Source: an uncultured Planctomycetales bacterium (lineage in GTDB: Bacteria; Omnitrophota; Gorgyraeia; Gygaellales; Profunditerraquicolaceae). From it: a DNA stretch of 64,000 bases. Made by a program: the position numbers and the translations under genes. Below the pieces are notes generated by a model. It was not told where the DNA came from. It did no database searches and was given only the letters and a program-made list of their open reading frames with translations. Position 1 is the stretch's first letter. Every line of letters begins with the position of its first letter. This document shows, one piece after another, positions 1 to 64,000 of this stretch. The DNA lies in assembly GCA_964579435.1 (NCBI GenBank), contig CAZOGI010000011.1, forward strand, positions 18,655 through 82,654. Reading direction: 5' to 3'.

Positions 1-428
1 CGACCTTTTCGGCGAATCCCCTGGGAACGGCGATCGGCCTGGAGACCATGCGGCTCATCGAGTCGTCCGATTTCGCCAATGAGATCCCGCGCAAAGGCTC
101 GTACCTGGTCTCGCGGTTCAAGCAGTTGCGCAAAAAGTATCCGCAGATCGGGCATGTCGACGGGCTGGGGTTGGCCGTGCGCATCGAGATGTGCCAGCGT
201 GACGGCTTTACCCCGGACAAAGAGCTGACCGATGCGATCGCCGCGCTCGGCCTCAGCGGCACCCTGACTGCCGGCGGCGGAAAAAAACGCGGGTTGATAC
301 TGGATGTGGGAGGCTACTACAAGAACGTCTTTACCCTGGCACCCAGTTTCTATATTTCCAAGCGGGAGATCGATCTGGGAGTCGATCTTTTCGAGGAAGC
401 CTTGACCCGCGCACTCGCCGGCCAGTAA
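1..428 (+). CDS. Class-III (omega) aminotransferase, C-terminal part; 5' end lies outside the window
   Basis: The frame is open from nt 3. The translation ...NPLGTAIGLETMRLIE...GGYYKNVFTLAPSFYISKREID matches the C-terminal small domain of class-III PLP aminotransferases. Confidence 0.7.
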   Translation, partial: TFSANPLGTAIGLETMRLIESSDFANEIPRKGSYLVSRFKQLRKKYPQIGHVDGLGLAVRIEMCQRDGFTPDKELTDAIAALGLSGTLTAGGGKKRGLILDVGGYYKNVFTLAPSFYISKREIDLGVDLFEEALTRALAGQ

Positions 429-470
429 CCGCTCCCGTTATCCGCACCCGCGTGCTGCAGATCGGCAATT

Positions 471-1682
471 ATGGATACACGCATAGTCATTACCGGTGTC
501 GGCCTGGTGAGTTCCCTGGGGACCGGCAGGGAGTGTTTTTTCGAAGCGCTCTTTGCGGGCGCCGACGGGACAGGGCCGGTACAGCTTTTCGATACGGCCT
601 CCTTGCCGGTGAAGCTGGCCGCGCCGGTGAAGGATTTCTCTGCCGAACAGATACTGGGCGCTCAGGGTCTGCGCACGCTTGACCGCAGTACCCGATTGCT
701 CCTTGCCGCCGGGAAGCTGGCGCTGCAGGATGCCGGATTGGCCGAAGGAGCCGTTGTTCCCGAAGCATTGGGGGTGGCGACCGGATCGACCCTGGGCAGC
801 CTCAAGAGCATCTGCGGATTCGATATCGAATCGCTGCGCGAGGGGCCGCGCTACGTCAATCCCGCGCTCTTTCCCAATACGGTTTTGAACTCTTCCTCGA
901 GCCAGCTCTCGATCCGCTGCAATGCCCGGGCGTTCAACGTGACCATGTCGCAGGGCGCCTGCAGCGGCCTGGCGGCGCTGCGTTATGCCGCGCAGGCGCT
1001 TCTGGCCGGGCGGGCGCGGGTGGTGCTTGCCGGCGGGGTCGAAGAGCTGTGCGAAGAGGCTTTTATGGGCATGCTCTCGGCCGGGATCCTCTCCGGAAGC
1101 CGGCCGGGGAGCGAGACGCTTTCCTGTCCCTTTGACCGCAGGCGTAACGGCCTTGTCGCCGGTGAAGGGGCCTGCGTGCTGGTGGTGGAAACACTGCGCG
1201 ATGCCCGGCGGCGCAACGCCGTTATTCTCGGGGAGTGTTGCGGTTGGGGCGAGGGTTTCGGCAGGAGCGACGGATTGCAAAGGTCGATGACCGAGGCGAT
1301 GCGCTCGGCGCACTGCCGGGGTGAGGATCTGGCCTACCTTTCGGCATCGGCTGTTTCCCTTCCTGATCAGGATGCCCGGGAGGCCCGGGCAATCAGACAA
1401 ACCTTCGGGGCCGACGCCGGCGGGCTGCCGGTCAGCGCGCTCGCTTCGCAGATCGGTTCTTGTTACAGCGCTGCGGGATCGTTTCAGGCCGTTTCGGCGC
1501 TCGGGGCGTTGCAAGCGGACCGTATTCCGGCGACGATACACACCGATCTGCCGGATGAAACGCTGGGGATCGACGTGGTTACGCAGCCGCGCGGCGGCTC
1601 GGGAAAAGAGTACGTATTGGTCAATGCCGTTGACGCGACCGCGGCCTCGGCCAGCCTGGTTCTGCGGCGTTATTGCGGGTGA
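471..1682 (+). CDS. Beta-ketoacyl synthase paralog (CLF-like). It retains the Cys region (GACSG) but lacks both catalytic His residues
   Basis: 403 aa with a thiolase/KAS fold (VITGVGLVS, VLAGGVEE, GEGACVLVVE). The positions of the HGTGT and GHxxGAAG motifs read SASAVS and GSCYSAAG. Confidence 0.8.
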   Translation: MDTRIVITGVGLVSSLGTGRECFFEALFAGADGTGPVQLFDTASLPVKLAAPVKDFSAEQILGAQGLRTLDRSTRLLLAAGKLALQDAGLAEGAVVPEALGVATGSTLGSLKSICGFDIESLREGPRYVNPALFPNTVLNSSSSQLSIRCNARAFNVTMSQGACSGLAALRYAAQALLAGRARVVLAGGVEELCEEAFMGMLSAGILSGSRPGSETLSCPFDRRRNGLVAGEGACVLVVETLRDARRRNAVILGECCGWGEGFGRSDGLQRSMTEAMRSAHCRGEDLAYLSASAVSLPDQDAREARAIRQTFGADAGGLPVSALASQIGSCYSAAGSFQAVSALGALQADRIPATIHTDLPDETLGIDVVTQPRGGSGKEYVLVNAVDATAASASLVLRRYCG

Positions 1683-1686
1683 TGCG

Positions 1687-2436
1687 ATGTCCTTGAAAGA
1701 CAAGCGGGCACTGGTCACGGGAGGCTCCCGGGGAATCGGGCGCGCCATATGCTCGATGCTCCTGCGGGAAGGGGCGCGGGTTGTTTTTACCTACCACTGC
1801 GCGCAGGAGGCGGCGCGCGCCTTGCAGGAGGAAGCCGCCGGCCGGGGCGCAGTGTGTCTGCCGCTGCGGGCGGACGTGCGGGATTTCGAAGGATCGCGCG
1901 GCGCGGTCGAAGAGGCAAAACGGCTTCTCGGCGGGCTGGATATCCTCGTCAATAACGCCGGCATAACCGCGGATAAGGCGTTGATGATGATGTCCCGGCA
2001 GGACTGGGAGGCGGTCGTGGAGACCAACCTCGGCGGGGTGTTCAACATGACCCGCAACGCGATCGTCGCCTTTCTGAAGCAGAAGGGCGGCTCGATCGTC
2101 AATATCACTTCGGTCAGCGGCATGGTGGGATTGCCTCGCCAGACGAATTACGCCGCCGCTAAGGCCGGGATCATCGGCTTCACCAAGGCGCTCGCCCGGG
2201 AGGTCGCCGCCTACGGCATCCGCGTCAACGCGGTTGCCCCCGGATTCATCGAGACGGACATGGTCGCCGGGCTCGCCCCGCAGCTGCGCGAACGCATGCT
2301 GGCGCGGATTCCGGCAGGGCGTTTCGGGTCAGCCGATGACGTAGCGTATGCGGTCCGGTTCCTCCTCGGGGAGGAGGCCGCGTTCATAACCGGTCAGGTG
2401 CTGGTCAGCGACGGCGGATTGTCTTTGGCATTGTAG
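1687..2436 (+). CDS. 3-oxoacyl-ACP reductase-like short-chain dehydrogenase (FabG paralog)
   Basis: Glycine-rich motif TGGSRGIGRA, NNAG, and YAAAKAG Tyr/Lys catalytic motif. The ATG at 1687 lies in the long ORF frame and follows the upstream stop at 1682. Confidence 0.85.
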   Translation: MSLKDKRALVTGGSRGIGRAICSMLLREGARVVFTYHCAQEAARALQEEAAGRGAVCLPLRADVRDFEGSRGAVEEAKRLLGGLDILVNNAGITADKALMMMSRQDWEAVVETNLGGVFNMTRNAIVAFLKQKGGSIVNITSVSGMVGLPRQTNYAAAKAGIIGFTKALAREVAAYGIRVNAVAPGFIETDMVAGLAPQLRERMLARIPAGRFGSADDVAYAVRFLLGEEAAFITGQVLVSDGGLSLAL

Positions 2437-2451
2437 AAACAAGGAGAGGAT

Positions 2452-2709
2452 ATGGCGGATCTTGCGCACGAGCTTAAACAGGTGATTGCCGAAATCATCG
2501 AGAAAGACCCCGGACTCATCGCGGATGATGCGCGTTTCGCCGAGGATCTGGGGGTTGATTCCATGATGGCCCTTGAGATACTCGCGGCGATCGAGAAGAA
2601 ATACAAAATCCAGATCCCCGAAGACAAACTGATGGAGATGTCCACCTTCAGTAAGACCCTGGCGATCGCCCGGGAGTATCTGGAGAAAAAACAGAATGCC
2701 TCCGCTTGA
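2452..2709 (+). CDS. Dedicated acyl carrier protein
   Basis: 85 aa with the LGVDSMMALE phosphopantetheine-attachment Ser motif. AGGAGAGG ribosome-binding site (RBS) upstream. Confidence 0.85.
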   Translation: MADLAHELKQVIAEIIEKDPGLIADDARFAEDLGVDSMMALEILAAIEKKYKIQIPEDKLMEMSTFSKTLAIAREYLEKKQNASA

Positions 2710-3136
2710 AGCCGCAGACCTGAAGAGAATCCTGCCCCAGCGGTATCCTTTCCTGATGATCGACCGGGTGGTGGAGTGTGAGCCCCTGAAGCGGGTCGTT
2801 GCCCTCAAGAATGTCTCTTACACCGAGGCGTTCTTTGCCGGGCATTTTCCGGGTACGTCCGTTTTTCCCGGGGTGCTGCTGGTGGAGGCAATGGCCCAGG
2901 CTTCGATCGTCCTGGTCGCATCGGCCCGCGCGGATGCGCCTGAGCGCGGGACGTTTTATCTGGGGGCGGTCAAGGCGCGGTTCCTGCGGCCGGTGGTGCC
3001 GGGGGACCAGGTGCGTATAGTGGTAGAGCCGGAGAAGCTGGTGAGCGGCAAGGGAATCGTCAAGGCCCAGGCGTTTGTGGGTGATGCCGAAGTGGCGGGC
3101 GCACAGATCACCTTCGGGTTTACCAAGGAGGCATGA
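2696..3136 (+). CDS. FabZ-like 3-hydroxyacyl-ACP dehydratase
   Basis: RYPFLMIDRV...HFPGTSVFPGVLLVEAMAQA hot-dog motifs. Overlaps the ACP stop by 14 nt. Confidence 0.85.
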   Translation: MPPLEAADLKRILPQRYPFLMIDRVVECEPLKRVVALKNVSYTEAFFAGHFPGTSVFPGVLLVEAMAQASIVLVASARADAPERGTFYLGAVKARFLRPVVPGDQVRIVVEPEKLVSGKGIVKAQAFVGDAEVAGAQITFGFTKEA

Positions 3137-3625
3137 ATGAAGCGCGCAGAAATGAGTACCTCGGGTTTCCCCCGGGCGTTCAGAGGGGCAGGTCTTTTGC
3201 TGTGCGTGATCGCACTTGTTGTTTCGTGCGCGCACGCGCAAACGGCATCGACGAACGAATTACAGGAAGGTCGCTACGTCCTGGTCATGATGAAGGGCCG
3301 CGCGATCTCCAACACGCGGGTGCCGACGATGATCCTGGACAGTTACCAGGGGATCGTCTGGACCTGCCAGAACCTGCAGGACAGCAATCCCCTGTGGGTG
3401 AAGGTTGATCTTGCCCGTAACGCCGGCACCATCGGCCGCAAGCGCTACGTCGCACGCATGCTCGAGTGGCAGGATGCGGATCTGCGCATGCCGGGTATCG
3501 TTTTGGATGTGGAAGAGGGGATCATCTGGACCTGTCCCAACATCATCGACGGCAAGGCGGTCTGGATACGCAAGGATCTTCGTAAAGAAACCGGCGAACA
3601 GGCCGGTGACGGCGGCAATGAGTAG
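3137..3625 (+). CDS. Lipoprotein or secreted protein with internal tandem duplication, unknown function
   Basis: Signal peptide with lipobox-like VVSC. Two repeats (QGIVWTCQNL...PLWVKVDL and EGIIWTCPNI...AVWIRKDL). The start abuts the FabZ-like stop. Confidence 0.6.
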   Translation: MKRAEMSTSGFPRAFRGAGLLLCVIALVVSCAHAQTASTNELQEGRYVLVMMKGRAISNTRVPTMILDSYQGIVWTCQNLQDSNPLWVKVDLARNAGTIGRKRYVARMLEWQDADLRMPGIVLDVEEGIIWTCPNIIDGKAVWIRKDLRKETGEQAGDGGNE

Positions 3626-3791
3626 GATCTCGATTCTTTCGTTGTGCATGGTACTGCTCGCCTGCGGGTGCGCCCCGCGCATGAAGTATCACCGCGACGC
3701 CGAAGGTCTGCTGCAAAATTCCTGCCGCAGCGGTGAGGGTGTCAATACGCAGGATCTGCAGAAAGAGCCCAAGGATCTGACGCAGCGATGA
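3618..3791 (+). CDS. Small lipoprotein (57 aa), unknown function
   Basis: MSRISILSLCMVLLACGC signal with LLAC lipobox. Overlaps the upstream stop. Its stop overlaps the KS start (ATGA at 3788). Confidence 0.45.
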   Translation: MSRISILSLCMVLLACGCAPRMKYHRDAEGLLQNSCRSGEGVNTQDLQKEPKDLTQR

Positions 3792-4993
3792 AGAGGCGCG
3801 TCGTCATTACCGGGTTGGGGGTGGTTTCGGCGATCGGCAGCGGGGCCTTGCCTTTCTGGGAGGCGCTTATCAACGGGACCAGCGGCATCGGGGAGATAAC
3901 CGCTTTCGACACGACGGGTTACCCGACGCACCGGGGAGGGCAGATCAAGGGGTTTGATCCCCGGCAGTACCTGAGCGTACGTTGCGTCTCCCGGATGGGG
4001 AGGGCTTCGCACCTGGCGGTTTCCGCGGCGCAGCAGGCTTTTGTCGACGCCGAACTTGCCCAGCCGCTGCGGCGCACCGCGGGCTTGTGTTTCGGCAGCA
4101 CGATGGGGGAATCCGCGGTCCTGCAGGAGCTGGATGAGGCATGGCTTGCCGCAGGGTTCGCCGGGCTGGACCCGGCGAAGGTGAGGCAGTGTCCCGTCAG
4201 CACGATCGCCGCGCACTGCATGGCCGAATGCCGGCTGCGGGGGCCGGTGCGGGTCATAACCAACGCCTGCGCGGCCGGTAATTTCGCGCTCGGGGCGGCG
4301 TTCGACCTGATCCGCAGCGGCGAGGCCGAGGTGATGCTGGCAGGGGGGGCGGATGCGTTTTCGCGCATCGCCTTTACCGGGTTCAACCGGATGCTGGCGG
4401 TTGCGCCGCAGAAATGTCAGCCTTTTGACAAGAACCGCAAAGGCATGATGGTCGCGGAGGGCGCGGCGTTTTTCGTCCTTGAGTCGCAGGCGCACGCCGC
4501 GGCACGGGGTAAGCGCGCCTACGCCGAGGTCCTGGGATACGGCATCAGCTGCGACGCGCATCATATGAGCGCTCCGCACCACCGCGGCATCGCTGCCGCC
4601 CTGCAGGGAGCGCTCGATGCGGCGGGGATAACCTGCGGCGACGTCGATTATATCAGCGCGCACGGGACCGGCACGCCGGCGAATGACCGCGAGGAGTGCC
4701 TGGCGCTGCGCAGCGTTTTCGCAGATTCCTCCCGTCGCATACCGGTCAGTTCGATCAAATCAATGCTCGGCCACACGATGGGCGCGGCTTCGGCGATCGA
4801 AACGGTCGCCTGTTGCATGGCGATCGCGCACGGCGTGGTGCCCCCGACGGTCAATTTCGAGACGCCGGACCCGGACTGTGACATCGACTGCGTCCCCAAT
4901 GTCGCGCGCCGAATGCGCGTGCGGGTTGCGCTCAATACCGCCTCGGCTTTCGGCGGCAACAACGCCTGCGTCGCCCTGGCGGAGGCCGCCTGA
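3788..4993 (+). CDS. Beta-ketoacyl-ACP synthase (FabF/FabB-like KS) with an intact Cys-His-His triad
   Basis: ITNACAAG (Cys), SAHGTGTP (His) and SMLGHTMGAAS (His). 401 aa. Confidence 0.9.
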   Translation: MKRRVVITGLGVVSAIGSGALPFWEALINGTSGIGEITAFDTTGYPTHRGGQIKGFDPRQYLSVRCVSRMGRASHLAVSAAQQAFVDAELAQPLRRTAGLCFGSTMGESAVLQELDEAWLAAGFAGLDPAKVRQCPVSTIAAHCMAECRLRGPVRVITNACAAGNFALGAAFDLIRSGEAEVMLAGGADAFSRIAFTGFNRMLAVAPQKCQPFDKNRKGMMVAEGAAFFVLESQAHAAARGKRAYAEVLGYGISCDAHHMSAPHHRGIAAALQGALDAAGITCGDVDYISAHGTGTPANDREECLALRSVFADSSRRIPVSSIKSMLGHTMGAASAIETVACCMAIAHGVVPPTVNFETPDPDCDIDCVPNVARRMRVRVALNTASAFGGNNACVALAEAA

Positions 4994-5841
4994 TGCAGGC
5001 TCCTGAGCTGCGCCCCCACGGTTTTTTCCATAAAGGTTCCTCCACCGGGATACTCCTCATCCACGGGATAACCGGTGCCCCGGCCGAAATGCAGTTCCTC
5101 GGCCGCAAGCTCAACGGTGCAGGGTTTTCCGTTCTCTGCAACAGCCTCCCCGGCCATTGCGCGGGCCTGCAGGCGCTGCAGGCGGTCACCTGGCAGGAGA
5201 TCGCCGCTGCCTGCGCAGAGGATCTGCGGCAGCTGCGTTCGTGTTGCGAGACGGTTTTTGTCTGCGGGCTCTCGGCCGGAGCGCTCCTGTCTTTGTATCT
5301 GGCCGCGCAGCAGGCAGAGGCGGTCCGCGGGATCGTTGCGCTTGCCCCCACTTTTTTTTATGACGGCTGGGCGGTGCACAAGGGCAGGGCGGTGCTTGAG
5401 CTGCTTTGGCATATCCCGTTCGTGCGCAAAAGGGTGCTCATTCCCGAAAGCCATCCCTTCGGCCTTAAAGATGAGACGCTGCGCAGCATCATCGAGCGGC
5501 TGTACCGGCTGCAGCGGCACGATACGAAGGCCAAACAGTCAGCCGAGGCGCTTTCTTTCGGCAGCCCGTTCTTTCCCGCTGCCTGCCTCTATCAGCACGC
5601 GCGTTTCGTGAAGGTCGTCAGGCCGCTCCTGCCGACGGTCAAGGCGCCGCTTTTGATCCTGCATGCGCGCGAGGACGACATGGTCAGCCTCAAGAACGCC
5701 GAATATTGCCTGCGCAGCTGCGGCAGCGCGGACAAAAAGCTCATCGTCCTTACGAACAGTTACCATATGATCACTATCGATCAGGAAAAAGAGGCGGTCG
5801 CGCAGGAGGTTGTCGCATTCCTGAGCCGGCTGGCGGCGTGA
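4993..5841 (+). CDS. Alpha/beta-hydrolase fold esterase or thioesterase
   Basis: GLSAG nucleophile elbow, LLIHGITG oxyanion region, C-terminal His. 1-nt TGATG overlap with the KS stop. Confidence 0.75.
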   Translation: MQAPELRPHGFFHKGSSTGILLIHGITGAPAEMQFLGRKLNGAGFSVLCNSLPGHCAGLQALQAVTWQEIAAACAEDLRQLRSCCETVFVCGLSAGALLSLYLAAQQAEAVRGIVALAPTFFYDGWAVHKGRAVLELLWHIPFVRKRVLIPESHPFGLKDETLRSIIERLYRLQRHDTKAKQSAEALSFGSPFFPAACLYQHARFVKVVRPLLPTVKAPLLILHAREDDMVSLKNAEYCLRSCGSADKKLIVLTNSYHMITIDQEKEAVAQEVVAFLSRLAA

Positions 5842-7358
5842 AGAGCGGTTACGACGCGATCGTCGTCGGCGCCGGGATCGGCGGGCTTTTCGCGGCCTTG
5901 GAGCTTTCCACCAAGGGAAAGCGCGTCCTGCTCCTGGAGGCGCAGCCGGTGCCCGGCGGGTTCGCGACGCAGTTCAGGCGCCGCGGGTTCACCTTCGAAT
6001 CGTCGCTGCACTGCGTCGACGGCCTCGGCAAGGACCAGCCGATACGCATGTACCTGCAGATGAACGCGTTCGTGGCCGGGATCTCTTTCCTGCCCCTGAA
6101 GGAATTCGCGCGCATCAGCTATCCCCAGCACGATTTCCTCATCGACGCGGACGTACAGGGCTACAAGAAATACCTCCTCGCCCAGTTTCCGGGAGACAAG
6201 AGCGGGATCGAGCGGCTCTTTTTGTTCTACGAGCGGTTCTACCGCGAGTTCGACGCCTTTGAGGAATCGAGCCTCCCCGAAGCCATGCGCATGCTGCTGT
6301 GCCCGTTTCTCTTCCGCACGATCCTGAAGACCTCGCTGATGAGCGTCGAGCGGCTCCTGAACGGGTTCGTGCGTTCCCCGCAGCTGAAGGCGATCCTCGC
6401 CGACCATTGGCGTTTTCTCGGCTTGCCGCCGAGCGAGCTCTCGGCTTTCTATTTCCTCGTGGCGCTGCGCGGCTATTATTTCGAGAAGACCGCGTATGTC
6501 CGGGGCGGGTATCCGCAACTGGTGCGCGCGATCGTGGAGACGCTGCGCACGCGGGGGGCGGAAATCCTGTTTAAGACGACCGTCAACGCCATCCTGACCG
6601 ACGGCCGCCGGCGGGTGCGGGGTGTGCGCACCGGCGACGGCACGGAGTATCTGGCGCCGGTAGTCGTCTCCAACGTCAATGTCCCCGATACCGTCAGCGT
6701 GCTCCTGGACGACGCCCGCCTGCGCGCGACGCTGGGCAGCAGGGTCAACGGCATGGAAAAGAGCGTCTCCATCTTCCAGGTGTATCTGGGGCTCAACCGG
6801 CCGGCAAAGGATCTGGGGATGAGCTGCCCGCTGCGTTTCATCAACCCTTCCTACGATCACGAGGCGTCTTTTGCCGCAAGCGTGCGCGGCGATTACGCGC
6901 ATGCTCCCCTGGGGCTGGTCGATCACGCCCAGGTCGACGCGACGCTGGTGCCCGAAGGCAAGGGGAGTCTCATCATCATGGTCTACGATTCGTTCCGCAA
7001 CTGGCAGAGCGCCAGCATCGACCGGGCGGAATACGAGCGTAAAAAAGAGGCCGTCTGCGCTCAGTTGATCGCGCGCGCGCAAGCGCACCTGCCGGGCCTG
7101 GCGGCGGCAATCGAGGTCAGGGAGGCGGCAACTCCCCTGACGATGCAGCGCTACACGCATGCCCCGGAAGGCGCCGTGTACGGGTTTGCCCAGACGATCG
7201 CACAATCGTCGGTCAACCGTTTCCCGCAGAAGCTTGCGGTCTCGGGGCTTTTTTTGGCCGGGGCATGGACTTTCCCCGGCGCGGGGATGCACGGCTGTTT
7301 CCATTCGGGGCTGGAGGCGGCATCCCTGGCGTTGCGCTATCTTTCTCGAGCCCGATAG
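5838..7358 (+). CDS. FAD-dependent oxidoreductase of the phytoene desaturase (CrtI/CrtD) family
   Basis: GTG start overlapping the upstream TGA. YDAIVVGAGIGGL Rossmann dinucleotide-binding motif and an amine-oxidase-like C-terminus. Confidence 0.75.
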   Translation: MKSGYDAIVVGAGIGGLFAALELSTKGKRVLLLEAQPVPGGFATQFRRRGFTFESSLHCVDGLGKDQPIRMYLQMNAFVAGISFLPLKEFARISYPQHDFLIDADVQGYKKYLLAQFPGDKSGIERLFLFYERFYREFDAFEESSLPEAMRMLLCPFLFRTILKTSLMSVERLLNGFVRSPQLKAILADHWRFLGLPPSELSAFYFLVALRGYYFEKTAYVRGGYPQLVRAIVETLRTRGAEILFKTTVNAILTDGRRRVRGVRTGDGTEYLAPVVVSNVNVPDTVSVLLDDARLRATLGSRVNGMEKSVSIFQVYLGLNRPAKDLGMSCPLRFINPSYDHEASFAASVRGDYAHAPLGLVDHAQVDATLVPEGKGSLIIMVYDSFRNWQSASIDRAEYERKKEAVCAQLIARAQAHLPGLAAAIEVREAATPLTMQRYTHAPEGAVYGFAQTIAQSSVNRFPQKLAVSGLFLAGAWTFPGAGMHGCFHSGLEAASLALRYLSRAR

Positions 7359-7369
7359 GCAGAATTCCC

Positions 7370-7399
7370 TTGACATAACCCGTTACAATCATTTATAGT
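7370..7399 (+). promoter_or_regulatory. Sigma70-like promoter TTGACA-18-TATAGT upstream of the PagL-like gene
   Basis: TTGACA at 7370-7375 and TATAGT at 7394-7399. A perfect AGGAGG RBS lies upstream of the ATG at 7460. Confidence 0.5.
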
Positions 7400-7459
7400 T
7401 AAGGAAAATGCGTCGTCTGTTTTTCTATTGAAGAAGCCCTACTACCATCAGGAGGAAAG

Positions 7460-8065
7460 ATGAGGAACGGTCTTGCCTTTTTTCTGGCGTTGCTGTTAGG
7501 GATTAGCGCGTCATCTGCGGTCAGCGCCGCCGAGGATGCCTCCTGCGGCAACGGTTTCCTTAAGAATATCCAGGCGGTCGAATGCCTGGTGGGGTTTAGC
7601 ACGGGAAAGCTGCGGGAGCAGCGTGATTACCGGATGATCCCCTTGATGTTCGCCCTCGATTTCAATTTCAAGGAACTGCTGGAGAATAAGACAAAATTCA
7701 AATATTACGGCCTGCTCCAGTTCCAGATCGAGCCGTATATCTCGACGGTTTACCAGCCCGATCCCAACGTCGAGCTCGGCAACGGCTTTGTCCTGAAACT
7801 GGGCTTGTTGCCGGAGCGTTTCGCGTTCCAGCCGTACGTCAAGGGCGGGGCGGGGATGTCTTTTATGTCGCAGCACACCCGCGAGCAGTCGACGGGCTTC
7901 AATTTCTACGAGTATGTCGCCTTGGGCGGGCACTATTTCCTGAAAAAATCGCTTGCTGTTACGGTCGAGTACCGTTTCCGTCATCTCTCGAACGCCGGCA
8001 TCGACCATCCGAATAAGGGTATCGAGAGCCATTTCGGCATGGTGGGAGTCCTTTATTCTTTCTAG
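7460..8065 (+). CDS. pagL: Outer-membrane lipid A 3-O-deacylase (PagL family)
   Basis: Signal peptide. Beta-barrel ending in aromatic F. RFRHLSNAG matches the PagL His/Ser catalytic motif HxSNx. Confidence 0.7.
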   Translation: MRNGLAFFLALLLGISASSAVSAAEDASCGNGFLKNIQAVECLVGFSTGKLREQRDYRMIPLMFALDFNFKELLENKTKFKYYGLLQFQIEPYISTVYQPDPNVELGNGFVLKLGLLPERFAFQPYVKGGAGMSFMSQHTREQSTGFNFYEYVALGGHYFLKKSLAVTVEYRFRHLSNAGIDHPNKGIESHFGMVGVLYSF

Positions 8066-8069
8066 CTTC

Positions 8070-8546
8070 CTGACGCACGGCAGACTGCTTTCGCGGTGGT
8101 TTCTTTTCTTTTCCCCGGGCCTCTTTGCGGCGGCTCTGGTCGGGGCGCGTCCTCTTGCGGTTGAGGCGGCTTCATACGCCGTGGAGGCGCAGGCAATCCC
8201 TTCCGAGGTCGCCTACGGGGATACCTTCCTGTATACCGTCAGCGTTTCTTCTTCCGAAAAAGAGTTTCCTGTCCCTACGTTCCCGCCGCTGGAAGCGTTT
8301 ACCGTGCTCTCGCAGGTGCAGTCGCTTTTTGAGTATCCGGCGCGCCCGTTGCGCTACGTCCAGCTATTTCTGATCAGGCTGCGGCCGAAATATTACGGGC
8401 CGGTGACGATCGAACCGTGCCTTTTGCGCGTCGGGGAAGAAACCTTCCAGAGCCAGCAGCTCATCGTGACCGTCAGGGGGCATGATCCGGCGCAGGAACT
8501 GCAGCGTTCATTTTTCGAACAGGAAGAGGGGCGTTTGCGAAAATGA
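8070..8546 (+). CDS. Secreted protein, weak BatD-like N-terminal domain; start codon uncertain
   Basis: Signal peptide LLSRWFLFFSPGLFAAALVGARPLAVEA. There is no in-frame ATG, GTG or TTG after the PagL-like stop, so a CTG or ATT start is implied. Confidence 0.35.
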   Translation: MTHGRLLSRWFLFFSPGLFAAALVGARPLAVEAASYAVEAQAIPSEVAYGDTFLYTVSVSSSEKEFPVPTFPPLEAFTVLSQVQSLFEYPARPLRYVQLFLIRLRPKYYGPVTIEPCLLRVGEETFQSQQLIVTVRGHDPAQELQRSFFEQEEGRLRK

Positions 8547-10645
8547 ATCCGCCGGCGCGCATCGATGATCAGGTGCGATTTCTTAAGGGTATCGGCCCGC
8601 AGCGCTCGCTCGCGCTGCAGAAGGCCGGGATCGAGACGGTTGAGGACCTCCTGTATTATTTACCGCGCCGCTACGAAGACCGCCGCAGCTTCACCCCGAT
8701 CTCCCGGCTTTGTCCGGATCAGGAGCAGACCGTGCGCGCCAGCGTCCTGGCGGCAGGGCAGCGTCGCTCGCGGCGGCGTGCGAATTTTTCGATCCTGGAG
8801 GTGGCGGTCGGCGACGAGTCTGGCAAGGTCAGCTGCGTGTGGTTCAACCAGCCGTACCTGAAAGCATATTTTAAGGTGGGACGAAGCCTGATCCTGCACG
8901 GCAAGCTCGAGCGCTACGGCAGCCGGCTTCAATTCACGGCGCCCGAATTCGAGTTCGACGATGGGGCTGAGGCCGATTCGCTCAACGTCGGCAGGATCGT
9001 TCCTGTTTATCGCCTCATGGGGGCGATCGGTCAGCGCAGCTTGCGCCGGGTCATGAAGCAGGCGGCCGAACGGTACGCGCATCTGCTTCCGGAGATCCTC
9101 GATCTTTCCCTGCGGCAGCGGCTCGATCTGATCAACCGGACCCAAGCGGTCCTGCAGATCCATTTTCCCGATACCCCCGAGCTGCAGCAACAGGCATACC
9201 GCCGGCTTTCGTTCGAGGAGTTTTTCCTGTTTCAGATCCCCCTGGCGATCCGCAAAATTCGCAAGAAAAAAACCGCGGGGATCAGCCACCGGCCTGCCGG
9301 GGCGCTCTCCCGGGATTTCCTGAAGAAACTTCCCTTTGCATTGACCGCTTCCCAGCAGAAGGTCGTTGCCGAGATCACGCAGGACCTTGCCGCTCCTTAT
9401 CCGATGCAGCGGCTTTTGCAGGGTGATGTCGGCTCAGGAAAGACCGTCTGTTCGACCCTGGCGGCATTGATGGTGCTGGAAGGCGGCTATCAGGTCGCGT
9501 TCATGGTGCCGACGGAGGTCCTGGCGCAGCAGCATTACAGCCGGATACTCGGGCAGCTGGGTGAATTGGGCGCGGAGCACGCGGCGCTCTGCAGGATGGG
9601 ACTTTTGACCAGCGGCCTGGAGCGCGCACCCAAAGAGCGGCTCTTGGGCTCGATCGCCGAAGGAAAAATCCGGCTGGTCATCGGCACCCACGCGCTCCTG
9701 CAGGAATCGGTCAAATTCAGGAACCTGGGGCTCGTTATTATCGACGAGCAGCATAAATTCGGCGTCGGTCAGCGCGCGCTCCTTCCTGCCAAAGGCAATA
9801 ATCCCGATGTCCTGATCATGACCGCCACCCCGATCCCCCGGACGCTGGCGATAACCCTCTACGGTGATCTGGATGTTTCGGTGATCACCGAGATGCCCGC
9901 GGGCCGTCAACCGATCGCCACGCGCAGCTTCAGTTTCGAGCAGGAGCCTTTCGTCTACGCATCGCTCCTTGCCCAGGTGCGCGCGGGGCGGCAGGCCTTC
10001 GTAGTACTGCCGGTCATCGAGGATTCCGAGGCGCTTGCCCTGGCCGGCGCCAAACGGCGCTTCGAGGAATTGAAAGCCGGATCGCTTCGGGGGCTGCGTC
10101 TGGGGCTGCTGCACGGTCAGCTCGCCTCAGCCCAGCAGGCTCAGCTTATCGAGCGCTTCAAGGGCGGCGATATCGACGTTCTCGTGGCCACGACCATACT
10201 GGAGGTCGGCATCGATATTCCCCGTGCCACCTGCATCGTTATCGAGCATGCGGACCGTTTCGGCCTGGCGCAATTGCATCAGCTGCGCGGACGGGTCGGC
10301 AGGGGGGACGCCGCTTCCGAATGTCTCCTCGTGAGCGACGCCCAAACCCCTCAGGCCCAGGCGCGCCTGCAGGCATTGGTCAATTCCTGCGACGGGTTCC
10401 GTATCGCCGAAGAGGATCTGCGTATCAGGGGGCCGGGTGAGTTTTTCGGCAGCCGCCAGCACGGGGTCGTGCCGATGCGCATCGGCGATCCCCTGACCCA
10501 GATGCGCCTGTTGAAAGCGGCGCGCGAAGAAGCGCTGCGCCTGGTGGGGGCTGATCCGCTCCTGTCGGTTGCGGCGCACGCCGGCATCAGGCGTCTTCTC
10601 CTGCGCCGTTTCCCGGAATACGAAAAGACACTTTCCATCGGATGA
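8543..10645 (+). CDS. recG: ATP-dependent DNA helicase RecG
   Basis: Wedge domain, GDVGSGKT Walker A, DEQHKFGV. 700 aa. Confidence 0.95.
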   Translation: MNPPARIDDQVRFLKGIGPQRSLALQKAGIETVEDLLYYLPRRYEDRRSFTPISRLCPDQEQTVRASVLAAGQRRSRRRANFSILEVAVGDESGKVSCVWFNQPYLKAYFKVGRSLILHGKLERYGSRLQFTAPEFEFDDGAEADSLNVGRIVPVYRLMGAIGQRSLRRVMKQAAERYAHLLPEILDLSLRQRLDLINRTQAVLQIHFPDTPELQQQAYRRLSFEEFFLFQIPLAIRKIRKKKTAGISHRPAGALSRDFLKKLPFALTASQQKVVAEITQDLAAPYPMQRLLQGDVGSGKTVCSTLAALMVLEGGYQVAFMVPTEVLAQQHYSRILGQLGELGAEHAALCRMGLLTSGLERAPKERLLGSIAEGKIRLVIGTHALLQESVKFRNLGLVIIDEQHKFGVGQRALLPAKGNNPDVLIMTATPIPRTLAITLYGDLDVSVITEMPAGRQPIATRSFSFEQEPFVYASLLAQVRAGRQAFVVLPVIEDSEALALAGAKRRFEELKAGSLRGLRLGLLHGQLASAQQAQLIERFKGGDIDVLVATTILEVGIDIPRATCIVIEHADRFGLAQLHQLRGRVGRGDAASECLLVSDAQTPQAQARLQALVNSCDGFRIAEEDLRIRGPGEFFGSRQHGVVPMRIGDPLTQMRLLKAAREEALRLVGADPLLSVAAHAGIRRLLLRRFPEYEKTLSIG

Positions 10646-12231
10646 AGCCCTTCCTGTCCCTGAGCGTCCTGTTTTGGCTTCTTGCCGCGGCGGCGAATCC
10701 GTTCTGGGCCGGGTGGGCGTTTTTCACCGACGGGAAAATCGATTCCCCGCGGGGCTTGGCGCTGGTGCTCGCCGTTCAGGCGCTTTTGGGCGGGGCGGGT
10801 TTATTCTGGCTCCGGAGATCGGTTCCCGAAGGAGCGCGCGCGGCGGCCGCGCGGGCAACCTGGATCGTTTTTACCGCTGCCTTTTTCTTCGCTGCCGGCG
10901 GACTGGAGGTGCTCTTGTCCGACCGGTTTTCGTCTGCCGCAGAGATCCGCCCCGCAGGGTGCCTCGTTGCGGTTCTTGCCCTGTGTGTCGCGGTGAGTAC
11001 TGCGCTGTGTTTGCGCCTCGGCAAAAAAAAAGCCTTTTTCACCGGGGCGGCGTCAGTCCTTTTCGGCTGTACGGCTCTCATTCTGGCCGATGTTCTTGTT
11101 TCGTTCTTTGTTCCGCCCTGGCCGGCGCGGGTCCTGCACGGGCTTAAGCCGCGCGATGTCCCGCGGGTCTGGGGGTACCGCACCTTCGAGCAGTATAATA
11201 CCGATTTCAATTCCTGGGGGCAGCGCGACCGGGAACGCAGTGTCGTCCCCGGCTCAGGGGCGTACCGGATCGTCCTGATAGGGGATTCATTTCTCGAGCA
11301 GGGAGCTCGCCGGTCCTTAAGCGTGGCGCTGGAGCGCCAGGTGCACGACAAGGGGATAGAATTCGTCAATCTGGGCGTCTCGGCGACCGGCCCCGACGAT
11401 TACTATTACCGGCTCAAAGAGGTTGCGCTGCGGCTGCAACCGAAGGAATGCTGGGTGTTTTTGTTCTGCGGCAACGATTTTTCGTTAAGCGATCCAACCC
11501 TGCCGAATTCTTTCCTCGGCATCGTCTCGGTTGCGCCGCGCGGTTCTTTCCTGCAGGCGCTGCGGTTGCCACACCTGAATTTCCTTTTGGCTCCCCGGTC
11601 CCGGCGTTTCGATGAGATATTCGGCGCCCGCAGCCTTTTTGCTTCAGAGAAAAGGTTTTTCGATCGCCTCAGGAGCGCTCCTGACGAAGAAATGCCCGAG
11701 CTCTTGTCTGCGGTGCGCCCGGCGCAGGAACGGCCGCATCTTCTTGAGCGGTTGCGCGCGCGCGATCTGTCCCCGTTGTATCAGGCGCTGCGTTCCCCGC
11801 GCCCACAGATGTTGCGTTCCGATCTCCTGAACCGGATATTGGCATCTTGGGGGATGGGGCATGAGCGCGTCAGATCAGAAGACGTAGAGCGCGCCATCGC
11901 CTATCTGGCGGGGATGCGGGAGACGTGTCGCCGGGCCGGGGTCTCTTTGAAGATCGTGCTCATTCCCGATCCGTTGGTAGATAAGCGGGTGCAGCGTCTC
12001 TGGAAGCCGCTTTCAAACGGCGTGGATGTTTTCAGCGGCCAGCGAAACGCATGCCGTCAGGTGAAAAGCTGGTGCCGCGGCAGCGCGGGCTGTTCCGTCG
12101 TGGATCTGGAACCGGTCCTGGCCGGACGCTACGGCATGTACGGCACGTTCGATCCCCACTGGAGCGATCGCGGGATCGATACGGTCGCCCATTTTCTCGC
12201 GTCAGGGGTAGCGCGAAAGGAGCGGCGGTGA
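10642..12231 (+). CDS. Membrane-anchored SGNH/GDSL-family hydrolase
   Basis: Four to five N-terminal TM helices, then the IVLIGDSF, GNDF and DPHWSD SGNH blocks. ATGA overlap with recG. Confidence 0.6.
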   Translation: MKPFLSLSVLFWLLAAAANPFWAGWAFFTDGKIDSPRGLALVLAVQALLGGAGLFWLRRSVPEGARAAAARATWIVFTAAFFFAAGGLEVLLSDRFSSAAEIRPAGCLVAVLALCVAVSTALCLRLGKKKAFFTGAASVLFGCTALILADVLVSFFVPPWPARVLHGLKPRDVPRVWGYRTFEQYNTDFNSWGQRDRERSVVPGSGAYRIVLIGDSFLEQGARRSLSVALERQVHDKGIEFVNLGVSATGPDDYYYRLKEVALRLQPKECWVFLFCGNDFSLSDPTLPNSFLGIVSVAPRGSFLQALRLPHLNFLLAPRSRRFDEIFGARSLFASEKRFFDRLRSAPDEEMPELLSAVRPAQERPHLLERLRARDLSPLYQALRSPRPQMLRSDLLNRILASWGMGHERVRSEDVERAIAYLAGMRETCRRAGVSLKIVLIPDPLVDKRVQRLWKPLSNGVDVFSGQRNACRQVKSWCRGSAGCSVVDLEPVLAGRYGMYGTFDPHWSDRGIDTVAHFLASGVARKERR

Positions 12232-12770
12232 GGATCACGACCGGTATCTTCAAGAACCGGCTGCTTCGCTTTCCTGCCCATATCCGCGCCACCCAGGCCA
12301 AGGTGCGCAAGGCGGTTTTCGATATCCTCGGCGGGGTGGAGGGGCTGCGTCTGCTTGAGCTCTTTGCCGGATCCGGGGCAATCGGCTTTGAGGCGCTTTC
12401 GCGGGGCGCCGCCGAAGTGGTCTTTGTGGAAAACGATCCGGCCTGCGTGAGTATCCTCAACGCCAACAGCGCGGCCTTGGGGGTGCTTTCCTGCAGCGTT
12501 GTCAGGCAGGATGCGCAGGAAGCGCTGCGGCGGTTCTCCCGGGCAGGGGGGCGGTTCGACCTTGTTTTCCTCGATCCACCGTACCGCCAGGACCTGGCAA
12601 AAAAAACCTTGCAAACGCTGAGTGAGTGTGCTATAGTTTCCCGCGATGGTTTGGTAGTCGCACAGCATCACCGGAAAGAAATTCTCCCAGACGCGCTGGG
12701 AGATTTGCATTTATTGAGGAGCTTCAGCTACGGCGATACGGTTTTATCGGTGTATCGCTGTGATCAGTAA
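12228..12770 (+). CDS. rsmD: 16S rRNA (guanine966-N2)-methyltransferase RsmD
   Basis: GTG start overlapping the upstream stop. LELFAGSGAIGFEALSRGA and FLDPPY motifs. Confidence 0.85.
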   Translation: MRITTGIFKNRLLRFPAHIRATQAKVRKAVFDILGGVEGLRLLELFAGSGAIGFEALSRGAAEVVFVENDPACVSILNANSAALGVLSCSVVRQDAQEALRRFSRAGGRFDLVFLDPPYRQDLAKKTLQTLSECAIVSRDGLVVAQHHRKEILPDALGDLHLLRSFSYGDTVLSVYRCDQ

Positions 12771-12808
12771 GATCGTCGGGAGACATCAGACAAAGGCGCC
12801 AGGGGCAA

Positions 12809-12881
12809 GGTAAGGGTTGGTTTTGCTTCTACTGGTGTCAGGTGTCCTGTGTCTTGTGTCTAACCCTGATCCGTTACCCGG
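12809..12881 (-). repeat. GACAC-heptad palindromic intergenic repeat element, copy a (reverse orientation)
   Basis: The core ctggtgtcaggtgtcctgtgtcttgtgtc is the reverse complement of GACACAAGACACAGGACACCTGACACCAG. Flanked by GGTAAC-like arms. Confidence 0.6.
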
Positions 12882-12889
12882 AGGTCCGC

Positions 12890-13375
12890 ATGTGCCAGGC
12901 AGCGATCTATCCAGGGACGTTCGATCCGGTCACGTACGGACATCTCGATCTCATCAGGCGCGCGGTGGGGGTATTCGGGGAGGTGACGGTCGCGGTCGCC
13001 GCCAATCCGCACAAGAAACCGCTCTTTAGCATGCAGGAGCGGGTTAAACTCCTGCAGCGCTCAACCGCGGATTTCCCCGGGGTGACGGTGGAGTCGTTCC
13101 ACGGGTTGGTCGTCGATTACGCGCACCGCAAAAAAGCGAAGGTCCTTATACGCGGCCTGCGGATGCTCTCCGATTTCGAGTATGAATTCCAGATGGCGCT
13201 GACGAACCGTAAATTCAATCCCGAAGTCGAAACCATTTTCCTGATGCCTCAGGATTGTTACAGCTATCTCTCCAGCAAGCTGCTGCGCGAAGCAGTCTCT
13301 TTGGGGGCAGATGTCTCTTTCTTCGTTCCTGATTTCGTTCAGGCCGCGCTCAAAAAGAAAATCGGCAACCGTTAG
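12890..13375 (+). CDS. coaD: Phosphopantetheine adenylyltransferase
   Basis: MCQAAIYPGTFDPVTYGHLD nucleotidyltransferase motif. Confidence 0.9.
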   Translation: MCQAAIYPGTFDPVTYGHLDLIRRAVGVFGEVTVAVAANPHKKPLFSMQERVKLLQRSTADFPGVTVESFHGLVVDYAHRKKAKVLIRGLRMLSDFEYEFQMALTNRKFNPEVETIFLMPQDCYSYLSSKLLREAVSLGADVSFFVPDFVQAALKKKIGNR

Positions 13376-13402
13376 CGGGCAGGCAGGTATGCCTGGTCGC
13401 AG

Positions 13403-13840
13403 TTGAGGATTCCGGTCGCGCAGGTGCCGGCCGAGGGGATCCGGATGGCAGCCGTTCTTGATCCGGCGGATCTGGATGTCGCAATCGGGGGAGGGTCTCT
13501 CTGCGGCCCGGTTACGGTTGCGGCGACGGTGAGCCGCATCACCAATGCCCTGACCGTCGTGATGACGCTGCAGGGGTCCCTTCGGGTGCAGTGCGGCCGT
13601 TGCCTGAGAGAAATCATTCGCGATTTTCAAGGAGAGGCGCGGTTCAGCTATCAGATGGATCCGGGCACCCGGGAGATAGATCTGGTCCCGGAGATCCGCG
13701 AAGAGATCCTGGCGCAGTATCCGCTGAAGCCCTTGTGCGATCCCGCGTGCAAAGGGTTGTGCGGGGGCTGCGGGAAAAACCTCAATACCGGCGCCTGCGC
13801 CTGCACGGCTCAGGCAGGACACAACAGCATGAGATCGTAG
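13403..13840 (+). CDS. yceD: YceD/DUF177 family protein (23S rRNA accumulation); start uncertain (TTG 13403 or ATG 13445)
   Basis: C-terminal CxxC...CxxC cluster typical of DUF177. Conserved position upstream of rpmF. Confidence 0.6.
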   Translation: MRIPVAQVPAEGIRMAAVLDPADLDVAIGGGSLCGPVTVAATVSRITNALTVVMTLQGSLRVQCGRCLREIIRDFQGEARFSYQMDPGTREIDLVPEIREEILAQYPLKPLCDPACKGLCGGCGKNLNTGACACTAQAGHNSMRS

Positions 13841-13857
13841 AAAGGAGCGCGGAACAC

Positions 13858-14058
13858 GTGCCATTACCAAAACGAAGACATTCCAAGGCGCGCGGCAGAA
13901 GGCGCCGTACCCACTGGACACTGACGGGCGTTTCGCTCACCCCCTGTCCGCAGTGCAAGCAGCAGAAGGCGCCGCACCGCGTCTGCCCGGTGTGCGGTTT
14001 TTATGGCGGCCGGCAGGCGATGGAAGTGACGGTCCGCGAGAAAAAACCAAAACGCTGA
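13858..14058 (+). CDS. rpmF: 50S ribosomal protein L32
   Basis: GTG start. VPLPKRRHSKARGRRRRTHW, then CxxC...CxxC. Confidence 0.85.
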   Translation: MPLPKRRHSKARGRRRRTHWTLTGVSLTPCPQCKQQKAPHRVCPVCGFYGGRQAMEVTVREKKPKR

Positions 14059-14083
14059 TAATCCGAGGAGCCAAGAGACGCAT

Positions 14084-15091
14084 ATGAAGATCGTGGTCGA
14101 TGCGATGGGGGGGGATCATGCCCCGGAGGTCGTCATTGAAGGCGCGATCGCCGCGGTGAAGGAGTATGATCTGGAGGTCGTCCTTGTCGGCGATGCCGAA
14201 GGGGTGCACGAGCTCCTGCGCCGGCACCGGTGCACGGACCGGCGCATCAGCGTTCATCCGGCGCTTGAGGTCATCGGGATGGGAGAGCCTGCAGCCGCCA
14301 GCGTGCGCAAGAAGCGGCGTTCTTCGATCGTGGTGGGGGTCAGCCTGGTGAAGGCGGGGGAAGGGCAGGCGTTTGTCTCTGCCGGCAATACCGGGGCGGT
14401 CGTGTGTGCCGCGACCCTGGGGCTGGGCCTTCTGCCGGGCGTCGAGCGGCCGGGGATCGCGGTCGTTGCCCCCTCGTTGGACGGTATCTCCCTGATCATG
14501 GACGTCGGCGCCAACATCGATCCCAAGCCGATGCAGCTGTTGCAGTACGGCATCATGGCCGACGCCTACTGCCGCACTATCCTGGGAAAGCCTTCTCCTT
14601 CGGTAGCACTCCTGAATATCGGTGAGGAGGAGAAGAAAGGCACGGAGTTCCTCAAGGAGACGTATGAGTTACTCGAGAAAAGCGGGCTTAATTTCATCGG
14701 TAACGTCGAAGGCAAGGATCTTTTTTCCGGGAAGAGCGATATCATCCTCTGTGACGGTTTCGTCGGCAACGTCGCCCTGAAGGTCTCCGAGAGCGCGGCC
14801 GAGGCGATGCAGACCTTTTTGAAGCGGCACCTGTTGGGGCATTTCCTGGGCCGCATCGGGATCCTCTTCATGCTTCCCAGCCTCAAACGGTTCAAGAAAG
14901 AGCTCGATTATTCGGAGTACGGCGGCGCGCCCCTTTTGGGCGTCAACGGCGTCGTGATCATCAGCCACGGCCGCTCCAACGCCAAGGCGATCAAGAACGC
15001 CATCCGCGTCGCCAAGGAAGAGGTTGAGCGTAAATTCAACGAGAGTATTATCGAGGCGGTTTCCCGCACGCCGGGAGCGCATGCCTCATGA
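14084..15091 (+). CDS. plsX: Phosphate acyltransferase PlsX
   Basis: MKIVVDAMGGDHAP... sequence with full-length similarity. Confidence 0.95.
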   Translation: MKIVVDAMGGDHAPEVVIEGAIAAVKEYDLEVVLVGDAEGVHELLRRHRCTDRRISVHPALEVIGMGEPAAASVRKKRRSSIVVGVSLVKAGEGQAFVSAGNTGAVVCAATLGLGLLPGVERPGIAVVAPSLDGISLIMDVGANIDPKPMQLLQYGIMADAYCRTILGKPSPSVALLNIGEEEKKGTEFLKETYELLEKSGLNFIGNVEGKDLFSGKSDIILCDGFVGNVALKVSESAAEAMQTFLKRHLLGHFLGRIGILFMLPSLKRFKKELDYSEYGGAPLLGVNGVVIISHGRSNAKAIKNAIRVAKEEVERKFNESIIEAVSRTPGAHAS

Positions 15092-16065
15092 AAAAGGTCG
15101 GTATTGTCGGAGTCGGCGAGTATCTGCCGAAGCGGGTCTTGACCAACGCGGACCTGGAGAAGATGGTCGATACGTCCGATGAATGGATCACGACCCGCAC
15201 CGGCATCAAGCAGCGGCGCCTGGCGGCGGCCGGCGAGGCGGCTTCCGACCTGGCGGTGAAAGCCGCTCAGGACGCGCTGGCCGATGCCGACATCGCTGCC
15301 GGGTCGCTCGATCTGATCATCGTCGCCACGATCACCGGGGATATGCCGTTTCCCTCGAGCGCCTGTCTGGTGCAGCAGGCGCTGGGTGCGGAAAAGGCCG
15401 TTGCCTTCGACGTCGCGGCGGCCTGCGCCGGGTTCGTCTATGCCCTGACCGTCGCTCAGCAGTTCATCGCCACGGGGTGTTTCAAGAACGCACTGGTGAT
15501 CGGCACCGAGGTTCTGTCTTCGATCACCGATTGGCAGGACCGCAATACCTGCGTCTTGTTCGGTGATGGGGCAGGGGCGGCGGTTCTGGCGGCGGTTGAG
15601 TCGGGGGGGATCCGGTCTTCCTACCTGGGCAGCGACGGCAGGCTCAGCGATCTTTTGATGGTCCCTGCCGGGGGCTCGCGCTTGCCCGCCAGTGCCCAGA
15701 CGGTCCAGGAGCGGCAGCATTATATCAAGATGCGCGGCAACGAGCTTTTCAAGGTGGCGGTCAATGCCATGGCAGAAGCTGCGCAGGCTGCCGTGCGCAG
15801 GGCGAAACTGGAGTGCGCGGACATAGATCTGGTTATCCCGCATCAGGCGAATATCCGCATCATCATGGCCGTGGCCAAGAAGCTGGGCCTGGCTCCCGAA
15901 AAGATCTATCTGAATATCGAACGTTACGGCAATATCTCTTCGGCTTCAACCGCCACCGCGTTATGCGAAGCGGTCCGCGAGGGCAGGGTCAAGAAGGGCG
16001 ACAACGTCCTGCTCGTGGCCTTCGGCGCCGGGCTTGTCTGGGGAGCGTGCGTCATCCAATGGTAA
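15088..16065 (+). CDS. fabH: 3-oxoacyl-ACP synthase III
   Basis: ATGA overlap with plsX. AACAGF active-site Cys, and His/Asn motifs. Confidence 0.95.
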   Translation: MKKVGIVGVGEYLPKRVLTNADLEKMVDTSDEWITTRTGIKQRRLAAAGEAASDLAVKAAQDALADADIAAGSLDLIIVATITGDMPFPSSACLVQQALGAEKAVAFDVAAACAGFVYALTVAQQFIATGCFKNALVIGTEVLSSITDWQDRNTCVLFGDGAGAAVLAAVESGGIRSSYLGSDGRLSDLLMVPAGGSRLPASAQTVQERQHYIKMRGNELFKVAVNAMAEAAQAAVRRAKLECADIDLVIPHQANIRIIMAVAKKLGLAPEKIYLNIERYGNISSASTATALCEAVREGRVKKGDNVLLVAFGAGLVWGACVIQW

Positions 16066-17009
16066 CGCGGCGGGGCTACCTTTTTGCGGGCCAGGGCAGC
16101 CAGTATGTCGGCATGGGCAAGGACCTTTTCGGGGCTTTTGCGCAGAGCCGCGCGATTTTCGAGCGTGCCGATGCGGCGCTGGGATTTAGCCTCTCCCGGC
16201 TGTGCTTTGAGGGGCCGCTGGAAGAGCTGGCCAAGACGAGCAATTCCCAGCCGGCGATCGTGACGGTCAGTATCGCCGCGTTCGAGGCGTTACGGGCCTC
16301 CTTCCCCCACGAAACAGCCGCGGCGGTGGCGGGCCTGAGCCTCGGGGAATACGCTGCGTTAACAGCCGCGGGTGTCCTTTCGTTCGAGGAGGCGGTGGTC
16401 CTGGTGCGCAAACGCGGCCTCTTTATGGAGGAGGCTGCGAGCGCGCGGCCGGGCAAGATGCTTTCGGTCATCGGGATGGAGACGGAAACGGTGCGTGCCG
16501 TCTGCGCCGAGGCCGGCTGCGAGGTGGCCAATTATAATTGTCCCGGGCAGGTCGTGGTTTCGGGCAGTCCCGAAGCGGTTTCCCGGGTCAGGGAGCGCGC
16601 TCTGGCGGCAGGGGCGAAGATGGCGGTTGAACTGCAGGTGAGCGGTGCTTTCCACTCTTCCTTCATGCAGAGTGCCTCCGAGCGCCTGGCGCAGGAATTG
16701 GGGCCGCTCTGCTTTAAAGAGCCTCTGGTTCCGGTTGTCTGCAACGTGACCGCATGTCCCGCCGGGTCCGTTGACGAGATCAAGCGCAATCTTATCCGTC
16801 AGGTCTCTTCGAGCGTGCTTTGGGAGGATTCGATGCGTTTTCTCCTGGGGCAGGGGATACGCTCGTATCTTGAATTCGGGCCGGGCAAGGTTTTACGCGG
16901 ACTGATGCGCCGGATCGATCCGGAGGCGGCGGTGCGTACCGTTGAGAACGCCCAGGATATCCGCCGTTTGCAGGAAGAAGGGATGTCTGTCCCAAAGGAG
17001 GGGGTATGA
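16059..17009 (+). CDS. fabD: Malonyl-CoA:ACP transacylase
   Basis: LFAGQGSQYVGMG, GLSLGEY active-site Ser. Confidence 0.95.
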   Translation: MVTRRGYLFAGQGSQYVGMGKDLFGAFAQSRAIFERADAALGFSLSRLCFEGPLEELAKTSNSQPAIVTVSIAAFEALRASFPHETAAAVAGLSLGEYAALTAAGVLSFEEAVVLVRKRGLFMEEAASARPGKMLSVIGMETETVRAVCAEAGCEVANYNCPGQVVVSGSPEAVSRVRERALAAGAKMAVELQVSGAFHSSFMQSASERLAQELGPLCFKEPLVPVVCNVTACPAGSVDEIKRNLIRQVSSSVLWEDSMRFLLGQGIRSYLEFGPGKVLRGLMRRIDPEAAVRTVENAQDIRRLQEEGMSVPKEGV

Positions 17010-17749
17010 GATTGAAAGATACCGTTGCCCTGGTGACCGGATCGGCCCAGGGGATCGGCCGGGAGATCGCCTTGGCCTTTGCGCGCGAAGGGTCGGATAT
17101 CGTCATTACCGACATTAATCTGGAGAAGGCGCAGAGTACCAGCGGGGAGATCGAGGCTTTGGGGCGGCGTTCGCTTGCGCTTCAGATGAATGTCGCTCTG
17201 CCGCAAAGCGTTGACGAATGCCTCAACAAAATTCTTGACAAATGGGGAAAGGTTGATATATTAGTTAACAATGCGGGCATCACCCGGGACGGTTTGCTGC
17301 TGCGCATGAGCGAGGCAGACTGGGATGCGGTGGTGGACGTCAACCTCAAGGGGACGTTCAACTGCACCAAAGCGGTTTCCAAGGTGATGATCAAGCAGCG
17401 AAGCGGCCGTATCATCAACATCGCTTCGATCATCGGCGTGATCGGCAACGCGGGGCAGGCGAATTACTCAGCCTCAAAAGCCGGAATCATCGCTCTTACC
17501 AAAACAGCGGCAAAAGAACTCGCCAGCCGCGCTATTACGGTGAACGCCGTTGCCCCGGGGTTCATCCAGACCGACATGACTGCCAGGCTCTCCGATGAGC
17601 TGAAACAGAAGATGCTGGCAAGCATTCCGATGAACAAGCTGGGCACGCCTGCGGATGTCGCGGGCGCATGTCTTTTCTTTGCCGGTCCCGAGGCAGCATA
17701 TATAACCGGACAGACCCTCATAGTAGACGGCGGAATGGTTATGGTATAG
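17006..17749 (+). CDS. fabG: 3-oxoacyl-ACP reductase
   Basis: TGSAQGIGREIA, NNAGITRD, YSASKAG. Confidence 0.95.
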   Translation: MRLKDTVALVTGSAQGIGREIALAFAREGSDIVITDINLEKAQSTSGEIEALGRRSLALQMNVALPQSVDECLNKILDKWGKVDILVNNAGITRDGLLLRMSEADWDAVVDVNLKGTFNCTKAVSKVMIKQRSGRIINIASIIGVIGNAGQANYSASKAGIIALTKTAAKELASRAITVNAVAPGFIQTDMTARLSDELKQKMLASIPMNKLGTPADVAGACLFFAGPEAAYITGQTLIVDGGMVMV

Positions 17750-17792
17750 GGCCGGTCGCCGCAAGCCAAACGTAACATAAAGGAGGAACAGA

Positions 17793-18032
17793 ATGGCGGT
17801 ACAGGATAAGGTGAAGTCGATCATCGCCGAACAGCTGGGCGTGAAGGCCGAAGAGGTTACTCCCGAAGCTTCGTTTATCGATGATTTGGGCGCGGATTCC
17901 CTGGACACCGTTGAGCTGGTCATGGCGTTGGAAGAAGAGTTCGGCATTGAGATCCCCGATGAGGACGCCGAGAAGATCACGACCGTCGGCGATGCCGTCA
18001 AGTATATCGAGGAAAAAACCGCCAATAAATAA
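17793..18032 (+). CDS. acpP: Acyl carrier protein
   Basis: [20 protein letters not shown]. Confidence 0.95.
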
Positions 18033-18096
18033 AGCGTGACGCTTCCCTTTTTTGAATAAAAAGTACCCCGCCGTTGTCCGTGGCGGGGTAACTTTT
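18033..18096 (+). terminator. Intrinsic terminator or attenuator downstream of acpP
   Basis: AGCGTGACGCT hairpin followed by a T6 run, then CCCCGCC-N9-GGCGGGG (18066-18088) followed by TAACTTTT. Confidence 0.5.
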
Positions 18097-18130
18097 AGTG
18101 GCTCGGATGCAGGAGGTTGACCGTACGACT

Positions 18131-19375
18131 ATGCATAGACGCGTTGTGGTAACGGGAGTGGGAGTAGTGACGCCGGTCGGCAACGATATCGCTTCATTCT
18201 GGAAGGCGATCACCGAAGGGGTGTCGGGTATCGGGCCGCTGCAGACGTTCGATGTCTCGAAATTCGACAGCCGTATCGCCGGGGAGATCAAGGAGTTCGA
18301 TCCGCTCGCCTTCGGGATCTCCAAAAAAGAATCCAACCGCATGGAGAAATTCGTGCAGTACGCGGTTGCCGCCACCCATCAGGCGGTCCGGGACGCGCAT
18401 CTCGATTTTTCGAAAGAGGATTGCCGGCGCAGCGGGGTGGTGATCGGCTCCGGGATCGGCAGCCTCCATATCATCGAAAAGGAGTACGAGCAGTACCTCA
18501 AGAGCGGCCCCGGGAGGATAACCCCGTTTCTCATTCCGATGCTCATCGTCAACGAAGCGGCGGGGCAGGTGGCGATTGTCCACGGGCTCAAAGGGCCCAA
18601 TTCCTGCGTGACGACCGCCTGCGCCTCCGGGACGCACGCCATCGGCGAGGCCTTCCGGATCATCCAGCGCGGCGATGCCGATGTCATGGTGACCGGCGGG
18701 ACGGAAAGCTGCATTACCCATCTGGGGGTGGGAGGGTTTTGTTCGCTCAAGGCGCTTTCGACCCGGAATCATGAGCCGCAGAAGGCCAGTCGTCCTTTTG
18801 ACGCCGAGCGGACCGGTTTTGTCATGGCCGAAGGCTGCGGGGTGGTGGTCCTGGAGAGCCTGGAGCATGCGCGCGCGCGCAAAGCGCAGATTTACGCGGA
18901 GATGTGCGGTTTCGGCATGTCCTGCGACGCCTATCATATCACCGCCCCGGATCCCGACGGCGAGGGGGCATCGCTGGCGATGCGCTGGGCTTTGGAGGAT
19001 GCGCGCATCCCCGCCGACCGGGTCGATTATATCAATGCTCACGGAACATCCACGAAGTTGAACGATAAGGTCGAGACGCTCGCCATCAAGAAGGCGCTCG
19101 GCGCCCATGCAAAAAAGGTGATGGTCTCCTCGACCAAGTCGATGCTCGGCCATCTCCTCGGCGCCGCCGGCGGGGTGGAATGCATCGTCTGCTGCCTGAC
19201 GATCAAGCACGGCATCGTCACGCCCACCGTTAATTACGAGTTTCCCGATCCGGACTGCGATCTGGATTACGTCCCCAACGCCTCCCGCAGGAAAGCCGTC
19301 GATGTCTGTCTTTCCAACTCGCTCGGTTTCGGGGGGCATAACGCCACTATCGCCGTACGCGCCTTTAAGGAATAG
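18131..19375 (+). CDS. fabF: 3-oxoacyl-ACP synthase II
   Basis: MHRRVVVTGVGVVTP aligns with the canonical FabF N-terminus. Alternative starts at GTG 18098 and ATG 18107. TACASG Cys, HGTST and GHLLGAAG His motifs. Confidence 0.9.
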   Translation: MHRRVVVTGVGVVTPVGNDIASFWKAITEGVSGIGPLQTFDVSKFDSRIAGEIKEFDPLAFGISKKESNRMEKFVQYAVAATHQAVRDAHLDFSKEDCRRSGVVIGSGIGSLHIIEKEYEQYLKSGPGRITPFLIPMLIVNEAAGQVAIVHGLKGPNSCVTTACASGTHAIGEAFRIIQRGDADVMVTGGTESCITHLGVGGFCSLKALSTRNHEPQKASRPFDAERTGFVMAEGCGVVVLESLEHARARKAQIYAEMCGFGMSCDAYHITAPDPDGEGASLAMRWALEDARIPADRVDYINAHGTSTKLNDKVETLAIKKALGAHAKKVMVSSTKSMLGHLLGAAGGVECIVCCLTIKHGIVTPTVNYEFPDPDCDLDYVPNASRRKAVDVCLSNSLGFGGHNATIAVRAFKE

Positions 19376-19399
19376 CGGGCAAAGACGGCGACACGCCGA

Positions 19400-20722
19400 T
19401 TGAGCAGCCGAATGGGATTGACCCTCGCTCAAAAAATCCTGATGCGCCACGCCGGTCTTGAAGACGCGCCGCCGGGTTCGTTTCTGGAGGCGCGGCTGGA
19501 CCTGTGTTTGGGCAACGATATCACCGCGCCCCTGGCGATCGAGGAGTTCCGCAAGGCCGGTTTCACGAAGGTCTTCGACCGCACTAAGGTCGTCCTGGTG
19601 CCCGACCACTTTGCGCCGGCAAAAGATGCGCGCAGCGCCAACCAGTGCAGGATGGTCGCCGATTTCGCGCGGCAGCAGAACCTGACGAATTACTTCGAGG
19701 TCGGGTGCATGGGGATCGAGCACGCGCTGCTGCCCGAGCGCGGGCTCATCGAGCCGGGTTTTCTGGTGATCGGCGCCGATTCGCATACCTGCACGTACGG
19801 GGCGCTGGGCGCGTATGCCAGCGGGGTCGGTTCGACCGACCTGGCGCGCGCTTTCGTCGACGGGAAGTGCTGGTTCAAGGTCCCGGAAACCATCCGCTTC
19901 ATCTATAAAGGTAAACTGCCTGCCTGGGTCAGCGGTAAGGATCTTATCCTCTATACGATCGGTTCTATCGGCGTGGACGGGGCGCTGTACCGGGCGATGG
20001 AGTTTGCCGGTCCGGTCATCGAGAGGCTGGATATGGACAGCCGCTTCGCCATGTCGAACATGGCGATCGAAGCAGGGGCGCGGGCCGGGCTCATCGAGCC
20101 GGACGCGATAACCGTTTCTTCGGTCACCGAAGCGCTGCGTGCGCGGGGCAGAAAGGTTACTGCGGCCCAGAAAAAGAAATGGCTGGCGCTCAGGAGCGAT
20201 CCCGATGCCGCTTACGAAAAGGTGTACGAGTGGGAGGTGACGGGCCTGGAGCCTCAGGTTGCCTGTCCGCACCTTCCCAGCAACGTCAAAGGGGTTTCAC
20301 AGTTGGGCGATGTCCGGGTCGATCAGGTCGTCATCGGCTCCTGTACGAACGGGCGCATCTCGGATCTGCGCACGGCCGCACTCCTCCTGCGCGGCAAGAA
20401 ATGCGCGGCGGGAGTCCGTTTGATCGTCATCCCGGCGACGCAAAAGATCTACCGCCAGGCGGTCAAAGAGGGGTTGGCCCGGATCTTTGTCGAGGCCGGC
20501 GGTGTGTTTTCGACCCCGACGTGCGGGCCGTGTTTGGGCGGGCATATCGGTATCCTGGCCGCGGGGGAGACCGCCCTGGCGACCACGAACCGCAATTTCC
20601 TCGGGCGCATGGGCAGCCCGCAATCGTTCGTCTATCTTTCCAATCCGGCGGTTGCGGCGGCCTCGGCGGTGACCGGCAGGATCACCCACCCGAAGCTCAT
20701 CCAGGCAAGGAAGCGCCGATGA
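19400..20722 (+). CDS. leuC: 3-isopropylmalate dehydratase large subunit
   Basis: Aconitase-family Cys ligands (SCTNGR, CGPCLG). Confidence 0.9.
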   Translation: MSSRMGLTLAQKILMRHAGLEDAPPGSFLEARLDLCLGNDITAPLAIEEFRKAGFTKVFDRTKVVLVPDHFAPAKDARSANQCRMVADFARQQNLTNYFEVGCMGIEHALLPERGLIEPGFLVIGADSHTCTYGALGAYASGVGSTDLARAFVDGKCWFKVPETIRFIYKGKLPAWVSGKDLILYTIGSIGVDGALYRAMEFAGPVIERLDMDSRFAMSNMAIEAGARAGLIEPDAITVSSVTEALRARGRKVTAAQKKKWLALRSDPDAAYEKVYEWEVTGLEPQVACPHLPSNVKGVSQLGDVRVDQVVIGSCTNGRISDLRTAALLLRGKKCAAGVRLIVIPATQKIYRQAVKEGLARIFVEAGGVFSTPTCGPCLGGHIGILAAGETALATTNRNFLGRMGSPQSFVYLSNPAVAAASAVTGRITHPKLIQARKRR

Positions 20723-21231
20723 TCATCCAGGGCACGGTTTTTTCTTTCGGCAACGACGTCAATACCGACGACATCATCGCGGCGAAGTACCTGGTCTCTA
20801 CCGACGCCGCGGAGCTGGGCAAGCACTGTATGGAGACGATCCGGCCGGATTTCGCGCCGGCGGTCAAGCCCGGCTCGATCATCGTGGCGGGAAAGAATTT
20901 CGGGTGCGGTTCTTCCCGCGAACACGCGCCGCTGGCGATCAAGGGCTGCGGAGTCTCTGCGGTCATCGCGGTCAGCTTTGCAGGCATTTTTTTCCGCAAC
21001 GCGATCAATATCGGCCTGCCGTTCCTGGAATTGGCCGAGGCGCCGCTTATCCGCGAAGGGGATGAACTGGTCATCGACCTCTCGCAGGGAACGATCGATG
21101 ACCGCACGCAAGGGCGTCTCTTCAAGACAGCCGCTTTTCCGCCCTTTTTACAGGAGATCGTCAATCAGAACGGCCTGATGAACTGGATCCGCACCAGGCC
21201 CCAACCGCCAGCCAGGGGGAAGAAGCGATGA
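20719..21231 (+). CDS. leuD: 3-isopropylmalate dehydratase small subunit
   Basis: ATGA overlap. Aconitase swivel-domain motifs GKNFGCGSSREHAP. Confidence 0.9.
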   Translation: MIIQGTVFSFGNDVNTDDIIAAKYLVSTDAAELGKHCMETIRPDFAPAVKPGSIIVAGKNFGCGSSREHAPLAIKGCGVSAVIAVSFAGIFFRNAINIGLPFLELAEAPLIREGDELVIDLSQGTIDDRTQGRLFKTAAFPPFLQEIVNQNGLMNWIRTRPQPPARGKKR

Positions 21232-21488
21232 AGATCGAGAAAGTGAAACGCAAGGTCAGCATCATCTGCAACGACGGCTCGTCGGTCCGCGGCCTGGTGC
21301 ATATCAACGAGGGGGAGCGGGTCCTGGATTTTTTCAACGATGAAAGGGAGGAATTCATCGCCCTGACTTCGGCTGAATTCTTCTATGCCGAAGACGTCCA
21401 GTCGTTCAAGATGCCCACGAAGGCATTACGCAAGAAAGAGTTCATTATCCTGAACAAGTCGTCGATCAAGTGGATCGAAGAGGTTTAG
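21228..21488 (+). CDS. Hypothetical 86-aa protein translationally coupled inside the leu operon
   Basis: ATGA overlap with leuD. GC content noticeably lower than neighbouring genes. No motif I recognise. Confidence 0.5.
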   Translation: MKIEKVKRKVSIICNDGSSVRGLVHINEGERVLDFFNDEREEFIALTSAEFFYAEDVQSFKMPTKALRKKEFIILNKSSIKWIEEV

Positions 21489-21504
21489 TAAGAAGGGGGT
21501 TTAC

Positions 21505-22566
21505 ATGTATCGGATAGCGGTTGTCCCGGGCGACGGCACGGGCCCGGAGGTCGTCAACGAGGGGCTCAAGGTGTTGGCGGCGGCTGCGGATGCCTTCGGG
21601 TTCCGTTTCCAGACGACGGTCTTTGATTTCGGCGGCGAACGGTACCTGCGCACCGGCAAGACGCTCGATGAGGACGATAGCGCGGAGCTGAAGAAGTACG
21701 CCGCGATCTATTTGGGGGCGATCGGCCATCCGCAGGTCAAACCCGGGATACTGGAGACCGGGATACTGCTGAAGCTGCGTTTTTCCCTCGACCAGTACAT
21801 CAACCTTCGTCCGGTCAAGCTCTACAACGCGGCATTCTGCCCGCTCAAGGACAAGCGTCCCGAGGATATCGATTTCGTCGTGGTCAGGGAGAATTCCGAA
21901 GGGCTCTATAAGGGGATGGGGGAGTTCCGCCAGAAGGGAACGGCCGATGAGGTCGCCCTGCAGATCTCCTATAACACGCGCAAGGGGGTCGAGCGCTGCA
22001 TCCGTTACGCCTTCCAGTACGCGCGGCAGCGCAACAAGAAGAAGCGGCTCACCCTCTGCGGCAAGACCAATGTCCTGACCTATGCCTGGGACCTCTGGGA
22101 GCGTACCTTTTACGAAGTCGCCAAGGAATTTCCCGACATCAAAACCGACTACGCGCACGTCGACGCCACGACCATGTGGTTCGTGAAGAACCCGGAGTGG
22201 TTTGACGTGATCGTGACCGATAACATGTTCGGGGATATCATCACCGACCTGGGGGCGATGATCCAGGGAGGCATGGGTATCGCCGCGGGTGGCAACATCA
22301 ACCCCGAAGGGGTCTCGATGTTCGAGCCGATCGGCGGCAGCGCCCCCAAGTACACCGGGCAGAACGTGATCAATCCGCTGGCGGCGATCTGCGCGGCGGG
22401 GATGATGCTGGAGTCGCTCGGGGAAAAGGCGGCGGCGACGGCGATCGAAAACGCGGTCATAGGGATCGTCGCCAAAGATCTGAAGTCCCTGGCGGCAGGC
22501 AAGATGGGGTATTCGACGTCGGAAGTGGGGGATATGGTCGCGCGTGCGATCAAAAGTTCGCGATAG
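21505..22566 (+). CDS. leuB: 3-isopropylmalate dehydrogenase (isocitrate/isopropylmalate DH family)
   Basis: RIAVVPGDGTGPEV NAD-binding motif and NLFGDI-like motif. Operon context with leuCD. Confidence 0.85.
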   Translation: MYRIAVVPGDGTGPEVVNEGLKVLAAAADAFGFRFQTTVFDFGGERYLRTGKTLDEDDSAELKKYAAIYLGAIGHPQVKPGILETGILLKLRFSLDQYINLRPVKLYNAAFCPLKDKRPEDIDFVVVRENSEGLYKGMGEFRQKGTADEVALQISYNTRKGVERCIRYAFQYARQRNKKKRLTLCGKTNVLTYAWDLWERTFYEVAKEFPDIKTDYAHVDATTMWFVKNPEWFDVIVTDNMFGDIITDLGAMIQGGMGIAAGGNINPEGVSMFEPIGGSAPKYTGQNVINPLAAICAAGMMLESLGEKAAATAIENAVIGIVAKDLKSLAAGKMGYSTSEVGDMVARAIKSSR

Positions 22567-22799
22567 TTTTCAATCAGCGCACAGCGGAGGTTTGTTTTGA
22601 GCAGGACGTGGTGAGGCTAAAGCGGGCATGGATCGTCCGCTATGGGATACTCGGCGAGAGCGAGGCCGTAACCCCGAGCGCAGCGAGCCGCGCAGGGGCG
22701 AGCAAGCGATCCTGCGAGAAACAAACCGGAGCGGAATCGCTTTAGTTTAAGAGAAGCCGATTATTACAGGTAAAACATACGACGGAGTTGTTCAATACT

Positions 22800-23834
22800 A
22801 TGGCCAAAAACAAGAAAGCAGTGACGGTGGCGGTCGTGGGGGTGGGTGCGGTGGGCATCGAGATGCTTCGGGTCCTGCGTCAGCGCGCATTTCCCTGCGC
22901 GGCGATCCGGGTCTTCGCGCGCTCCGAGCGCGATATCTCGGTTGAGGGCGAGACGTTCCACGTCGAGGCGATCGCTCCCGAGCGTTTCGAAGGGGTGGAT
23001 ATCGCGCTCTTCGCCGGCACCGAGGGGGAGAAGGGCGCGGCGGCGACCTACGCTTCCGAGGCGGTTTTGCGCGGGGCGGTGGTCATCGACAACGGGGCGG
23101 ATTTTCGCATGCGGCCGGACGTGCCGCTGGTCGTGCCGGAGGTCAATGCCGCCGATATCCGCCGACACAAGGGCATTATCGCCAATCCCAACTGCTCGAC
23201 GATCCAGATGGTCGTGGCGCTCTGGCCGCTGCACAAGAAGGCCGGCATCAAGCGGATCGTGGTGACCACCCTGCAGGCTTCCTCCGGGGCCGGGCGCGCC
23301 GCCGTGGAGCAGCTGCGCGAAGAGACCGCGGTCATCTCCTCGGGGCAGTTTACGGCTTTGAACGTCCAGCTCCAACAGCGGGCGATGCCGCAACAGCTGG
23401 CCTTCAACGTTTTTCCCCAGATCGGCGGTTTTGCCGAGGACGACTTTACCAGCGAAGAATGGAAATTGGTGCGCGAAACGCACAAGATCATGCATGATCC
23501 CAAGATCCGCGTCTCGGCGACCACCGTGCGCGTTCCGGTCAGGACCGGGCACTCCGAGAGCATTTATATCGAAACCAGGGACCATCTCTGCGTCGAAAAA
23601 GCACGCCAGATCCTCGGTAAAGCTCCCGGCGTCGTGGTTATGGATGAGCCGCAGAAGGGGCTCTATCCCATGCCCAAAGACGTCGAGGGAAGGGACGAGA
23701 CTTTTGTCGGGCGGATCCGACGCGACCCGTTCGTGAAGAACGGCATGTGGCTGTGGGTAGTCGCGGATAACCTGCGTAAAGGCGCGGCAACCAATGCCGT
23801 GCAGATCGCGGAGCGTCTCGTATCCGCACGGTAA
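22800..23834 (+). CDS. asd: Aspartate-semialdehyde dehydrogenase
   Basis: VAVVGVGAVG, NPNCSTIQM active-site Cys. Alternative TTG start at 22788. Confidence 0.9.
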   Translation: MAKNKKAVTVAVVGVGAVGIEMLRVLRQRAFPCAAIRVFARSERDISVEGETFHVEAIAPERFEGVDIALFAGTEGEKGAAATYASEAVLRGAVVIDNGADFRMRPDVPLVVPEVNAADIRRHKGIIANPNCSTIQMVVALWPLHKKAGIKRIVVTTLQASSGAGRAAVEQLREETAVISSGQFTALNVQLQQRAMPQQLAFNVFPQIGGFAEDDFTSEEWKLVRETHKIMHDPKIRVSATTVRVPVRTGHSESIYIETRDHLCVEKARQILGKAPGVVVMDEPQKGLYPMPKDVEGRDETFVGRIRRDPFVKNGMWLWVVADNLRKGAATNAVQIAERLVSAR

Positions 23835-23864
23835 TCGTTCGAAGCCGGGGACGCGCTCGAGGAC

Positions 23865-24635
23865 ATGCGTTTTTTTAAGCTGATCCTGCAGTTCGACGGT
23901 ACCGGTTATTGCGGCTGGCAGCTGCAGCGCGCCTCCCGCGCCGGCCCGGCAAAGCCTTCGGTTCAATCAACCCTCCAGCGGGTTCTCGGTGGCATCCTCC
24001 AGCAACAGGTGAAGGTTATCGGCTGCGGCCGCACCGACGCCGGCGTGCACGCAGACGGTTTCGTCGCTCATTTTTCGGCGCGCACGCACCTTCCTGCCGC
24101 GCGTTTGCGCGCGGCGCTCAACGCGCTCCTGCCTGGCGATATCGCCGTTGTGGATGTGCGGGAAGTTCCTGCCTCTTTTCACAGCCGTTACCGCTGCCGC
24201 AGCAAAACCTACCGCTACAGCCTCGATACGCGAGACGTTCCCGACGTTTTCTCACGGCGCTGGGCCCTGCACTGCCCGTGGCCGCTTGATCTGGCACGCA
24301 TGCGGCGTGAAGCGCGTATCCTGGCGGGGGAGCATGATTTTGGGGCTTTTGCCTCCGGCCCCGGGAAGAGAGGCGGCACGGTCCGCAGGATCGACAAGAT
24401 TAGCATTGTAAAGCGGGGGAGGATGCTTTATATTATTATTAGGGGAAATGGTTTCCTGCGCCATATGGTGCGCGCGTTGGTAGGCACCCTCCTGGAGATC
24501 GGCCGCGGAAAGATGCCGTCGGGGAGCATGCGCGCTATCCTCAAAGGGCGCTCGCGCCGGGCTGCCGGCCCGACCGCCGCGGCAAAAGGCTTGTGCCTGA
24601 TCGAGGCCTCCTATGCCGGGGATGCCGCAAAATAA
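23865..24635 (+). CDS. truA: tRNA pseudouridine(38-40) synthase
   Basis: GCGRTDAGVHA catalytic Asp motif. Confidence 0.9.
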   Translation: MRFFKLILQFDGTGYCGWQLQRASRAGPAKPSVQSTLQRVLGGILQQQVKVIGCGRTDAGVHADGFVAHFSARTHLPAARLRAALNALLPGDIAVVDVREVPASFHSRYRCRSKTYRYSLDTRDVPDVFSRRWALHCPWPLDLARMRREARILAGEHDFGAFASGPGKRGGTVRRIDKISIVKRGRMLYIIIRGNGFLRHMVRALVGTLLEIGRGKMPSGSMRAILKGRSRRAAGPTAAAKGLCLIEASYAGDAAK

Positions 24636-24647
24636 GGAGAAGATGAG

Positions 24648-25511
24648 ATGAGGCTGTTGAGAGGGTTTACGCTCCTGGAGCTGGTCATTGTTCTCATAAT
24701 CATCGGTATCTTCTCGACCCTCGGCGTGGCCTGGTACGGGAAGTTTCTCGATGATTCGCGGGCATCCCTGTGTCAGGCGAACCTGGAGGCGCTCAAGGCC
24801 GCCCTGGATGTCTACGCGATGGAGCATGATTCCCTGCCGGCTGACTTAAGCAAGCTGCCCCCGGAGACCATAGAGCGCGCGTACGCGCAGATACTCAAGG
24901 ATGGCGGGTTGCGCCTGCAGCTGGCGTATCTAGCCGATCTAATGGATCAGCGTCAGTACGCGTATGCGGCGGATTTCCTGAAGAACGTCGCCGGCGGCAA
25001 TGTGAGCGTCACGATATGCCCGGTGCGCAAGCTGCAGGGCGGTGGGATTTCGTATGGTTTGAATGTGGCATTGCAGAGCATCTCCTACCTCGATTATCAG
25101 CTGTTGCCTGCCCTGACCCCATTGGTCGCTGACGCGAACGGGTCAACTTTTTCGGCAACCGCCTTGGGGGTCATAACCGGATCAGTCGATCGTCATCCGC
25201 TTTACGGCAGCAATGCCACCGGCAGCAGGGCGCTGGCTGTCTTGGCCGATGGGTTCGTCTATGAGTATCGCGGCGGCGTGCAGCAGCGGCTTCGCCCCAA
25301 GAAGACCAAAGACCGGGTGTATAAGAACATCACCTGGGCAACGGTCAAGGCCGCGTATGACAACGAGAAGGCATGCAAGAATGCCTGCAAAGCCTCTTCC
25401 CAGGCCGACGGCATCTCTTTTGAGACCAAGCAGGCGTGCTCCGGGTATTGCCGGACCCAGTACGGCAAGACCATAGACGATAAATGCAAGCTTATAGCGA
25501 CGTGCCCGTAG
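24648..25511 (+). CDS. Prepilin-type N-terminal cleavage/methylation domain protein with a Cys-rich C-terminus
   Basis: GFTLLELVIVLIIIGI class-III signal. C-terminal KACKNACK...CSGYC...CKLIATCP. Confidence 0.7.
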   Translation: MRLLRGFTLLELVIVLIIIGIFSTLGVAWYGKFLDDSRASLCQANLEALKAALDVYAMEHDSLPADLSKLPPETIERAYAQILKDGGLRLQLAYLADLMDQRQYAYAADFLKNVAGGNVSVTICPVRKLQGGGISYGLNVALQSISYLDYQLLPALTPLVADANGSTFSATALGVITGSVDRHPLYGSNATGSRALAVLADGFVYEYRGGVQQRLRPKKTKDRVYKNITWATVKAAYDNEKACKNACKASSQADGISFETKQACSGYCRTQYGKTIDDKCKLIATCP

Positions 25512-25524
25512 CGAAAGCGGTTTT

Positions 25525-27855
25525 TTGGTGAAGGCTGCATCCTCGCAGACGAAGCCGCAGTTAGGCGCCCGTCAGGTGCGTTGGGGGTTGGTTCTTCTGG
25601 CGGGCGTTTTTGCCCTGAACGTATCCGGGTATTTCCCTTTCCGGGGGCTGGATGATACCGCTGCCTGGTACGCGTATACCTTCTCGGCGAAGCGCTCTCC
25701 CGCCCGGTTTGTCGGTATCGAGATAGACGAGTATTCCCTGAAGCAGCTCGGGCAGCGCTGGCCGTGGCGCCGGGATGTGTATGCGCAGCTGGTGGATGTG
25801 GTCGGCAGGGAAGGGGCGCATACCCTGGGTTTCGACCTGGCGTTTGTCGGCGCCTCAGATTATCCCGACGATGATACGCGTTTCACCCAGGCTTTGCGCG
25901 CTTCTAAGGTGCGCACCGTCCTGGGTTATTTTTTCGACCCGCAAAAGGCCGCGGCGGTGTTTCCGTATGCGCCGCTGCGCGAAGCGGCCTTCTCCTGCGG
26001 GATGGTCAACACCCCTTTCGACCGGGACGGCAAAAACCGCCGCCAGCGGGCTTTTATCGAATATGAGGGGCAGCGGCTGTATTCTTTCTCGCTCGCCGTC
26101 GCCTCTGCTTTCCGGCAGGAATCTGAGGATGAGTTGAGCCGCCGGCTTCCGCTGCTGCCCGACAAGACCTACCGCGTCAACTACCGGATAAAACCGAAAG
26201 ATATCGTGCGCGTCAGCTTTTCCGATTGCCTCTTTTCCCTCGGGGAGCTCAAGCATCGTTTCGGCGATTCTTTCCTCAAAGGGGCGCTGGTGGTCGTGTA
26301 CCCGGCCTCGGATATTGTGCACCGCGATATCCGCGATACCCCCCTGGGCCGGATGCCGGGAGGATTGTTGCATCTCAACGCCATCGAGAATATCCTTGCG
26401 GCGCATCCGCTGCGCAACTCCGCGCTCTTGCTTTTGTGCTGTCTTCTCGTTTCCTATCTTGTTCTCTCCCGGGCGCTGGTGCGGCTTAATTTTTTGCAGG
26501 GGTTCCTGATTGCCGCGGGCATAGCGGTTTTCCTGCTGTGGCTGTCGGTGGCCGGCCGCTCCATCGGCCTGACCTTCGATTACGACAGCTGTATCCTGTA
26601 TCTTCTGCTCTATTATGCCGTCGGCTGGATCGATTCGTACCGGACCTTCACCGAGCGCATGAGGCGGATCAAGGCCAAGGCGACGCTCGACCCGCTCAGC
26701 AGGCTCTTTACGCTGCGGCAGTTTTATTTTTATCTCTTCCAGGAGATCAAGCATTTGCGCGTGCGCAAGAAGGTCTTCCTGGTTTTCATCGACCTGAAAC
26801 AGTTCGTCTCGGCCTGCGACGAGCTCTCGGTGGGGCAGACGCAGGATCTGTGGAAGGAGCTCGCCGCCCAGCTGGAGCTCCCGGGCAGTTTCTGGTCCTT
26901 GTACGCGCAGGGACAGCTCCTGGGCGCGGCGGTTTCGACAACGCGCAAGGCGAACGCGGAGTTCTGCGGGCTGCTGCAGCGGCTGCAGCAGCTCTTCTCC
27001 CGGCGGGCCTTGCCCGTTGATGTCTCTCTTGCCGCGGTGCCGTTTACCAGCAAATACCCGGTCGGCAGCGTGGTTCTGATGCTTGCCGAGAGCGCGGCAC
27101 AGGGAAAGGGTACGGCGGTTCTGCTCGCTGTCGCGCGCATGCGAGAAATGCTGCGGTCGGCTGCGCCGCAGCAGAAAGAGCACGCCTTCATCGAGAGCCT
27201 CGACGAAGATATCGAAGAAAAGAACACCCAGCTGCTCCTGCTCCTGGAGAATCTGAAGCGCGAACACGGCAAGACCAAAGAGGCGTTCTTCCAGATCATT
27301 TCTTCCCTGGTCAACGCCCTGGAAGCGAAAGACCCGTATACCGAGGGGCATTCGGAGCGGGTGAGCCGGTATGCGCTGCGCCTTGCCCTGACGGTAGGCT
27401 GGGGTAAGGAAGAACAGGAGAAGCTGCGCAAGGCCGCGCTCCTGCACGACCTGGGAAAGATCGGCATCCCGGACCAGGTGCTGCATAAGCGGGGGAAGCT
27501 GGACGATCAGGAGTTCGATATCATCCGTAAGCACGAGGTGATCGGGGTCAGGATCCTTGAGCCCCTGACCGAATTGCGCGAGATCCTTCCCTGGATCCTG
27601 TATCACCACGAAAAATGGGACGGCAGCGGCTATCCGCACGGCCTTGCGGGATCGTCTATCCCCGAAGGGGCGCAGATCATTTCGCTCGCCGATGTCTATG
27701 ACGCCCTGACGACCGGCCGGGACTATAAGCCGGCTTTCTCTCAGGAGGAGGCGCTGGCGGAAATTGAACGCAACAGCGGCAGACAGTTCAACCCGCAACT
27801 GGTCTCGGAGTTCGTGAAACTGATGCGGGGGGAGGGAAAGATACATGACACGTGA
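25525..27855 (+). CDS. CHASE2 sensor / HD-GYP c-di-GMP phosphodiesterase membrane protein
   Basis: N-terminal TM helix, periplasmic domain, three TM helices, then HDLGKIGIPD and HHEKWDGSGYP HD-GYP motifs. 776 aa. Confidence 0.8.
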   Translation: MVKAASSQTKPQLGARQVRWGLVLLAGVFALNVSGYFPFRGLDDTAAWYAYTFSAKRSPARFVGIEIDEYSLKQLGQRWPWRRDVYAQLVDVVGREGAHTLGFDLAFVGASDYPDDDTRFTQALRASKVRTVLGYFFDPQKAAAVFPYAPLREAAFSCGMVNTPFDRDGKNRRQRAFIEYEGQRLYSFSLAVASAFRQESEDELSRRLPLLPDKTYRVNYRIKPKDIVRVSFSDCLFSLGELKHRFGDSFLKGALVVVYPASDIVHRDIRDTPLGRMPGGLLHLNAIENILAAHPLRNSALLLLCCLLVSYLVLSRALVRLNFLQGFLIAAGIAVFLLWLSVAGRSIGLTFDYDSCILYLLLYYAVGWIDSYRTFTERMRRIKAKATLDPLSRLFTLRQFYFYLFQEIKHLRVRKKVFLVFIDLKQFVSACDELSVGQTQDLWKELAAQLELPGSFWSLYAQGQLLGAAVSTTRKANAEFCGLLQRLQQLFSRRALPVDVSLAAVPFTSKYPVGSVVLMLAESAAQGKGTAVLLAVARMREMLRSAAPQQKEHAFIESLDEDIEEKNTQLLLLLENLKREHGKTKEAFFQIISSLVNALEAKDPYTEGHSERVSRYALRLALTVGWGKEEQEKLRKAALLHDLGKIGIPDQVLHKRGKLDDQEFDIIRKHEVIGVRILEPLTELREILPWILYHHEKWDGSGYPHGLAGSSIPEGAQIISLADVYDALTTGRDYKPAFSQEEALAEIERNSGRQFNPQLVSEFVKLMRGEGKIHDT

Positions 27856-27915
27856 CACAAGACACATGACACATGTTTAGGCGAAAAGTTTCTGGCCTGC
27901 GGTGTTATGTTACTG
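27844..27915 (+). repeat. GACAC-heptad repeat element, copy b (supplies the HDT-stop of the upstream gene)
   Basis: CATGACACGTGACACAAGACACATGACACATG. The CATGACACGTGA encodes H-D-T-stop of the HD-GYP gene. Confidence 0.6.
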
Positions 27916-27940
27916 AAATCAGAACAAGCAAAAAAAATAT

Positions 27941-27968
27941 TTGACAAACAACGAATATATAGTATAAT
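27941..27968 (+). promoter_or_regulatory. Consensus sigma70 promoter TTGACA-16-TATAAT with an upstream A-tract, abutting rplM
   Basis: TTGACA at 27941-27946 and TATAAT at 27963-27968. The ATG at 27978 is only 9 nt downstream, so the mRNA is leaderless or nearly so. Confidence 0.6.
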
Positions 27969-27977
27969 TTTCAACCT

Positions 27978-28409
27978 ATGCAGAAAACATACGTTCCCCG
28001 CAAAGAAGATATCAAGCGCCAGTGGCTGATCGTTGACGCCAAAGACAAAGTGTTGGGCCGCGTTGCGGCAAAAGTAGCGAGTTTGCTGCGCGGCAAACAC
28101 AAGACGGTCTTTACCCCCCATATGGATACGGGGGACGGGGTCATCGTGATCAATGCCGCTTTGGTGCGCGTGACCGGACGCAAACTCTCGCAGAAGGTGT
28201 ATCGCCGTTTTTCCGGCTACCCGGGCGGTTTGAAAGAGGTGACTCTCTCAAACATGCTCTCGAAAAAGCCGGAGACGGTGATGAAGCTGGCGGTCCAGCG
28301 GATGCTGCCGCAGAATCGGCTGGGCAGGGATTTGATGAAGAATCTGAAGATATTCGCAGATGAGGTTCACCGGCAGCAGGCTCAGAAGCCGGCGGCTCTG
28401 GAGGCTTAA
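27978..28409 (+). CDS. rplM: 50S ribosomal protein L13
   Basis: [30 protein letters not shown]. Confidence 0.95.
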
Positions 28410-28417
28410 GGACTGGA

Positions 28418-28810
28418 ATGGCTGAGAAAATCCCCATATATATCGGCAGGAGAAAAGAAGCGATTGCCCGGGTGCGGGTCAAGCCCGGCGCCGGCGTTAT
28501 TGTCGTCAACGGCAAACCGTACGATACCTACTTCCTCCGGGAAACGGATCAGATCATCGTCAAGCAGCCTTTGATCGCGACGAATAACCTGGCCAAATTC
28601 GATATCTCCGCGCGTCTGTGCGGCGGCGGGTTGACCGGCCAGGCGGGAGCTTTGCGCCTGGGCATCGCGCGCGCGCTGGCGGCTTCGGATGCTACCTATA
28701 AGGATGTCATGCGCAAGCAGGGCTTCCTGACGCGCGATCCGCGGGCGAAGGAGCGCAAGAAGTACGGCCTGAAGGGGGCACGCAAACGCTTCCAGTGGAC
28801 AAAACGCTAA
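28418..28810 (+). CDS. rpsI: 30S ribosomal protein S9
   Basis: C-terminal GARKRFQWTKR. Confidence 0.95.
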   Translation: MAEKIPIYIGRRKEAIARVRVKPGAGVIVVNGKPYDTYFLRETDQIIVKQPLIATNNLAKFDISARLCGGGLTGQAGALRLGIARALAASDATYKDVMRKQGFLTRDPRAKERKKYGLKGARKRFQWTKR

Positions 28811-28844
28811 ACTAACGCTGCGCAGTGCGCAGTTGCAGGACTGA

Positions 28845-28883
28845 CCCCGCGGGGCGCTAAAGCGATCCGCGGGGTTTTTGTTT
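28845..28883 (+). terminator. Rho-independent terminator after rpsI
   Basis: CCCCGCGG-N14-CCGCGGGG followed by TTTTTGTTT. Confidence 0.65.
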
Positions 28884-29065
28884 GCGGGCTCATGAGCGTA
28901 GGTTGTTTGACACACCCCCCGCGCTCAGGGGCAACTTGTTCAATAAGGCATTGCGCCAATGTCCCCTCGCGGGGAAGTTGCGCGGGTGTTGCGCTTTCTG
29001 CGCAAAGACACCGGACCCCAGAAGCTTTAAGAGAGAGGTATGGTCTTGTTCCGACGAGAAAATGC

Positions 29066-29094
29066 TTGACGATGCGTTTGATTTCGATTAATAT
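29066..29094 (+). promoter_or_regulatory. Sigma70-like promoter TTGACG-17-TAATAT upstream of argC
   Basis: TTGACG at 29066-29071 and TAATAT at 29089-29094. Confidence 0.45.
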
Positions 29095-29146
29095 GGACTC
29101 ATTGTTGCGACGCTACGGTCCTGCCACACCGAAAGGAAATCCGACG

Positions 29147-30175
29147 ATGGTACGGGTAGGGATTATCGGCGCCAGCGGTTTCGCCGGCGAAGAGCTTTTG
29201 GCGATACTGCTTCGCCACGCCCATGTTTCGATTAAGCACCTCTCCGCGAAGATCGACGCTGCGCGGCCGATCACCGAGCTTTTTCCGCGCTTCAAGAACC
29301 AGATCGACCTGGTCTGCGGACTCCCCGATGCGGCGGCTGCCGCCGCATCGTGCGAATGCGTCTTCCTGGCGTTGCCGCACACCGTTTCGCTTTCGTTCGT
29401 CCCGGAGCTGCTCAAGGCCGGGGTACGCGTGATCGATCTCTCCGCCGACTACCGTTTCCGCGATGCAGGCGTGTATGAAAAGCATTACCATACCAAGCAT
29501 CCGGACGCCGCTTCGCTTAAAAAAGCGGTGTACGGCCTGACGGAGCTCTATCGCCAGGATGTCGCCCGGGCCCATTTTGTGGCTAACCCCGGTTGTTATC
29601 CGACGGCCGCGATCCTGGGATTGGCGCCGCTTTTGTCGTGCGCCCACGATTCCCTCGATACCGCTTCGATCATCATCGATGCAAAGTCCGGCGTATCCGG
29701 TGCCGGCCGCAAGGTGCATGAATCATTCATCTTCTGCGAGGTGAACGAGGACTTCAGGGCATACAAGGTTGACGCGCATCAGCATGCCCCGGAGATCGAC
29801 CAGGAGCTTTCGCGCCTTGCCGGCACGCGCCTGAGCGCGACGTTCGTGCCGCACCTGCTGCCTCTGAACCGGGGGATATTGGAGACGATATATGTGCGCA
29901 AAAAACCCGGTAAAAAAGCGCAGGACCTTAAGGCCCTGAAGTTGTTCCAGCGATTCTATAAAGAGGAACCGTTTGTGCGCGTGCGGGAAGCGGGCGTTTT
30001 CCCGCGGCTGCGCGACGTCGTGAATACGAACTTCTGCGATATCGGTGTCTACGAGACCAGCGATAAGATCATCGTGATCTCGGCGATCGATAATCTCCTC
30101 AAGGGCGCCGCCGGGCAGGCGGTGCAGAATTTCAACGTGATGTTCGGTTTCCCCCAGACCCAGGGGTTGGCATGA
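29147..30175 (+). CDS. argC: N-acetyl-gamma-glutamyl-phosphate reductase
   Basis: VRVGIIGASGFAGEEL and active-site Cys (NPGCYPTA). Confidence 0.9.
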   Translation: MVRVGIIGASGFAGEELLAILLRHAHVSIKHLSAKIDAARPITELFPRFKNQIDLVCGLPDAAAAAASCECVFLALPHTVSLSFVPELLKAGVRVIDLSADYRFRDAGVYEKHYHTKHPDAASLKKAVYGLTELYRQDVARAHFVANPGCYPTAAILGLAPLLSCAHDSLDTASIIIDAKSGVSGAGRKVHESFIFCEVNEDFRAYKVDAHQHAPEIDQELSRLAGTRLSATFVPHLLPLNRGILETIYVRKKPGKKAQDLKALKLFQRFYKEEPFVRVREAGVFPRLRDVVNTNFCDIGVYETSDKIIVISAIDNLLKGAAGQAVQNFNVMFGFPQTQGLA

Positions 30176-31308
30176 AACTCTACCCAAAGGCGATCCTGCC
30201 CCGGGGGTTCCGCGCCAGCGCCACCGTTGCCGGTATCAAGCGTTCGGGAAGGCTTGATCTTGCCTTTATCGATTTCGGCGCTCCTGCCGTCGCCGCGCAT
30301 CTGTTTACGACCAATACCCTCCAGGCAGCGCCGCTGCGCCTGAACCAGCGGTATCTGGGCGAGCACCGGACGTTCCGGGGGCTGCTCGTCAACAGCGGCA
30401 ATGCCAACTGTTTTACGCTGCGCCAGGGGATCCGCGACGCTGCTTCGCTCGCCGAGCGCTGTGCCCGCCTCCTGGGAGTCGTTCCGGGGACGATCCTGGT
30501 CGGCTCAACGGGTATCATCGGCAGGAGGCTGCCGGTCGAGAAGATAGACCGGGCCCTTCCGGGCCTGTGCGCGGCGGTGACCGAGAACGGCATTCAGGCC
30601 GCGGCGCGGGCGATCATGACGACGGACACCTTCGCCAAAGAGGCGACGGCCCGCTTTTGCGTCGGTCGCACGCCGGTGACGGTCTGCGGCATCGCCAAAG
30701 GAGCCGGGATGATCGCGCCGAACATGGCGACGATGCTCTGTTATGTCTTCACCGACGCCTCCCTGACCCGCGCGCGGCTTGAGCGGATCGTGCGCCGCTG
30801 CGCCCAGACGAGCTTCAACGCCATAACGATCGACGGGTGCATGAGCACCAACGATACCCTCGGGGTCTTTGCCAACGGCCAAAGCCGGGTGCGTATCGCC
30901 TCGGACGCACAGGAGCGCGCGTTTTCCCAAGCGCTCGGTGCGGTTTTCCTGAGGCTGGCGCAGCTTATCGTGCGCGATGCGGAGGGCGCGACCAAGTTCG
31001 TGACGATCCAAGTCGACGGCGCCCGTTCTCCCCGGGAGGCGCGCGGCGCGGCGCTTGCCGTTGCCAACTCCAGTCTCTGTAAGTGCGCTTTCTACGGGTC
31101 AAGCCCCAATATATTCGGTCGCACGGTTGCGGCACTGGGCGCGGCGGGGGTGCGCTTTGACGAGGAGAAGATCAAGGTCACCTTCTCGCCCCTCAAGAAA
31201 AAGGATATAACCCTGCGCATCCGCTTGGGAAGCGCGGGCGCTTCGGCAACGATCTATACCTGCGATCTGACGCCCGCATACGTCAGGATCAACGCCGAAT
31301 ACAACTAA
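30172..31308 (+). CDS. argJ: Bifunctional ornithine acetyltransferase / N-acetylglutamate synthase
   Basis: ATML autoproteolysis site (MATMLCYVFTD). Confidence 0.9.
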   Translation: MKLYPKAILPRGFRASATVAGIKRSGRLDLAFIDFGAPAVAAHLFTTNTLQAAPLRLNQRYLGEHRTFRGLLVNSGNANCFTLRQGIRDAASLAERCARLLGVVPGTILVGSTGIIGRRLPVEKIDRALPGLCAAVTENGIQAAARAIMTTDTFAKEATARFCVGRTPVTVCGIAKGAGMIAPNMATMLCYVFTDASLTRARLERIVRRCAQTSFNAITIDGCMSTNDTLGVFANGQSRVRIASDAQERAFSQALGAVFLRLAQLIVRDAEGATKFVTIQVDGARSPREARGAALAVANSSLCKCAFYGSSPNIFGRTVAALGAAGVRFDEEKIKVTFSPLKKKDITLRIRLGSAGASATIYTCDLTPAYVRINAEYN

Positions 31309-31339
31309 ATAAGGAGCCTGCTGCGGCAGCGAGGCACGT

Positions 31340-32194
31340 ATGGAAGAGGCGATCCGCAAGGCGGAAGTTCTTATCGAAGCGCTGCCTTACATCAAGAAGT
31401 TCCACCGTAAGGCCGTGGTCATCAAGTACGGGGGCAGCATCCTGGGCGAGGAGAAGATCCGCCGGACCGTGCTGGAGGACATCGTTTTCCTGAGTTTCAT
31501 GGGGTTGCGTCCGCTCCTCGTCCACGGCGGCGGCCCCAATATCAGCGAGCGCATGCGCACGACCGGCAAAAAGACCGAATTCGTCGACGGGATGCGGGTG
31601 ACCGATGAGGAGACCCTGCGCCTGGTCTCCGAGGAGCTCAAGACCCTCAACGATACCATCGTCAAGGAGCTCACCGACCTGGGCGCCCACGCCGTCGGCC
31701 TCAACGGCCGGGACAACAATCTGATCCAGGCCCAGAAGAAAAAGGCAAAGATCGACCTGGGGCTGGTCGGGCAGGTGACGGGGGTCGAAGCCGCGGGGCT
31801 GCAGGAGCTGCTGAAGGCAAATACCGTGCCGGTCATCATCCCGATGGGCATCGGTACCGACGGGAAAGTGTACAACGTCAACGCGGACGAGGCGGCGGCG
31901 CAGGTAGCGGTGGCGGCGAAAGCCGAGAAGTTCGTGCTCCTGACCAACGTCAAGGGGATCATGCGCAACGCCGAGGATCCGGCGTCTTTCATCTCGACCC
32001 TCAACATAAAGGAAACCCGTTCGCTGATCGCTTCGGGGGTGGTGCAGCAGGGGATGATCCCCAAGGTGAGCGCCTGCATCGAGGCTTTGGAGGGCGGCGT
32101 CCGCAAGACCCATATCATCGATGCGCGCATGCCGCACGGCCTGCTCCTTGAGATTTTTACCGATACCGGCGTCGGGACCGAGATCGTCAAATAG
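31340..32194 (+). CDS. argB: Acetylglutamate kinase
   Basis: VIKYGGS, LLVHGGGP. Confidence 0.9.
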   Translation: MEEAIRKAEVLIEALPYIKKFHRKAVVIKYGGSILGEEKIRRTVLEDIVFLSFMGLRPLLVHGGGPNISERMRTTGKKTEFVDGMRVTDEETLRLVSEELKTLNDTIVKELTDLGAHAVGLNGRDNNLIQAQKKKAKIDLGLVGQVTGVEAAGLQELLKANTVPVIIPMGIGTDGKVYNVNADEAAAQVAVAAKAEKFVLLTNVKGIMRNAEDPASFISTLNIKETRSLIASGVVQQGMIPKVSACIEALEGGVRKTHIIDARMPHGLLLEIFTDTGVGTEIVK

Positions 32195-32219
32195 GGTATT
32201 TCGTCAGGATAGGGTAACC

Positions 32220-33404
32220 ATGAAAAAACAGGAATTGTTCCAGGTCTACCAGGACGGGGTGCTGCCGACGTATACCAAGACCCCGCTGATCTTCGTGAAG
32301 GGCAAGGGCAGCTTTCTGTGGGATATCGACAACCGGCGTTTCCTGGACTTCTTCCCGGGATGGGGGGTCGGCAACCTCGGACACTGTCATCCCAAGGTCG
32401 TGCAGGCGGTGCGGGAACAGAGCGGCAAACTTATTTTCGTGCCGAACAATTATTACCACCCCGGCCAGGCACGGCTCGTACGGGAGCTGTCGCGCCATAC
32501 CTTTGCGGCGAAGATGTTTTTCTGTAATTCGGGTGCCGAAGCCAACGAAGGGGCGATCAAGTTCAGCCGTAAATACGGCAAGGGCCGCTACGAGGTCATC
32601 TCTTTCCTGAACTCTTTTCACGGCCGCACCCTGGCTGCCCTGGCGGCGACCGGCCAGGAGAAATATCAGCGGGGCTTTGAGCCGTTGCCGGCCGGTTTCA
32701 AATCAATCCCCTTCAACGATCTGGCTGCGGTCAGGTCGGCGGTCTCGGATAAGACCGCCGCGATCCTGATTGAATTGATACAGGGGGAGGGCGGGATCAA
32801 TATCGCTTCCCCTGATTTCGTCAAAGGGCTGCGCGCGCTCTGCGATGAGCGGGATATCCTGCTTATCGTCGATGAAGTGCAGACCGGCATCGGCCGTACC
32901 GGCACGATGTTCTGCTACCAGCACTACGGTATCGAGCCGGATATCATGACCCTGGCAAAGGCTTTGGGCGGGGGGTTGCCGATCGGTATGATGGTGGTGC
33001 GCAAGGCGATCGCCGAGACCCTGCAACCGGGGATGCACGCCTCGACCTTCGGCGGCGGACCGGTGGTGACGCGCGCTGCCGAGGCGGTGCTCAAGGCGGT
33101 CCGCCAGGAGCGGCTCTTGAGCAATGCGTCGCAGAAAGGCGAGTACCTCAGAGAGAAGCTCCGGGGTCTGGCGCAACGGTATCCGCTCATCAAGGAGATC
33201 CGCGGCAAAGGCTTGATGGTGGGGGTGGAGCTTTCCGTCCCCGGCAAGGCCCTGGTTGAGGAGTGCATGAAGCGGGGATTGCTTATCAACTGCACCCATG
33301 ACTGCGTCCTGCGCCTGATGCCAGCGCTCTCGGTGAGCAAGAAAGAGATCGATACGGCGATGGGGATATTGACCGCTTCGTTGGAAACCGTTGCGAAAGG
33401 GTGA
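32220..33404 (+). CDS. argD: Acetylornithine aminotransferase
   Basis: Class-III aminotransferase. DEVQTGIGRTG PLP-Lys region. Confidence 0.9.
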   Translation: MKKQELFQVYQDGVLPTYTKTPLIFVKGKGSFLWDIDNRRFLDFFPGWGVGNLGHCHPKVVQAVREQSGKLIFVPNNYYHPGQARLVRELSRHTFAAKMFFCNSGAEANEGAIKFSRKYGKGRYEVISFLNSFHGRTLAALAATGQEKYQRGFEPLPAGFKSIPFNDLAAVRSAVSDKTAAILIELIQGEGGINIASPDFVKGLRALCDERDILLIVDEVQTGIGRTGTMFCYQHYGIEPDIMTLAKALGGGLPIGMMVVRKAIAETLQPGMHASTFGGGPVVTRAAEAVLKAVRQERLLSNASQKGEYLREKLRGLAQRYPLIKEIRGKGLMVGVELSVPGKALVEECMKRGLLINCTHDCVLRLMPALSVSKKEIDTAMGILTASLETVAKG

Positions 33405-34378
33405 GTGTGATGGATAAAGATCTTCTCTCGATCCTTGACCTGAGCACCGCCGATCTGGAGCGGCTTTTCTCCCTGACCGACCGGCTCAAGAAGAACCGCA
33501 AGCAGTTCGCCCGTTCCCTCTCGGGCAAGACCCTGGCGCTCATTTTCCAGAAACCCTCGAACCGGACCAGGGTATCGTTCGAAGTGGGGATGAACCAGAT
33601 GGGCGGGCACAGCATTTATCTTGCCCCGCACGAGATCAATCTGGGGGTGCGCGAGTCGATCAAGGATGTGGCCAAGACGCTCTCCCGGTATATCGACGGG
33701 GTGGTGCTGCGCACCTTCGCCCACGATAACGTCCGCGAGATGGCGCGGCACGCCTGCGTCCCGGTTATCAACGGGCTTTCGGATTTTTCCCACCCCTGTC
33801 AGGCGCTTGCCGACCTCTATACGGTGCGCGAGCAATTCAAGGAGATAAGCGGGCGTACCCTCGCCTACATCGGCGACGGAAACAACGTCTGCAACTCGCT
33901 TCTTTTCATTTGTTCGAAACTGGGGGTCAACATCAATGTCGCCACTCCCCGCGGGTTTGAGCCCCAGGCGCATGTCGTCGATGAGGCGCGCCGGCTGGCC
34001 GCCAAGACCAAAGCGCGGGTGAGCATTTTCAACGTCGTCTCCTCGGCCGCGGAGGCCGCGGACGTCATTTATACCGACGTCTGGACCAGCATGGGACAGG
34101 AAACCGAAGCGGAATCGCGCCGCAGGGCGTTCGCGGCGTTCCAGATCAACCGGGCCCTCCTTCAGCGGGCGAAAAAGCACGTCTTGATCATGCATTGCCT
34201 GCCCGCGCACCGGGGCGAGGAGATAACCGACGAGGTAATAGACAGCGTGCATTCCGTGGTTTTCGATCAGGCGGAGAACCGTTTGCATGTGCAGAAGGCG
34301 GTGCTCCTGGAGCTTTTGAAGAAAAACGGCGCGCAAGGCGGTAACGTATGCCGCGTGCAGCGAAAGGCACACTCATGA
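33401..34378 (+). CDS. argF: Ornithine carbamoyltransferase
   Basis: STRTR carbamoyl-phosphate motif, HCLP. GTG at 33401 overlaps the argD stop; alternative ATG at 33410. Confidence 0.9.
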   Translation: MSVMDKDLLSILDLSTADLERLFSLTDRLKKNRKQFARSLSGKTLALIFQKPSNRTRVSFEVGMNQMGGHSIYLAPHEINLGVRESIKDVAKTLSRYIDGVVLRTFAHDNVREMARHACVPVINGLSDFSHPCQALADLYTVREQFKEISGRTLAYIGDGNNVCNSLLFICSKLGVNINVATPRGFEPQAHVVDEARRLAAKTKARVSIFNVVSSAAEAADVIYTDVWTSMGQETEAESRRRAFAAFQINRALLQRAKKHVLIMHCLPAHRGEEITDEVIDSVHSVVFDQAENRLHVQKAVLLELLKKNGAQGGNVCRVQRKAHS

Positions 34379-35559
34379 AGAAAGTGGTTCTGGCGTATTC
34401 CGGGGGGCTCGATACCTCCTGTATCGTCAAATGGTTGACTGACCGGGGCTGGGGGGTGGTTTGCTTCGTCGCCGATCTCGGCCAGGGGCTGGGCAGGGGA
34501 GAGGACCTGGCGGCGATCCGCGCGCGGGCGATGGCTGCCGGCGCGCAGAAGGTGGTCATCAAAGACCTGCAGGACGAATTCGTCGCTGATTTTATCGTCC
34601 CGGCGCTGAAGGCCGATGCCGCCTATGAGGGCAAATATCTCCTGGCGACGGCTTTGGGCAGGCCTTTGATAGCCAAACACCTCGTGCAAATCGCCCATGC
34701 CGAAGGAGCGCAGGCAATCGCGCACGGCTGTACCGGAAAAGGCAATGACCAGGTCAGGTTTGAGGTGACGGCGCAGATACTGGATCCGCGTTTGGAGATC
34801 ATCGCTCCCGTGCGGCAGTGGGAATTCAAGTCGCGTGAGGAAGAGATCGAGTATGCCCTCAAGAGCGGGATCCCTATTGACGTGACCAAAAAGAAACCAT
34901 ACAGCATCGACCGCAACCTTTGGGGCATCAGCATCGAGGCGGGGATTCTGGAGGATCTGCGGCAGGAACCGCCGCAGGATGCATACCTCATGACGAAAAA
35001 TCCCGGTCAGTGGCCGGGCGCCGCGCGCTACCTGCGCATCGGGTTCGAAAAGGGCGTTGCGGTGATGCTGGACGGGAAGCGCATGAAGCTGAAGGATATG
35101 ATCGTTACCCTCAACCGGGTCGCGGGCGCCTACGGCGTCGGACGGTATGACATGGTGGAGAACCGCCTGGTGGGCATTAAGTCCCGGGAGATCTATGAAG
35201 CGCCGGCGGCGACCGTGCTGATGAACGCGCACCGCGAGCTTGAATGCCTGGTGCTTGACCGGGAGCTGGCGCACTATAAAGAGACGGTTTCCCTCAAGTA
35301 CGCTGAGTTGGTCTATTACGGGCTCTGGTATTCCCCGCTCAAAGAGGCACTCGACGCCTTCGTCGCGCAGACGCAAAAGAGGGTCAGCGGGGAGGTCAGG
35401 CTGAAGCTGCATAAGGGCAGTTGCGTTGCGGTCGGGCGTTCGTCGCGCTATTCGCTGTATCAGAAAAAACTGAGCACCTACGGCGCCGAGGATGCGTTCG
35501 ACCAGTCGCTGGCCGAGGGGTTCATCAGGCTGTGGGCGTTGCCGTATCGGCGGGCGTAG
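34375..35559 (+). CDS. argG: Argininosuccinate synthase
   Basis: AYSGGLDTS PP-loop. ATGA overlap with argF. Confidence 0.95.
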   Translation: MKKVVLAYSGGLDTSCIVKWLTDRGWGVVCFVADLGQGLGRGEDLAAIRARAMAAGAQKVVIKDLQDEFVADFIVPALKADAAYEGKYLLATALGRPLIAKHLVQIAHAEGAQAIAHGCTGKGNDQVRFEVTAQILDPRLEIIAPVRQWEFKSREEEIEYALKSGIPIDVTKKKPYSIDRNLWGISIEAGILEDLRQEPPQDAYLMTKNPGQWPGAARYLRIGFEKGVAVMLDGKRMKLKDMIVTLNRVAGAYGVGRYDMVENRLVGIKSREIYEAPAATVLMNAHRELECLVLDRELAHYKETVSLKYAELVYYGLWYSPLKEALDAFVAQTQKRVSGEVRLKLHKGSCVAVGRSSRYSLYQKKLSTYGAEDAFDQSLAEGFIRLWALPYRRA

Positions 35560-35570
35560 AAGGGGACGAC

Positions 35571-35670
35571 GGGTAACCAGATACAAGACACCAGACACAA
35601 GACACAAGAATAATTCATTCTGCGGCGACGCATAAGCGGTCTCTGCTTGTCTCTGGTGCATTGTTACCGG
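35571..35670 (+). repeat. GACAC-heptad palindromic repeat element, copy c
   Basis: GGGTAACCAGATACAAGACACCAGACACAAGACACAAGA ... TCTCTGCTTGTCTCTGGTGCATTGTTACCGG forms an imperfect ~100-bp inverted repeat. Confidence 0.6.
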
Positions 35671-35684
35671 TAAAGAGGAAGACA

Positions 35685-37082
35685 ATGGCGGACAAACTCT
35701 GGGGCACACGGTTCCCGAAGAAGACCAGCGTCCTGACGGATAGGTTTACCTCCAGTATCTCCTACGACCGGCGCCTGGCGCTCTATGATATCCGCGGCAG
35801 CATCGCCCATGCCCGGATGCTCGGAAAACAGGGGATCATACCCGCGCGCGACGCCGGCGCCATCGTGCGCGGGCTCCAGACGCTGGAACACAGGCTCCGT
35901 AAGGGGCTGCTGCGCATCGACCCCGCGGCGGAGGATATCCATTCGGCGGTACAGGAAGCGCTGCAGCGGCTTATCGGCGCGCCTGCCGCGCGGCTGCATA
36001 CCGCGCGTTCGCGCAACGACCAGATCGCCCTTGATATCCGTCTCTATATGAAAGACGCGGTGCAGGACCTGTGCGAGGCAGTGGTCTTGCTGCAGCGTCA
36101 GGTCGTGCAGTTCGCCCGGCAGAACAAAGAGGTGATTATCCCCGGCTATACGCACCTGCAGACGGCGCAGTGCGTCCTGTTGAGCCATCATCTTCTGGCG
36201 TATGTCGAGGCCTTGGAGCGAGACCGGGAGCGCCTGAGCGGTTCGCTCAAACGCATCGACCAGATGCCCCTGGGCAGCGGCGCCCTTTCGGGTACCGGTC
36301 TGCCGATCGACCGCGAAGCGGTGCGCCGGATGCTGGGGTTCTCCCGCCTGACCCGCAACAGCATCGACAGCGTCAGCGACCGCGACAGCATCATCGAGGT
36401 GCTGGCGGCGCTCTCCATCCTGATGGTCCACCTTTCTCGTATCGCCGAGGATCTGATTCTTTGGGCGACGAAAGAGTTCCATTTCATCGACATCGATTTC
36501 TCCTTCTGCACCGGTTCCAGCATCATGCCGCACAAGAAGAACCCCGACGTCTTGGAGCTCATCCGCGGGTCGGCGGCTCAGGTCCACGGGAGCCTCTCGG
36601 CCCTGCTGATGCTCATGAAAGGCCTGCCGCTCTCCTATAACCGCGACCTTCAGCTGGACAAGCCGCCGCTCTTCGAATCGGTCGATACCGCCAAAGAGGT
36701 CCTGGCGATATTCGTGGCGCTTTTCCAGAATATCGTCATCGAACGGGAGGCGGTACGCGCCCGTATAAACGACGAGGCTCTTTTTTCGGTGGATATCGTG
36801 GAGTATCTTATCCGCAAAGGCGCTTCGTACCGCCAGGCCCACGATATCGTCGGCCGACTGGTGAGGGAGTGTCTCGATAAGGGCCGTCCGATCCGCACCC
36901 TCGGCCGCGCGGCGTTGCAGCAGTTTTCGCCGCTGCTAAAAGAGGATGTCAAAGCGATCCTCTCCCCGGAAGCTTCGGTGCGGCTGAAACGTTCCCGGGG
37001 AGGGACGAATCCGCAGATGGTTGGGCGCGAACTTGCGCGCTGGGAGCGCGTGCTGGGCGTGCGCAGAAGGAGGAACGAATGA
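35685..37082 (+). CDS. argH: Argininosuccinate lyase
   Basis: MADKLWGTRF start. GSSIMPHKKNPD fumarate-lyase signature. Confidence 0.95.
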   Translation: MADKLWGTRFPKKTSVLTDRFTSSISYDRRLALYDIRGSIAHARMLGKQGIIPARDAGAIVRGLQTLEHRLRKGLLRIDPAAEDIHSAVQEALQRLIGAPAARLHTARSRNDQIALDIRLYMKDAVQDLCEAVVLLQRQVVQFARQNKEVIIPGYTHLQTAQCVLLSHHLLAYVEALERDRERLSGSLKRIDQMPLGSGALSGTGLPIDREAVRRMLGFSRLTRNSIDSVSDRDSIIEVLAALSILMVHLSRIAEDLILWATKEFHFIDIDFSFCTGSSIMPHKKNPDVLELIRGSAAQVHGSLSALLMLMKGLPLSYNRDLQLDKPPLFESVDTAKEVLAIFVALFQNIVIEREAVRARINDEALFSVDIVEYLIRKGASYRQAHDIVGRLVRECLDKGRPIRTLGRAALQQFSPLLKEDVKAILSPEASVRLKRSRGGTNPQMVGRELARWERVLGVRRRRNE

Positions 37083-37633
37083 GGCAGACTCTTTGCGTTC
37101 TGGGGGGGGTAGTGTTTCTGGGGGCGTTTTTAAGTCCGCTCGGCGCCCAGTCCCCCGAGGAAAAACTGACGATAACCACGTACTATCCGTCCCCGTTCGG
37201 CTCTTACAACGAGTTACGGGCAAGGAAATTGGCGCTCGGGGATGCCGAGATGCCTTCGCGCGCGGGGGATATGACTTTCCACTTGCAGGCAGGCGACCCT
37301 GCTGCCTGGCCCGCCGGGAAAGAGGGGCAAGCGAGCTATTCGCAGCAGGTCAAGGCGCTTTTTTATTACGACGGGTCCCTCTGGCGTCGGGCGTCGGGCG
37401 CACAGGCCTCGGCGGTAGTGGAGAAAAACTCGAACATCAACGCGACGTTTCCTCTGGGGATGACGGTCGCCGAATGGCCGGTGTGTTTCCTGGTCGGTTT
37501 CGGCTCGACGGCCGGCAGCGGCGCATTCGACGACGGCTGCTCGATCATCGATCAGGGGGGGAACTGGGCGATGCAGATATGGGCCGACGGCGGCGAGAAC
37601 ATCAAGTGTCAGGCGCGCTGCCTCAAATTCTAA
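37079..37633 (+). CDS. Secreted hypothetical protein (signal peptide) embedded between argH and lysA
   Basis: ATGA overlap with argH. MRQTLCVLGGVVFLGAFLSPLGAQS signal. Confidence 0.55.
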   Translation: MRQTLCVLGGVVFLGAFLSPLGAQSPEEKLTITTYYPSPFGSYNELRARKLALGDAEMPSRAGDMTFHLQAGDPAAWPAGKEGQASYSQQVKALFYYDGSLWRRASGAQASAVVEKNSNINATFPLGMTVAEWPVCFLVGFGSTAGSGAFDDGCSIIDQGGNWAMQIWADGGENIKCQARCLKF

Positions 37634-37645
37634 AGACATCTTTGT

Positions 37646-38923
37646 ATGCACGATTTCCATTACCGTAACGGCACGCTCTACTGCGAAGGGATGTCCGTCG
37701 TTTCCCTGGCGCGCCGCTACGGCACGCCGCTGTACCTGTACAGCTCTGCCACGCTCACCGGCCACCTACGCAAGCTTCAGGAGGCGTTCGCGCCGGTACA
37801 ACCCCTCATCTGCTATTCCGTCAAGGCGAATTCAAACCTCGCGCTCCTGCGTTCGCTCATCCGCTGCGGCGCCGGCCTGGACATCGTCTCGGGAGGCGAA
37901 CTGTACCGGGCGCTGCGCGCCGGGTGCCCCGCGCAGCGCATCGTCTATGCCTCGGTCGGCAAAACCGCAGAGGAGATCGCCGAGGCAATACGCCGGGGGA
38001 TCCTCTTCTTCAACGTCGAGTCCCTGCCCGAGCTGGCGCAGATCGACCGCGTCGCACGCCGGCTCCGGCGAACCGCCCAGATCGCCATCCGCATCAACCC
38101 CGACGTCGAGGCAAAGACGCATCACTACATCACCACCGGCACCCTGACCAACAAATTCGGCATCGATCTGAAGAGCGCGCGGAACATCTTCGCGGCGCGC
38201 AAAAAATTCTCCCGTTTACGCCTGACGGGAGTGCATATCCATATCGGTTCCCAAATAACCGAGAGCGCTCCTTTTGTCGCGGCCCTGACCAAGATCGCTT
38301 CCTTCGTAAAGGAGCTTAAAGCAGCAGGCGCCCCCCTTGAATACCTGAATATCGGCGGCGGGATGGGGATCGTCTACCGCGACGAAACCCCCCAAACGGC
38401 GGTGGTCTATGCGCGCCGGATCGTGCCGCTCCTGCAGCGTACGGGCCTGCGGATCATTATGGAGCCGGGCAGGTTTATCGTCGGGAATGCCGGGATACTG
38501 GCGGCAAAAGTGCTCTACGTCAAGCGTTCGGTGCGCAAGACCTTCGTGATCGTCGACGCCGGCATGAACGATCTGGTGCGTCCTTCGCTCTACGGGGCGT
38601 ATCACCTGATCCAACCGGCGCGCCGCAGAGGCGGGACATGCGAGAAAGTCGATGTGGTGGGGCCGATCTGCGAGAGCGGTGATTTCCTGGCCAAGGAGCG
38701 GCTCCTGCCGCGGGTAAAGGAGAACGATATCCTGGCGGTGATGAGCGCCGGGGCGTACGGGTTTTCCATGTCATCGACCTACAACTCGCGCCGCCGTGCC
38801 GCTGAGGTGCTGGTCAAAGGCAACGAGGCGTATCTGGTCCGCCGGAGGGATTCATTCCCGGACCTGGTGCGCAACGAGATAGTCCCTGCCTGGCTGCAGG
38901 GGAAAGAGAGAATCACCCCATGA
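37646..38923 (+). CDS. lysA: Diaminopimelate decarboxylase
   Basis: Fold-III PLP decarboxylase. YSVKAN PLP-Lys, EPGR, CESGD. Confidence 0.9.
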   Translation: MHDFHYRNGTLYCEGMSVVSLARRYGTPLYLYSSATLTGHLRKLQEAFAPVQPLICYSVKANSNLALLRSLIRCGAGLDIVSGGELYRALRAGCPAQRIVYASVGKTAEEIAEAIRRGILFFNVESLPELAQIDRVARRLRRTAQIAIRINPDVEAKTHHYITTGTLTNKFGIDLKSARNIFAARKKFSRLRLTGVHIHIGSQITESAPFVAALTKIASFVKELKAAGAPLEYLNIGGGMGIVYRDETPQTAVVYARRIVPLLQRTGLRIIMEPGRFIVGNAGILAAKVLYVKRSVRKTFVIVDAGMNDLVRPSLYGAYHLIQPARRRGGTCEKVDVVGPICESGDFLAKERLLPRVKENDILAVMSAGAYGFSMSSTYNSRRRAAEVLVKGNEAYLVRRRDSFPDLVRNEIVPAWLQGKERITP

Positions 38924-39756
38924 ATATTCCAGGGCAGGGAATGCGCAAGGTACCGTTCACGAAACTGGTCGCTTCCGGCAACGATTTTGTGCTTGTCGAA
39001 GAAAAACACCTTCCCGCGCGCGTTCCCCTGACCGCGCTCGCGCGCATGATGACGAACCGCACCGAAGGCATCGGCGCCGACGGGCTTCTGGTCGTGCGCG
39101 CCGGTAGTGCCTCCTGCGCCCGGATGCGTATCTTCAACGCCGACGGTTCGGAAGCAGAGATGTGCGGCAACGGCGCGCGCTGCGTCGCGTACTATCTGGG
39201 AAAGGCGCATTCCTCTTTCCTGACCGCGGCCGGCCGCATCGAAGCGGCGCTCGCACAGACGGGCGTGCGGGTCCACCTGACCGATCCGTTCGGCCTCAAG
39301 GAGGATCTCCCGATTAGGGTCTGCGGCCGGACCCTGCGGGTGAACGTCCTGAATACCGGGGTGCCGCATGCGGTCGTTTTCGTGAACGGGCTTGAAAAAA
39401 TCCCTGTCTTTTCCCTCGGAAGGGCGATCCGGTTTCACCGCCGGTTTGCCCCCGCCGGGACAAATGTCAATTTCGTTGAGCCGCAGTCGCAGGATGCCAT
39501 CCGGGTACGGACCTATGAACGTGGCGTCGAAGACGAAACCGGCGCCTGCGGTACCGGCAGCGTTGCCGCCGCGCTCATTTTTTCGCTCAAGAGCGGATTC
39601 TGCGGATGCGTCAAGGTACACACCGCCAGCGCCGAAGTCCTGCGGGTTTATTTCGAGCGTGAGGGCAGGTCTTTTCGCCGCGTCTGGCTTGAGGGGAGCG
39701 TGCGTCGGATAGGCGCGGGGACGTTTTTCGTCCCGAGTGCAAAGGAGAAGACATGA
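38920..39756 (+). CDS. dapF: Diaminopimelate epimerase
   Basis: ASGNDFVLV and two catalytic Cys (MCGNGARC, GACGTGS). Alternative start at ATG 38941. Confidence 0.9.
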   Translation: MNIPGQGMRKVPFTKLVASGNDFVLVEEKHLPARVPLTALARMMTNRTEGIGADGLLVVRAGSASCARMRIFNADGSEAEMCGNGARCVAYYLGKAHSSFLTAAGRIEAALAQTGVRVHLTDPFGLKEDLPIRVCGRTLRVNVLNTGVPHAVVFVNGLEKIPVFSLGRAIRFHRRFAPAGTNVNFVEPQSQDAIRVRTYERGVEDETGACGTGSVAAALIFSLKSGFCGCVKVHTASAEVLRVYFEREGRSFRRVWLEGSVRRIGAGTFFVPSAKEKT

Positions 39757-40310
39757 TCTTTGTAGCCGCCGCGGTCGTTGCCGGTTTCGTGGTATTCGTT
39801 TTCGTCGGACTCTACAACAACCTTATCGTCCTCAAGAACCAGACGCGCAATGCCTGGAGCCAGATCGACGTGCAGCTCAAGCGCCGCCACGACCTGATCC
39901 CCAACCTGATTGAGGCGGTGAAGGGGGCGATGGAGTACGAACAGTCGACCCTCTCCCGGATCGTGGAAGCGCGCAACCGCGCGATGAGCGCGCAGGGAGT
40001 GCGCGAGAAGGCCCAGCAGGAGAACGTGTTGACCGAGGCGCTGGGGAAGCTCTTTGCGCTCGCCGAAAACTATCCGCAGCTGAAGGCTAATCAGAACCTG
40101 CTGCAGCTGCAGCAGGAACTTTCCTCGACCGAGGACGGGATAAGCGCTTCGCGGCAGTTCTATAACGAAAGCGCCACACGGTTCAATACCGCCCAGGAAA
40201 CATTCCCCGGGTCGCTGGTCTCGCGTATGGGCGGTTTTATGCCGGCGCAGCTGTTTGTGGTCGATGACGCAAGCCAGCGCCAGGCCCCGCGGGTCGACCT
40301 CAAAGGATAA
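39753..40310 (+). CDS. lemA: LemA family membrane protein
   Basis: N-terminal TM helix, then NAWSQIDVQLKRRHDLIPNL LemA motif. Confidence 0.8.
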   Translation: MIFVAAAVVAGFVVFVFVGLYNNLIVLKNQTRNAWSQIDVQLKRRHDLIPNLIEAVKGAMEYEQSTLSRIVEARNRAMSAQGVREKAQQENVLTEALGKLFALAENYPQLKANQNLLQLQQELSSTEDGISASRQFYNESATRFNTAQETFPGSLVSRMGGFMPAQLFVVDDASQRQAPRVDLKG

Positions 40311-40320
40311 GGGAGGCGGG

Positions 40321-41226
40321 ATGCGAAAGGAAGGATCCGGTATGTTCAGAGGCTCTATAGTCGCGATCGTCACGCCGTTCAAAAAAGGGACCGTTGATGA
40401 GAAGACCCTGCGCGCGCTCATCGAGTTCCAGATCACCAACGGCACCAGCGGGATCGTCCCCTGCGGGACCACGGGGGAGTCGGCGACCCTTTCGGTAGAG
40501 GAGCACGAACGCGTCATCGAAGTGACCATCGACCAGGCGAAGAAACGCGTACCCGTCATCGCCGGGACGGGTTCGAATTCAACCGCCGAAGCGATCGAGT
40601 TGACCCGCCATGCCGCGCGGGCGGGGGCAGACGCGTCTTTGCAGGTTTCTCCCTACTACAACCGGCCGACCCAGCAGGGGCTCTACGCTCATTTCCGGGC
40701 GGTCGCCGAAGCGGTCAAGATCCCGATCATCCTCTACAACATCGCCTCCCGTACCGGCGTCAATATCGAGCCGGAGACCATGGCGCGGCTGGCACGCGAC
40801 TGCAAGAATATCGTCGGGGTCAAGGAGGCCTCGGGTAACCTCGACCAGATGGCGCGCGTGCGCCAGGCTTGCGGCGAACGATTTCTTCTGTTGTCTGGGG
40901 ACGACAGCCTGACCCTGCCCGTTTTAAGCATCGGCGGCGCCGGGATTATCTCGGTTGCGGCTAACCTCATCCCCCAGGATGTCGCCTCGATGGTCAGCGC
41001 CTTTGAGAGCGGGGATCTTGCGGCTGCGCAGGCGCTGCATTACCGGATGCTCCCGCTCGTTAAAGCGCTTTTTTTGGAGACCAACCCCATCCCCGTCAAG
41101 ACAGCCCTGGGGCTTATGGGGATGTGCGAGCCGACGCTGCGGTTGCCGATGTGCGAACCGACGCCCCCGACACTGGAGCGTCTGAAACAGGCCCTGAGCG
41201 AGTACGGGCTCCTGAAGGCCAAGTAG
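40321..41226 (+). CDS. dapA: 4-hydroxy-tetrahydrodipicolinate synthase
   Basis: GGGAGG RBS, then ATG 40321. GTTGES, Schiff-base Lys region. Confidence 0.9.
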   Translation: MRKEGSGMFRGSIVAIVTPFKKGTVDEKTLRALIEFQITNGTSGIVPCGTTGESATLSVEEHERVIEVTIDQAKKRVPVIAGTGSNSTAEAIELTRHAARAGADASLQVSPYYNRPTQQGLYAHFRAVAEAVKIPIILYNIASRTGVNIEPETMARLARDCKNIVGVKEASGNLDQMARVRQACGERFLLLSGDDSLTLPVLSIGGAGIISVAANLIPQDVASMVSAFESGDLAAAQALHYRMLPLVKALFLETNPIPVKTALGLMGMCEPTLRLPMCEPTPPTLERLKQALSEYGLLKAK

Positions 41227-41236
41227 GGAGGAAGCG

Positions 41237-41989
41237 GTGGAATTCCCCAAAACAAATCAAAACAGGATCAAGATCGGGATCATCGGCGCCTGCGGCAAGA
41301 TGGGGCGGCGGCTGTTTGAGCTTGCGGCGCACGACGATGACCTCGAGATCACGTTTGCCCTCGAGCAGAAAGGCACCGCCGCGATCGGAAAAGAGCTCGG
41401 CAAGATCAAGGTCTCCTCGAACCCCGACGGGGTCTTCCTGACCGACGTGGTCATCGATTTTACGGTCCCGCAGGCCTCGATGGCAAATCTTTCCGCGGTT
41501 GCCCGGCACCGTAAAGCGCTTGTCCTGGGCACGACCGGTTTTAGCGCCGAAGAGCTCAGGGAGATAGAGGAAGCCTCAAAGGTCATCCCGGTCGTGTTCT
41601 CCCCGAATATGTCCGTCGGGGTGAACGTGCTTTTCTCGATCCTTCCGGAAATCGCCCGGCGCCTGGGGCGGGAATACAAGATCGAGATCGTCGAGGCCCA
41701 CCATACGGCCAAGAGGGACGCTCCGTCGGGCACTGCGCGCAAGTGCGCCGAGGTGCTGCAGGCGTACGTGCAGGAGCCGATCCCCACGCATTCCATCCGC
41801 CTCGGCGATATTGTCGGCGACCACACCATTATCTTCTGCGGCAATGCCGAGCGTATCGAGGTGAAACACCAGGCACATTCGAGGGACCTCTTCGCCATCG
41901 GCGCTCTGAAGGCGGCCAAGTGGGTGCACGGCAAGCCGCCGGGATTGTATTCGATGCAGCAGGTCCTGGAAAAGAAACATGACACATGA
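41237..41989 (+). CDS. dapB: 4-hydroxy-tetrahydrodipicolinate reductase
   Basis: GTG start 5 nt after GGGAGG. IGIIGACGKMGR. Ends ...KKHDT, with the tail encoded by repeat copy d. Confidence 0.9.
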   Translation: MEFPKTNQNRIKIGIIGACGKMGRRLFELAAHDDDLEITFALEQKGTAAIGKELGKIKVSSNPDGVFLTDVVIDFTVPQASMANLSAVARHRKALVLGTTGFSAEELREIEEASKVIPVVFSPNMSVGVNVLFSILPEIARRLGREYKIEIVEAHHTAKRDAPSGTARKCAEVLQAYVQEPIPTHSIRLGDIVGDHTIIFCGNAERIEVKHQAHSRDLFAIGALKAAKWVHGKPPGLYSMQQVLEKKHDT

Positions 41990-42064
41990 CACCAGACACC
42001 GGAATGATTCTTCCCGCGGTGACGGGGGGGAGTACGGGTTATTCTTTGTTTCTGGTGCCCGGTG
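41978..42064 (+). repeat. GACAC-heptad palindromic repeat element, copy d (supplies the HDT-stop of dapB)
   Basis: CATGACACATGACACCAGACACCGG ... TTTGTTTCTGGTGCCCGGTG inverted arms. Confidence 0.6.
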
Positions 42065-42074
42065 CGTTTGAGCA

Positions 42075-43280
42075 ATGACTAAACAAAAGGTGCTTGCGTT
42101 GAAACAACTTTCCCCGGGTTTTCCCGTTTCCAAGCGGCTGCAGGCGCTGCCGCCGTATCTGTTCGTCGAGATCGACAAGGCAAAACGTAAGGCGCGCGCC
42201 GAAGGCAGGGATATCATCGACCTGGGTATCGGCGATCCCGATCAGCCGACCCCGGCGCATATCATCGAGCGCCTGCGCCAGGCGGCAGGCGATCCGGCGA
42301 ATCACCGCTATGCCCTGGATCAGGGGATGCCGGCTTTGCGTCAGGAGATCGCCGCCTGGTACCACCGTCGTTTCGGCGTGAGTCTCGATCCCGATACCGA
42401 GATCCTTCCCTTGATCGGCTCCAAAGAGGGGATCGCGCACCTGCCTCTGGCATTCGTCAACCCGGGAGAGGCGGCCCTGGTGCCCGATCCCTGCTACCCG
42501 CCGTATAAAGGCGGCGTGATCTTTGCCGGGGGCACCCCGGTGCTGATGCCGCTGCGCGAGGAGAACGGGTTCCTCCCCGATCTGGATGCCGTCTCCGTTT
42601 CTGCCCGTAAGAAGGCGCGTCTGTTCTTTATGAATTATCCGAACAATCCAACCGGAAGCGTTGCCGACGCGGCATTCTATGGAAAAGCCGTGCAATACGC
42701 CCGTCGTCACCGGATGATCGCCGTTTCGGACCTTGCCTATTCCGAGATGAGCTATGACGGTTACCGGCCGCAGAGTTTTCTGGAGATACCGGGGGCGCGG
42801 GAGGTGGGTATCGAATTCCACTCCCTCTCCAAGACCTACAACATGACCGGCTGGAGGGTCGGCTGGGCGTGCGGGAACGCCGCCCTGATCGCGGGCCTGG
42901 CAAAGGTCAAGTCCAACATCGATTCCGGGATCTTCACCGCCCTGCAGCATGCGGCGGTTGCCGCCCTGCAGACCCCCGAGACGCTCCTGCGCTCGCTCTG
43001 CGCGATGTACCAGGCGCGCCGCGATGCGCTCGTGCAGGGGCTGCGTTCCCTCGGCTGGTCGGTGAGCGCGCCGAAGGCGACCTTTTATCTGTGGGTAAAG
43101 ATCCCGGTCAAAAAGATGGGATCGATCGCCTGCGCCGCTGCGGTGCTGGAGCGTGCGGATATCGTCGTGACGCCGGGAGTCGGTTTCGGTGCGCACGGCG
43201 AGGGATATATCCGCATGGCCTTGACCGTACCCGAAGAGCGCATCCGGGAAGCGCTCAGGCGTCTTGAGAGCGTTTTTTAA
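42075..43280 (+). CDS. dapL: LL-diaminopimelate aminotransferase (class-I aminotransferase)
   Basis: LPPYLFVEIDK N-terminal DapL signature, then class-I aminotransferase motifs (LSKTYNMTGWRVG). Confidence 0.8.
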   Translation: MTKQKVLALKQLSPGFPVSKRLQALPPYLFVEIDKAKRKARAEGRDIIDLGIGDPDQPTPAHIIERLRQAAGDPANHRYALDQGMPALRQEIAAWYHRRFGVSLDPDTEILPLIGSKEGIAHLPLAFVNPGEAALVPDPCYPPYKGGVIFAGGTPVLMPLREENGFLPDLDAVSVSARKKARLFFMNYPNNPTGSVADAAFYGKAVQYARRHRMIAVSDLAYSEMSYDGYRPQSFLEIPGAREVGIEFHSLSKTYNMTGWRVGWACGNAALIAGLAKVKSNIDSGIFTALQHAAVAALQTPETLLRSLCAMYQARRDALVQGLRSLGWSVSAPKATFYLWVKIPVKKMGSIACAAAVLERADIVVTPGVGFGAHGEGYIRMALTVPEERIREALRRLESVF

Positions 43281-43323
43281 AACGGTTGCCTCCGGGACGG
43301 AAACCGGCGGCAGCAAAGTGCCG

Positions 43324-43725
43324 ATGGTCATTTGTTATCTGGCGCTCGGGTCCAACCTCGGGCCGCGGCGCCGGACGATCAGAAAGGCAGTGCAGTTGAT
43401 CAGCGCCTTGCCGGGGACCCGGGTCCTCAAGCGTTCGCGACTCATCGAAACAGAAGCCGTCGGCGGTCCTGCCGGGGGGCCGCGGTTTTTCAATGCCTGC
43501 ATCAAAATTGAAACGTCCCTTCCTGTTTATTCACTGCTGGGCTGTCTCCAGCGCATCGAAAAAGAGCTCGGACGCACGCGTACGAAACGCTGGGGAGCGC
43601 GCACCATCGATGTGGATATTTTGCTCTACGGCGACCGGATCATCGATACCCGCCGTCTGAAGCTTCCGCATCCGCGGATGTTCGGGCGGCAGTTCGTGTT
43701 GCGGCCTTTACGGGAGGTGCTATGA
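43324..43725 (+). CDS. folK: 2-amino-4-hydroxy-6-hydroxymethyldihydropteridine pyrophosphokinase
   Basis: ICYLALGSNLG...RWGARTIDVDILLYGD HPPK motifs. Confidence 0.85.
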   Translation: MVICYLALGSNLGPRRRTIRKAVQLISALPGTRVLKRSRLIETEAVGGPAGGPRFFNACIKIETSLPVYSLLGCLQRIEKELGRTRTKRWGARTIDVDILLYGDRIIDTRRLKLPHPRMFGRQFVLRPLREVL

Positions 43726-44576
43726 AGCTCCTGCGCTCTCCCGCGGCAATACGCCGGCAGGTAATGCGGCTGCGCAGGCAGGGGCGCAGCGTGGCTTTCG
43801 TGCCGACGATGGGGGCGTTGCATGAAGGCCACTGCAGCCTGATACGGCGCGCCCGCGCCGAGTGCGGTTGCGTCGTCGTGAGCATATTCGTCAATCCCCT
43901 CCAGTTCGGCCCGCGCGAGGATCTCGCGCGCTACCCCCGGCCGCTCGCGCAGGATCTGGCCGCCTGCCGCCGGGAAGGGGTCGCGGCGGTCTTTCTGCCG
44001 AGCGCCGCGTCCTTGTACCCCGGCGGATTCTGCACGCGGGTCTCGGTCGAAGGCATAAGCGATGTCCTCTGCGGCCGCTCACGCCCGGGGCATTTTTCGG
44101 GCGTGGCGACGGTGGTTGCCAAACTCCTGAATATCGTGCAGCCGACGGCCGCCTATTTCGGTCAGAAAGATTTTCAGCAGACCGTGGTCATTCGCCGGAT
44201 GTGCGCCGATCTGAACGTTGCGGTGCGCATTCGCGTTTGTGCGACGGTCCGCGAGCCCGACGGCCTGGCCATGAGTTCGCGCAACCGTTACTTAAGCCCC
44301 GCCGAGCGCAGTGAAGCGGTTTTGCTCTTTCGCGCCCTCCGGCAGGCGGCCGCGTTAGCCCGTTCGGGGGTGCGTGCCCCCGCGGCGCTGATGCGCTCGA
44401 TGCGCGCCTGTTTGGCGCACTCGCGGGTGCGTATCGATTATCTTGCGGTCGTCGACCCGCGGACGCTCATGCCGCTGCGCCGGATAGAGAAGACGGCGTT
44501 GATCGCCGCGGCGGTGTGGCTCGGCAAGACCCGTTTGATCGATAATATCCTTATCGGCGGCAGGGGGAGGGTATGA
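43722..44576 (+). CDS. panC: Pantoate--beta-alanine ligase
   Basis: FVPTMGALHEGH HIGH-type motif. ATGA overlap. Confidence 0.9.
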   Translation: MKLLRSPAAIRRQVMRLRRQGRSVAFVPTMGALHEGHCSLIRRARAECGCVVVSIFVNPLQFGPREDLARYPRPLAQDLAACRREGVAAVFLPSAASLYPGGFCTRVSVEGISDVLCGRSRPGHFSGVATVVAKLLNIVQPTAAYFGQKDFQQTVVIRRMCADLNVAVRIRVCATVREPDGLAMSSRNRYLSPAERSEAVLLFRALRQAAALARSGVRAPAALMRSMRACLAHSRVRIDYLAVVDPRTLMPLRRIEKTALIAAAVWLGKTRLIDNILIGGRGRV

Positions 44577-45361
44577 GGCTGGCAGTCGGTATTGTCGGGT
44601 GCGGCGCGATCGGCACTTCTTTAGCCGGGGTTATCCGGCGTTCTTTCAAGAGCAGGGCGCGGCTCTGCGCTCTCTTCGATGTCGACCGGGAAAAGGCCCG
44701 CCGGCTCTCCCGCGCACTGCAGGGATCGGCAGGACTTGCCGTTTCTTCGCTTCAGGAACTGATCCGCAGGTCTTCGCTGGTGATCGAAGCTGCGTGCGCC
44801 GCGGATTCGGCGCGGATCGCGCGCCAGGCGATCGCGGCAAAGCGGGATGTTTTGGTTTTAAGCGTCGGCGGCCTGTTGGGTACGCTCCCGGCGCTGGAGC
44901 GCGCCGCCCGCAGAACCGGCGCGCGGCTGTACCTGCCCAGCGGGGCAATCGCCGGGTTGGATGCGGTCAAGGCGTTGCGGGCAGGGGGCCTCGTGCGGGT
45001 CACCTTGACGACCCGTAAACATCCGTCTTCCCTGCCTGCAGCTGCGGCGGTCAGAAAAAAGCGGGTCGTCTTTGAGGGCAACGCCCTCGAGGCGGTCCGC
45101 AGATTTCCGCAGAATATCAACGTTGCAGCGGCCTTGAGCATCGCCGGCCTGGGGGCGCGGCGAACGCGCGTGCGTATCGTCGCCGATCCCGCGGCGCGCC
45201 GCAATATCCATGAGATCGAAGTGGTGGCGAAGGCGGGACGGGGGGTGTTCAGAACAGAGAATGTGTTGCATCCGCGCAACCGCAAAACCAGTTACCTTGC
45301 GGTGCTGTCTGCGGTCGAGGTGGTGCGCGGGATTTTGTCGCCGGTGAAAATCGGCACGTAA
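44573..45361 (+). CDS. L-aspartate dehydrogenase-like NAD(P) oxidoreductase
   Basis: VGIVGCGAIG Rossmann motif, NVAAALS region. Confidence 0.65.
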   Translation: MRLAVGIVGCGAIGTSLAGVIRRSFKSRARLCALFDVDREKARRLSRALQGSAGLAVSSLQELIRRSSLVIEAACAADSARIARQAIAAKRDVLVLSVGGLLGTLPALERAARRTGARLYLPSGAIAGLDAVKALRAGGLVRVTLTTRKHPSSLPAAAAVRKKRVVFEGNALEAVRRFPQNINVAAALSIAGLGARRTRVRIVADPAARRNIHEIEVVAKAGRGVFRTENVLHPRNRKTSYLAVLSAVEVVRGILSPVKIGT

Positions 45362-45393
45362 CAAAATACGAAAGCGAAAGGAGGTGATTCGGC

Positions 45394-45636
45394 ATGGCGA
45401 AAAAGCTGGTGAAACTGGGTGTGAAGAGGGAGAAGGGATACCTCTATTACATCGGCAAAGACGGAGACGTCTATTGCGCAAAGATGGCCCGCGGAAGCAA
45501 AAAGGGCGGTAGCCCCAAGAAGGTTGCTAAAGCAGGCATCAAACGTCAGGAAGGGTGCTTATACTTCCTCGATAAGCAGGGCGACGTTTCTTGCGCGATC
45601 ATGAAAAGAGGCGGTAAGAAAAAGAAGAAGAGATAG
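45394..45636 (+). CDS. Small Lys-rich protein built from two ~35-aa tandem repeats, unknown function
   Basis: AGGAGG RBS. Repeats KLGVKREKGYLYYIGKDGDVYCAKMARG and KAGIKRQEGCLYFLDKQGDVSCAIMKRG. Poly-K tail. Confidence 0.55.
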   Translation: MAKKLVKLGVKREKGYLYYIGKDGDVYCAKMARGSKKGGSPKKVAKAGIKRQEGCLYFLDKQGDVSCAIMKRGGKKKKKR

Positions 45637-45650
45637 AAGCATGAGGTGCC

Positions 45651-45707
45651 GGGGATGCCCTCCTTCGGGCGCGTTTTTTCTGAACGAGCTGTTGGAGGGC
45701 ATCCCCA
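45651..45707 (+). terminator. Perfect 13-bp inverted repeat hairpin (GGGGATGCCCTCC / GGAGGGCATCCCC, 31-nt loop) with no clear T-run
   Basis: Read directly from the sequence. Lies between the small repeat gene and the GT1 gene. Confidence 0.35.
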
Positions 45708-45740
45708 TTAGTGCGGTTCCTGGGGAAAGGTTCTTAATCG

Positions 45741-46781
45741 GTGCGGATCGGTTTTTTTCGCCATAGCATCCTGAATCGCGGCGGCGACAAGGCGGCGCTT
45801 GCCTATGCGCAGGCGCTCTCCCGTCGCGGCCATACGGTCACTCTCTGGGTGCGGCGTATCGAGACGGTTTTTCCCCTTCCGGAGGGCGTACGCATCGAGC
45901 GCCTTGCGGCAGCGTCAAAGGCGGGCACCGTCTGGGCCGCCCTGACGCGGCGCCTTCCCGTCGATGTCGTGGTCGTGGACATCGTCGCCCTTGCCCTGTT
46001 GCTTTCGTTGCGCAATTCCGGCCGGGTGGTCTATCTGGCCGAAGATTACGACGAGTCGTACTACCGTTCTTTCCTGATGCGCGCGCTCATCCGGATCCTC
46101 TACCACTGCGCTTTGCAGGGACGCCGGATCCCGGCGGTTGCCGTCTCCGCGGAATTGGCGCAGATCTTCCGGCGGCGTTTCCGGCGGGAAGCCCCGGTCA
46201 TCCCCAACGGGATCGATCTGGATGAATTCCCTGTGTTGGCGCCCCGGCGGGAGCGCGCCGGGTGTTTGCGCGTGCTTGTTTTTTCCCGGGGCGATTACCG
46301 AAAAGGGTTCGATATCGCCCGCGCGGTGCTGGCTTCCAGCGTCCGGGAAGGGAAAGAGCCGTTTGAGGTCTGGGCAGTGGGGGAGGAGGCCAGAATAGAC
46401 GGCCTGACCGTCGTCAACTACGGGTTTGTCGCGCCCCGGCGCGTACACGAACTCCTGCGGGAAGCGGATATTCTGCTCTATCCGACCCGGCACGAAGGTT
46501 TGCCCTTTTTCGTTCTCGAAGCCCTTGCCTGCGGCTGTTGCGTCGTGACGACGACGGCTGCCGGGGTCGTGACCGACGGCGTCGATGCTTTGGTGAGCGC
46601 ACCCGGCGATGCGCGGCTTCTGCAGCGGCATCTCTGCGCACTCCTGAGCGATCCCTCCTTGCGGGCGCGCCTGCGTGCCCAGGGCTACCGGACCGTGCAG
46701 CGCTATTCTTTCGGGCAGAGCGCGCAGCGTCTGGAGGCGTTTCTCGGCGAGGTCTGCGGCAGCGGGGGCTCTCGGCCATGA
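45741..46781 (+). CDS. Family-1 (GT4-type) glycosyltransferase
   Basis: C-terminal EGLPFFVLEALACG E-x7-E-like motif. Confidence 0.8.
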   Translation: MRIGFFRHSILNRGGDKAALAYAQALSRRGHTVTLWVRRIETVFPLPEGVRIERLAAASKAGTVWAALTRRLPVDVVVVDIVALALLLSLRNSGRVVYLAEDYDESYYRSFLMRALIRILYHCALQGRRIPAVAVSAELAQIFRRRFRREAPVIPNGIDLDEFPVLAPRRERAGCLRVLVFSRGDYRKGFDIARAVLASSVREGKEPFEVWAVGEEARIDGLTVVNYGFVAPRRVHELLREADILLYPTRHEGLPFFVLEALACGCCVVTTTAAGVVTDGVDALVSAPGDARLLQRHLCALLSDPSLRARLRAQGYRTVQRYSFGQSAQRLEAFLGEVCGSGGSRP

Positions 46782-48634
46782 AACGGACCAGAATCGATGC
46801 CGGGTATCTGGTCATCGCGGCGGTGGCGTTGTTCTGGGTGATCCTGGTCAGCCTCAGATACCTGTTCTTTGGTTTCTTCGACTGGAACCTGGCGATCCAT
46901 ACGCAGATCATGAATTCCCTGCTGCGGCACGATACGGCGTTGGCGCTCATGGGACGGCAGCATTTTCTCGCCAATCATCTCAATCTCATCGCCTTCCCGC
47001 TTCTTCCCTTCTATGCCCTCGCGCGGCATCCGCTCTTTCTGCTCTATCTGGGTGTGGGGTCCGCCGTTGTTGCCGCAGCCTGCTTTTACCGCCTGGTTCA
47101 GGATGTCCTTCCCCGGCCGTGGCGATTCGCCGCCTTGCTTGTTTTCCTCCTTTATCCGGCGCTCTGGCACGGGATCCTCTATGAGTTTGATTTCTCTGTC
47201 CTGAGCGTCGCTTTCTGGTCGCTCATGCTGCTTTCGTTCCGCCGGGAACGGTTGCCCTGGTCCCTGTTCTGGTGCATCCTGGCGCTCCTGTGCAAAGAAG
47301 ATGCGTTTCTCCTGGGGCTGGGCTGGGGCGTCTATGCCGCGCTTTTTACCCGGATACGTCTGCGCTGGCGGGCGATTTTCCTGCTGGTTCCGGCTGCCTA
47401 CGGTTTCCTGTCTTTCCGCCTGCTCATTCCGTTCTTCAGTGCGGGCAAGCCCTATTTCTATTCATTCCTCTTTGACGGGGCAGGATCAGCGTTCCTGCAA
47501 CCGCCGCAGATGATCTACGCGAAGCTTTCCGCGGGCGGCTCCTATCTGTACCAGTTGTTCGCTCCGGTCGCATTCCTGCCGTTCCTGAGCGCCTCGGCCG
47601 TAGCCTTTCTGCCCTTCTGCGCAATGCAGCTTTTCTCATCGAACCCTTCCCAGCAGACCGTCTATTTCCACTATGCCCTTGTTGCCATACCGTTTGTCTT
47701 CTGGGGATTTCTGGCCGGATTGCGGAAGCTGCGCGCGAAGAATACGCCGGGGCTCCTCGCGGCGGTCCTGGTGACCTGTTTTTTGTTTGAGGCAGCTTCG
47801 CTTCCCTATGATAAAATAGCCCGGAGTGTGCGCCTTGCAGGCCCGTATTCGGTGCGCCGCTACGTTATTGCCTGGGTTCGTTCGATGCCTGCGGGAGCGC
47901 GGGTGGTCTCGGGTTTTCGTTTCCTGCCGCTTCTGGTGCGCGAGCACGCGGCGTACGCCTTTCACGTTCTTTTTTCAAAGGCCGGGCTTCCCGGCTCGTT
48001 CGATTACGCCCTGCTTGATTTCAGCGAACCGCTTTTTCAGCGCTACTACCCGCTCGACGGGGGGCTTATCCTGCGGGAGTTCCTGCAGCGCCACGGCCTC
48101 TCGCCCGCGGCCAGCGTCGGCGACATCGTTTTTTTCTCCCGCGCCGCAGCGGCGCCGCAGCTGGTGGAGTTTCTCGGCGAGCAGCCGGATCCTGAGAAGG
48201 CGCTGGTGAAGCTGGGGGAGGAGCTGGCACTGGAGAGCTGTTCTTTTCCCGAAACGGGGCGCGCCGGTTCGCCCCTTGAGCTGCGGTTGCGGTGGCGTAA
48301 GCTGGGCGAGAGCCGCGTCAACCACGGGGTTCTCTTTTTGCTGGTTGACAGCCGGATGCGCGTCTGCGTGCAGGCGCAGCATTCCATCGGCTACCGGATG
48401 TACCCGACGCGTTCCTGGAAGACCGCAGCGGTCGTGCAGGAGCGTTTCCGGATGCCGCTGCCGGAGGGGATGGCAGGCACGTATACCCTGTACGTTTTTT
48501 TCTATCCATGGATCTGCGATTCCCTGCCCGGTGTCCCGGACGGGGACCGCGAGGTTGATCTCCTGACGTTGCGGGAAGGCAGCAGCCGGTATATCCCGCT
48601 GGGCAGTGTGCGTATCGAAAAAGGAGGCAGGTGA
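46778..48634 (+). CDS. Large polytopic membrane protein, DUF2079-like; putative GT-C-fold glycosyltransferase
   Basis: ATGA overlap. About 10 predicted TM helices plus a ~250-aa C-terminal soluble domain. Confidence 0.5.
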   Translation: MKRTRIDAGYLVIAAVALFWVILVSLRYLFFGFFDWNLAIHTQIMNSLLRHDTALALMGRQHFLANHLNLIAFPLLPFYALARHPLFLLYLGVGSAVVAAACFYRLVQDVLPRPWRFAALLVFLLYPALWHGILYEFDFSVLSVAFWSLMLLSFRRERLPWSLFWCILALLCKEDAFLLGLGWGVYAALFTRIRLRWRAIFLLVPAAYGFLSFRLLIPFFSAGKPYFYSFLFDGAGSAFLQPPQMIYAKLSAGGSYLYQLFAPVAFLPFLSASAVAFLPFCAMQLFSSNPSQQTVYFHYALVAIPFVFWGFLAGLRKLRAKNTPGLLAAVLVTCFLFEAASLPYDKIARSVRLAGPYSVRRYVIAWVRSMPAGARVVSGFRFLPLLVREHAAYAFHVLFSKAGLPGSFDYALLDFSEPLFQRYYPLDGGLILREFLQRHGLSPAASVGDIVFFSRAAAAPQLVEFLGEQPDPEKALVKLGEELALESCSFPETGRAGSPLELRLRWRKLGESRVNHGVLFLLVDSRMRVCVQAQHSIGYRMYPTRSWKTAAVVQERFRMPLPEGMAGTYTLYVFFYPWICDSLPGVPDGDREVDLLTLREGSSRYIPLGSVRIEKGGR

Positions 48635-48636
48635 TC

Positions 48637-49518
48637 ATGCAGAATCGGTTCCGTGCGCTTGTCCGCGGCATGAGGCCCGCGCAACTGGTCAAGAGCGTTT
48701 TTGTCATGGCGCCCCTCGTTTTTGGCGGGAGAGTATTCGACCCGGCGTCAGTAAAAGCTGCGTTGACGAGCGCGGCGGCTTTCTGCGCCGCGGCAGCCGG
48801 ACTGTACCTTTTTAACGACGTGCTCGATCGCAGCCGTGACCGGGAGCATCCGGTGAAATCGAACCGTCCCTGCGCAAACGGCGAGCTGCCGGTGCGTGTC
48901 GCGCTGGTGGCCAGCATCCTGTGTCTGGCGGCTGCGGTGTATGTGGGGATCTTGGTTGAGCAGCGGGCGGTCATTGCGCTGATCGGCGGCTACGTCGCCC
49001 TGAATCTGGTCTATTCGCTCTTGCTGAAACATTGGGTGCTTATTGATGTCTTTGCGATCGCGCTCGGTTTTCAGCTGCGCATCTGGGCCGGCGCCGCAAG
49101 CATCTCGATCGAGCCGTCGGAATGGCTGCAGGCCTGCGTATTCCTCCTGGCTCTTTTCCTGGCGTTCTGCAAGCGCAAATACGAAATGTCTTACCTGAAC
49201 GAGCGGGCCCAGGCCCACCGCAGCGTCTACGCCGTCTATACCCGTGAGTTCCTCACGCAGTGTATCACGATGTTCGCCGGCCTGACGATCCTGGCGTATG
49301 TTTTGTACTGTTTGTCTCCCGATATCCTGCGCCGTCCGCACGGCACCCGGATGCTCTTTTCGACTCCCTTTGTCGCCTATGGCATTCTGCGCTATCTTTT
49401 CGTGGCCGAGACGCGTACCACCCCCGGGGATCCGACCGAACAGCTTTTCACCGACCCTGGTTTGGCAGCGGCGGTCTGCGCGTGGATAGTCTGCGTTTTC
49501 CTGATGCTTTATGTCTGA
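48637..49518 (+). CDS. UbiA-family prenyltransferase resembling decaprenyl-phosphate phosphoribosyltransferase (DPPR synthase)
   Basis: NDVLDRSRDREHPVKSNRP matches the NDxxDxxxDxxHPxKxxRP signature. Seven to nine TM helices. AAGGAGG RBS 9 nt upstream of ATG 48637. Confidence 0.7.
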   Translation: MQNRFRALVRGMRPAQLVKSVFVMAPLVFGGRVFDPASVKAALTSAAAFCAAAAGLYLFNDVLDRSRDREHPVKSNRPCANGELPVRVALVASILCLAAAVYVGILVEQRAVIALIGGYVALNLVYSLLLKHWVLIDVFAIALGFQLRIWAGAASISIEPSEWLQACVFLLALFLAFCKRKYEMSYLNERAQAHRSVYAVYTREFLTQCITMFAGLTILAYVLYCLSPDILRRPHGTRMLFSTPFVAYGILRYLFVAETRTTPGDPTEQLFTDPGLAAAVCAWIVCVFLMLYV

Positions 49519-50680
49519 TCATCCGTGCGTCCCTTGGAGCTGGGTTGTTTTTCAGGATACCTCCCTGCGTATCAAGCTCCTGAAACTGTTGGACCGGTTT
49601 ATCGGCCCGGTGCTGTGCCGGATCGCCGTTTTGTTGCTCAGGCCGGCTCCCGCACGCAGCCCGGCGCCGCAGCGGTTTCTCGTCATCCGGCCCGGAGGGA
49701 TCGGGGATGCGGTCTTGACCATTCCCCTGGTGCGGGAGCTCTCGCGCAGTTTCCCGGGAAGCCGCATCGATATACTCGCCCAGCGGCGCAATCGCGCGGT
49801 TTTCGCATTAGCCGACGAGGGTGGGGGGGCGGTATTTTCTGCCGACGGATTCGCGTTTTTCCGGGTCCTGGCGCAGTTGCGCCGGAGGCGCTACGATGCG
49901 ATCTTCGACACCGAGCAGTGGCATATTTTTTCGGCATTGACCGCTGTTCTGGTCGGGTCGGGCGAGCGGGTCGGTTTCGACAGCCGGCCCCTGCGTTCGC
50001 GCCTGTACCATCGGCGCGTCCCGTTTAGGCTTGAGGAATTTGAGGCGCAAAAGTTCCTTTCCCTGCTGGATGCGTATGCCCCGCAGGAAAACCCGCGCGC
50101 GATAGAGGTGCCGTTTATTCGGCTGCGCGCTGCGGCGCAAAAGCAAAGGAGCGCGCAGGGATTCTGTGTCGTCATCTCGGTGAGCGCGCACGCGCGGCTG
50201 CGCCTGTGGCCGTTTGAGCGTTGGGAGGAGTTGTGCCGCTTCCTGATCGCCAAAGGACGTACGGTGATTCTGGTCGGTTCTGTCGCGCAGCGGCCGCTTG
50301 CCCGGCGGCTTCTGGAGGCGGTCCGTGGCGCCGGGGCGTTCTCCTCGTTCGTAGGGGAGACGACGTTGGCCGAAACCGCCGCGTTGATTGCCGCAGCCGA
50401 CTATTATATCGGCATGGATTCGGGGGTGCTGCACCTGGCGTACGCGCTGGGCAAACCTGCGGTCGGCCTCTTCGGCCCGGGGATTGCGGCGCAGTGGGGA
50501 CCGCCGGGTGAGTTCTACCGGCAGGTCGCATCGTCCGTGGCTTGCCGGCCCTGCGGCCGGCTCAGTTATACCCCGCCCTGTCGGCGACCGCGGTGCATGG
50601 AGGCGATAACGGCAGAGGCGGTGGTGCGGGCTGCGCAGGAGTTGGAAGAAGTCATTCGGCAAAAGGGGCAAGGACGGTAA
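49511..50680 (+). CDS. Family-9 glycosyltransferase (heptosyltransferase-like)
   Basis: FLVIRPGGIGDAVLTIPLVRELSR N-terminal GT9 motif. C-terminal Cys-rich CRPCGRLSYTPPCRRPRC. Confidence 0.7.
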   Translation: MSDHPCVPWSWVVFQDTSLRIKLLKLLDRFIGPVLCRIAVLLLRPAPARSPAPQRFLVIRPGGIGDAVLTIPLVRELSRSFPGSRIDILAQRRNRAVFALADEGGGAVFSADGFAFFRVLAQLRRRRYDAIFDTEQWHIFSALTAVLVGSGERVGFDSRPLRSRLYHRRVPFRLEEFEAQKFLSLLDAYAPQENPRAIEVPFIRLRAAAQKQRSAQGFCVVISVSAHARLRLWPFERWEELCRFLIAKGRTVILVGSVAQRPLARRLLEAVRGAGAFSSFVGETTLAETAALIAAADYYIGMDSGVLHLAYALGKPAVGLFGPGIAAQWGPPGEFYRQVASSVACRPCGRLSYTPPCRRPRCMEAITAEAVVRAAQELEEVIRQKGQGR

Positions 50681-50692
50681 CCGGGATTGTCT

Positions 50693-53548
50693 ATGCAAAA
50701 AGAACATATCATCCTGCGCGGCGCGCGCGAGCACAACCTGAAGGGGATAGATCTGACCCTTCCCCGCAATCAGCTGATCGTGGTGACCGGGCTCTCCGGT
50801 TCGGGAAAATCGAGTTTGGCGTTCGATACCATTTACGCCGAGGGGCAGCGCCGTTACGTGGAGAGCCTTTCGGCGTACGCCCGTCAGTTCCTGGAGCAAC
50901 TGCAGAAGCCGCAGGTCGAGTATATCGAGGGGCTCTCTCCGGCCATCGCCATCGAGCAGCGCGGCGCCGGAGGCAACCCCCGTTCGACCGTAGCGACGCA
51001 GACCGAGATATACGATTATCTGCGGCTGCTTTTCGCGCGTATCGGCACGGTCACCTGTGCGCACTGCGGCTCTCCCGTTCAGCGTCAATCGGCTCAAGAG
51101 ATCGTCGAACGCGTCGCGGCACTGGCCGCGGGAACCGAAGCGCTTGTCCTGGCGCCCCTGGTGCGGGGCAAGAAGGGTTCGCAGGAGGCGCTCCTGAAGC
51201 AGGTGCAGAAAGCGGGTTTTGCCCGGGTGCGCCTCGATGGAAAAGTGCTGCCGCTGCCGGTGCAGGCGCTGCCGGATAAGAATAAGGCGCATACCGTCGA
51301 TGTCGTCGTCGACCGCCTGCTCCTGGGGCCGCAGGCACGGGGGAGACTGACCGATTCCGTGGAAACGGCATTGAAGGTGGGGAAGGGTTTAGTGCTTATC
51401 CATATCCCCCCGGCTTCCCCGGCACCGGTGCCGGATGCCGCAGGATCCCGCCGCCGCGGCGCCACGTTTCCCGGAGACCATCTTTTCAGCGAACAGTACG
51501 CGTGTTTGCGCTGCGGCAACAACCTGCCCGAGGTTGAGCCGCGCATTTTTTCTTTCAATTCCCCTTACGGCGCCTGTCCGGCCTGCAACGGCCTGGGGAC
51601 AAAGCTGGAGTTCGACGTTGATTTGCTGATTCCCGACCGGACCAAATCCATCAACGGGGGAGCGATCGAAGCCTGGAAGCGGGGCGGGCGCGGATACATC
51701 CTTTACTACCGCTGGCTTATGCGCGAGCTTGCCTCCGAGACGGGTTTCAGCCTCGAGACTCCCTTCGGCAAATTGGCGCAGACGGTCCAGTCGACCATCC
51801 TCTACGGAAAGCCGCTTGCCTATGCAGCCGGAAAGCCGTTCGAGGGGATCATCCCGCATCTGGAGAGGCTCTTCCGTTGCACGGACAGCGACTATCTGAA
51901 AGAAGAGATCAGCCGTTTCATGTCGAGCCTGCCCTGTCCCGCCTGTAAGGGGACGCGTCTGAAGAAAGAGAGCCTCGGGGTGCTGGTCGGCGGCAAGAAT
52001 ATCTGGGAGGTGACGCGCCTTTCGATCAAGGAGGCGCACGCGTTTTTTTCCCGGCTGGAGCTTGCGCCGAAGCAGGCCGTCATCGCCGAGCAGGTGCTCA
52101 AGGAGATCCTGCAAAAGCTCTCCTTTTGTATCGATGTGGGGCTTGAATATCTGACGCTGGAGCGCAAGAGCTCGACCCTCTCCGGCGGCGAGGCGCAGCG
52201 TATCCGCCTGGCCACCCAGGTCGGCTCCGGCCTGGTCGGGGTGCTCTATATACTGGATGAGCCCAGCATCGGCCTGCATCAGCGGGATAACGAGAAGCTC
52301 ATCCAGACGCTCCTGGCCCTGCGTGACCTGGGCAATACCCTTATTGTCGTCGAACACGATGAGTATACGATCCGCGCCGCCGATTATGTGGTGGACCTGG
52401 GCCCCGGGGCCGGCCGCCACGGCGGGGAGATCGTCTTCGCCGGTCCGACGAAAGAGCTCCTGCGCAGCGACGTTTCGCTAACCGCGCGGTATCTGCGGGG
52501 CGAGCTGGCCGTCGGCTCGGCGCGCAGCCGCAGGCCGGTCGACCCGAAACGGATCCTGAAGGTACGGGGGGCCGGCGAGCACAACCTCAAGAAGATAGAC
52601 GTTTCTTTCCCTCTCGGGCTTTTCATCGGCGTGACCGGCGTCTCGGGCTCGGGCAAATCGACGCTGGTCAACGATATCCTCTACCGCGCCCTCGCCGCGC
52701 GGCTGTATCAGGCCCGCGAGAAGCCCGGCCTTCATCGGGCGTTGAGCGGTTGCGAGCACATCGATAAGGTCATCGTGGTCGACCAGGAACCGATCGGACG
52801 CACTCCCCGGTCCAATGCCGCGACGTATACCGGGGTTTTTTCCCCGATCCGGGAGCTCTTCAGTTCGCTTCCCGAAGCGAAAGTGCGCGGGTACCGGCCG
52901 GGCAGGTTCTCTTTCAACGTGAAGGGGGGGCGCTGCGAAGCCTGCCAGGGAGACGGGATCAAGAAGATAGAGATGCATTTCCTCTCCGATGTCTACGTCA
53001 AATGCGATATCTGCCAGGGGAGGCGTTTTAACGAAGCGACGCTGGGGGTCCGTTACAAGGGAAAGTCCATAGCCGATGTCCTGGAGCTGACGGTCGAAGA
53101 GGCCCTGGAGCTTTTCGGCTCGATCCCCAAGATCAGCAATATACTGACGTACCTCTCGGACGTGGGTTTGGGATATATCCAGGTCGGTCAGTCGGCGACC
53201 ACGCTCTCGGGGGGCGAGGCGCAGCGGATCAAGCTGGCGACGGAACTCTCCCGCCGCGGCACGGGCAAGACCCTCTACATACTCGATGAGCCGACGACCG
53301 GGCTGCACTTCGCCGATGTCAGCCGGCTGCTGCAGGTCTTGCAGCGGCTCGTGGATAAGGGCAATACCGTTCTGGTGATCGAACATAACCTGGATGTGAT
53401 CCGGGCCGCGGACTATGTGATCGATCTGGGCCCCGAGGGAGGGGACCGGGGGGGGCGGGTGGTTGCCGCAGGTACGCCCGAAGAGATAGCCGCGGCAGCG
53501 GATTCCTTTACCGGCGCGTTTCTGAGAAAGGCGTTGAATAACCGATAG
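50693..53548 (+). CDS. uvrA: Excinuclease ABC subunit A
   Basis: Two ABC modules with Walker A GLSGSGKSSL and GVSGSGKSTL. Zinc fingers. Confidence 0.95.
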   Translation: MQKEHIILRGAREHNLKGIDLTLPRNQLIVVTGLSGSGKSSLAFDTIYAEGQRRYVESLSAYARQFLEQLQKPQVEYIEGLSPAIAIEQRGAGGNPRSTVATQTEIYDYLRLLFARIGTVTCAHCGSPVQRQSAQEIVERVAALAAGTEALVLAPLVRGKKGSQEALLKQVQKAGFARVRLDGKVLPLPVQALPDKNKAHTVDVVVDRLLLGPQARGRLTDSVETALKVGKGLVLIHIPPASPAPVPDAAGSRRRGATFPGDHLFSEQYACLRCGNNLPEVEPRIFSFNSPYGACPACNGLGTKLEFDVDLLIPDRTKSINGGAIEAWKRGGRGYILYYRWLMRELASETGFSLETPFGKLAQTVQSTILYGKPLAYAAGKPFEGIIPHLERLFRCTDSDYLKEEISRFMSSLPCPACKGTRLKKESLGVLVGGKNIWEVTRLSIKEAHAFFSRLELAPKQAVIAEQVLKEILQKLSFCIDVGLEYLTLERKSSTLSGGEAQRIRLATQVGSGLVGVLYILDEPSIGLHQRDNEKLIQTLLALRDLGNTLIVVEHDEYTIRAADYVVDLGPGAGRHGGEIVFAGPTKELLRSDVSLTARYLRGELAVGSARSRRPVDPKRILKVRGAGEHNLKKIDVSFPLGLFIGVTGVSGSGKSTLVNDILYRALAARLYQAREKPGLHRALSGCEHIDKVIVVDQEPIGRTPRSNAATYTGVFSPIRELFSSLPEAKVRGYRPGRFSFNVKGGRCEACQGDGIKKIEMHFLSDVYVKCDICQGRRFNEATLGVRYKGKSIADVLELTVEEALELFGSIPKISNILTYLSDVGLGYIQVGQSATTLSGGEAQRIKLATELSRRGTGKTLYILDEPTTGLHFADVSRLLQVLQRLVDKGNTVLVIEHNLDVIRAADYVIDLGPEGGDRGGRVVAAGTPEEIAAAADSFTGAFLRKALNNR

Positions 53549-53571
53549 GCGGATGTTATAGTACCTTACCT

Positions 53572-56052
53572 ATGAAACGCAGAACTATGCCCCCGGGGTT
53601 CGTCGCCGCCCTCCTGTGTGTCGTCGTCCTCTTTTTGTCCGCGCCGGGCTTGCCCGCGCAGGAGACATCCAAGGAAGAAGAGGTCCTCTTTGTCGCGAAA
53701 AAAGCGTATGAAGACGGGTTCTATGAGGTAAGCCTCGGGTTGCTCGAGCGGTTCCTGAAGAGTTATCCCTCCTCCACAAAACGCGCCGAGGCCCAGTTCC
53801 TGATCGGGCAATGTTATTATCATCAGGGCAAGTTTCTCGACGCGTTGACGCAGTTCGAGAAGCTCCTGGGCCAGTCATTCGCCAAGGAGGTCCAGGACGG
53901 CGTGATCTACTGGATCGCCGAAGTCCATTTCAAGGGAAACAATTTCAACAAGGCCTCTTATTACTACCGTCGCGTTATCGATGAGTTCGCTTCGTCGTCC
54001 TATGTGCCGGCGGCGACGTATTCCCTCGGCTGGTGCTACGTGCAGGAGTCGAAATTCAGCGAAGCGGAGCGTACCTTCGCCGTCGTCCAGGAGCGGTATC
54101 CCAACGAAGCCTTCGCGCGTGACGCCGCTTTCAAGCGGCTGGAGTGCCTCTATCAGCTCAAGGAGTATGCGGCGCTTCGGGAGATGCTGCAAAAGCAGTT
54201 CGACTATTACGGCAAGGATATCGCCAAGCTGGCCTATCTGCATTTTTACCTCGCGGAGGCCTCTTTTTACGAGGGGAATTACGAGGAGTCGCTCCTGCAG
54301 TACACCAAGGTTCTTTCGGTCTCGCACGATGCGCGCATGAATGCCCTGGCGCAACTGGGCAGCGGCTGGGCGAATCTCAAGCTCAAGAGGTTCAAAGAGG
54401 CGGGCGAGGCGTTCGCCCGGGTGGAGTCGGCGGCCCTTGACGAGGCGAGTCGCGATATCTTCATGTTGGGCAGCGCCGTGCTCGCTTCCGAAGAGAAGCG
54501 TTTTGGCGAAGCAGGCCGGCAGTACGAGGAACTGATCGCCGTTTCGGCGGACCAGGGGGTGTTGACCCAGGCATACCTGGGCAAGGCCGAATCCCTCTAT
54601 AATACCGCCGAATACCACGCCTCGATCGCCGCATTCCAGGAGGCGCTCAAGCGGGTGGGAGCCGCGACTTCCCCGGAAACGGTAGACAAGCTCCACTACG
54701 GCCTTGCCTGGGCGTACCTCAAGGACGGCGAATTCAAAGAGGCGATCTCGCAGTTCCAGAAGATCGTCAAGCAGAGCGAAGACAAGATGGTCAAGGTCGC
54801 CGCCCTCTGTCAGATCGGCGACGCCTACCAGGATGCGGGCAACTACGAGAAGGCGGTCGAGACGTACGACCGCATCATCAAGGAGTATCCCGACAGTTTC
54901 TACAGCGATTACGTGCAGTATCAACTGGGCCTGACCTTCCTGAAATTCTCGCGCTACGACGCGGCGATCATGGCCTTCGAGGCCCACAGGCGGCGTTTCC
55001 CGCAGTCGAAGCTGATCGATGATGCCGCGTATGCCCTGGGCCTGGCGTATTTCCAGCGCGAGGATTACTCGGCCAGCCGAGATCTCTTCCAGCGTTTTCT
55101 CGCCGACTACAAGGATAGTTCCCTGGCGCCGCAGGCACTGTACCTGCTGGGGACGAGTCTTTTCAATCTGGGAAAATTCTCCGAAGCGATCGAAGTCTTC
55201 CGTTCGGTCATTAAGGCGTACGGTTCGGATACGGAGCTGTGCCAGAAGGCGGAGTACGAGATCGCAGACTGTTATTACCAGATGGGAGATGAGAAAGAGG
55301 CGATGGCCCGCTTCAAGGCCCTGCGCGCCAAGTATCCCGATTCCTCCCTGACGGTTGAGGTCATGTGGTGGCTGGGCGAGTACTATTACCGGCAGCGCGA
55401 TTTTGCGCTGGCCAAGAGGTATTTTTCCTCCCTGATCAGCGATTTCCCCAAAAGCGCGCTGGTGACCGACGCCGGGTATGCCTTAGGCACGATCGCCGAG
55501 GAAGAGGGCGATTATACGCAGGCATTGGCTCAGTATGCCCAGGTGGTCTCTTCCGGGAAGGCGGACCTGGCTGGTACCGCTTCGATCGCGATCGCGGACA
55601 TTTACGTGAAGCAGAAGCAGTTTGAGGCGGCGCTGGGGGTGTATCGTGAAGCGTTGGAGAAATACGCGAACCTGGCGGCGCTCATCTATCCGAAGATGGG
55701 CGAAGTGTACCGGGGGCTGCGTCAGTACGACGATGCCCTGGGGGTATTGCGTAAGAGCCTGGAGGTTGTTCCCGTGCAGGAGATGGGGAGCGTGCAGTTG
55801 CGGATCGGGGAGATCGAAGAAGAGCGCGGCCGGGCGAAGGAGGCTATCGAGGCGTACCTGCGGGTGACGTACCTGTACGCGCCGGAGAGTTCCCTGGCAG
55901 TGCGCGCACTGTTGCGCGTCGCCCAGTTGTACGAGAACCAGGAGCAGTTCCGGGAAGCGATAGCCGTGTATGAAAAGGTCGCGGAGCGCTCGGTTGCCGA
56001 GGCGGCGTATGCCCGGGAGCGGGTCGATTTTCTCCGCGCACATCTGAAATAG
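53572..56052 (+). CDS. Secreted tetratricopeptide-repeat protein (826 aa)
   Basis: Signal peptide. About 20 TPR-like units (recurrent A..Y..G.Y..A...F..). Confidence 0.75.
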   Translation: MKRRTMPPGFVAALLCVVVLFLSAPGLPAQETSKEEEVLFVAKKAYEDGFYEVSLGLLERFLKSYPSSTKRAEAQFLIGQCYYHQGKFLDALTQFEKLLGQSFAKEVQDGVIYWIAEVHFKGNNFNKASYYYRRVIDEFASSSYVPAATYSLGWCYVQESKFSEAERTFAVVQERYPNEAFARDAAFKRLECLYQLKEYAALREMLQKQFDYYGKDIAKLAYLHFYLAEASFYEGNYEESLLQYTKVLSVSHDARMNALAQLGSGWANLKLKRFKEAGEAFARVESAALDEASRDIFMLGSAVLASEEKRFGEAGRQYEELIAVSADQGVLTQAYLGKAESLYNTAEYHASIAAFQEALKRVGAATSPETVDKLHYGLAWAYLKDGEFKEAISQFQKIVKQSEDKMVKVAALCQIGDAYQDAGNYEKAVETYDRIIKEYPDSFYSDYVQYQLGLTFLKFSRYDAAIMAFEAHRRRFPQSKLIDDAAYALGLAYFQREDYSASRDLFQRFLADYKDSSLAPQALYLLGTSLFNLGKFSEAIEVFRSVIKAYGSDTELCQKAEYEIADCYYQMGDEKEAMARFKALRAKYPDSSLTVEVMWWLGEYYYRQRDFALAKRYFSSLISDFPKSALVTDAGYALGTIAEEEGDYTQALAQYAQVVSSGKADLAGTASIAIADIYVKQKQFEAALGVYREALEKYANLAALIYPKMGEVYRGLRQYDDALGVLRKSLEVVPVQEMGSVQLRIGEIEEERGRAKEAIEAYLRVTYLYAPESSLAVRALLRVAQLYENQEQFREAIAVYEKVAERSVAEAAYARERVDFLRAHLK

Positions 56053-56067
56053 CCGAAAGGAGCGGGT

Positions 56068-56700
56068 ATGGATCTCTACAAGATGCAGATGCTGCAGATT
56101 TTCCGGGCCGGAGGGCCGGTCATGTGGCCCATTCTGTTGTGCTCGATAGTGGCCCTGGCGATCGTGCTTGAGAAATTCTGGCATTTGAACCGGATCCGTA
56201 TCGACACGCAGGATTTTCTGCGCAAGATCCTCGACAAGATGAAGCACCATCAGACCAAGGAGGCGCTTGAAGTCTGCGACGCGCAGCAGGGCCCGATCGC
56301 CAATATCCTGAAGGCCGGGATCCTGCGTTATGACCGCCCGCGGCCGCAGATCAAGGAGGCGATCGAGGACGCCTCGTTGTACGAGATCCCCCGCCTGGAG
56401 AAGAACCTTCCGGCGCTGGCGACGATCGCGCACGTATCCCCGCTGCTGGGGCTGTTGGGGACCGTCACCGGCATGGTCAGGACGTTCCAGATGATCCAGG
56501 CAAAGACTTCTTCGCTGCAGCCGGTTTCCCCCGGAGACCTGGCCGGCGGCATCTGGGAGGCCCTGTTGACGACGGTTGCCGGATTGATCGTGGCGATCCC
56601 CACGTTTGTGGCCTACAACTATCTGGTCAACCGGGTCAACTCCCTGATCCTTGAGATGGAGAAGGGGGCGACCGAATTCGTGAATTTCCTTTCGGAATAG
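56068..56700 (+). CDS. exbB: MotA/TolQ/ExbB proton-channel protein
   Basis: Three TM helices. PLLGLLGTVTGM signature. Confidence 0.85.
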   Translation: MDLYKMQMLQIFRAGGPVMWPILLCSIVALAIVLEKFWHLNRIRIDTQDFLRKILDKMKHHQTKEALEVCDAQQGPIANILKAGILRYDRPRPQIKEAIEDASLYEIPRLEKNLPALATIAHVSPLLGLLGTVTGMVRTFQMIQAKTSSLQPVSPGDLAGGIWEALLTTVAGLIVAIPTFVAYNYLVNRVNSLILEMEKGATEFVNFLSE

Positions 56701-56715
56701 GTCCAGGAGGCCGCT

Positions 56716-57117
56716 ATGCGTTTCAAGCGCCACATCAATCTCGAGCACGGGCTGCGGCAGATCGATATCGCGCCGCTCATCGATGTAGTCTTTCAGCTTT
56801 TGATCTTTTTCATGCTTACTTCCAATTTCGTCATGCAGCCGGGTATCCGGGTGAATCTGCCCAAGGCGGTCACCAGCGAGGTGGTGAAGCTGGAGAATAT
56901 CGAGATCATCGTCTCCGCGGAGAATATCGTCTATTACCACGGCAGCGTCGTCACCTCGGTCGATCTCAAGAAGCTCTTTGCCCAGGCGGCCACCCGTTCC
57001 CGGGCGGTGCTGATCAAGTCTGACCGCCGGGCTTCGTTGGGCAGGGTCGTGGAGGTTTGGGATATGTGCCGCGACGCGGGCATCGCCCAAATCAATATCG
57101 CGACGAACCAGGAGTGA
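56716..57117 (+). CDS. exbD: ExbD/TolR biopolymer transport protein
   Basis: Single TM helix. IDIAPLIDVVFQLLIFFM. Confidence 0.85.
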   Translation: MRFKRHINLEHGLRQIDIAPLIDVVFQLLIFFMLTSNFVMQPGIRVNLPKAVTSEVVKLENIEIIVSAENIVYYHGSVVTSVDLKKLFAQAATRSRAVLIKSDRRASLGRVVEVWDMCRDAGIAQINIATNQE

Positions 57118-57120
57118 GGG

Positions 57121-57744
57121 ATGCAGGGATCGGTGCGCAGCGCGATCCTCGTGTCGGTGTGCAGCCATTGCCTTTTGGGCGCACTCTTGGTGCTTTCGTT
57201 CGGGCCGCGGCTCAAGACGCTTGCGCTGCCCACGGCTTCGTTCTGGGGGGCGTATCTGCGGACTGAGGATCTTGGGGGGACGCTGAAGCGTATCGGCAGC
57301 GTGCGCCCGCGGCGCCAGGCATCCGCGTCGCATCTGCCTCCCGCATCAGCGCTGCCTCCGGGAAACCTCGCCGGTGTTTTTCAGAAACCGTTCAGCCCCG
57401 TGCCGCCGAGTTTCCCGCGCGTGGCCTGCGCCCCGCAGGCATATGTCCTGCCTCCGCCGGTGCGACGGGAAGCGGTACTGATGCTTTACCCGCCGCTGCC
57501 GCAGCATTTCCGCCTCTATTTCAAGGACCGCCAGCGGGTGCACATCGAGTTTCTCGTGCGCATGTATGCGGAGGCAAAGACGCCGTCCTTGGTGGTGAAA
57601 CGCAAGATCTCTTCGGGTAACATCGAGGCGGATCTTTTGAGCATGCGCTACCTGAACCGGTATCTCTTCGAACAGCGCGGCCGGTTCTCTTTTGCCGACT
57701 GGGAGCCGGTCAAGATCGATCTGGAGCTCAAGGACGCGCGATGA
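57121..57744 (+). CDS. TonB-family energy transducer (putative)
   Basis: N-terminal TM helix, Pro-rich linker, C-terminal domain. Follows ExbB/ExbD. Confidence 0.5.
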   Translation: MQGSVRSAILVSVCSHCLLGALLVLSFGPRLKTLALPTASFWGAYLRTEDLGGTLKRIGSVRPRRQASASHLPPASALPPGNLAGVFQKPFSPVPPSFPRVACAPQAYVLPPPVRREAVLMLYPPLPQHFRLYFKDRQRVHIEFLVRMYAEAKTPSLVVKRKISSGNIEADLLSMRYLNRYLFEQRGRFSFADWEPVKIDLELKDAR

Positions 57745-57962
57745 TCACCGTCGATTTTTCCGGCGCCGTCGGGTTGTATCTGGCCGTCGCCCTGTCGCTG
57801 TTCTTCTGTCTCTGGTTGCTCTGGCGCCGGCAGAAGGACAAGACCTATACGCTGGAAAAACGGTTCCTCTGGTTCTGCGCGGTCTGCACGTATACCTATA
57901 TCAGTACGAGCGAAGAGGCGATATCGCAGTGCCCGCGCTGCGGCAGTTACAACCGGCGATGA
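57741..57962 (+). CDS. Small membrane protein with a C-terminal Cys4 zinc-ribbon
   Basis: ATGA overlap. TM helix, then CAVC...CPRCG. Confidence 0.5.
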   Translation: MITVDFSGAVGLYLAVALSLFFCLWLLWRRQKDKTYTLEKRFLWFCAVCTYTYISTSEEAISQCPRCGSYNRR

Positions 57963-57991
57963 CGCGGGAAAGGCGCAGGCGCAGAATTTTG

Positions 57992-58020
57992 TTGACAGGA
58001 GAGAGGGTTACTTTACAATA
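57992..58020 (+). promoter_or_regulatory. Sigma70-like promoter TTGACA-17-TACAAT
   Basis: TTGACA at 57992-57997 and TACAAT at 58015-58020, upstream of the wHTH/PilX-like genes. Confidence 0.5.
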
Positions 58021-58037
58021 CTAATCGGGAGGCCCGT

Positions 58038-58235
58038 ATGATAACGGAAATAGGCATAGTTGCCGGAGAGATTTGGCATTATCTTGACCAGCACGGGGCG
58101 GTGATGCTTTCCGAGTTGGCGCGCGGGATAGACCGTCCGCGGGACATTGTCTTGATGAGCGTCGGCTGGTTGGCGCGCGAAGGGCATGTCCTGGTCCAGC
58201 AGCTCGATAACGATTACCGGGTTACTCACCGGTAA
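58038..58235 (+). CDS. Small winged-helix DNA-binding protein (DUF2582-like)
   Basis: 65 aa. Helix-turn-helix-like ELARGIDRPRDIVLMSVGWLAREGHV. Confidence 0.5.
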   Translation: MITEIGIVAGEIWHYLDQHGAVMLSELARGIDRPRDIVLMSVGWLAREGHVLVQQLDNDYRVTHR

Positions 58236-58239
58236 GGCC

Positions 58240-58689
58240 ATGGTGAGCGTGTCTGCGCGAAAAATGACGGATCCGGTGCGCAAGCGCCGCGGCGCGGCTT
58301 TGATCATTGTTCTGGCTTCCCTGTTGGTATTGGTGGCGCTGCTCAATCTGGTTTTGGGTATGGTCTCCAGCCAGTCCCGCCTGACGCATCATCAGGTCAG
58401 CCGTGTACAGGCCTATTATGCGGCAATGGCAGGTATCAATCTGGCGAATGAGCGCCTGCGGTTAGGGGGCTGGACCGTCGGGGCAGACTGCGCGAGCACC
58501 AACTGTTGCGCTACTCCCTGCCTTTTGAGCGTCGAGGACGGAAACTTCGCCACGACTTTTCCTGCTTCGGTGAGCGAAGTGCAAATCCGTATTTTGCCTC
58601 CGGCTCATGCAGATTGTATTGAGCCTCAAGGATCGGAGGCTTGCATCAGCGCCACCGCATTATTCACTTACTCCACGAGTCCTTCCTGA
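58240..58689 (+). CDS. PilX-like type IV pilus minor pilin / assembly protein
   Basis: KRRGAALIIVLASLLVLVALLNLVLGMVSSQ matches the PilX N-terminal domain pattern. Confidence 0.5.
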   Translation: MVSVSARKMTDPVRKRRGAALIIVLASLLVLVALLNLVLGMVSSQSRLTHHQVSRVQAYYAAMAGINLANERLRLGGWTVGADCASTNCCATPCLLSVEDGNFATTFPASVSEVQIRILPPAHADCIEPQGSEACISATALFTYSTSPS

Positions 58690-58901
58690 TTTTCTTCGAA
58701 CTGCAATCCTGTCAAAGCGTTGCCCGAGTTTTTCTGTAACACCATTGTTTTAAATATCTTATAAATTTTTTACCATTAAGACGGTTGTTGAATAAGTAAG
58801 TATAAGTAAATCCTTAAATGAAAATAGAAAAAAATGCTTGACAAAGGAATTGCTTTATGTTTAAATGAACACAATGTAAGTTTAAAGATAAATGAGGAAG
58901 T
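58690..58901. other. 212-bp AT-rich island (about 30% GC in a 65% GC region) containing a TTGACA-17-TTAAAT promoter (58838-58866)
   Basis: Composition read directly from the sequence. A GAGGAAG RBS precedes the ATG at 58902. Confidence 0.6.
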
Positions 58902-59096
58902 ATGATACCGCGATTAATGGACATAGATGAGTTGGCCGATTACCTGAGACTGAAGAAGCAGACCATTTACAATTGGCTGCATGAGGGCAAGATTGCAGGG
59001 ATCAAGGTCGGGGGGGTCTGGCGGTTCGATCGGCGCGATATCGATGACTGGCTTAAAAGCCGGCGCCGTTTCAGCAAGAGCGCACTCAAACAATGA
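58902..59096 (+). CDS. Excisionase/Xis-family helix-turn-helix DNA-binding protein
   Basis: 64 aa. LKKQTIYNWLHEGKIAGIKVGGVWRF matches the MerR-like excisionase HTH pattern. Confidence 0.65.
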   Translation: MIPRLMDIDELADYLRLKKQTIYNWLHEGKIAGIKVGGVWRFDRRDIDDWLKSRRRFSKSALKQ

Positions 59097-60652
59097 AAAC
59101 ATCTCTCGGTATCTATTTAGGTAATAAGTACATCGGTATTGTCGAGGCCAAGGGCAAGGCCGTCCTCAATACGACGCGCATCAGCAGGGCCCAGGTCTCC
59201 GGAGATGGCCTCGAGGAAAAAGTCCCGGATGATCTGAAGCTGGTGACGTTGTTCAAGGATGAGTTCCGCAAGCTCAATATAACCTCAGCCGATGCCACGC
59301 TGTGCCTGTCAGGCAACGATCTGATCATCCGCACCTTCGAGATGCCGATCCTGCCGAAGAACGAGCTGAAGAGCGCGGTTAATTTCGAAGCGAAGAAATA
59401 CATCCCGTTTAAGATCGAAGAGCTCATCGTTGATTTCCAGGTGGTCGTTGACCGGATCAACCGCAGGAACCTGGTTGTTTTTTGCGGCATCAAGCGGGAG
59501 ATCCTGAACAAATATGCCAACGTTGCCAAGCAGTGCGGCTTTACTTTGGCGCGCATCGAATATTCAGGTTTCAGCCTGGTGCGCATCCTTGGCCTTTGCG
59601 GGTTTACGCGCAAAGGCATCAGCTGTCTCATCGGGCTCGACGCACAGGAGGGAGATGACCTGCAGTTTGCGGTCATGGAGGACGGGTTCCCGCTTTTCAG
59701 CCGCGACATATCCCTCGTGAGCGCGGTCCCTGAGTCCGTCTCAGGTGCCGGCGGCGCCGCATCCGCGGAAGTCACGGTCATGGACCGCCTGAAAACGGAA
59801 CTGCGTGTCTCCTTCGATTATTTCCAGAGGAAATTTCCTTCCAAGAGCCTCCAGAAGATTCACTTTATCGCCGCCCAGCAATACCATGCCGAGTTGAGCG
59901 CTTTTGCGCGCGATCTGGGGATGGATGCCAAATTCGCTTCGGTCGACAAGTATCTTGAAAAGGCCGGCGGTTTTTCTTTGAGCGTCCTGAAAGGCCTCAG
60001 CGCCGCGTTTGCCCCGTCAATCCCGACCGCTGTCAGGCTGAACCTGGTTGCGGCTCAGACCCGCCTGCAGGCGCAGCCGCGCGAACGCCGGATTCAATTC
60101 GATTTCGCTTCGTTTTTTCAGGATCTCTCGATCGATTTCAAGGCGGTCCTGCTGGGGATCTTCATCTGCGCTTCGGTGTGGGGGTATGGGATGTACCAGC
60201 GGTATCCGGTCCAGGAAGCCATCGCGACGGCGATAAAAGAGCGGCCGGAGGTGCCTTCGATACAGGGCGATCCGGCGCCGGATGCCCTGCAGAAGACCGA
60301 ATCACAGTTTTCCAAAAAATACGATACCCTCAGCAAGCTCGTCAAAGATCAGGTTTTTTTCACCGAAATACTCGATTCGCTGCCCCGCCTGACCCCCAAA
60401 GGGGTTTGGTTACAGGGTTGCGCGATAAAGAAGCTCCCGAAAGAATCCGGGTTGGAGTGTGATTTGCGCGGGAGCGCTTTTCTGGGCGACGCCAATGAGG
60501 AAGGGCAGATGATCCGTGAGTTTGCCGCCCGGCTCCAGCAGAACGAGCAGTTCGCGCGGTATTTCAAGAAAGTCGATATCTTGTCCCTGGAACGGGCGAC
60601 CCGTAACAAGTTGACGGTTACGCAGTTCGCCATTTCATGCAGGAGTAAATAG
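59093..60652 (+). CDS. pilM: Type IV pilus assembly protein, PilM (actin-like ATPase) fused to a PilN-like TM/periplasmic domain
   Basis: PilM-like N-terminal ~350 aa. TM helix AVLLGIFICASVWGYGMY at about residue 365. C-terminal periplasmic domain. Confidence 0.7.
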   Translation: MKTSLGIYLGNKYIGIVEAKGKAVLNTTRISRAQVSGDGLEEKVPDDLKLVTLFKDEFRKLNITSADATLCLSGNDLIIRTFEMPILPKNELKSAVNFEAKKYIPFKIEELIVDFQVVVDRINRRNLVVFCGIKREILNKYANVAKQCGFTLARIEYSGFSLVRILGLCGFTRKGISCLIGLDAQEGDDLQFAVMEDGFPLFSRDISLVSAVPESVSGAGGAASAEVTVMDRLKTELRVSFDYFQRKFPSKSLQKIHFIAAQQYHAELSAFARDLGMDAKFASVDKYLEKAGGFSLSVLKGLSAAFAPSIPTAVRLNLVAAQTRLQAQPRERRIQFDFASFFQDLSIDFKAVLLGIFICASVWGYGMYQRYPVQEAIATAIKERPEVPSIQGDPAPDALQKTESQFSKKYDTLSKLVKDQVFFTEILDSLPRLTPKGVWLQGCAIKKLPKESGLECDLRGSAFLGDANEEGQMIREFAARLQQNEQFARYFKKVDILSLERATRNKLTVTQFAISCRSK

Positions 60653-60653
60653 G

Positions 60654-61160
60654 ATGGCAGGCGAAACCCCCGGGATCCTCTCGAACAAGAGTTTTTTCCT
60701 GAACGCCGCGGTTGTACTCCTGGCCGTTTTCGGGGCGCTGCAGATTCACAAGATGAACGGCAAGGAGATGGTGCGGCTGCAGGATGAATTGTCTTCACAG
60801 AAAAAAAAGAACGAATTGCGCAAAAAGATAATCGGCCTGGAATCGAAGATCGAACGCCTCAGGCCGCTCTTCCCGCAGCAGAATCCTTCCGATGTGATGC
60901 TGGGGGTTTCGGAGATGGCGCGGGCAAGCGGGCTGGTCGTGAATTCGGTCCGTCCTTCGGGCACGGTTACCCAGCCGGATTATTTCAACCACGTCTACGT
61001 GCTGTCGGTGGGGGCGAAGGATTTTCATCAGCTCGGTGATTTTGTCAGCAAACTGGAGAACGCAAAAGAGATTTTTGTCTTGAACGAACTCCAGCTTAAC
61101 CCCCAGGCGAACGAAAAATACACCGTATCGGTTGCCGTTGCGCGCATCGAGATGCGCTGA
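60654..61160 (+). CDS. pilO: Type IV pilus assembly protein PilO
   Basis: N-terminal TM helix, coiled coil, C-terminal domain. Position between pilM/N and pilP. Confidence 0.65.
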   Translation: MAGETPGILSNKSFFLNAAVVLLAVFGALQIHKMNGKEMVRLQDELSSQKKKNELRKKIIGLESKIERLRPLFPQQNPSDVMLGVSEMARASGLVVNSVRPSGTVTQPDYFNHVYVLSVGAKDFHQLGDFVSKLENAKEIFVLNELQLNPQANEKYTVSVAVARIEMR

Positions 61161-61176
61161 ACGGGTGAGGACGCTT

Positions 61177-61680
61177 ATGACGAGAGAGAAGAGGAACAAC
61201 CGGAAGGGGCGCCGGAGGCCGGGGCAATGGCTGCCCCTGCTGATTGCCGCCTGCGCCCTGTTCGTGCGTGAGGCATCGGCTGTCCCCTCCCAGTATAAAG
61301 CGATGGAAGAGTATAAGCGCTCGGAAAACGCGCCCGTATCCGGCACGGAGAAGATCGAACGCAAAAAGGTCCAGTACGCCGCCAAGAAATATCCCGATCC
61401 TTTCAAGGATCCGACGGCGCTCACCAAAGGCGCGGGCCCTGGTAAAACCCGGGAAGGCGAGCGTCCGCTCCCGCCTCTGCAGGTTGCCGGAATTACCTGG
61501 GGCGGCATTTTCCCGATGGCGATCATCAACGGGCGCGTCCTCCGGGAGGGGGATACGATCCAGGGGGCAAAGATCATTAAGATCGCCGAGGACGGCATAA
61601 TCGTTCTCTTTGATTCCCGGCAGCATACGCTGTCCGCTCCTTCGGCGGCGTACCGGCAGCAGAAAAAACAGAAAGAATAA
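61177..61680 (+). CDS. pilP: Type IV pilus assembly lipoprotein PilP-like
   Basis: Lipobox IAAC. DPF motif and C-terminal beta-domain (GRVLREGDTIQGAKIIKI). Confidence 0.55.
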   Translation: MTREKRNNRKGRRRPGQWLPLLIAACALFVREASAVPSQYKAMEEYKRSENAPVSGTEKIERKKVQYAAKKYPDPFKDPTALTKGAGPGKTREGERPLPPLQVAGITWGGIFPMAIINGRVLREGDTIQGAKIIKIAEDGIIVLFDSRQHTLSAPSAAYRQQKKQKE

Positions 61681-61692
61681 AGGGAGGGCACG

Positions 61693-63231
61693 ATGAAGAG
61701 AGTGGCCATGTTCGGTCTTATCTGTACCGTTCTTCTGACGGGTATTCCCTGGCACGGGGTTAGAGCCGAGCCTGTCCTGGGGATGGCTGATCCGACCCTG
61801 GTCATGCCCGATCCGGAGCCGATGATCTCGATGGACTTCAAGGATGCCTCGCTCAAGGATATCCTTAAGGTCTTTTCGATACAATCGCGCCTCAACTTTA
61901 TCGCTTCCCAGGCGGTCCAGGACCGCAAGATGACGCTCTACCTGGACAAGGTCCCGCTCAACAAGGCGATGGAGAAGCTCTTCGACGCCAATAACCTCTC
62001 CTACGAATTGGACCGGACATCCGATATCTTCATCGTCAAAGACTGGGGGGCTCCGGTCCGCGAAACGATCACCAAGATATACGCCCTGCGCTATACGTCG
62101 CTTCCCAATTCCAATATCCGGCGCGAGATCAATAAGAACCTTGCTTCCGGGGGCGGTTCCACGCAGGGCGGAGGGGATATTGTGGCGGTCGTCAAGAACG
62201 TCCTGAGCGCAAACGGCAAAGTTGTCGAGAATACGCGTACCAACAGCATCATCGTCACCGATATCCCCAAGCAGTTCGAGATCATCGATTCGATCATCGC
62301 CAAGCTCGACGTGCCGATACCCGAGGTGATGCTCGAGGTCGAAATGCTCGATGTCCTGAAAGCGACCGTGGATAAGATGGGAGTGTATTTCCCGGATTCC
62401 ATCATGTCGCTGGATATGAGCGCCAATTCGCGCATGACCAAATTCCCGTTCGGCAACAAAGCGCAGAACGGACAGGACTGGACCCTGGAGATGGACGATG
62501 CTTCCGCAACGGGATGGGAGTTCGATCCCTGGCGCGCGTCGCATTTCGGGCCGACGGTCTTTTCGTTCCTCAATGCTAATTTTGCCCTTAACCTCATCAA
62601 ACAGCAGACCGACACCAAGACCCTGGCGCGCCCGCGGATCATGACGCTCAACCACGAGACCGCGGAGATCAAGATCGTCACGCAGGAAACGGTCGGGCAG
62701 AGCGAGGTCAGGCAAGGCGAAGGGACCGCCAGTACCACGACCGTCACCGCCGAGCGCTTTGAAACCGGCGTGACGATGCGGGTCACCCCGCAGATCAACA
62801 TGGAGACGGGCGAAATTACCATGTTCGTCATGCCGTCGGTTAAAGACGTTTCCTCCTCTTCCCTCACCGAATTCAACACCAAGGATCCCGAAGAGCGCAC
62901 GACAAAATCCGTCATCACGGTCAAAGACGGCGAGACGATCATCATCGGCGGATTGATCCACAACGCGTTCAACGAGATCAAGCGCCAGGCCCCCGGCCTC
63001 GGCGATATCCCCATCCTGGGGGCGCTCTTCCGGCACCGCAATAAAGACCGCGACCGCGAGCGGGAGCTGCTGGTGTTCATCACCCCGCGCATCGTCCGTG
63101 ACCCGCGCTTCAAGATCGCTTCATCGACGCCGATGCCGGTCATGCCCGAGCGGGAGCAGGCCCGTTCATATGACGATTTTAACCGGGATGCGGTGGTCGC
63201 GACGAGCCTGAATGAACTTGACCGGTACTAA
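61693..63231 (+). CDS. pilQ: Type IV pilus secretin PilQ (GspD/secretin family)
   Basis: Secretin C-domain GGLIHNAFNEIKRQAPGLGDIPILGALF...LLVFITPRIV. Confidence 0.9.
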   Translation: MKRVAMFGLICTVLLTGIPWHGVRAEPVLGMADPTLVMPDPEPMISMDFKDASLKDILKVFSIQSRLNFIASQAVQDRKMTLYLDKVPLNKAMEKLFDANNLSYELDRTSDIFIVKDWGAPVRETITKIYALRYTSLPNSNIRREINKNLASGGGSTQGGGDIVAVVKNVLSANGKVVENTRTNSIIVTDIPKQFEIIDSIIAKLDVPIPEVMLEVEMLDVLKATVDKMGVYFPDSIMSLDMSANSRMTKFPFGNKAQNGQDWTLEMDDASATGWEFDPWRASHFGPTVFSFLNANFALNLIKQQTDTKTLARPRIMTLNHETAEIKIVTQETVGQSEVRQGEGTASTTTVTAERFETGVTMRVTPQINMETGEITMFVMPSVKDVSSSSLTEFNTKDPEERTTKSVITVKDGETIIIGGLIHNAFNEIKRQAPGLGDIPILGALFRHRNKDRDRERELLVFITPRIVRDPRFKIASSTPMPVMPEREQARSYDDFNRDAVVATSLNELDRY

Positions 63232-63240
63232 CAACCCCTG

Positions 63241-64000
63241 ATGCCTAAAGAAAAATATCTTAAGATCGGAGAGCTCCTCATCAAGGAGGGGCTTCTCTCC
63301 GGTTCCCAGCTGGAGCGGGCAATCGCCGTTCAGCACAAAGAGGGAGGACGGCTGGGGGAGATCTGTGTGCGGCTGGGCCTGGTGAAGGAGGACGATCTGG
63401 TCAAAGTCCTCAGCAAGCAGCTCGGGGCGCCTTATTTTTCACTCGGCACCGGGATGCTTAAGCCCGCGATCGACCAGGGCCTGGACCAGCTCATTCCGCA
63501 CGAGTTCGCCTTGAAAAACCTGGTGCTCCCGCTCTCCCGGACGTTGCGCTCCCTGACCATCGCGATGGCCGATCCGCTGGATTTTATCCTCATCGACAAT
63601 GTCCGCAAGCTCACCGGGTGCGAGCTCAATACGGTCATCGCCACCAAGACCGATATCCTCAAAGCTATCGAAGAGTTTTATGACCGTTCGGCGATGTTTC
63701 GCGACGCGGTCAAGGCCAGTTACGACATCTCGGGACGCGACCAGATCATAATCGAGGACGAGTCGACCAAGCAGGAGCTGAGTCTCGATAACCTCATCGC
63801 GCTCGCCGAAGAGGCGCCGGTCGTCAAGCTGGTTGATCTGATCGTGCGCCAGGCGATCGACGAGCGCGCTTCGGACATCCACTTCGAGCCGTTTAAAGAC
63901 CGCATCAGCCTGCGTTACCGCATCGACGGGAAGCTCTATGAGATGCCTCCGCCGGCGCGCCACCTGCACCTGCCGATCATCTCGCGCATCAAGATCCTGG
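63241..64000 (+). CDS. pilB: Type IV pilus assembly ATPase PilB (GspE family), N-terminal part; the frame runs off the window end
   Basis: Open frame from ATG 63241. GspE N-terminal domain similarity (LIKEGLLSGSQLERAIAVQHKEGGRLGEI...). Confidence 0.8.
   Translation, partial: MPKEKYLKIGELLIKEGLLSGSQLERAIAVQHKEGGRLGEICVRLGLVKEDDLVKVLSKQLGAPYFSLGTGMLKPAIDQGLDQLIPHEFALKNLVLPLSRTLRSLTIAMADPLDFILIDNVRKLTGCELNTVIATKTDILKAIEEFYDRSAMFRDAVKASYDISGRDQIIIEDESTKQELSLDNLIALAEEAPVVKLVDLIVRQAIDERASDIHFEPFKDRISLRYRIDGKLYEMPPPARHLHLPIISRIKIL

Follow-up and report, generated by a model that had tools for sequence, protein, structure and literature searches.

The window, by which we mean the whole stretch of 64,000 nucleotides that was analysed, carries a second ACP-dependent cassette of KS/CLF type besides its housekeeping fatty-acid synthesis (FAS) genes, as a sequence-only reading had proposed. 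From comparisons of the predicted proteins we hold, with moderate confidence, that this cassette corresponds, in Omnitrophota, to the FAS-like core of anammox Cluster I, as a self-contained, ACP-dependent chain-building module beside housekeeping FAS II, and that it probably makes a lipid other than ladderane. Cluster I (KustE3603-3608) is the putative ladderane cluster (Rattray 2009 PMC2649909; Dietl 2023 PMC10139942; Granatino et al. 2026 bioRxiv 10.64898/2026.05.19.726425) and comprises amxACP, amxFabZ, amxFabF2, amxFabFmut, a phytoene-dehydrogenase (PDH) homologue and a B12 radical SAM gene.

Positions 471-7358 of the forward strand form a single tightly coupled operon, apart from plsX-fabH-fabD-fabG-acpP-fabF at 14084-19375. 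Spacing between adjacent genes ranges from -14 to +15 nt across the whole interval, which therefore represents one operon. The gene order is KS-like, KR, ACP, DH, two small ORFs, KS, alpha/beta-hydrolase and CrtI-family flavoprotein, so arranged among the neighbouring genes:

3-428, + strand: class-III aminotransferase, truncated at the window edge with just the C-terminal 141 aa inside (Aminotran_3, 53 bits)
471-1682, + strand: KS-like partner without catalytic triad (Pfam ketoacyl-synt N and C)
1687-2436, + strand: FabG-like ketoreductase, KR (adh_short_C2, 220 bits)
2452-2709, + strand: ACP of amxACP type (PP-binding domain)
2696-3136, + strand: FabZ-like dehydratase, DH, of amxFabZ type (FabA-like domain)
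3137-3625, + strand: small secreted protein ("lipoprotein 1", Lipo1; ORF with signal peptide and two internal repeats)
3618-3791, + strand: small ORF of 57 aa (N-terminal hydrophobic, Cys-containing signal)
3788-4993, + strand: KS, catalytically intact (Cys-His-His and Lys in place)
4993-5841, + strand: alpha/beta-hydrolase of lipase/esterase type (Hydrolase_4 and Abhydrolase_6)
5838-7358, + strand: CrtI/CrtISO-family FAD oxidoreductase, "PDH-A" (Amino_oxidase and NAD_binding_8)
7460-8065: PagL (Pfam, 72.7 bits)

The KR start codon is the ATG at 1687, not 1690. No ER and no acyltransferase are found among the operon genes. The separation from housekeeping FAS is reflected in the NCBIfam curated cut-offs, which are met by all six genes at 14084-19375, confirming a full housekeeping set there, and missed by the KS-like protein (256 vs 494 bits), the ACP (50 vs 70 bits), the KR (286 bits with TIGR01830, cut-off 297.75) and the KS (395 bits with TIGR03150 fabF, cut-off 494). 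The cassette genes are accordingly not the only copies of fabG, acpP and fabF, and the ACP, ketoreductase and FabZ-like dehydratase that had been assigned to the cassette were all located in the operon.

The KS finds its best solved structure in amxFabF2 (9s5h_B; 426 bits, E 2e-126), followed by Iga11 (6kxd_A, 333 bits) and FabF (294 bits). It is 45-50% identical to the anammox amxFabF2 family and has Met337, Asn389 and Phe394 in common with it. The KS-like protein is closest to amxFabFmut (9s5h_C; 306 bits, E 4e-90), compared to 192 bits for the best FabF and only 139 bits for the Act CLF (1tqy_B); its identity to anammox FabFmut is 39-41% (37-42% between the orthologous families), and the FabF of the window itself reaches 27%. 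In the alignment its catalytic Cys column holds Ala, both His columns hold Ser and the Lys is lost, while a Cys stands one position off the catalytic site in "GACSG". Its earlier description as a His-less KS is thus right about the His and too narrow, since Cys and Lys are also gone. The family consensus is Phe at the catalytic position, with Glu/Asp replacing His2. The window protein is unusually divergent, which counts against our reading. Across 28 family members the tunnel residues Phe135/Thr138/Val139 do not vary. Experimentally, amxFabF2/amxFabFmut is a KS/chain-length-factor heterodimer that decarboxylates malonyl-amxACP (bioRxiv 10.64898/2026.05.19.726425; PMC10139942), and by sequence the KS and its partner are orthologous to this pair. 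NJ trees of KS and of KS-like proteins each split into an anammox clade (bootstrap 100/100 in both) and an Omnitrophota clade (93 and 99, respectively), anammox and Omnitrophota forming reciprocally monophyletic sister groups (93-100% bootstrap).

The same affinity is seen in the ACP and the DH. The top PDB matches of the ACP (7qv0_D, 7auf_A, 9s5i_E) are anammox-specific ACPs; it is 45-48% identical to the amxACP family and 30% to the window's own AcpP, and its helix-II motif "DSMMALEILAAIEKKYKIQIPE" resembles "DSLLALEILALIEKKFKVQIPE" of amxACP, unlike AcpP. The DH matches amxFabZ structures best (7qv0_A, 8ayb and 8ayi at 122-126 bits, where the best canonical FabZ reaches 109), is 43-52% identical to the anammox amxFabZ family and retains both the catalytic His and Glu. 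By the residue criteria of PMC10139942 it is of amxFabZ type, with Ile at position 69 ("AQASIVL"; canonical "AQATGIL"), Val at position 115 and Leu, not Lys/Arg, at position 96. In vitro, amxFabZ barely turns over C10-C12 substrates and does not accept canonical ACP (bioRxiv 10.64898/2026.05.19.726425; PMC10139942). The KR, which is 46.5% identical to the housekeeping FabG (17006-17749), comes after the KS-like gene in 23 of the 24 Omnitrophota loci that were inspected.

The hydrolase carries a GLSAG nucleophile motif, and its top PDB matches are LipS, a bacterial monoacylglycerol lipase and the carboxylesterase Est30. In every complete type-1 locus (L001, L002, L084, L085) it forms a pair with the CrtI-like gene. 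The type-2 cassettes L082 and L076 have a fatty-acyl reductase and no alpha/beta-hydrolase. This supports the release role suggested earlier, and the hydrolase is the putative release enzyme. The flavoprotein, likewise confirmed as part of the cassette, scores 173 bits with TIGR02734 crtI_fam and 158 bits with carotenoid isomerase, both under the cut-off, and its top PDB match is CrtI (4dgk, 105 bits). Its approximately 95 homologues are 40-53% identical, and those with a named organism are all from Omnitrophota except one. With an identity of only 28-31% to the anammox PDH and a place in a separate NJ clade, it is not an orthologue, and the PDH role is therefore not transferable to it. An amxPDH-type flavoprotein is carried by the type-2 Omnitrophota cassettes.

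A genome scan found the KS-like family in 381 species genomes. About 65 matches in Brocadiia (anammox) share 62% identity or more with amxFabFmut. The other matches listed are separated from these by a gap, being at most 51% identical and all from Omnitrophota. The order KS-like, KR, ACP, DH, KS, hydrolase, PDH is kept in L001/L002, L084 and L085, and in L068 and L069 as far as the contigs extend. This seven-gene core occurs in five other Omnitrophota genomes, and its repetition in independent genomes indicates that the arrangement is not due to chance. The core adjoins recG, which lies upstream of the cassette in L084 and L085, and within the retrieved flank it also adjoins plsX-fabH in three of the five genomes. 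Many Omnitrophota (type 3) keep only the KS-like, KR and DH genes, among the housekeeping genes rib/nusB/ligA.

Like Cluster I, the cassette combines ACP, DH, KS and triad-less KS of orthologous families with diagnostic residues in common, has a CrtI-family flavoprotein at its 3' side, and includes neither ER nor acyltransferase. It differs in that the KS-like gene comes first rather than after the KS, in the private KR and alpha/beta-hydrolase, in a flavoprotein from another subclade, and in an ACP without the two-residue insert of amxACP; the host is an uncultured member of Omnitrophota and not a ladderane producer. The B12 radical-SAM gene is missing as well. No homologue of the anammox enzyme was found by tblastn in the 64 kb, or adjoining any of approximately 20 Omnitrophota cassettes, and because of this absence a product other than ladderane is to be expected. 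The ishigamide system (Iga11/Iga12; PDB 6kxd-6kxf) resembles the cassette in its KS, inactive partner, ACP, KR and DH without ER, and Iga11 is second among the solved-structure matches of the KS. However, the cassette partner is of FabF/amxFabFmut type, not an Iga12/Act-type CLF; amide-forming or other tailoring genes are lacking, and the cassette lies in the core genome adjoining FAS genes. We agree with the earlier assessment that the combination matches no pathway that can be named, the cassette being without an assigned product.

We infer that the cassette provides a cell lipid with an acyl chain that is probably unsaturated. Housekeeping FabD would load malonate onto the private ACP, the KS/CLF pair would prime by decarboxylation and then elongate, and each round would be processed by KR and DH. 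The CLF tunnel residues and Ile69 of the DH could bias synthesis toward short or medium chains (~C6-C8 in the anammox enzymes, a preference seen in assays that are non-physiological by the authors' own statement in the published anammox biochemistry). Since the cassette has no ER, enoyl or conjugated polyenoyl intermediates would form, much as they do in highly reducing type II PKS of the ishigamide type. The flavoprotein may then isomerise, saturate or desaturate C=C bonds, and the hydrolase may release or transfer the acyl group. The rest of the genome, beyond these 64 kb, may still hold genes for an ER, a radical-SAM enzyme or a canonical FabZ.

Alternatively, the cassette could be part of primary fatty-acid synthesis, supplying the organism's only FabZ or a short acyl-ACP (e.g., octanoyl-ACP), with the KS/CLF pair as an alternative initiation module; it would then be housekeeping and not a pathway for a special lipid. 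Such a scenario would fit the phylum-wide conservation of the cassette next to recG/rsmD-coaD-yceD-rpmF-plsX-fabH, the lack of a second FabZ-like gene in the 64 kb window, a DH that clears one NCBIfam FabZ cut-off (NF000582, 141 vs 113 bits), and the anammox heterodimer, which starts synthesis via malonyl-ACP decarboxylation. The type-3 loci hint that some of this machinery may serve primary fatty-acid synthesis. We nevertheless consider this rather unlikely for the cassette as a whole: the window has a complete FabH/FabD/FabG/AcpP/FabF set, the DH shares Ile69 and non-basic ACP-docking positions with amxFabZ, whose in vitro activity is restricted, and ordinary FAS offers no role for a private ACP, an esterase or a CrtI-family enzyme.

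The affinity to aryl-polyene (APE) or flexirubin clusters that had been proposed, in which a polyene is built on an aromatic starter with lipoprotein export to the outer membrane, is largely refuted, and we give it little credence. The likeness consists of a KS/CLF-like pair, ACP, KR and FabZ-like DHs forming an unsaturated chain without ER, along with precomputed Pfam ApeP-like and ApeI-like matches on DH homologues. The KR does score 245 bits with FlxB, but this is below the cut-off of 340 bits and is matched exactly by the housekeeping FabG. No hallmark gene is found in or around the cassette, be it for an adenylation enzyme, ammonia-lyase, second ACP, acyl- or glycosyltransferase, LolA-like carrier or MMPL exporter. 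The KS-like partner is of the FabF/amxFabFmut lineage, and the four FAS-like proteins match anammox Cluster I best. Nor is the proposed membership of the two "lipoproteins" in the pathway supported. The pair is a movable two-gene module, located elsewhere in other Omnitrophota and with a propeller-blade-like rather than LolA-like fold. Lipo1 is an insertion specific to its lineage and no conserved part of the cassette, and its homologues mostly have ordinary signal-peptidase-I-type signals, which corrects the earlier designation as a lipoprotein. Omnitrophota are among nine phyla/lineages with expressed antiSMASH "ladderane" clusters of unknown function (Geller-McGrath et al. 2023, PMC9902471), and it is probably cassettes of this kind that were flagged in that study. 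Those calls are a rule-based label across many phyla without gene-by-gene orthology; they were not told apart from APE-like clusters, and the missing radical-SAM gene was not remarked.

Rhizobia supply a special lipid A acyl chain by the AcpXL/FabZXL/FabF1XL/FabF2XL system. An analogous role here could be imagined from the dedicated ACP, DH and two KS paralogues and from PagL directly 3' of the cassette, but we regard it as very doubtful. The neighbourhood has no LpxXL-type acyltransferase, and the short-chain signatures of DH and CLF would speak against a very-long-chain product. The PagL gene does have the strong promoter of its own noted earlier (TTGACA-18-TATAGT at 7370-7399, 11 of 12 matches). 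The proposed link to an envelope lipid is not supported: besides having this separate promoter, PagL is found 3' of the cassette in the window and L001/L002 alone, with DegT and EamA-type genes intervening in L001/L002, and is absent from the L084/L085 flanks.

A true ladderane or other radical-SAM-cyclised lipid, with the radical-SAM gene elsewhere in the genome, is highly improbable. In its favour are the orthology of four of the six Cluster I gene families, the amxPDH-type flavoprotein of the type-2 cassettes and, in the nearest relative L068, a generic B12 radical-SAM gene that lies 4.5 kb upstream of the cassette. Against it stand the absence of the anammox homologue described above, the low identity (24%) of the L068 gene, which lies on the opposite strand with unrelated genes between, and published accounts that describe ladderanes as exclusive to anammox bacteria.

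Returning to the genes around the Cluster I-like core, the aminotransferase, formerly taken as a pathway member, is probably a neighbour: it lies 42 nt from the cassette here and beside it in only one of the five other type-1 genomes. In L068 its orthologue (73% identical) is located between HAD phosphatase and arginase-family genes, and L001 has both of these without the aminotransferase. The 57-aa ORF at 3618-3791, which overlaps its 5' neighbour by 8 nt and its 3' neighbour by 4 nt, had no family match in profile searches; in L086 and L087, too, a small ORF of comparable length comes after the Lipo1 homologue.

The genes at the left edge of the window form a + strand operon of nine ORFs (471-7358) with inter-gene distances of -14 to +15 nt. 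The operon and its immediate surroundings comprise the following features.

Features of the cassette and its flanks
3-428, + strand: class-III aminotransferase, last 141 residues only, a window-edge fragment upstream of the cassette
471-1682, + strand: ketosynthase-like partner (KS-like; Pfam/NCBIfam)
1687-2436, + strand: FabG-like reductase (KR; Pfam/NCBIfam)
2452-2709, + strand: acyl carrier protein (ACP; Pfam/NCBIfam)
2696-3136, + strand: FabZ-like dehydratase (DH; Pfam/NCBIfam)
3137-3625, + strand: small ORF with a signal sequence
3618-3791, + strand: second small ORF with a signal sequence
3788-4993, + strand: ketosynthase (KS; Pfam/NCBIfam)
4993-5841, + strand: alpha/beta-hydrolase (Pfam/NCBIfam)
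5838-7358, + strand: CrtI-family flavoprotein (Pfam/NCBIfam)
7370-7399: PagL promoter, near-consensus sigma-70-type, TTGACA-18-TATAGT
7460-8065: PagL-family lipid A 3-O-deacylase, downstream of the cassette

Because the operon, the PagL gene with its promoter and the housekeeping fatty acid synthesis set plsX-fabH-fabD-fabG-acpP-fabF (14084-19375) are all present, the description given in the sequence-only reading is confirmed. All six housekeeping genes score above the NCBIfam curated cut-offs, whereas the cassette KS (395 bits) and KS-like protein (256 bits) fall below the 494 bits required of canonical fabF, the KR below that of fabG (286 against 298 bits), and the ACP below that of acpP (50 against 70 bits). 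The claim of a second cassette besides the housekeeping set is upheld by these four proteins, which miss cut-offs that the housekeeping copies pass. The DH lies above NF000582 (141 against 113 bits) and below TIGR01750 (135 against 155 bits). Predicted active-site features include the KS triad, Ser-Tyr-Lys in the KR, His/Glu in the DH, the ACP serine, GLSAG in the hydrolase and GxGxxG in the flavoprotein. The KS-like partner had been called "His-less"; both histidines are indeed absent, but so are the catalytic Cys and Lys. The best PDB matches of the hydrolase (LipS, monoacylglycerol lipase and Est30) are of the lipase/esterase type, and the flavoprotein scores against the NCBIfam carotenoid-isomerase model nearly as well as against that of the CrtI family.

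The remaining genes of the window belong to core metabolism (leucine, arginine and lysine biosynthesis, uvrA, type IV pilus genes), and the GC content is uniform throughout. Amid housekeeping genes, a stretch at 45741-50680 encodes envelope-related proteins: a GT4 glycosyltransferase, a DUF2079 membrane protein, a UbiA-family prenyltransferase and a GT9 heptosyltransferase-like protein.

Comparisons with proteins of known structure point to anammox bacteria, specifically to the putative ladderane Cluster I (KustE3603-3608). The best PDB match of the KS is amxFabF2 (9s5h_B, 426 bits), followed by Iga11 (333 bits) and FabF (294 bits), and that of the KS-like protein is amxFabFmut (9s5h_C, 306 bits), with FabF next at 192 bits. 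The top three matches of the ACP are all amxACPs (7qv0_D, 7auf_A and 9s5i_E), and the DH matches amxFabZ (7qv0_A, 8ayb, 8ayi) at 122-126 bits compared to 109 bits for canonical FabZ. As in amxFabF2 and amxFabFmut, the triad is kept in one ketosynthase and lost in its partner, and both are encoded in the same cluster. The KS keeps Cys165/His298/His335 and has Met337, Asn389 and Phe394 in common with amxFabF2. The KS-like protein has the tunnel residues Phe135, Thr138 and Val139, by which the heterodimer of anammox bacteria was shown to adjust chain length (bioRxiv 10.64898/2026.05.19.726425, PMC10139942); a comparison of 28 sequences from anammox bacteria and Omnitrophota found no variation at the three positions. 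The amxFabZ signature consists of Ile69 in place of the canonical Gly, a hydrophobic residue at 115 and a non-basic one at 96 (PMC10139942). In the window DH these positions are Ile69, Val115 and Leu96, the last of which is non-basic but not Ser/Thr as in amxFabZ. Helix II of the window ACP is amxACP-like and not of the acidic AcpP kind, and the two-residue insert of amxACP is absent; for these residue comparisons the canonical references were E. coli FabZ and AcpP sequences used as visual guides only. Taken at the level of sequence, the KS, KS-like protein, ACP and DH of the cassette are very probably homologous to the Cluster I proteins.

For the anammox proteins, biochemical work has been published. 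amxFabF2 and amxFabFmut are active only as a heterodimer, which decarboxylates malonyl-amxACP and reacts more rapidly with C8 cross-linking probes than with C16 ones, and amxFabZ prefers C6-C8 substrates and works only on amxACP (bioRxiv 10.64898/2026.05.19.726425, PMC10139942). Cluster I, which also encodes a phytoene-dehydrogenase homologue (PDH) and a B12 radical SAM protein, is the leading candidate for ladderane biosynthesis.

In a pattern scan of GTDB with one genome per species, 381 genomes encode a relative of the KS-like protein. The best 65 of the 381 are Brocadiia, with 62-94% identity to amxFabFmut, after which the identity drops to at most 51% and the other loci listed are from Omnitrophota, a few of the non-Brocadiia ones being labelled "uncultured Planctomycetales". 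Compared with the amxFabFmut of B. fulgida, Omnitrophota members show 46-50% identity and the window KS-like protein 41%; other Omnitrophota members are about as distant from the window protein. One of these 65, a contig binned as "uncultured Thermodesulfobacteriota" (L042, CAXMPV010000082.1), contains a complete Scalindua-like Cluster I with a FabFmut 65% identical to the Brocadia protein, and probably comes from an anammox bacterium and was mis-binned. Homologues with 40-53% identity to the flavoprotein and to the KS-like protein number in the hundreds; of those with an organism name, nearly all are labelled Candidatus Omnitrophica/Omnitrophota. Two metagenome scans were uninformative: one with the window KS-like protein found no close relative, and in one with an alignment of the window-type flavoprotein, whose patterns were too generic, the matches listed were all CrtI-family proteins, none of them above 33% identity.

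In neighbor-joining trees (100 bootstraps) of a modest sample with the window's FabF as the one outgroup, the KS and the KS-like proteins separate from each other, and within both groups an anammox clade stands beside an Omnitrophota clade that contains the window protein; these four clades have bootstrap values of 100, 100, 93 and 99 of 100. This topology indicates that the KS/KS-like duplication predates the divergence of the anammox and Omnitrophota versions of these proteins. The window-type flavoprotein falls in a clade found only in Omnitrophota.

Three architectures in Omnitrophota emerged from look-ups of gene context and from the scan across GTDB species; they are summarized here with numbered loci from other genomes.

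Cassette architectures in Omnitrophota
Type 1: KS-like, KR, ACP, DH, KS, hydrolase, flavoprotein; window, L001/L002, L084 and L085, and to their contig limits L068 and L069
Type 2: KS-like, KR, ACP, KS, DH, nitroreductase-like protein, different flavoprotein; L083 (10001-17652), L082 (9956-18144), L076 (9932-17330)
Type 3: KS-like, KR and DH only; eleven loci (L066, L067, L070, L072, L073, L075, L077-L081)

The type 1 cassette adjoins recG, with rsmD-coaD-yceD-rpmF-plsX-fabH following within the fetched flank. Among type 2 loci, L082 and L076 have an extra fatty-acyl reductase (NAD_binding_4) and no hydrolase, and L083 has a PEMT/ICMT-type methyltransferase instead of the reductase. A 7TM histidine kinase follows the cassette in L083 and L076, and a 7TM sensor-domain ORF, cut at the locus end, follows it in L082. 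The amxPDH clade includes the PDHs of all three type 2 loci; judged by this protein, type 2 is nearer to Cluster I than the type 1 cassette of the window. Type 3 lies between riboflavin genes/nusB and ligA, its KS-like gene at about 10001-11230 in most loci, and the partner KS, ACP and flavoprotein were not found within 10 kb.

The cassettes differ from Cluster I in several respects. The order in anammox loci is ACP, DH, KS, KS-like, PDH, radical SAM, and the window flavoprotein is only 28-31% identical to amxPDH (KustE3607-type) and belongs to a different clade. The cobalamin-dependent radical SAM gene has no counterpart in the window or next to the cassettes of L001, L084 and L085, and none of the cassettes examined, whichever of the three architectures they have, includes it. 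A tblastn search with the Brocadia B12 radical SAM protein (L004, 12672-14159) gave no match in the 64-kb window at E ≤ 1e-3, and in Omnitrophota loci it retrieved generic relatives only (21-24% identity), one of them about 4.5 kb upstream of the L068 cassette on the opposite strand. In Brocadia the radical SAM gene is followed by a dihydrolipoamide-dehydrogenase-like Pyr_redox_2 flavoprotein (L004, 14355-15785). A protein 30% identical to it is encoded upstream of a type 2 cassette (L076, 6684-8000), a co-location that may be coincidental; none of this type is found within the window.

The mechanism we propose for the cassette as a whole is tentative, its details being possible rather than probable. 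Housekeeping FabD would load the private ACP of the cassette, the KS/CLF pair would prime and then elongate the chain, and KR and DH would process each round of elongation. As the operon has no ER, enoyl or conjugated polyenoyl-ACP species would form. The CrtI/CrtISO-like flavoprotein might then work on a C=C bond, and the lipase/esterase-type hydrolase might free or transfer the chain; the role in release is supported by the type 2 cassettes of L082 and L076, in which a fatty-acyl reductase is present and a hydrolase absent. The set of KS, dead partner, ACP, KR and DH without ER matches that of ishigamide-type highly reducing type II PKS, whose KS, Iga11, ranks second among the solved structures matched by the cassette KS, but the partner is not of the Iga12/Act type of CLF.

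It is improbable that the cassette serves a housekeeping function in primary fatty acid synthesis. That reading draws on its core-genomic character, on the lack of a second FabZ within the 64-kb window, and on the type 3 genomes, which keep KS-like, KR and DH among housekeeping genes and have a small residue (Cys or Ala) at amxFabZ position 69 of the DH. Against it speak three features of the window cassette: an ACP of its own, a DH with the amxFabZ signature, and two additional enzymes. A true ladderane pathway in Omnitrophota, to which the host, an uncultured MAG, belongs, is likewise unlikely, as the radical SAM gene is missing from the window and from the cassettes examined; ladderanes are described in the anammox literature as found only in anammox bacteria. 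Supply of an acyl chain to lipid A is very improbable. It would draw on adjacency to PagL only, which is not conserved: apart from the window, a PagL gene follows the cassette only in L001/L002, and there the two are separated by other genes. The rhizobial AcpXL cluster has an LpxXL acyltransferase and an alcohol dehydrogenase beside acpXL-fabZXL-fabF2XL-fabF1XL; judged by gene content, the likeness fails, since no lipid A acyltransferase domain is encoded in the operon or its neighbours. The aryl-polyene or flexirubin affinity suggested earlier is rejected, as FlxB scores 245 bits against a cut-off of 340, the same as for housekeeping FabG, and the operon and flanks lack hallmark genes (ammonia-lyase/adenylation enzyme, acyl/glycosyltransferases, LolA-like carrier, MMPL-type exporter). 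NCBIfam matches to cispentacin proteins (AmcB/E/F) were discarded because they are below cut-off and housekeeping genes match equally.

We speculate, with considerable doubt, that the Omnitrophota cassette is a sister, or a donor or ancestral form, of the ladderane machinery, and that its product is the acyl intermediate, linear or unsaturated, which is then cyclised in anammox bacteria. If this were true, the B12 radical SAM protein and the amx-type flavoprotein would be the only ladderane-specific additions, and a major uncultured phylum would carry an undescribed lipid. Because a KR and release by hydrolysis come with the cassette, its expression might also make the ladderane pathway, which has seen no in vitro reconstitution yet, more tractable.

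The cassette is not categorically new, as Cluster I is already known, though functionally unsolved, and the Omnitrophota version differs from it. Papers from the Barends laboratory describe Cluster I as unique to, or occurring exclusively in, ladderane producers; in our comparisons, a large group of Omnitrophota proteins is sister to the four FAS-like Cluster I families, and Omnitrophota are a candidate for the lineage that is sister to, or donor of, the cluster. Loosely similar clusters were noted in some deltaproteobacteria (Rattray et al., PMC2649909), and in a metagenomic survey Omnitrophota are one of nine phyla/lineages in which clusters called "ladderane" by antiSMASH, their function unknown, are expressed (PMC9902471). 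Omnitrophota are not mentioned in a Barends-laboratory Cluster I paper or in a 2025 study of anammox enzyme origins, and our literature search found no paper that sets out the orthology gene by gene, describes the three architectures in Omnitrophota or notes that the radical SAM gene is absent. The Omnitrophota cassettes would separate a general KS/CLF chain-building module from the probably ladderane-specific radical SAM protein and amx-type PDH, and provide natural "minus radical-SAM" operons with built-in KR and release enzyme for heterologous expression. We predict that in many Omnitrophota an operon of the core genome, located beside plsX-fabH, gives rise to an unrecognised acyl product.

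Some neighbours fall outside the conserved core. The aminotransferase, previously counted as part of the cassette, recurs solely in the nearest relative, L068 (73% identical), where a HAD phosphatase gene and one of the arginase family flank it; beyond these three, L068, from which the upstream context of the window was inferred, has unrelated genes and no starter-unit enzymes. The window PagL is followed by a BatD-like ORF (7953-8546) and recG, directly 3' of which a 529-aa ORF (10642-12231) resembles AlgX/SGNH proteins only weakly (23 bits, under the cut-off) and is without other annotation. The corresponding neighbourhood in L001/L002 additionally contains DegT-type aminotransferase genes and small genes of the EamA type, which may serve to modify lipid A or sugars.

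The two small ORFs, also taken for cassette members, have no counterpart in any other cassette. They form a two-gene module (3137-3791) of a secreted protein of about 150 aa and an ORF of about 45-57 aa, which in other genomes lies away from any cassette (L086, 8001-8572; L087, 8001-8598; second ORF 45-49 aa). A lipid-carrier role is rejected in view of this location and of the AF2 model of the first protein (pLDDT 80), which resembles two beta-propeller blades. Members of its family are 42-70% identical to the window protein, the few named ones are all from Omnitrophota, and most have ordinary signal peptides. The family has two invariant Cys, and the protein consists of two repeats, each with an invariant W-x-C motif.

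Follow-up and report, generated by a model that had tools for sequence, protein, structure and literature searches.

The window (the whole 64,000-nucleotide stretch of DNA analysed here) holds near its start a compact cassette of plus-strand genes headed by KSmut (positions 471 to 1682). KSmut encodes a FabF-fold protein of 403 amino acids that lacks the whole catalytic apparatus, a candidate CLF-like subunit according to Pfam, PDB searches and AF2 modelling. The gene for a FabG-type ketoreductase, KR (1687 to 2436; Pfam adh_short_C2, E 4e-65; TIGR01830, 286 bits), starts 4 nt past the KSmut stop. It is followed by genes for an amxACP-like ACP (2452 to 2709; PF00550; best PDB matches 7QV0_D, 7AUF, and 9S5I_E) and an amxFabZ-like, FabZ-type dehydratase, DH (2696 to 3136; PF07977; best PDB matches 7QV0_A and the amxFabZ entries 8AYB, 8AYI, 8AYD, and 8AYC). 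Next to these lies an ORF of 162 amino acids with a hydrophobic N-terminal segment (3137 to 3625), a lineage-specific insert of the cassette with no match in Pfam or NCBIfam and no tblastn match in 82 related loci. KS2 (3788 to 4993), the predicted partner of KSmut, is an active-type ketosynthase with Cys161, His292, Lys324, His329, and Phe388 intact; its best PDB match is 9S5H_B (amxFabF2; E 2e-126) and its second is the ishigamide KS Iga11.

The cassette ends with two further genes. One encodes an alpha/beta hydrolase, a candidate thioesterase or acyltransferase (4993 to 5841; PF12146, PF12697, and PF00561), whose start overlaps the KS2 stop and which is 52-57% identical across type-A cassettes. 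The other encodes a FAD enzyme of the CrtI/phytoene-desaturase family (5838 to 7358; PF01593; TIGR02734 at 173 bits, below cutoff), with a GTG start that overlaps the hydrolase stop (GTGA). Neighboring genes overlap or stand 4 to 16 nt apart, with the single exception of a 163-nt gap before KS2. KSmut heads the operon, and KS2 lies about 2 kb downstream of it. Neither an enoyl reductase nor a radical SAM gene was found in the cassette (471 to 7358). On its 3' side are a PagL-like gene (7460 to 8065), recG (8543 to 10645), and a canonical FAS II set (12051 to 19375) that includes acpP (17793 to 18032) and fabF (18098 to 19375). In PDB searches, KSmut, KS2, ACP, and DH all have their closest solved relatives in one anammox cluster; each matches an amx protein best, and the four components are therefore related to the same cluster.

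The KSmut reading frame is a real and unbroken ORF, open over its full length with no internal stops or frameshifts. It begins with MDTRIVITGVG, agrees with its homologs in both termini and in length, and contains both ketoacyl-synthase domains (PF00109, E 4e-31; PF02801, E 3e-15). A long antisense ORF (438 to 1748, minus strand) overlaps it; since every family and structure match falls on the plus strand, this ORF is regarded as an artefact of the high GC content. The AF2 monomer model reaches a pLDDT of 85.4 and a pTM of 0.88, and its sole poorly predicted stretch is formed by residues 120-137, in a helix-loop-helix region. A Foldseek search of the PDB with this model, using a library that predates 9S5H, returned FabFs as the best matches.

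At the level of sequence, the best PDB match of KSmut is chain C of 9S5H (E 4e-90, 306 bits), followed at a distance by the best FabF (E 1.5e-55) and by the actinorhodin CLF (E 2.6e-39), the poorer score of the latter suggesting a separate origin. KSmut is 41% identical to its characterised anammox counterpart, and KS2 is 46% identical to its own. Sequence scores thus place KSmut in the amxFabFmut lineage, nearer to FabF than to the actinorhodin CLF. An identity as FabF itself is ruled out, since KSmut scores 256 bits against the FabF equivalog TIGR03150, whose curated cutoff is 493.75, and the Cys-His-His triad is gone.

The active-site positions were assigned by alignment of KSmut with KS2, the FabF of the window (18098 to 19375), B. 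subtilis FabF, Iga11, and both chains of 9S5H. The first catalytic His, found in the SAHGTG motif of KS2, corresponds to Ser293 (nucleotides 1347 to 1349, plus strand) in the SASAVS of KSmut. The GHTMGAAS of the true KS aligns with GSCYSAAG, placing Ser330 (1458 to 1460) at the second catalytic His. The replacement of the catalytic His-His dyad, already reported in a preliminary description of this ORF, is thereby borne out. Two further losses are absent from that description: the conserved Lys (SIKSM; FabF K335) is Ala325, at the start of the segment 1443 to 1460 on the plus strand, and the gating Phe (AFGGN) is Ala389.

The same description took the catalytic Cys to be retained, which proves to be an error of register. 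The stretch from FPNT to AGG aligns with zero gaps to B. subtilis FabF, 9S5H_C, KS2, and the canonical FabF. At the nucleophilic elbow, canonical KSs read C-x-x-G (ACAAG in KS2, ACATG in FabF), and the G-A-C-S-G of KSmut lines up with them at its final Gly. This puts Ala163 (957 to 959) in the catalytic column and Cys164 (960 to 962) at +1, the two codons spanning 957 to 962 of the plus strand. The contrast that had been drawn with classical CLFs on the grounds of a kept Cys falls with it, the Cys being out of register and the catalytic position an Ala. A GxCxG-like string is no evidence for a catalytic cysteine. All five catalytic and gating positions of KSmut are non-catalytic residues: read in the order Cys, +1, His1, His1+2, Lys, His2, and gate-Phe, its signature is ACSVASA, against CAHTKHF in KS2. 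In the Brocadia fulgida amxFabFmut, the elbow is G-V-T-S-S, and the preprint on this protein names the Val as replacing the catalytic Cys (bioRxiv 10.64898/2026.05.19.726425).

The family as a whole gives a measure of these changes. Among 120 aligned members, KSmut included, the catalytic-Cys column holds Phe in 112 (~93%), Tyr in 6, Ala in 2, and Cys in none, and the +1 column holds Cys in 51, Ser in 42, Thr in 15, and Ala in 12; the same pattern at both columns repeats in 82 genomic loci. Because the +1 column varies among these four residues, Cys164 is simply one of the common occupants of a variable site. The usual family signature, in the order given above, is F-[CTSA]-x-N-K-[ED]-P, with the Lys kept in 119 of the 120 sequences and an acidic residue kept at the His2 position in 119 of 120.

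A different part of the protein has been preserved. The motif NPALFPNTVLN (residues 130-140; 858 to 890, plus strand) contains Phe134, Thr137, and Val138, the equivalents of the tunnel-lining Phe135, Thr138, and Val139 of amxFabFmut. In a family alignment of 24 sequences that includes KSmut, F134, N136, T137, V138, and N140 are invariant; conservation is therefore strict in the part that acts on the partner, whereas the old active site varies freely. By a crude count, the net charge of the helix-loop-helix is -3 in KS2 and 0 in KSmut, with family means of -2.6 and -0.75, respectively. The KSmut motif is thus neutral and not positive on this crude count, a weak echo of the electrostatic asymmetry of the anammox dimer.

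A rough NJ tree groups all dead KSs, including amxFabFmut (9S5H_C), in a single clade, and the partner KSs in a clade of their own, with amxFabF2 inside and Iga11 as sister. Within these, KSmut belongs to a type-A clade of 14 members and KS2 to a matching type-A clade of 13. On sequence evidence, the matching clades are consistent with a joint diversification of both genes.

The same cassette, without the 162-aa ORF, is present in eight Candidatus Omnitrophota MAGs. Their KR and KS2 proteins are 60-66% and 55-60% identical to those of the window, respectively, but for KSmut the identity reaches only 44-46%. The gene recG adjoins the cassette in five related loci, and a PagL-like gene is nearby in two. 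In the one ortholog whose flanks were read (L001), the cassette is followed by rsmD, coaD, yceD, rpmF, plsX, and fabH; rsmD, plsX, and fabH follow it in the window as well, with the FAS II operon downstream in both. The L001 cassette, bounded by recG and rsmD, likewise contains no radical SAM gene. More broadly, relatives of KSmut were found in 437 genomes (one genome per GTDB species), mostly Omnitrophota, with a minority labelled Nitrospirae or Thermodesulfovibrionia, and the closest relative among the scanned genomes is 46-47% identical. In some genomes, KSmut, KR, and DH occur as a set and the surrounding 10 kb contain no KS2, so that not every member of the family is paired with a neighboring KS2.

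Regarding the host, the best named matches of UvrA (50687 to 53548) are almost all from Ca. Omnitrophota, at 70-72% identity, and the GC content of the window is about 60%. Judged by its sequence, the window is a divergent, Omnitrophota-like chromosome segment. An anammox origin is ruled out by the UvrA matches, the synteny, and the GC content.

The best understood relatives of KSmut and KS2 are amxFabFmut and amxFabF2 from the "ladderane Cluster I" of B. fulgida. According to the preprint (bioRxiv 10.64898/2026.05.19.726425), the two proteins co-purify and each is inactive alone, while the pair decarboxylates malonyl-ACP and forms acetoacetyl-ACP. The same preprint describes Phe135, Thr138, and Val139 of amxFabFmut as lining the acyl tunnel of the active subunit, mutations of Phe135 and Val139 as altering the acyl-length preference, and the helix-loop-helix region as disordered without the partner. 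The PDB entries 9S5H and 9S5I each contain a pair of 3-oxoacyl-ACP synthase chains, joined by an ACP in 9S5I, and were matched to this heterodimer by their description.

By analogy with this pair, KSmut is most probably a dead FabF-fold protein of the amxFabFmut lineage that forms a heterodimer with KS2 as its CLF-like partner, a reading to which we assign a probability of about 0.8. KSmut itself would do no chemistry, but would be needed for KS2 activity, as is its anammox relative. Its helix-loop-helix (NPALFPNTVLN, with Phe134, Thr137, and Val138) may insert in the wall of the KS2 acyl tunnel and thereby bias the length of the acyl chain, and the protein may also contribute to the surface on which the ACP docks. 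With the KR, ACP, and DH of the cassette, KSmut and KS2 would carry out an elongation cycle on ACP-bound chains, apart from the housekeeping FAS II, whose genes lie some 5 to 12 kb beyond the 3' end of the cassette. Modification or release of the product, a putative specialised lipid, would then fall to the alpha/beta hydrolase and the CrtI-like flavoenzyme. The preliminary description had proposed a CLF-like or a priming partner for the KS at 3788 to 4993. The CLF-like part is well supported by the homology to a characterised heterodimer, the synteny, and the matching clades; the priming part does not stand.

A priming role in the KS-Q sense would mean that KSmut starts the chain itself, through malonyl-ACP decarboxylation in its own active site. 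Priming has been proposed for actinorhodin-type CLFs with a Gln at the Cys position, which counts for such a role. The reaction of the anammox heterodimer, which decarboxylates malonyl-ACP and forms acetoacetyl-ACP according to the preprint (bioRxiv 10.64898/2026.05.19.726425), speaks for it too. However, KSmut has Ala163 and not Gln at this position, Ser replaces both histidines needed to decarboxylate malonyl groups, and Ala replaces the Lys, all of which renders this alternative very improbable. It is also hardly credible that KSmut is an enzyme with a new, Cys164-based activity, such as acyl transfer or coupling. Cys164 does lie one residue from the old nucleophile position, and a similar role was raised for the divergent anammox paralogs Kuste3606 and Kuste2805 (Rattray et al. 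2009, PMC2649909). Against it, the +1 column alternates between Cys, Ser, Thr, and Ala across the family, so that the Cys is not conserved, and the sister sequence (L066) has an Asn; no general base is left near Cys164; and the isolated dead subunit of the anammox pair showed no activity in the preprint (bioRxiv 10.64898/2026.05.19.726425).

The unusual divergence of KSmut within its own family raises the question of decay, that is, whether selection on it has relaxed and it persists as a relic paralog with no further part in the pathway. Among about 200 sequences examined, KSmut alone has neither the Lys nor the acidic residue (Glu/Asp) at the His2 position. Of the 83 columns with at least 95% conservation across 119 homologs, KSmut has lost 11, against a median of 1 and a maximum of 5 for the members, and a second count gives 15 of 88 conserved columns lost in KSmut vs 6 of 92 in KS2. 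Yet the ORF is full length, with termini that match its homologs and neither frameshift nor stop; 83% to 87% of the family-conserved columns are kept, the whole tunnel motif included; the AF2 model is predicted with confidence; and the gene is tightly packed as the first of an operon that is otherwise intact. Moreover, its nearest relative (L066) likewise has an Ala at the Cys column, next to the Asn at +1, and is part of an intact cassette, while keeping the N, K, and E of the family signature. Decay is thus improbable, and we attribute the losses to a non-catalytic pocket that drifts faster in a lineage on a long branch.

A pair of the amxFabF2/amxFabFmut type with amxACP- and amxFabZ-like partners extends beyond ladderane producers, and the ortholog type of the window has no radical SAM gene. 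Both points favor a KS/CLF core that produces a more ordinary acyl intermediate, with the ladderane-specific chemistry located elsewhere. Omnitrophota are among the non-anammox phyla for which clusters called "ladderane" by antiSMASH are already on record (bioRxiv 10.1101/2022.12.20.521206), and caution is advisable against reading such calls as ladderane synthesis in genomes with the KSmut cassette. A more far-reaching proposal is that the seven-gene cassette may encode an undescribed membrane-lipid pathway of the uncultured phylum Omnitrophota; that it may also be evolutionarily related to the core of ladderane Cluster I, or its source, with the radical SAM enzyme as an anammox addition; and that the loss of Lys and Glu from the dead subunit in this lineage would show both to be dispensable for its scaffolding role. 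Taken together, we hold this proposal to be doubtful. KSmut itself changes little, and the product of the Omnitrophota cassette is the more interesting question.

Among the known systems, canonical FabF (the window's own at 18098 to 19375, and those of E. coli and B. subtilis) shares with KSmut the fold (TM 0.87-0.89), a similar length, and 28-33% identity, but is homodimeric and has the Cys-His-His-Lys-Phe set intact. The actinorhodin-type CLF (KS-beta; 1TQY chain B) is, like KSmut, an inactive KS paralog, and pairs with an active KS to shape its tunnel. KSmut differs from it in having Ala163 instead of a Gln and in its reducing, FAS-like context with KR and DH, as opposed to an aromatic polyketide cluster. 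Membership of KSmut in this type is ruled out, FabF being closer and no Gln being present at the Cys position.

The highly reducing type II KS/CLF pairs for ishigamide (Iga11-Iga12) and aryl polyenes (ApeO-ApeC) resemble that of the cassette in being accompanied by KR and DH but by no dedicated ER, and KS2 is 46% identical to Iga11. Neither Iga12 nor ApeC appears among the best 60 PDB matches of KSmut, and no aryl-priming, methyltransferase, or Lol-like export genes accompany the cassette. KSmut is not ApeC-like because ApeC is half its size, and an aryl-polyene (Ape) cluster is ruled out by this size difference and by the absence of Ape-specific genes.

The closest known system is the anammox Cluster I. 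FabF paralogs without active-site residues were described in anammox bacteria in 2009 (Rattray et al., PMC2649909), where the residue table lists Val163, Asn298, Lys328, and Glu333 for Kuste3606, and Phe163, Asn298, Asn300, Lys328, and Glu333 for Kuste2805. The pattern of Kuste2805 resembles the Omnitrophota family signature. Like KSmut, amxFabFmut (KustE3606/Broful02170; 9S5H chain C) has a full-length FabF fold with the Cys and both His replaced. The two have identical tunnel-lining F/T/V residues within a common VNPxxFPNTVLN motif, and in both cases the gene precedes one for an amxFabF2-type KS and is accompanied by amxACP- and amxFabZ-type genes and a gene for a CrtI-like flavoenzyme. With 41% identity between them, KSmut differs from amxFabFmut in having an Ala, and not Val or Thr, at the Cys position. 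It also lacks the equivalents of Lys328 and Glu333 (E. coli FabB numbering), which Kuste3606, Kuste2805, and 119 of the 120 family members keep; this retention is a habit of the family and not a published defining criterion. Compared with Cluster I (KustE3603-3608), the cassette of the window has KR and the alpha/beta hydrolase in addition but lacks a B12-radical SAM gene, and its two KS genes have four genes between them, whereas those of the anammox cluster are adjacent. The hosts differ as well, Omnitrophota-like for KSmut and a ladderane-making anammox planctomycete for Cluster I. KSmut adds one more dead-KS partner subunit to a class that was recognised in 2009 and structurally characterised in 2026.

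The cassette that pairs a catalytically dead FabF-fold ketosynthase (KSmut, 471-1682, + strand) with an active one (KS2, 3788-4993, + strand) occupies window positions 471-7358. Directly 3' of it, at 7370-7399 on the + strand, lies a predicted sigma-70-like promoter close to consensus (TTGACA, 18 nt, TATAGT; 11/12 matches), which stands upstream of a gene for a PagL-like lipid A 3-O-deacylase (7460-8065, + strand). In two of the related loci, L015 and L037, the cassette is likewise followed by a PagL-like gene. The left flank is syntenic too in at least one relative, since the truncated class-III aminotransferase gene upstream of KSmut (48-428, + strand) shares 70% identity with a gene in L019, from one Omnitrophota MAG, that precedes the dead ketosynthase there by about 1 kb (L019:8598-8966).

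Within the cassette, between the dehydratase and KS2, is found an ORF of 162 aa (3137-3625, + strand), whose product has a hydrophobic segment at its N-terminus and two halves of about 50 aa that resemble each other (...GIVWTCQNLQDSNPLWVKVDL... and ...GIIWTCPNIIDGKAVWIRKDL...). As it has no match in Pfam or NCBIfam, and none by tblastn against the 82 related loci, this ORF looks like a lineage-specific insertion. An antisense ORF of 436 aa (438-1748, - strand) spans the entire KSmut gene; it is most likely a high-GC artefact, because all family and structure matches fall on the + strand.

About 5 kb past the 3' end of the cassette, a full block for housekeeping FAS II (12051-19375, + strand) comprises rsmD, coaD, yceD, rpmF, plsX, fabH, fabD, fabG, acpP, and fabF, so that the window encodes three FabF-type ketosynthase-fold proteins. 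The gene order matches that of L001 from rsmD to fabH, which is as much of the block as L001 covers. Elsewhere in the window, base composition deviates at 58001-60000 and 46001-50000, with the GC content, about 0.61 elsewhere, falling to 0.52 near the pilM-like and secretin genes, and with a strongly negative AT skew (-0.26 to -0.37) in the block of DUF2079, UbiA, and glycosyltransferase membrane proteins. Four + strand ORFs, of 529 aa (10642-12231), 287 aa (24648-25511), 215 aa (37021-37668), and 207 aa (57121-57744), had no Pfam match at an E-value of 1e-5.

The related loci include two further arrangements. In one (L031-L033, L047-L049, L051, L055, L057, L060, L063, L071, L073, and others), a dead ketosynthase with the active-site signature FTNNKEP is followed by a ketoreductase and a dehydratase, and the 10 kb on each side contain no active ketosynthase; the neighboring gene in L060 is EF-G-like. 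The other is a second cassette type (L008, L011, L012, L013, L027, and L065; for example, L012:11254-12378 and 14586-15176), where the dead ketosynthase and the ketoreductase are separated by a protein of 374 aa carrying an NAD-binding domain of the Shikimate_DH/OCD type, and KS2 is separated by a nitroreductase-family protein from a CrtI-like flavoenzyme that is more distant (sharing 23-30% identity with that of the window). It is with the KS2 proteins of this second type that amxFabF2, the active ketosynthase of the Brocadia fulgida anammox heterodimer, clusters in a rough neighbor-joining tree.

Follow-up and report, generated by a model that had tools for sequence, protein, structure and literature searches.

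Heptad arrays behind gene ends

The 64-kb window (the whole stretch of DNA analyzed) contains four arrays of tandem heptads, each heptad made up of a GACAC core and a 2-nt spacer, at loci that span 29 kb. Copy 1 (12835–12860, minus strand) consists of four units, GACAC followed by AA, AG, CT, or CA, and lies antisense to the genes in the rsmD/coaD spacer (12771–12889). The other three arrays are on the plus strand. Copy 2 (27840–27872) comprises GATAC and four GACAC units at the 3′ end of a gene for a CHASE2/HD-domain protein; copy 3 (35580–35605), with GATAC and three GACAC units, begins 20 nt past the argG stop codon in the 125-nt argG/argH spacer; and copy 4 (41974–41999), with GAAAC and three GACAC units, occupies the 3′ end of dapB. 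Counting degenerate edge units, copies 1 to 4 hold 4, 5, 4, and 4 units. All four arrays repeat head to tail with at least three units, and TRF reported a period of 7 at each locus. A search of the whole window for GACACNNGACAC, allowing up to one mismatch, returned 15 two-unit matches compared with 2.27 expected, and 13 of these fall within the four array loci; none of 100 shuffled sequences reached 15. A first-pass annotation had described tandem GACAC-core units at these places and had named chance similarity as one outcome that would undo its proposal. The units are present at all four loci, and chance does not account for them within the window. Relaxed searches of the window found no fifth GACAC array and, together with TRF, no other heptad family.

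All four elements are noncoding and extragenic and sit in spacers at or just past stop codons, as expected from their earlier description as lying immediately 3′ of genes; two overlap a gene, and these cover only its last codons. The copy 2 array encodes the final codons (..I H D T) of the CHASE2/HD-domain gene together with its TGA stop (27853–27855), and the copy 4 array encodes extra C-terminal residues of DapB (approximately K-H-D-T) and its TGA stop (41987–41989). With these array-encoded residues, DapB is 4 to 5 amino acids longer at the C terminus than in relatives. The distance to the next start codon is 75 to 105 nt for the sense copies 2 to 4 and ~30 nt for copy 1. The description of the elements as lying between operons applies to copy 2, with a perfect σ70-type promoter downstream (27941–27968), but not to copies 1, 3, and 4, which are located within conserved gene strings (rsmD/coaD, argG/argH, and dapB/dapL) whose genes are closely spaced in relatives. 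Small ORFs that begin in ATGACAC units were dismissed as inconsistent, because inspection of the sequence identified them in copies 2 and 4 but not in copy 3.

Inverted arms and folding

The elements share one architecture and polarity, in which the array is followed by a spacer of 15 to 40 nt and a short, decayed inverted copy of two units (YTTGYNYCTGGYG). This motif is matched exactly in copies 1, 3, and 4 and more weakly in copy 2, and the inverted remnants carry GTCTC, GTTTC, or GCCCC in place of GTGTC. In copy 1, the decayed arm is CTTGCCCCTGGCG (12797–12809, minus strand). The remaining arms are on the plus strand: the degenerate arm of copy 2, GTTTCTGGCCTGCGGTGTTATGT (27888–27910), whose last 10 nt are able to pair with the last array unit; that of copy 3, CTTGTCTCTGGTG (35646–35658), which pairs with the copy 3 array; and that of copy 4, TTTGTTTCTGGTG (42045–42057), which ends 17 nt before the dapL ATG (42075). 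The complementary arm previously described as GTGTC-rich does exist, but as a decayed two-unit remnant, least clear in copy 2. A role for GTGTC in primase recognition, suggested by T7 primase sites, was rejected; it lacked supporting evidence, and by our own strand reasoning the orientation is wrong for copies 2 to 4.

Copy 3 folded better than shuffled sequence (z = −3.2 for the plus strand and −4.4 for the minus strand), whereas copies 4, 2, and 1 gave z values of about −1.8, −1.3, and +0.1, no better than shuffles. Duplex tests agreed, and the hairpin is statistically supported in copy 3 only. Covariation of each array with its own arm was rejected; when duplex energies were compared for each left arm against the four downstream regions, the own arm was best only for copy 3. 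Rfam 15 gave no match at gathering thresholds in the whole window and none at E ≤ 1 between 27700 and 42200.

These data bear on the proposal that the elements are structured terminators, or hairpins that stabilize the 3′ ends of upstream genes. Their location directly behind genes would suit either role, as would the long imperfect hairpin of copy 3 and a strong hairpin behind a stop codon in a related genome (described below), and REP hairpins in Escherichia coli protect upstream mRNA. However, a scan of 27700–42300, which covers copies 2 to 4, identified 16 terminator-like sites, none within an element, and no GC-rich stem with a T-run was found at these copies. Copy 1 is inverted with respect to transcription. 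Copies 3 and 4 are inside apparent operons; the genes on either side of them overlap or almost touch in relatives, and termination here would deprive argH and dapL of transcription from upstream. The arrays are intact but their right arms are decayed, whereas selection for pairing predicts the opposite. The elements are not intrinsic terminators, and the broader proposal, with 3′-end stabilization included, is highly improbable.

Core, spacers, and kinship of the copies

The GACAC pentamer is nearly invariant, with deviations at 3 of 85 core positions compared with 15 of 34 positions in the free 2-nt spacer (P = 2 × 10−7, a contrast inflated by unit borders that were set by eye from the core). 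The core follows the pattern GA(C>T/A)AC, and the spacers are mostly AA, AT, or CA. Copies 2, 3, and 4 differ almost solely in their spacers (P = 0.0005 to 0.015), and neighboring units within an array resemble each other no more than randomly paired units do.

This pattern can be weighed against the view that the arrays are ordinary simple-sequence repeats, grown in place by slippage from a chance GACAC..GACAC seed, and are neutral, immobile, and functionless. Chance two-unit seeds do occur in the window. The heptanucleotide is the commonest class among prokaryotic repeats of 5 to 11 nt, according to the account of Mrazek et al. 2007 given in PMC4679880, and among the 120 genome loci listed here, arrays of period 7 are more than 10 times as frequent as those of period 6 or 8. 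GACAC arrays were found at 91 loci in viral contigs, and arrays with the control cores ACGCA and CCAAG at 57 and at least 120, respectively. Because control-core arrays are about as common, the wide spread of GACAC arrays (at least 120 loci from many phyla in a genome scan, with ~1 expected by chance by our own estimate) reflects a general abundance of heptad repeats, and GACAC as a motif conserved across phyla is ruled out. However, slippage copies whole units, and here the spacers of adjacent units differ while the cores stay perfect. Furthermore, the same core appears in all four arrays, an inverted remnant follows each of them, and copies 3 and 4 have a non-repeat block in common. Slippage alone is consequently a quite unlikely origin for the elements.

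The homology of copies 3 and 4 extends outside the heptads (P = 0.006), and they are therefore related; the common block is GAATAATTCATTCTGCGGCGACG in copy 3 (35608–35630) and GAATGATTCTTCCCGCGGTGACG in copy 4 (42002–42024), both on the plus strand. Copies 1 and 2 resemble the other copies in their heptads and arm motif but in no other part of the sequence and may be of independent origin. The GGGTAAC/GTTACC flanks described as frequent in the family are present in copies 1 and 3 but not in copies 2 and 4. The right-hand ACCGGTAAAG..AGGAAG of copy 3 also precedes argH in an element-free relative (L122) and is thus probably argH leader, not repeat. Two further features of copies 3 and 4 were rejected as informative. 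The GAATNATTC palindrome, considered as an ARG-box-like site, gave 3 matches compared with 1.1 expected, a count reached in 8 of 100 shuffles, and its spacing differs from that of the ARG box. The signature GACACNNGACACNNGAATNATTC gave 10 matches in metagenomes, approximately the chance level by a rough estimate of our own, and none was homologous downstream.

A fixed pentamer with free spacers suggests that the copying machinery, or some binding factor, recognizes GACAC. The invariant core could reflect selection on a host function instead of the copying mechanism.

Distribution and relationship to known repeats

The nearest relatives of the host are Omnitrophota-like, with at most 73% amino acid identity, and the best named homologs of the window proteins belong to Candidatus Omnitrophota MAGs (≤70% identity). 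An assignment to Geobacter, considered because of the gene content (dapL and an arg/lys cluster), was rejected on the basis of these homologs. No arrays were found at the equivalent sites in three syntenic relatives (L121, L122, and L123). The spacer between argG and argH is 125 nt here, compared with a 25-nt overlap in the closest relative (L121) and 94 nt in L122, and that between dapB and dapL is 85 nt, compared with 41 and 7 nt in relatives. An Omnitrophota MAG (L009) carries a four-unit GACAC array just past a stop codon, with an inverted arm and a hairpin of z = −4.7. Other arrays from related Omnitrophota are in frame within MiaB-like and ProS-like genes, where they fall in loops that vary among solved homologs. 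Seven of eight arrays are on the sense strand (three of the four copies here, and those of L009, L070, L072, and L076), and among the matches listed from other phyla, 39 are sense and 20 antisense (P = 0.018). A distant Elusimicrobia MAG also has a GACAC array in its argG/argH spacer.

Several of these observations are consistent with the arrays being binding platforms, in which a sequence-specific protein that binds RNA or DNA recognizes GACAC every 7 nt, as part of a lineage-specific network that regulates housekeeping operons. Such a system would be akin in logic to those of TRAP (GAG/UAG with spacers of 2 to 3 nt) and HutP (UAG every 7 nt), which likewise read a short invariant core at fixed spacing, and a binding protein was proposed earlier for the TAACTGA and Nostoc heptamer repeats. 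The invariant core with free spacers, the 3 to 5 units per array, the sense-strand bias, and the second argG/argH array all favor this possibility, and deletion of a heptamer repeat in Nostoc alters reporter expression (bioRxiv 10.1101/2022.06.06.494920). In contrast, copy 1, although antisense, is preserved as well as the other copies, and the arrays abut stop codons instead of occupying leaders or covering ribosome-binding sites. Copy 2 precedes the next promoter, arrays in related MAGs are found inside coding regions, and relatives run the same operons without arrays. The scanned window proteins include no HutP, TRAP, or other candidate binder, and the Elusimicrobia coincidence has a probability of ~0.1 to 0.2 of arising by chance by our own estimate (126 arrays, 4 sites, and ~3,000 spacers). 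Binding platforms are therefore a possible explanation, though a doubtful one. It is unlikely that GACAC every 7 nt is the operator of a novel sequence-specific nucleic acid-binding protein of this Omnitrophota-like lineage, serving a posttranscriptional or DNA-level network at core-operon junctions that arose independently at the Elusimicrobia argG/argH site. The core operons in that scenario are those for arginine and lysine synthesis, ribosomal proteins, and CoA synthesis.

The STRR sequences (STRRs) of cyanobacteria are tandem heptanucleotide units dispersed in the extragenic DNA of particular lineages, a description that also fits the GACAC arrays. STRRs and the long simple sequence repeats with 7-nt units (Mrazek et al. 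2007, as described in PMC4679880) are usually longer and have identical units, which fits slippage, whereas GACAC arrays are short and heterogeneous in their spacers. Their heterogeneous units, low unit number, and position behind housekeeping-gene stops also set them apart from phase-variable contingency loci. Closer parallels are found in Geobacter. The Gmet_H4 element of G. metallireducens has four GGGACCG units at 49 inter- and intragenic sites (Aklujkar et al. 2009; PMC2700814), and G. bemidjiensis has [CAATTGA]n and [AACGTTG]n families that are mostly without counterparts in sister species (Aklujkar et al. 2010; PMC2996986). Like the GACAC elements, each Geobacter family uses one heptamer that recurs at unlinked sites of one genome (four loci within the window here), with about four units per copy inside a slightly longer conserved element, and members lie 3′ and 5′ of housekeeping genes as well as in frame within genes. 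The GACAC elements differ in unit and phylum, in their free 2-nt spacer, and in the decayed inverted partner downstream of each array. TAACTGA repeats, which are known from marine Beggiatoaceae, cyanobacteria, and Bacteroidetes and in some cases overlap stop codons (MacGregor 2015; PMC4679880), are similar in forming sets of 2 to 6 heptamers that are almost all intergenic, some of them overlapping the upstream stop codon, and in their patchy phylogenetic distribution, with related heptamers forming no repeats. However, TAACTGA sets mostly end a few nucleotides before the next start codon, taking the place of the ribosome-binding site, whereas GACAC arrays hug the upstream stop; TAACTGA units are also exact copies and lack an inverted partner arm. 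A literature search for the exact repeat strings returned no papers.

The elements also resemble REP/BIME (REPIN) sequences and MITEs in being small, noncoding, extragenic, and present in both orientations, often directly behind stop codons inside operons, with an inverted-repeat architecture able to form a hairpin. They differ in that their arms are built from heptads and the pairing has decayed. The arms are internal heptad arrays without the defined terminal inverted repeats of a MITE, and inspection by eye revealed no GTAG-type head in the elements and no convincing or consistent target-site duplication around the four copies. No gene for a transposase, RAYT (Y1_Tnp), or reverse transcriptase was found among the scanned window proteins. 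The suggestion of a REP/MITE-like, lineage-specific element is the better-supported half of the annotation's reading, given the shared architecture, the homology of copies 3 and 4, and the empty sites in relatives, but formal membership in either class lacks support. Dispersed heptanucleotide repeats, a category the annotation did not name, are the closer known class.

Collectively, we favor, with roughly even confidence, the interpretation that the four loci represent a single lineage-specific, noncoding dispersed repeat of the genome-specific heptanucleotide type, and the element is probably insertional in a REP/MITE-like manner. It would have arisen by copying and insertion of a small hairpin-type DNA in the fashion of REPs, REPINs, or MITEs, with local slipped-strand growth possibly aiding array formation, and would persist only where harm is small, either in intergenic DNA or, in frame, in sequence that encodes variable loops of proteins. 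On the host side, spacers are longer than in relatives, and two genes have gained a few codons and a new stop. These changes might break tight translational coupling of the flanking genes, and in mRNA the CA-rich tract and imperfect stem-loop could, like REP elements, influence decay or translation.

For decades, dispersed heptamer repeats have been recorded from various bacteria, including cyanobacteria, Beggiatoaceae, and Geobacter, with no agreement on how they arise or what they do. The present elements add an uncultured Omnitrophota-like lineage as a host, a consistent inverted-remnant architecture, and a contrast, seen between related copies, of a fixed pentamer with a free 2-nt spacer, for which simple slippage does not account. 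In annotation, such arrays can be expected to introduce spurious C-terminal residues and stop codons, which is the case here for DapB and the HD-domain protein, and they lengthen intra-operon spacers. If the pentamer is a recognition site, heptamer families would be binding arrays instead of junk.

Heptad arrays and their inverted remnants

The four loci of the first-pass annotation each carry a tandem run of 7-nt units built on a GACAC core, and Tandem Repeats Finder called a period of 7 at each of them. Given in the orientation of the GACAC strand, array 1 (12860-12835, minus strand) reads GACAC-AA GACAC-AG GACAC-CT GACAC-CA; array 2 (27840-27872) reads GATAC-AT GACAC-GT GACAC-AA GACAC-AT GACAC-AT; array 3 (35580-35605) reads GATAC-AA GACAC-CA GACAC-AA GACAC-AA; and array 4 (41974-41999) reads GAAAC-AT GACAC-AT GACAC-CA GACAC-CG. 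A search of the window for two consecutive units, one mismatch allowed, gave 15 matches against 2.27 expected, a count attained by none of 100 dinucleotide-preserving shuffles, and 13 of the 15 fall inside these copies. Relaxing each core position in turn uncovered no fifth array in the window, which therefore contains a single family; no other heptad families were found there, and GACAC outside the arrays is among the window's rarest pentamers of the same composition.

Over the 17 units, the core departs from the majority at 3 of 85 positions, always in the central base of a unit at an array edge, and the 2-nt spacer at 15 of 34 (Fisher p=2e-7 vs. core), a contrast inflated by the use of the core to delimit the units. 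Placed in register, arrays 2, 3, and 4 differ at 4-6 of 8 spacer positions and at 0-1 of 20 core positions (p=0.0005 to 0.015). Adjacent units have the same spacer in 3 of 13 cases (0.17 expected), with no excess over random pairs. Four perfect cores in a row, combined with ~44% spacer divergence, are unlike a decayed slipped repeat.

Alignment of the four copies in array orientation revealed a second common piece 15-40 nt downstream of the array: CTTGCCCCTGGCG in copy 1, CTTGTCTCTGGTG in copy 3, TTTGTTTCTGGTG in copy 4 and, more weakly, GTTTCTGGCC..GGTGTTATGT in copy 2. The string YTTGYNYCTGGYG is exact at the pieces of copies 1, 3, and 4 and otherwise matches exactly only once, on the reverse complement of array 3. 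What lies downstream is thus about two heptads in inverted and decayed form, in which GAGAC, GAAAC, or GGGGC replaces GACAC. Polarity is identical in all four copies, running from an intact forward array through a spacer to the decayed inverted remnant. Copies 3 and 4 additionally have a post-array block in common (GAATRATTC.T.C.GCGG.GACG), and their downstream-only alignment score was attained by 0.6% of shuffles; alignment of the other copy pairs found no likeness beyond the heptads and the arm. Pure slippage in situ is an improbable source of the arrays, given the heterogeneous spacers, the inverted remnant common to the copies, and the block joining copies 3 and 4.

The loci had been described as palindromic, which is accurate for the architecture of array plus inverted remnant but weak as a statement on structure: only copy 3 folds better than shuffles (z -3.2 on the plus strand and -4.4 on the minus strand); z was about -1.8 for copy 4, -1.3 for copy 2, and +0.1 for copy 1. 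Duplex energies between array and downstream sequence agree with this result, and the duplex calculations gave no sign that right arms pair preferentially with the array of their own copy. The element is weak as a folding unit. The GGGTAAC/GTTACC flanks assigned to the family occur only in copies 1 and 3. The right-hand ACCGGTAAAG..AGGAAG of copy 3 also precedes argH in an element-free relative and probably belongs to the argH leader.

Gene context and syntenic relatives

All 57 genes called in the window by a self-trained gene caller, checked against the called genes of the syntenic relative L121, have plus-strand orientation, and each 8-kb bin has positive GC skew; the window resembles an extended leading-strand region of co-directional genes. 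Copy 1, antisense to all genes, lies between rsmD and coaD (119-nt spacer); copy 2 between the gene for a CHASE2/HD-domain signalling protein and rplM (122 nt); copy 3 between argG and argH (ATG at 35685; 125 nt); and copy 4 between dapB and dapL (85 nt). The 3' ends of the upstream genes run into arrays 2 and 4, which supply ..H-D-T and a TGA stop. Compared with its counterparts in two relatives, DapB has 4-5 additional residues, exactly the array-encoded tail. Array 3 begins 20 nt after the argG stop codon.

The window does not derive from Geobacter: besides one identical entry, the best database matches of LysA reach at most 70% identity, and those named are Ca. Omnitrophota MAG proteins. 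The order rplM-rpsI-argCJBD(F)GH-lysA-dapF-dapA-dapB-dapL-folK-panC is common to the window and the Omnitrophota-like loci L121 and L122/L123, and ArgG is 73% identical between the window and L121. No GACAC arrays were found in the 16-21 kb of syntenic DNA from L121 and L122/L123. There, argG and argH overlap by 25 nt (L121) or are 94 nt apart (L122), and the dapB-dapL spacer measures 41 nt and 7 nt, respectively. Because the arrays are absent and the spacers short in these relatives, the elements are additions in the window's lineage. The first-pass annotation had placed them between operons, which fits copy 2 only; the others lie within conserved gene strings that are probably operons. The L122 argG/argH spacer contains an unrelated hairpin (z -2.0). 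In the argH-lysA interval, an ORF at 37079-37633 (184 aa) has no Pfam match, and a 144-aa ORF at the equivalent place in L121 likewise has none.

The suggestion that the elements are structured terminators was not borne out. No terminator-like site coincided with an element in the region scanned around copies 2-4, and Rfam gave no match at gathering thresholds in the window or at E<=1 in 27700-42200. A terminator function is contradicted by every feature tested and is highly improbable. A perfect sigma70-type promoter, TTGACA-16-TATAAT (27941-27968), lies between copy 2 and rplM. It is separated from the rplM ATG by only 9 nt, which contain no Shine-Dalgarno sequence, and transcripts of rplM-rpsI may have little or no leader. 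Two promoter-like stretches similar to each other (AAAATGCTTGAC ... TAATAT or TTAAAT; 70% identity over 47 nt) occur at 29059-29105, ahead of what is probably the real argC start (ATG 29147), and at 58831-58877, ahead of an HTH-like ORF of 64 aa (58902-59096) located before pilM.

Heptad arrays in other genomes

A wider scan for four GACAC heptads, with one genome per species, gave at least 120 loci against ~1 by chance (our own estimate), and the matches listed span Acidobacteriota, Chloroflexota, Planctomycetota, Verrucomicrobiota, Bacteroidota, Gemmatimonadota, Streptomyces, and others. In viral contigs, GACAC arrays occur at 91 loci and those of two unrelated control cores, ACGCA and CCAAG, at 57 and at least 120. 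GACAC as a motif conserved across phyla was rejected, control-core arrays being likewise abundant in viral contigs. Arrays of 7-nt period with arbitrary cores are found in both genomes and viral contigs. STRR is a cyanobacterial heptamer repeat family. Among the genome matches listed, 167 arrays have period 7, 11 period 8, and 6 period 6, and ~50 of those with period 7 are built from units other than GACAC; this excess agrees with the ranking of heptanucleotides as the commonest unit class among prokaryotic repeats of 5-11 nt (Mrazek 2007, as cited in PMC4679880). Individual genomes have their own families: G. metallireducens has fourfold GGGACCG at 49 sites, both between and within genes (PMC2700814), G. 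bemidjiensis has [CAATTGA]n and [AACGTTG]n (PMC2996986), and Beggiatoaceae have TAACTGA, with 13 sets overlapping the upstream stop codon (PMC4679880). The four copies in the window are very probably a lineage-specific family of dispersed heptanucleotide repeat elements of this already known kind.

Among the matches listed, an inverted partner within 200 nt accompanies 17% of GACAC arrays versus 2-3% for control cores, mostly with the GTGTC arm first (17 vs. 4). Between co-directional flanks the GACAC strand is sense in 39 cases and antisense in 20 (p=0.018), and 24 of the 121 arrays listed lie within called genes. The closest of these listed arrays, with four units and AA/AT/AG spacers, belong to MAGs of Omnitrophota and Elusimicrobia. 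One (L009), which starts ~15 nt past a stop codon, has an inverted array ~100 nt downstream with which it pairs (z -4.7). In two Omnitrophota MAGs, a four-unit array is in frame on the sense strand of a ProS-like gene (L070, 199-224; ..KDTGHKTQDTRK..) and a MiaB-like gene (L076, 5140-5165; ..KTHDTRHKTH..); the array-encoded parts are segments variable among solved homologues. An Elusimicrobia MAG (L072, 5059-5110) carries a four-unit GACAC array and a GTGTC arm in its argG/argH spacer, directly ahead of the argH ribosome-binding site. Its ArgG is only 57% identical to that of the window, and by our own estimate the chance of this coincidence with copy 3 is ~0.1-0.2.

Origin and consequences of the elements

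Because the pentamer is fixed and the spacers are free, GACAC appears to be recognised by something, either copying machinery or a binding factor. The main rival explanation, that the arrays truly serve as platforms to which a regulator binds, draws on this pattern and on the sense-strand bias of the arrays. It is nevertheless rather unlikely, given the antisense orientation of copy 1, the location of the arrays after stop codons, the existence of intragenic copies, and the absence of arrays from the relatives. We consider the chances about even that the elements are instead insertional, a REP/MITE-like or self-propagating sequence that persists where it is harmless. This reading, and in part the original description of a lineage-specific REP/MITE-like element, is favored by the polarity and architecture common to all copies, the additional homology between copies 3 and 4, and the absence from relatives; the overwritten stop codons and the in-frame genic copies in related lineages also point to insertion. 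Pfam and NCBIfam scans of most window proteins returned housekeeping functions only; none matched a transposase, RAYT, reverse transcriptase, HutP, or TRAP.

For the host, the elements have left spacers longer than those of the relatives and, in two genes, a few added codons and a new stop. These changes would break translational coupling of the flanking genes. Within mRNA, an element would form a CA-rich tract and an imperfect stem-loop, which might, by analogy with REP elements, affect decay or translation. The elements are a new addition to a known yet unexplained class of repeats, and the point most worth following is the invariant pentamer with its free spacers.
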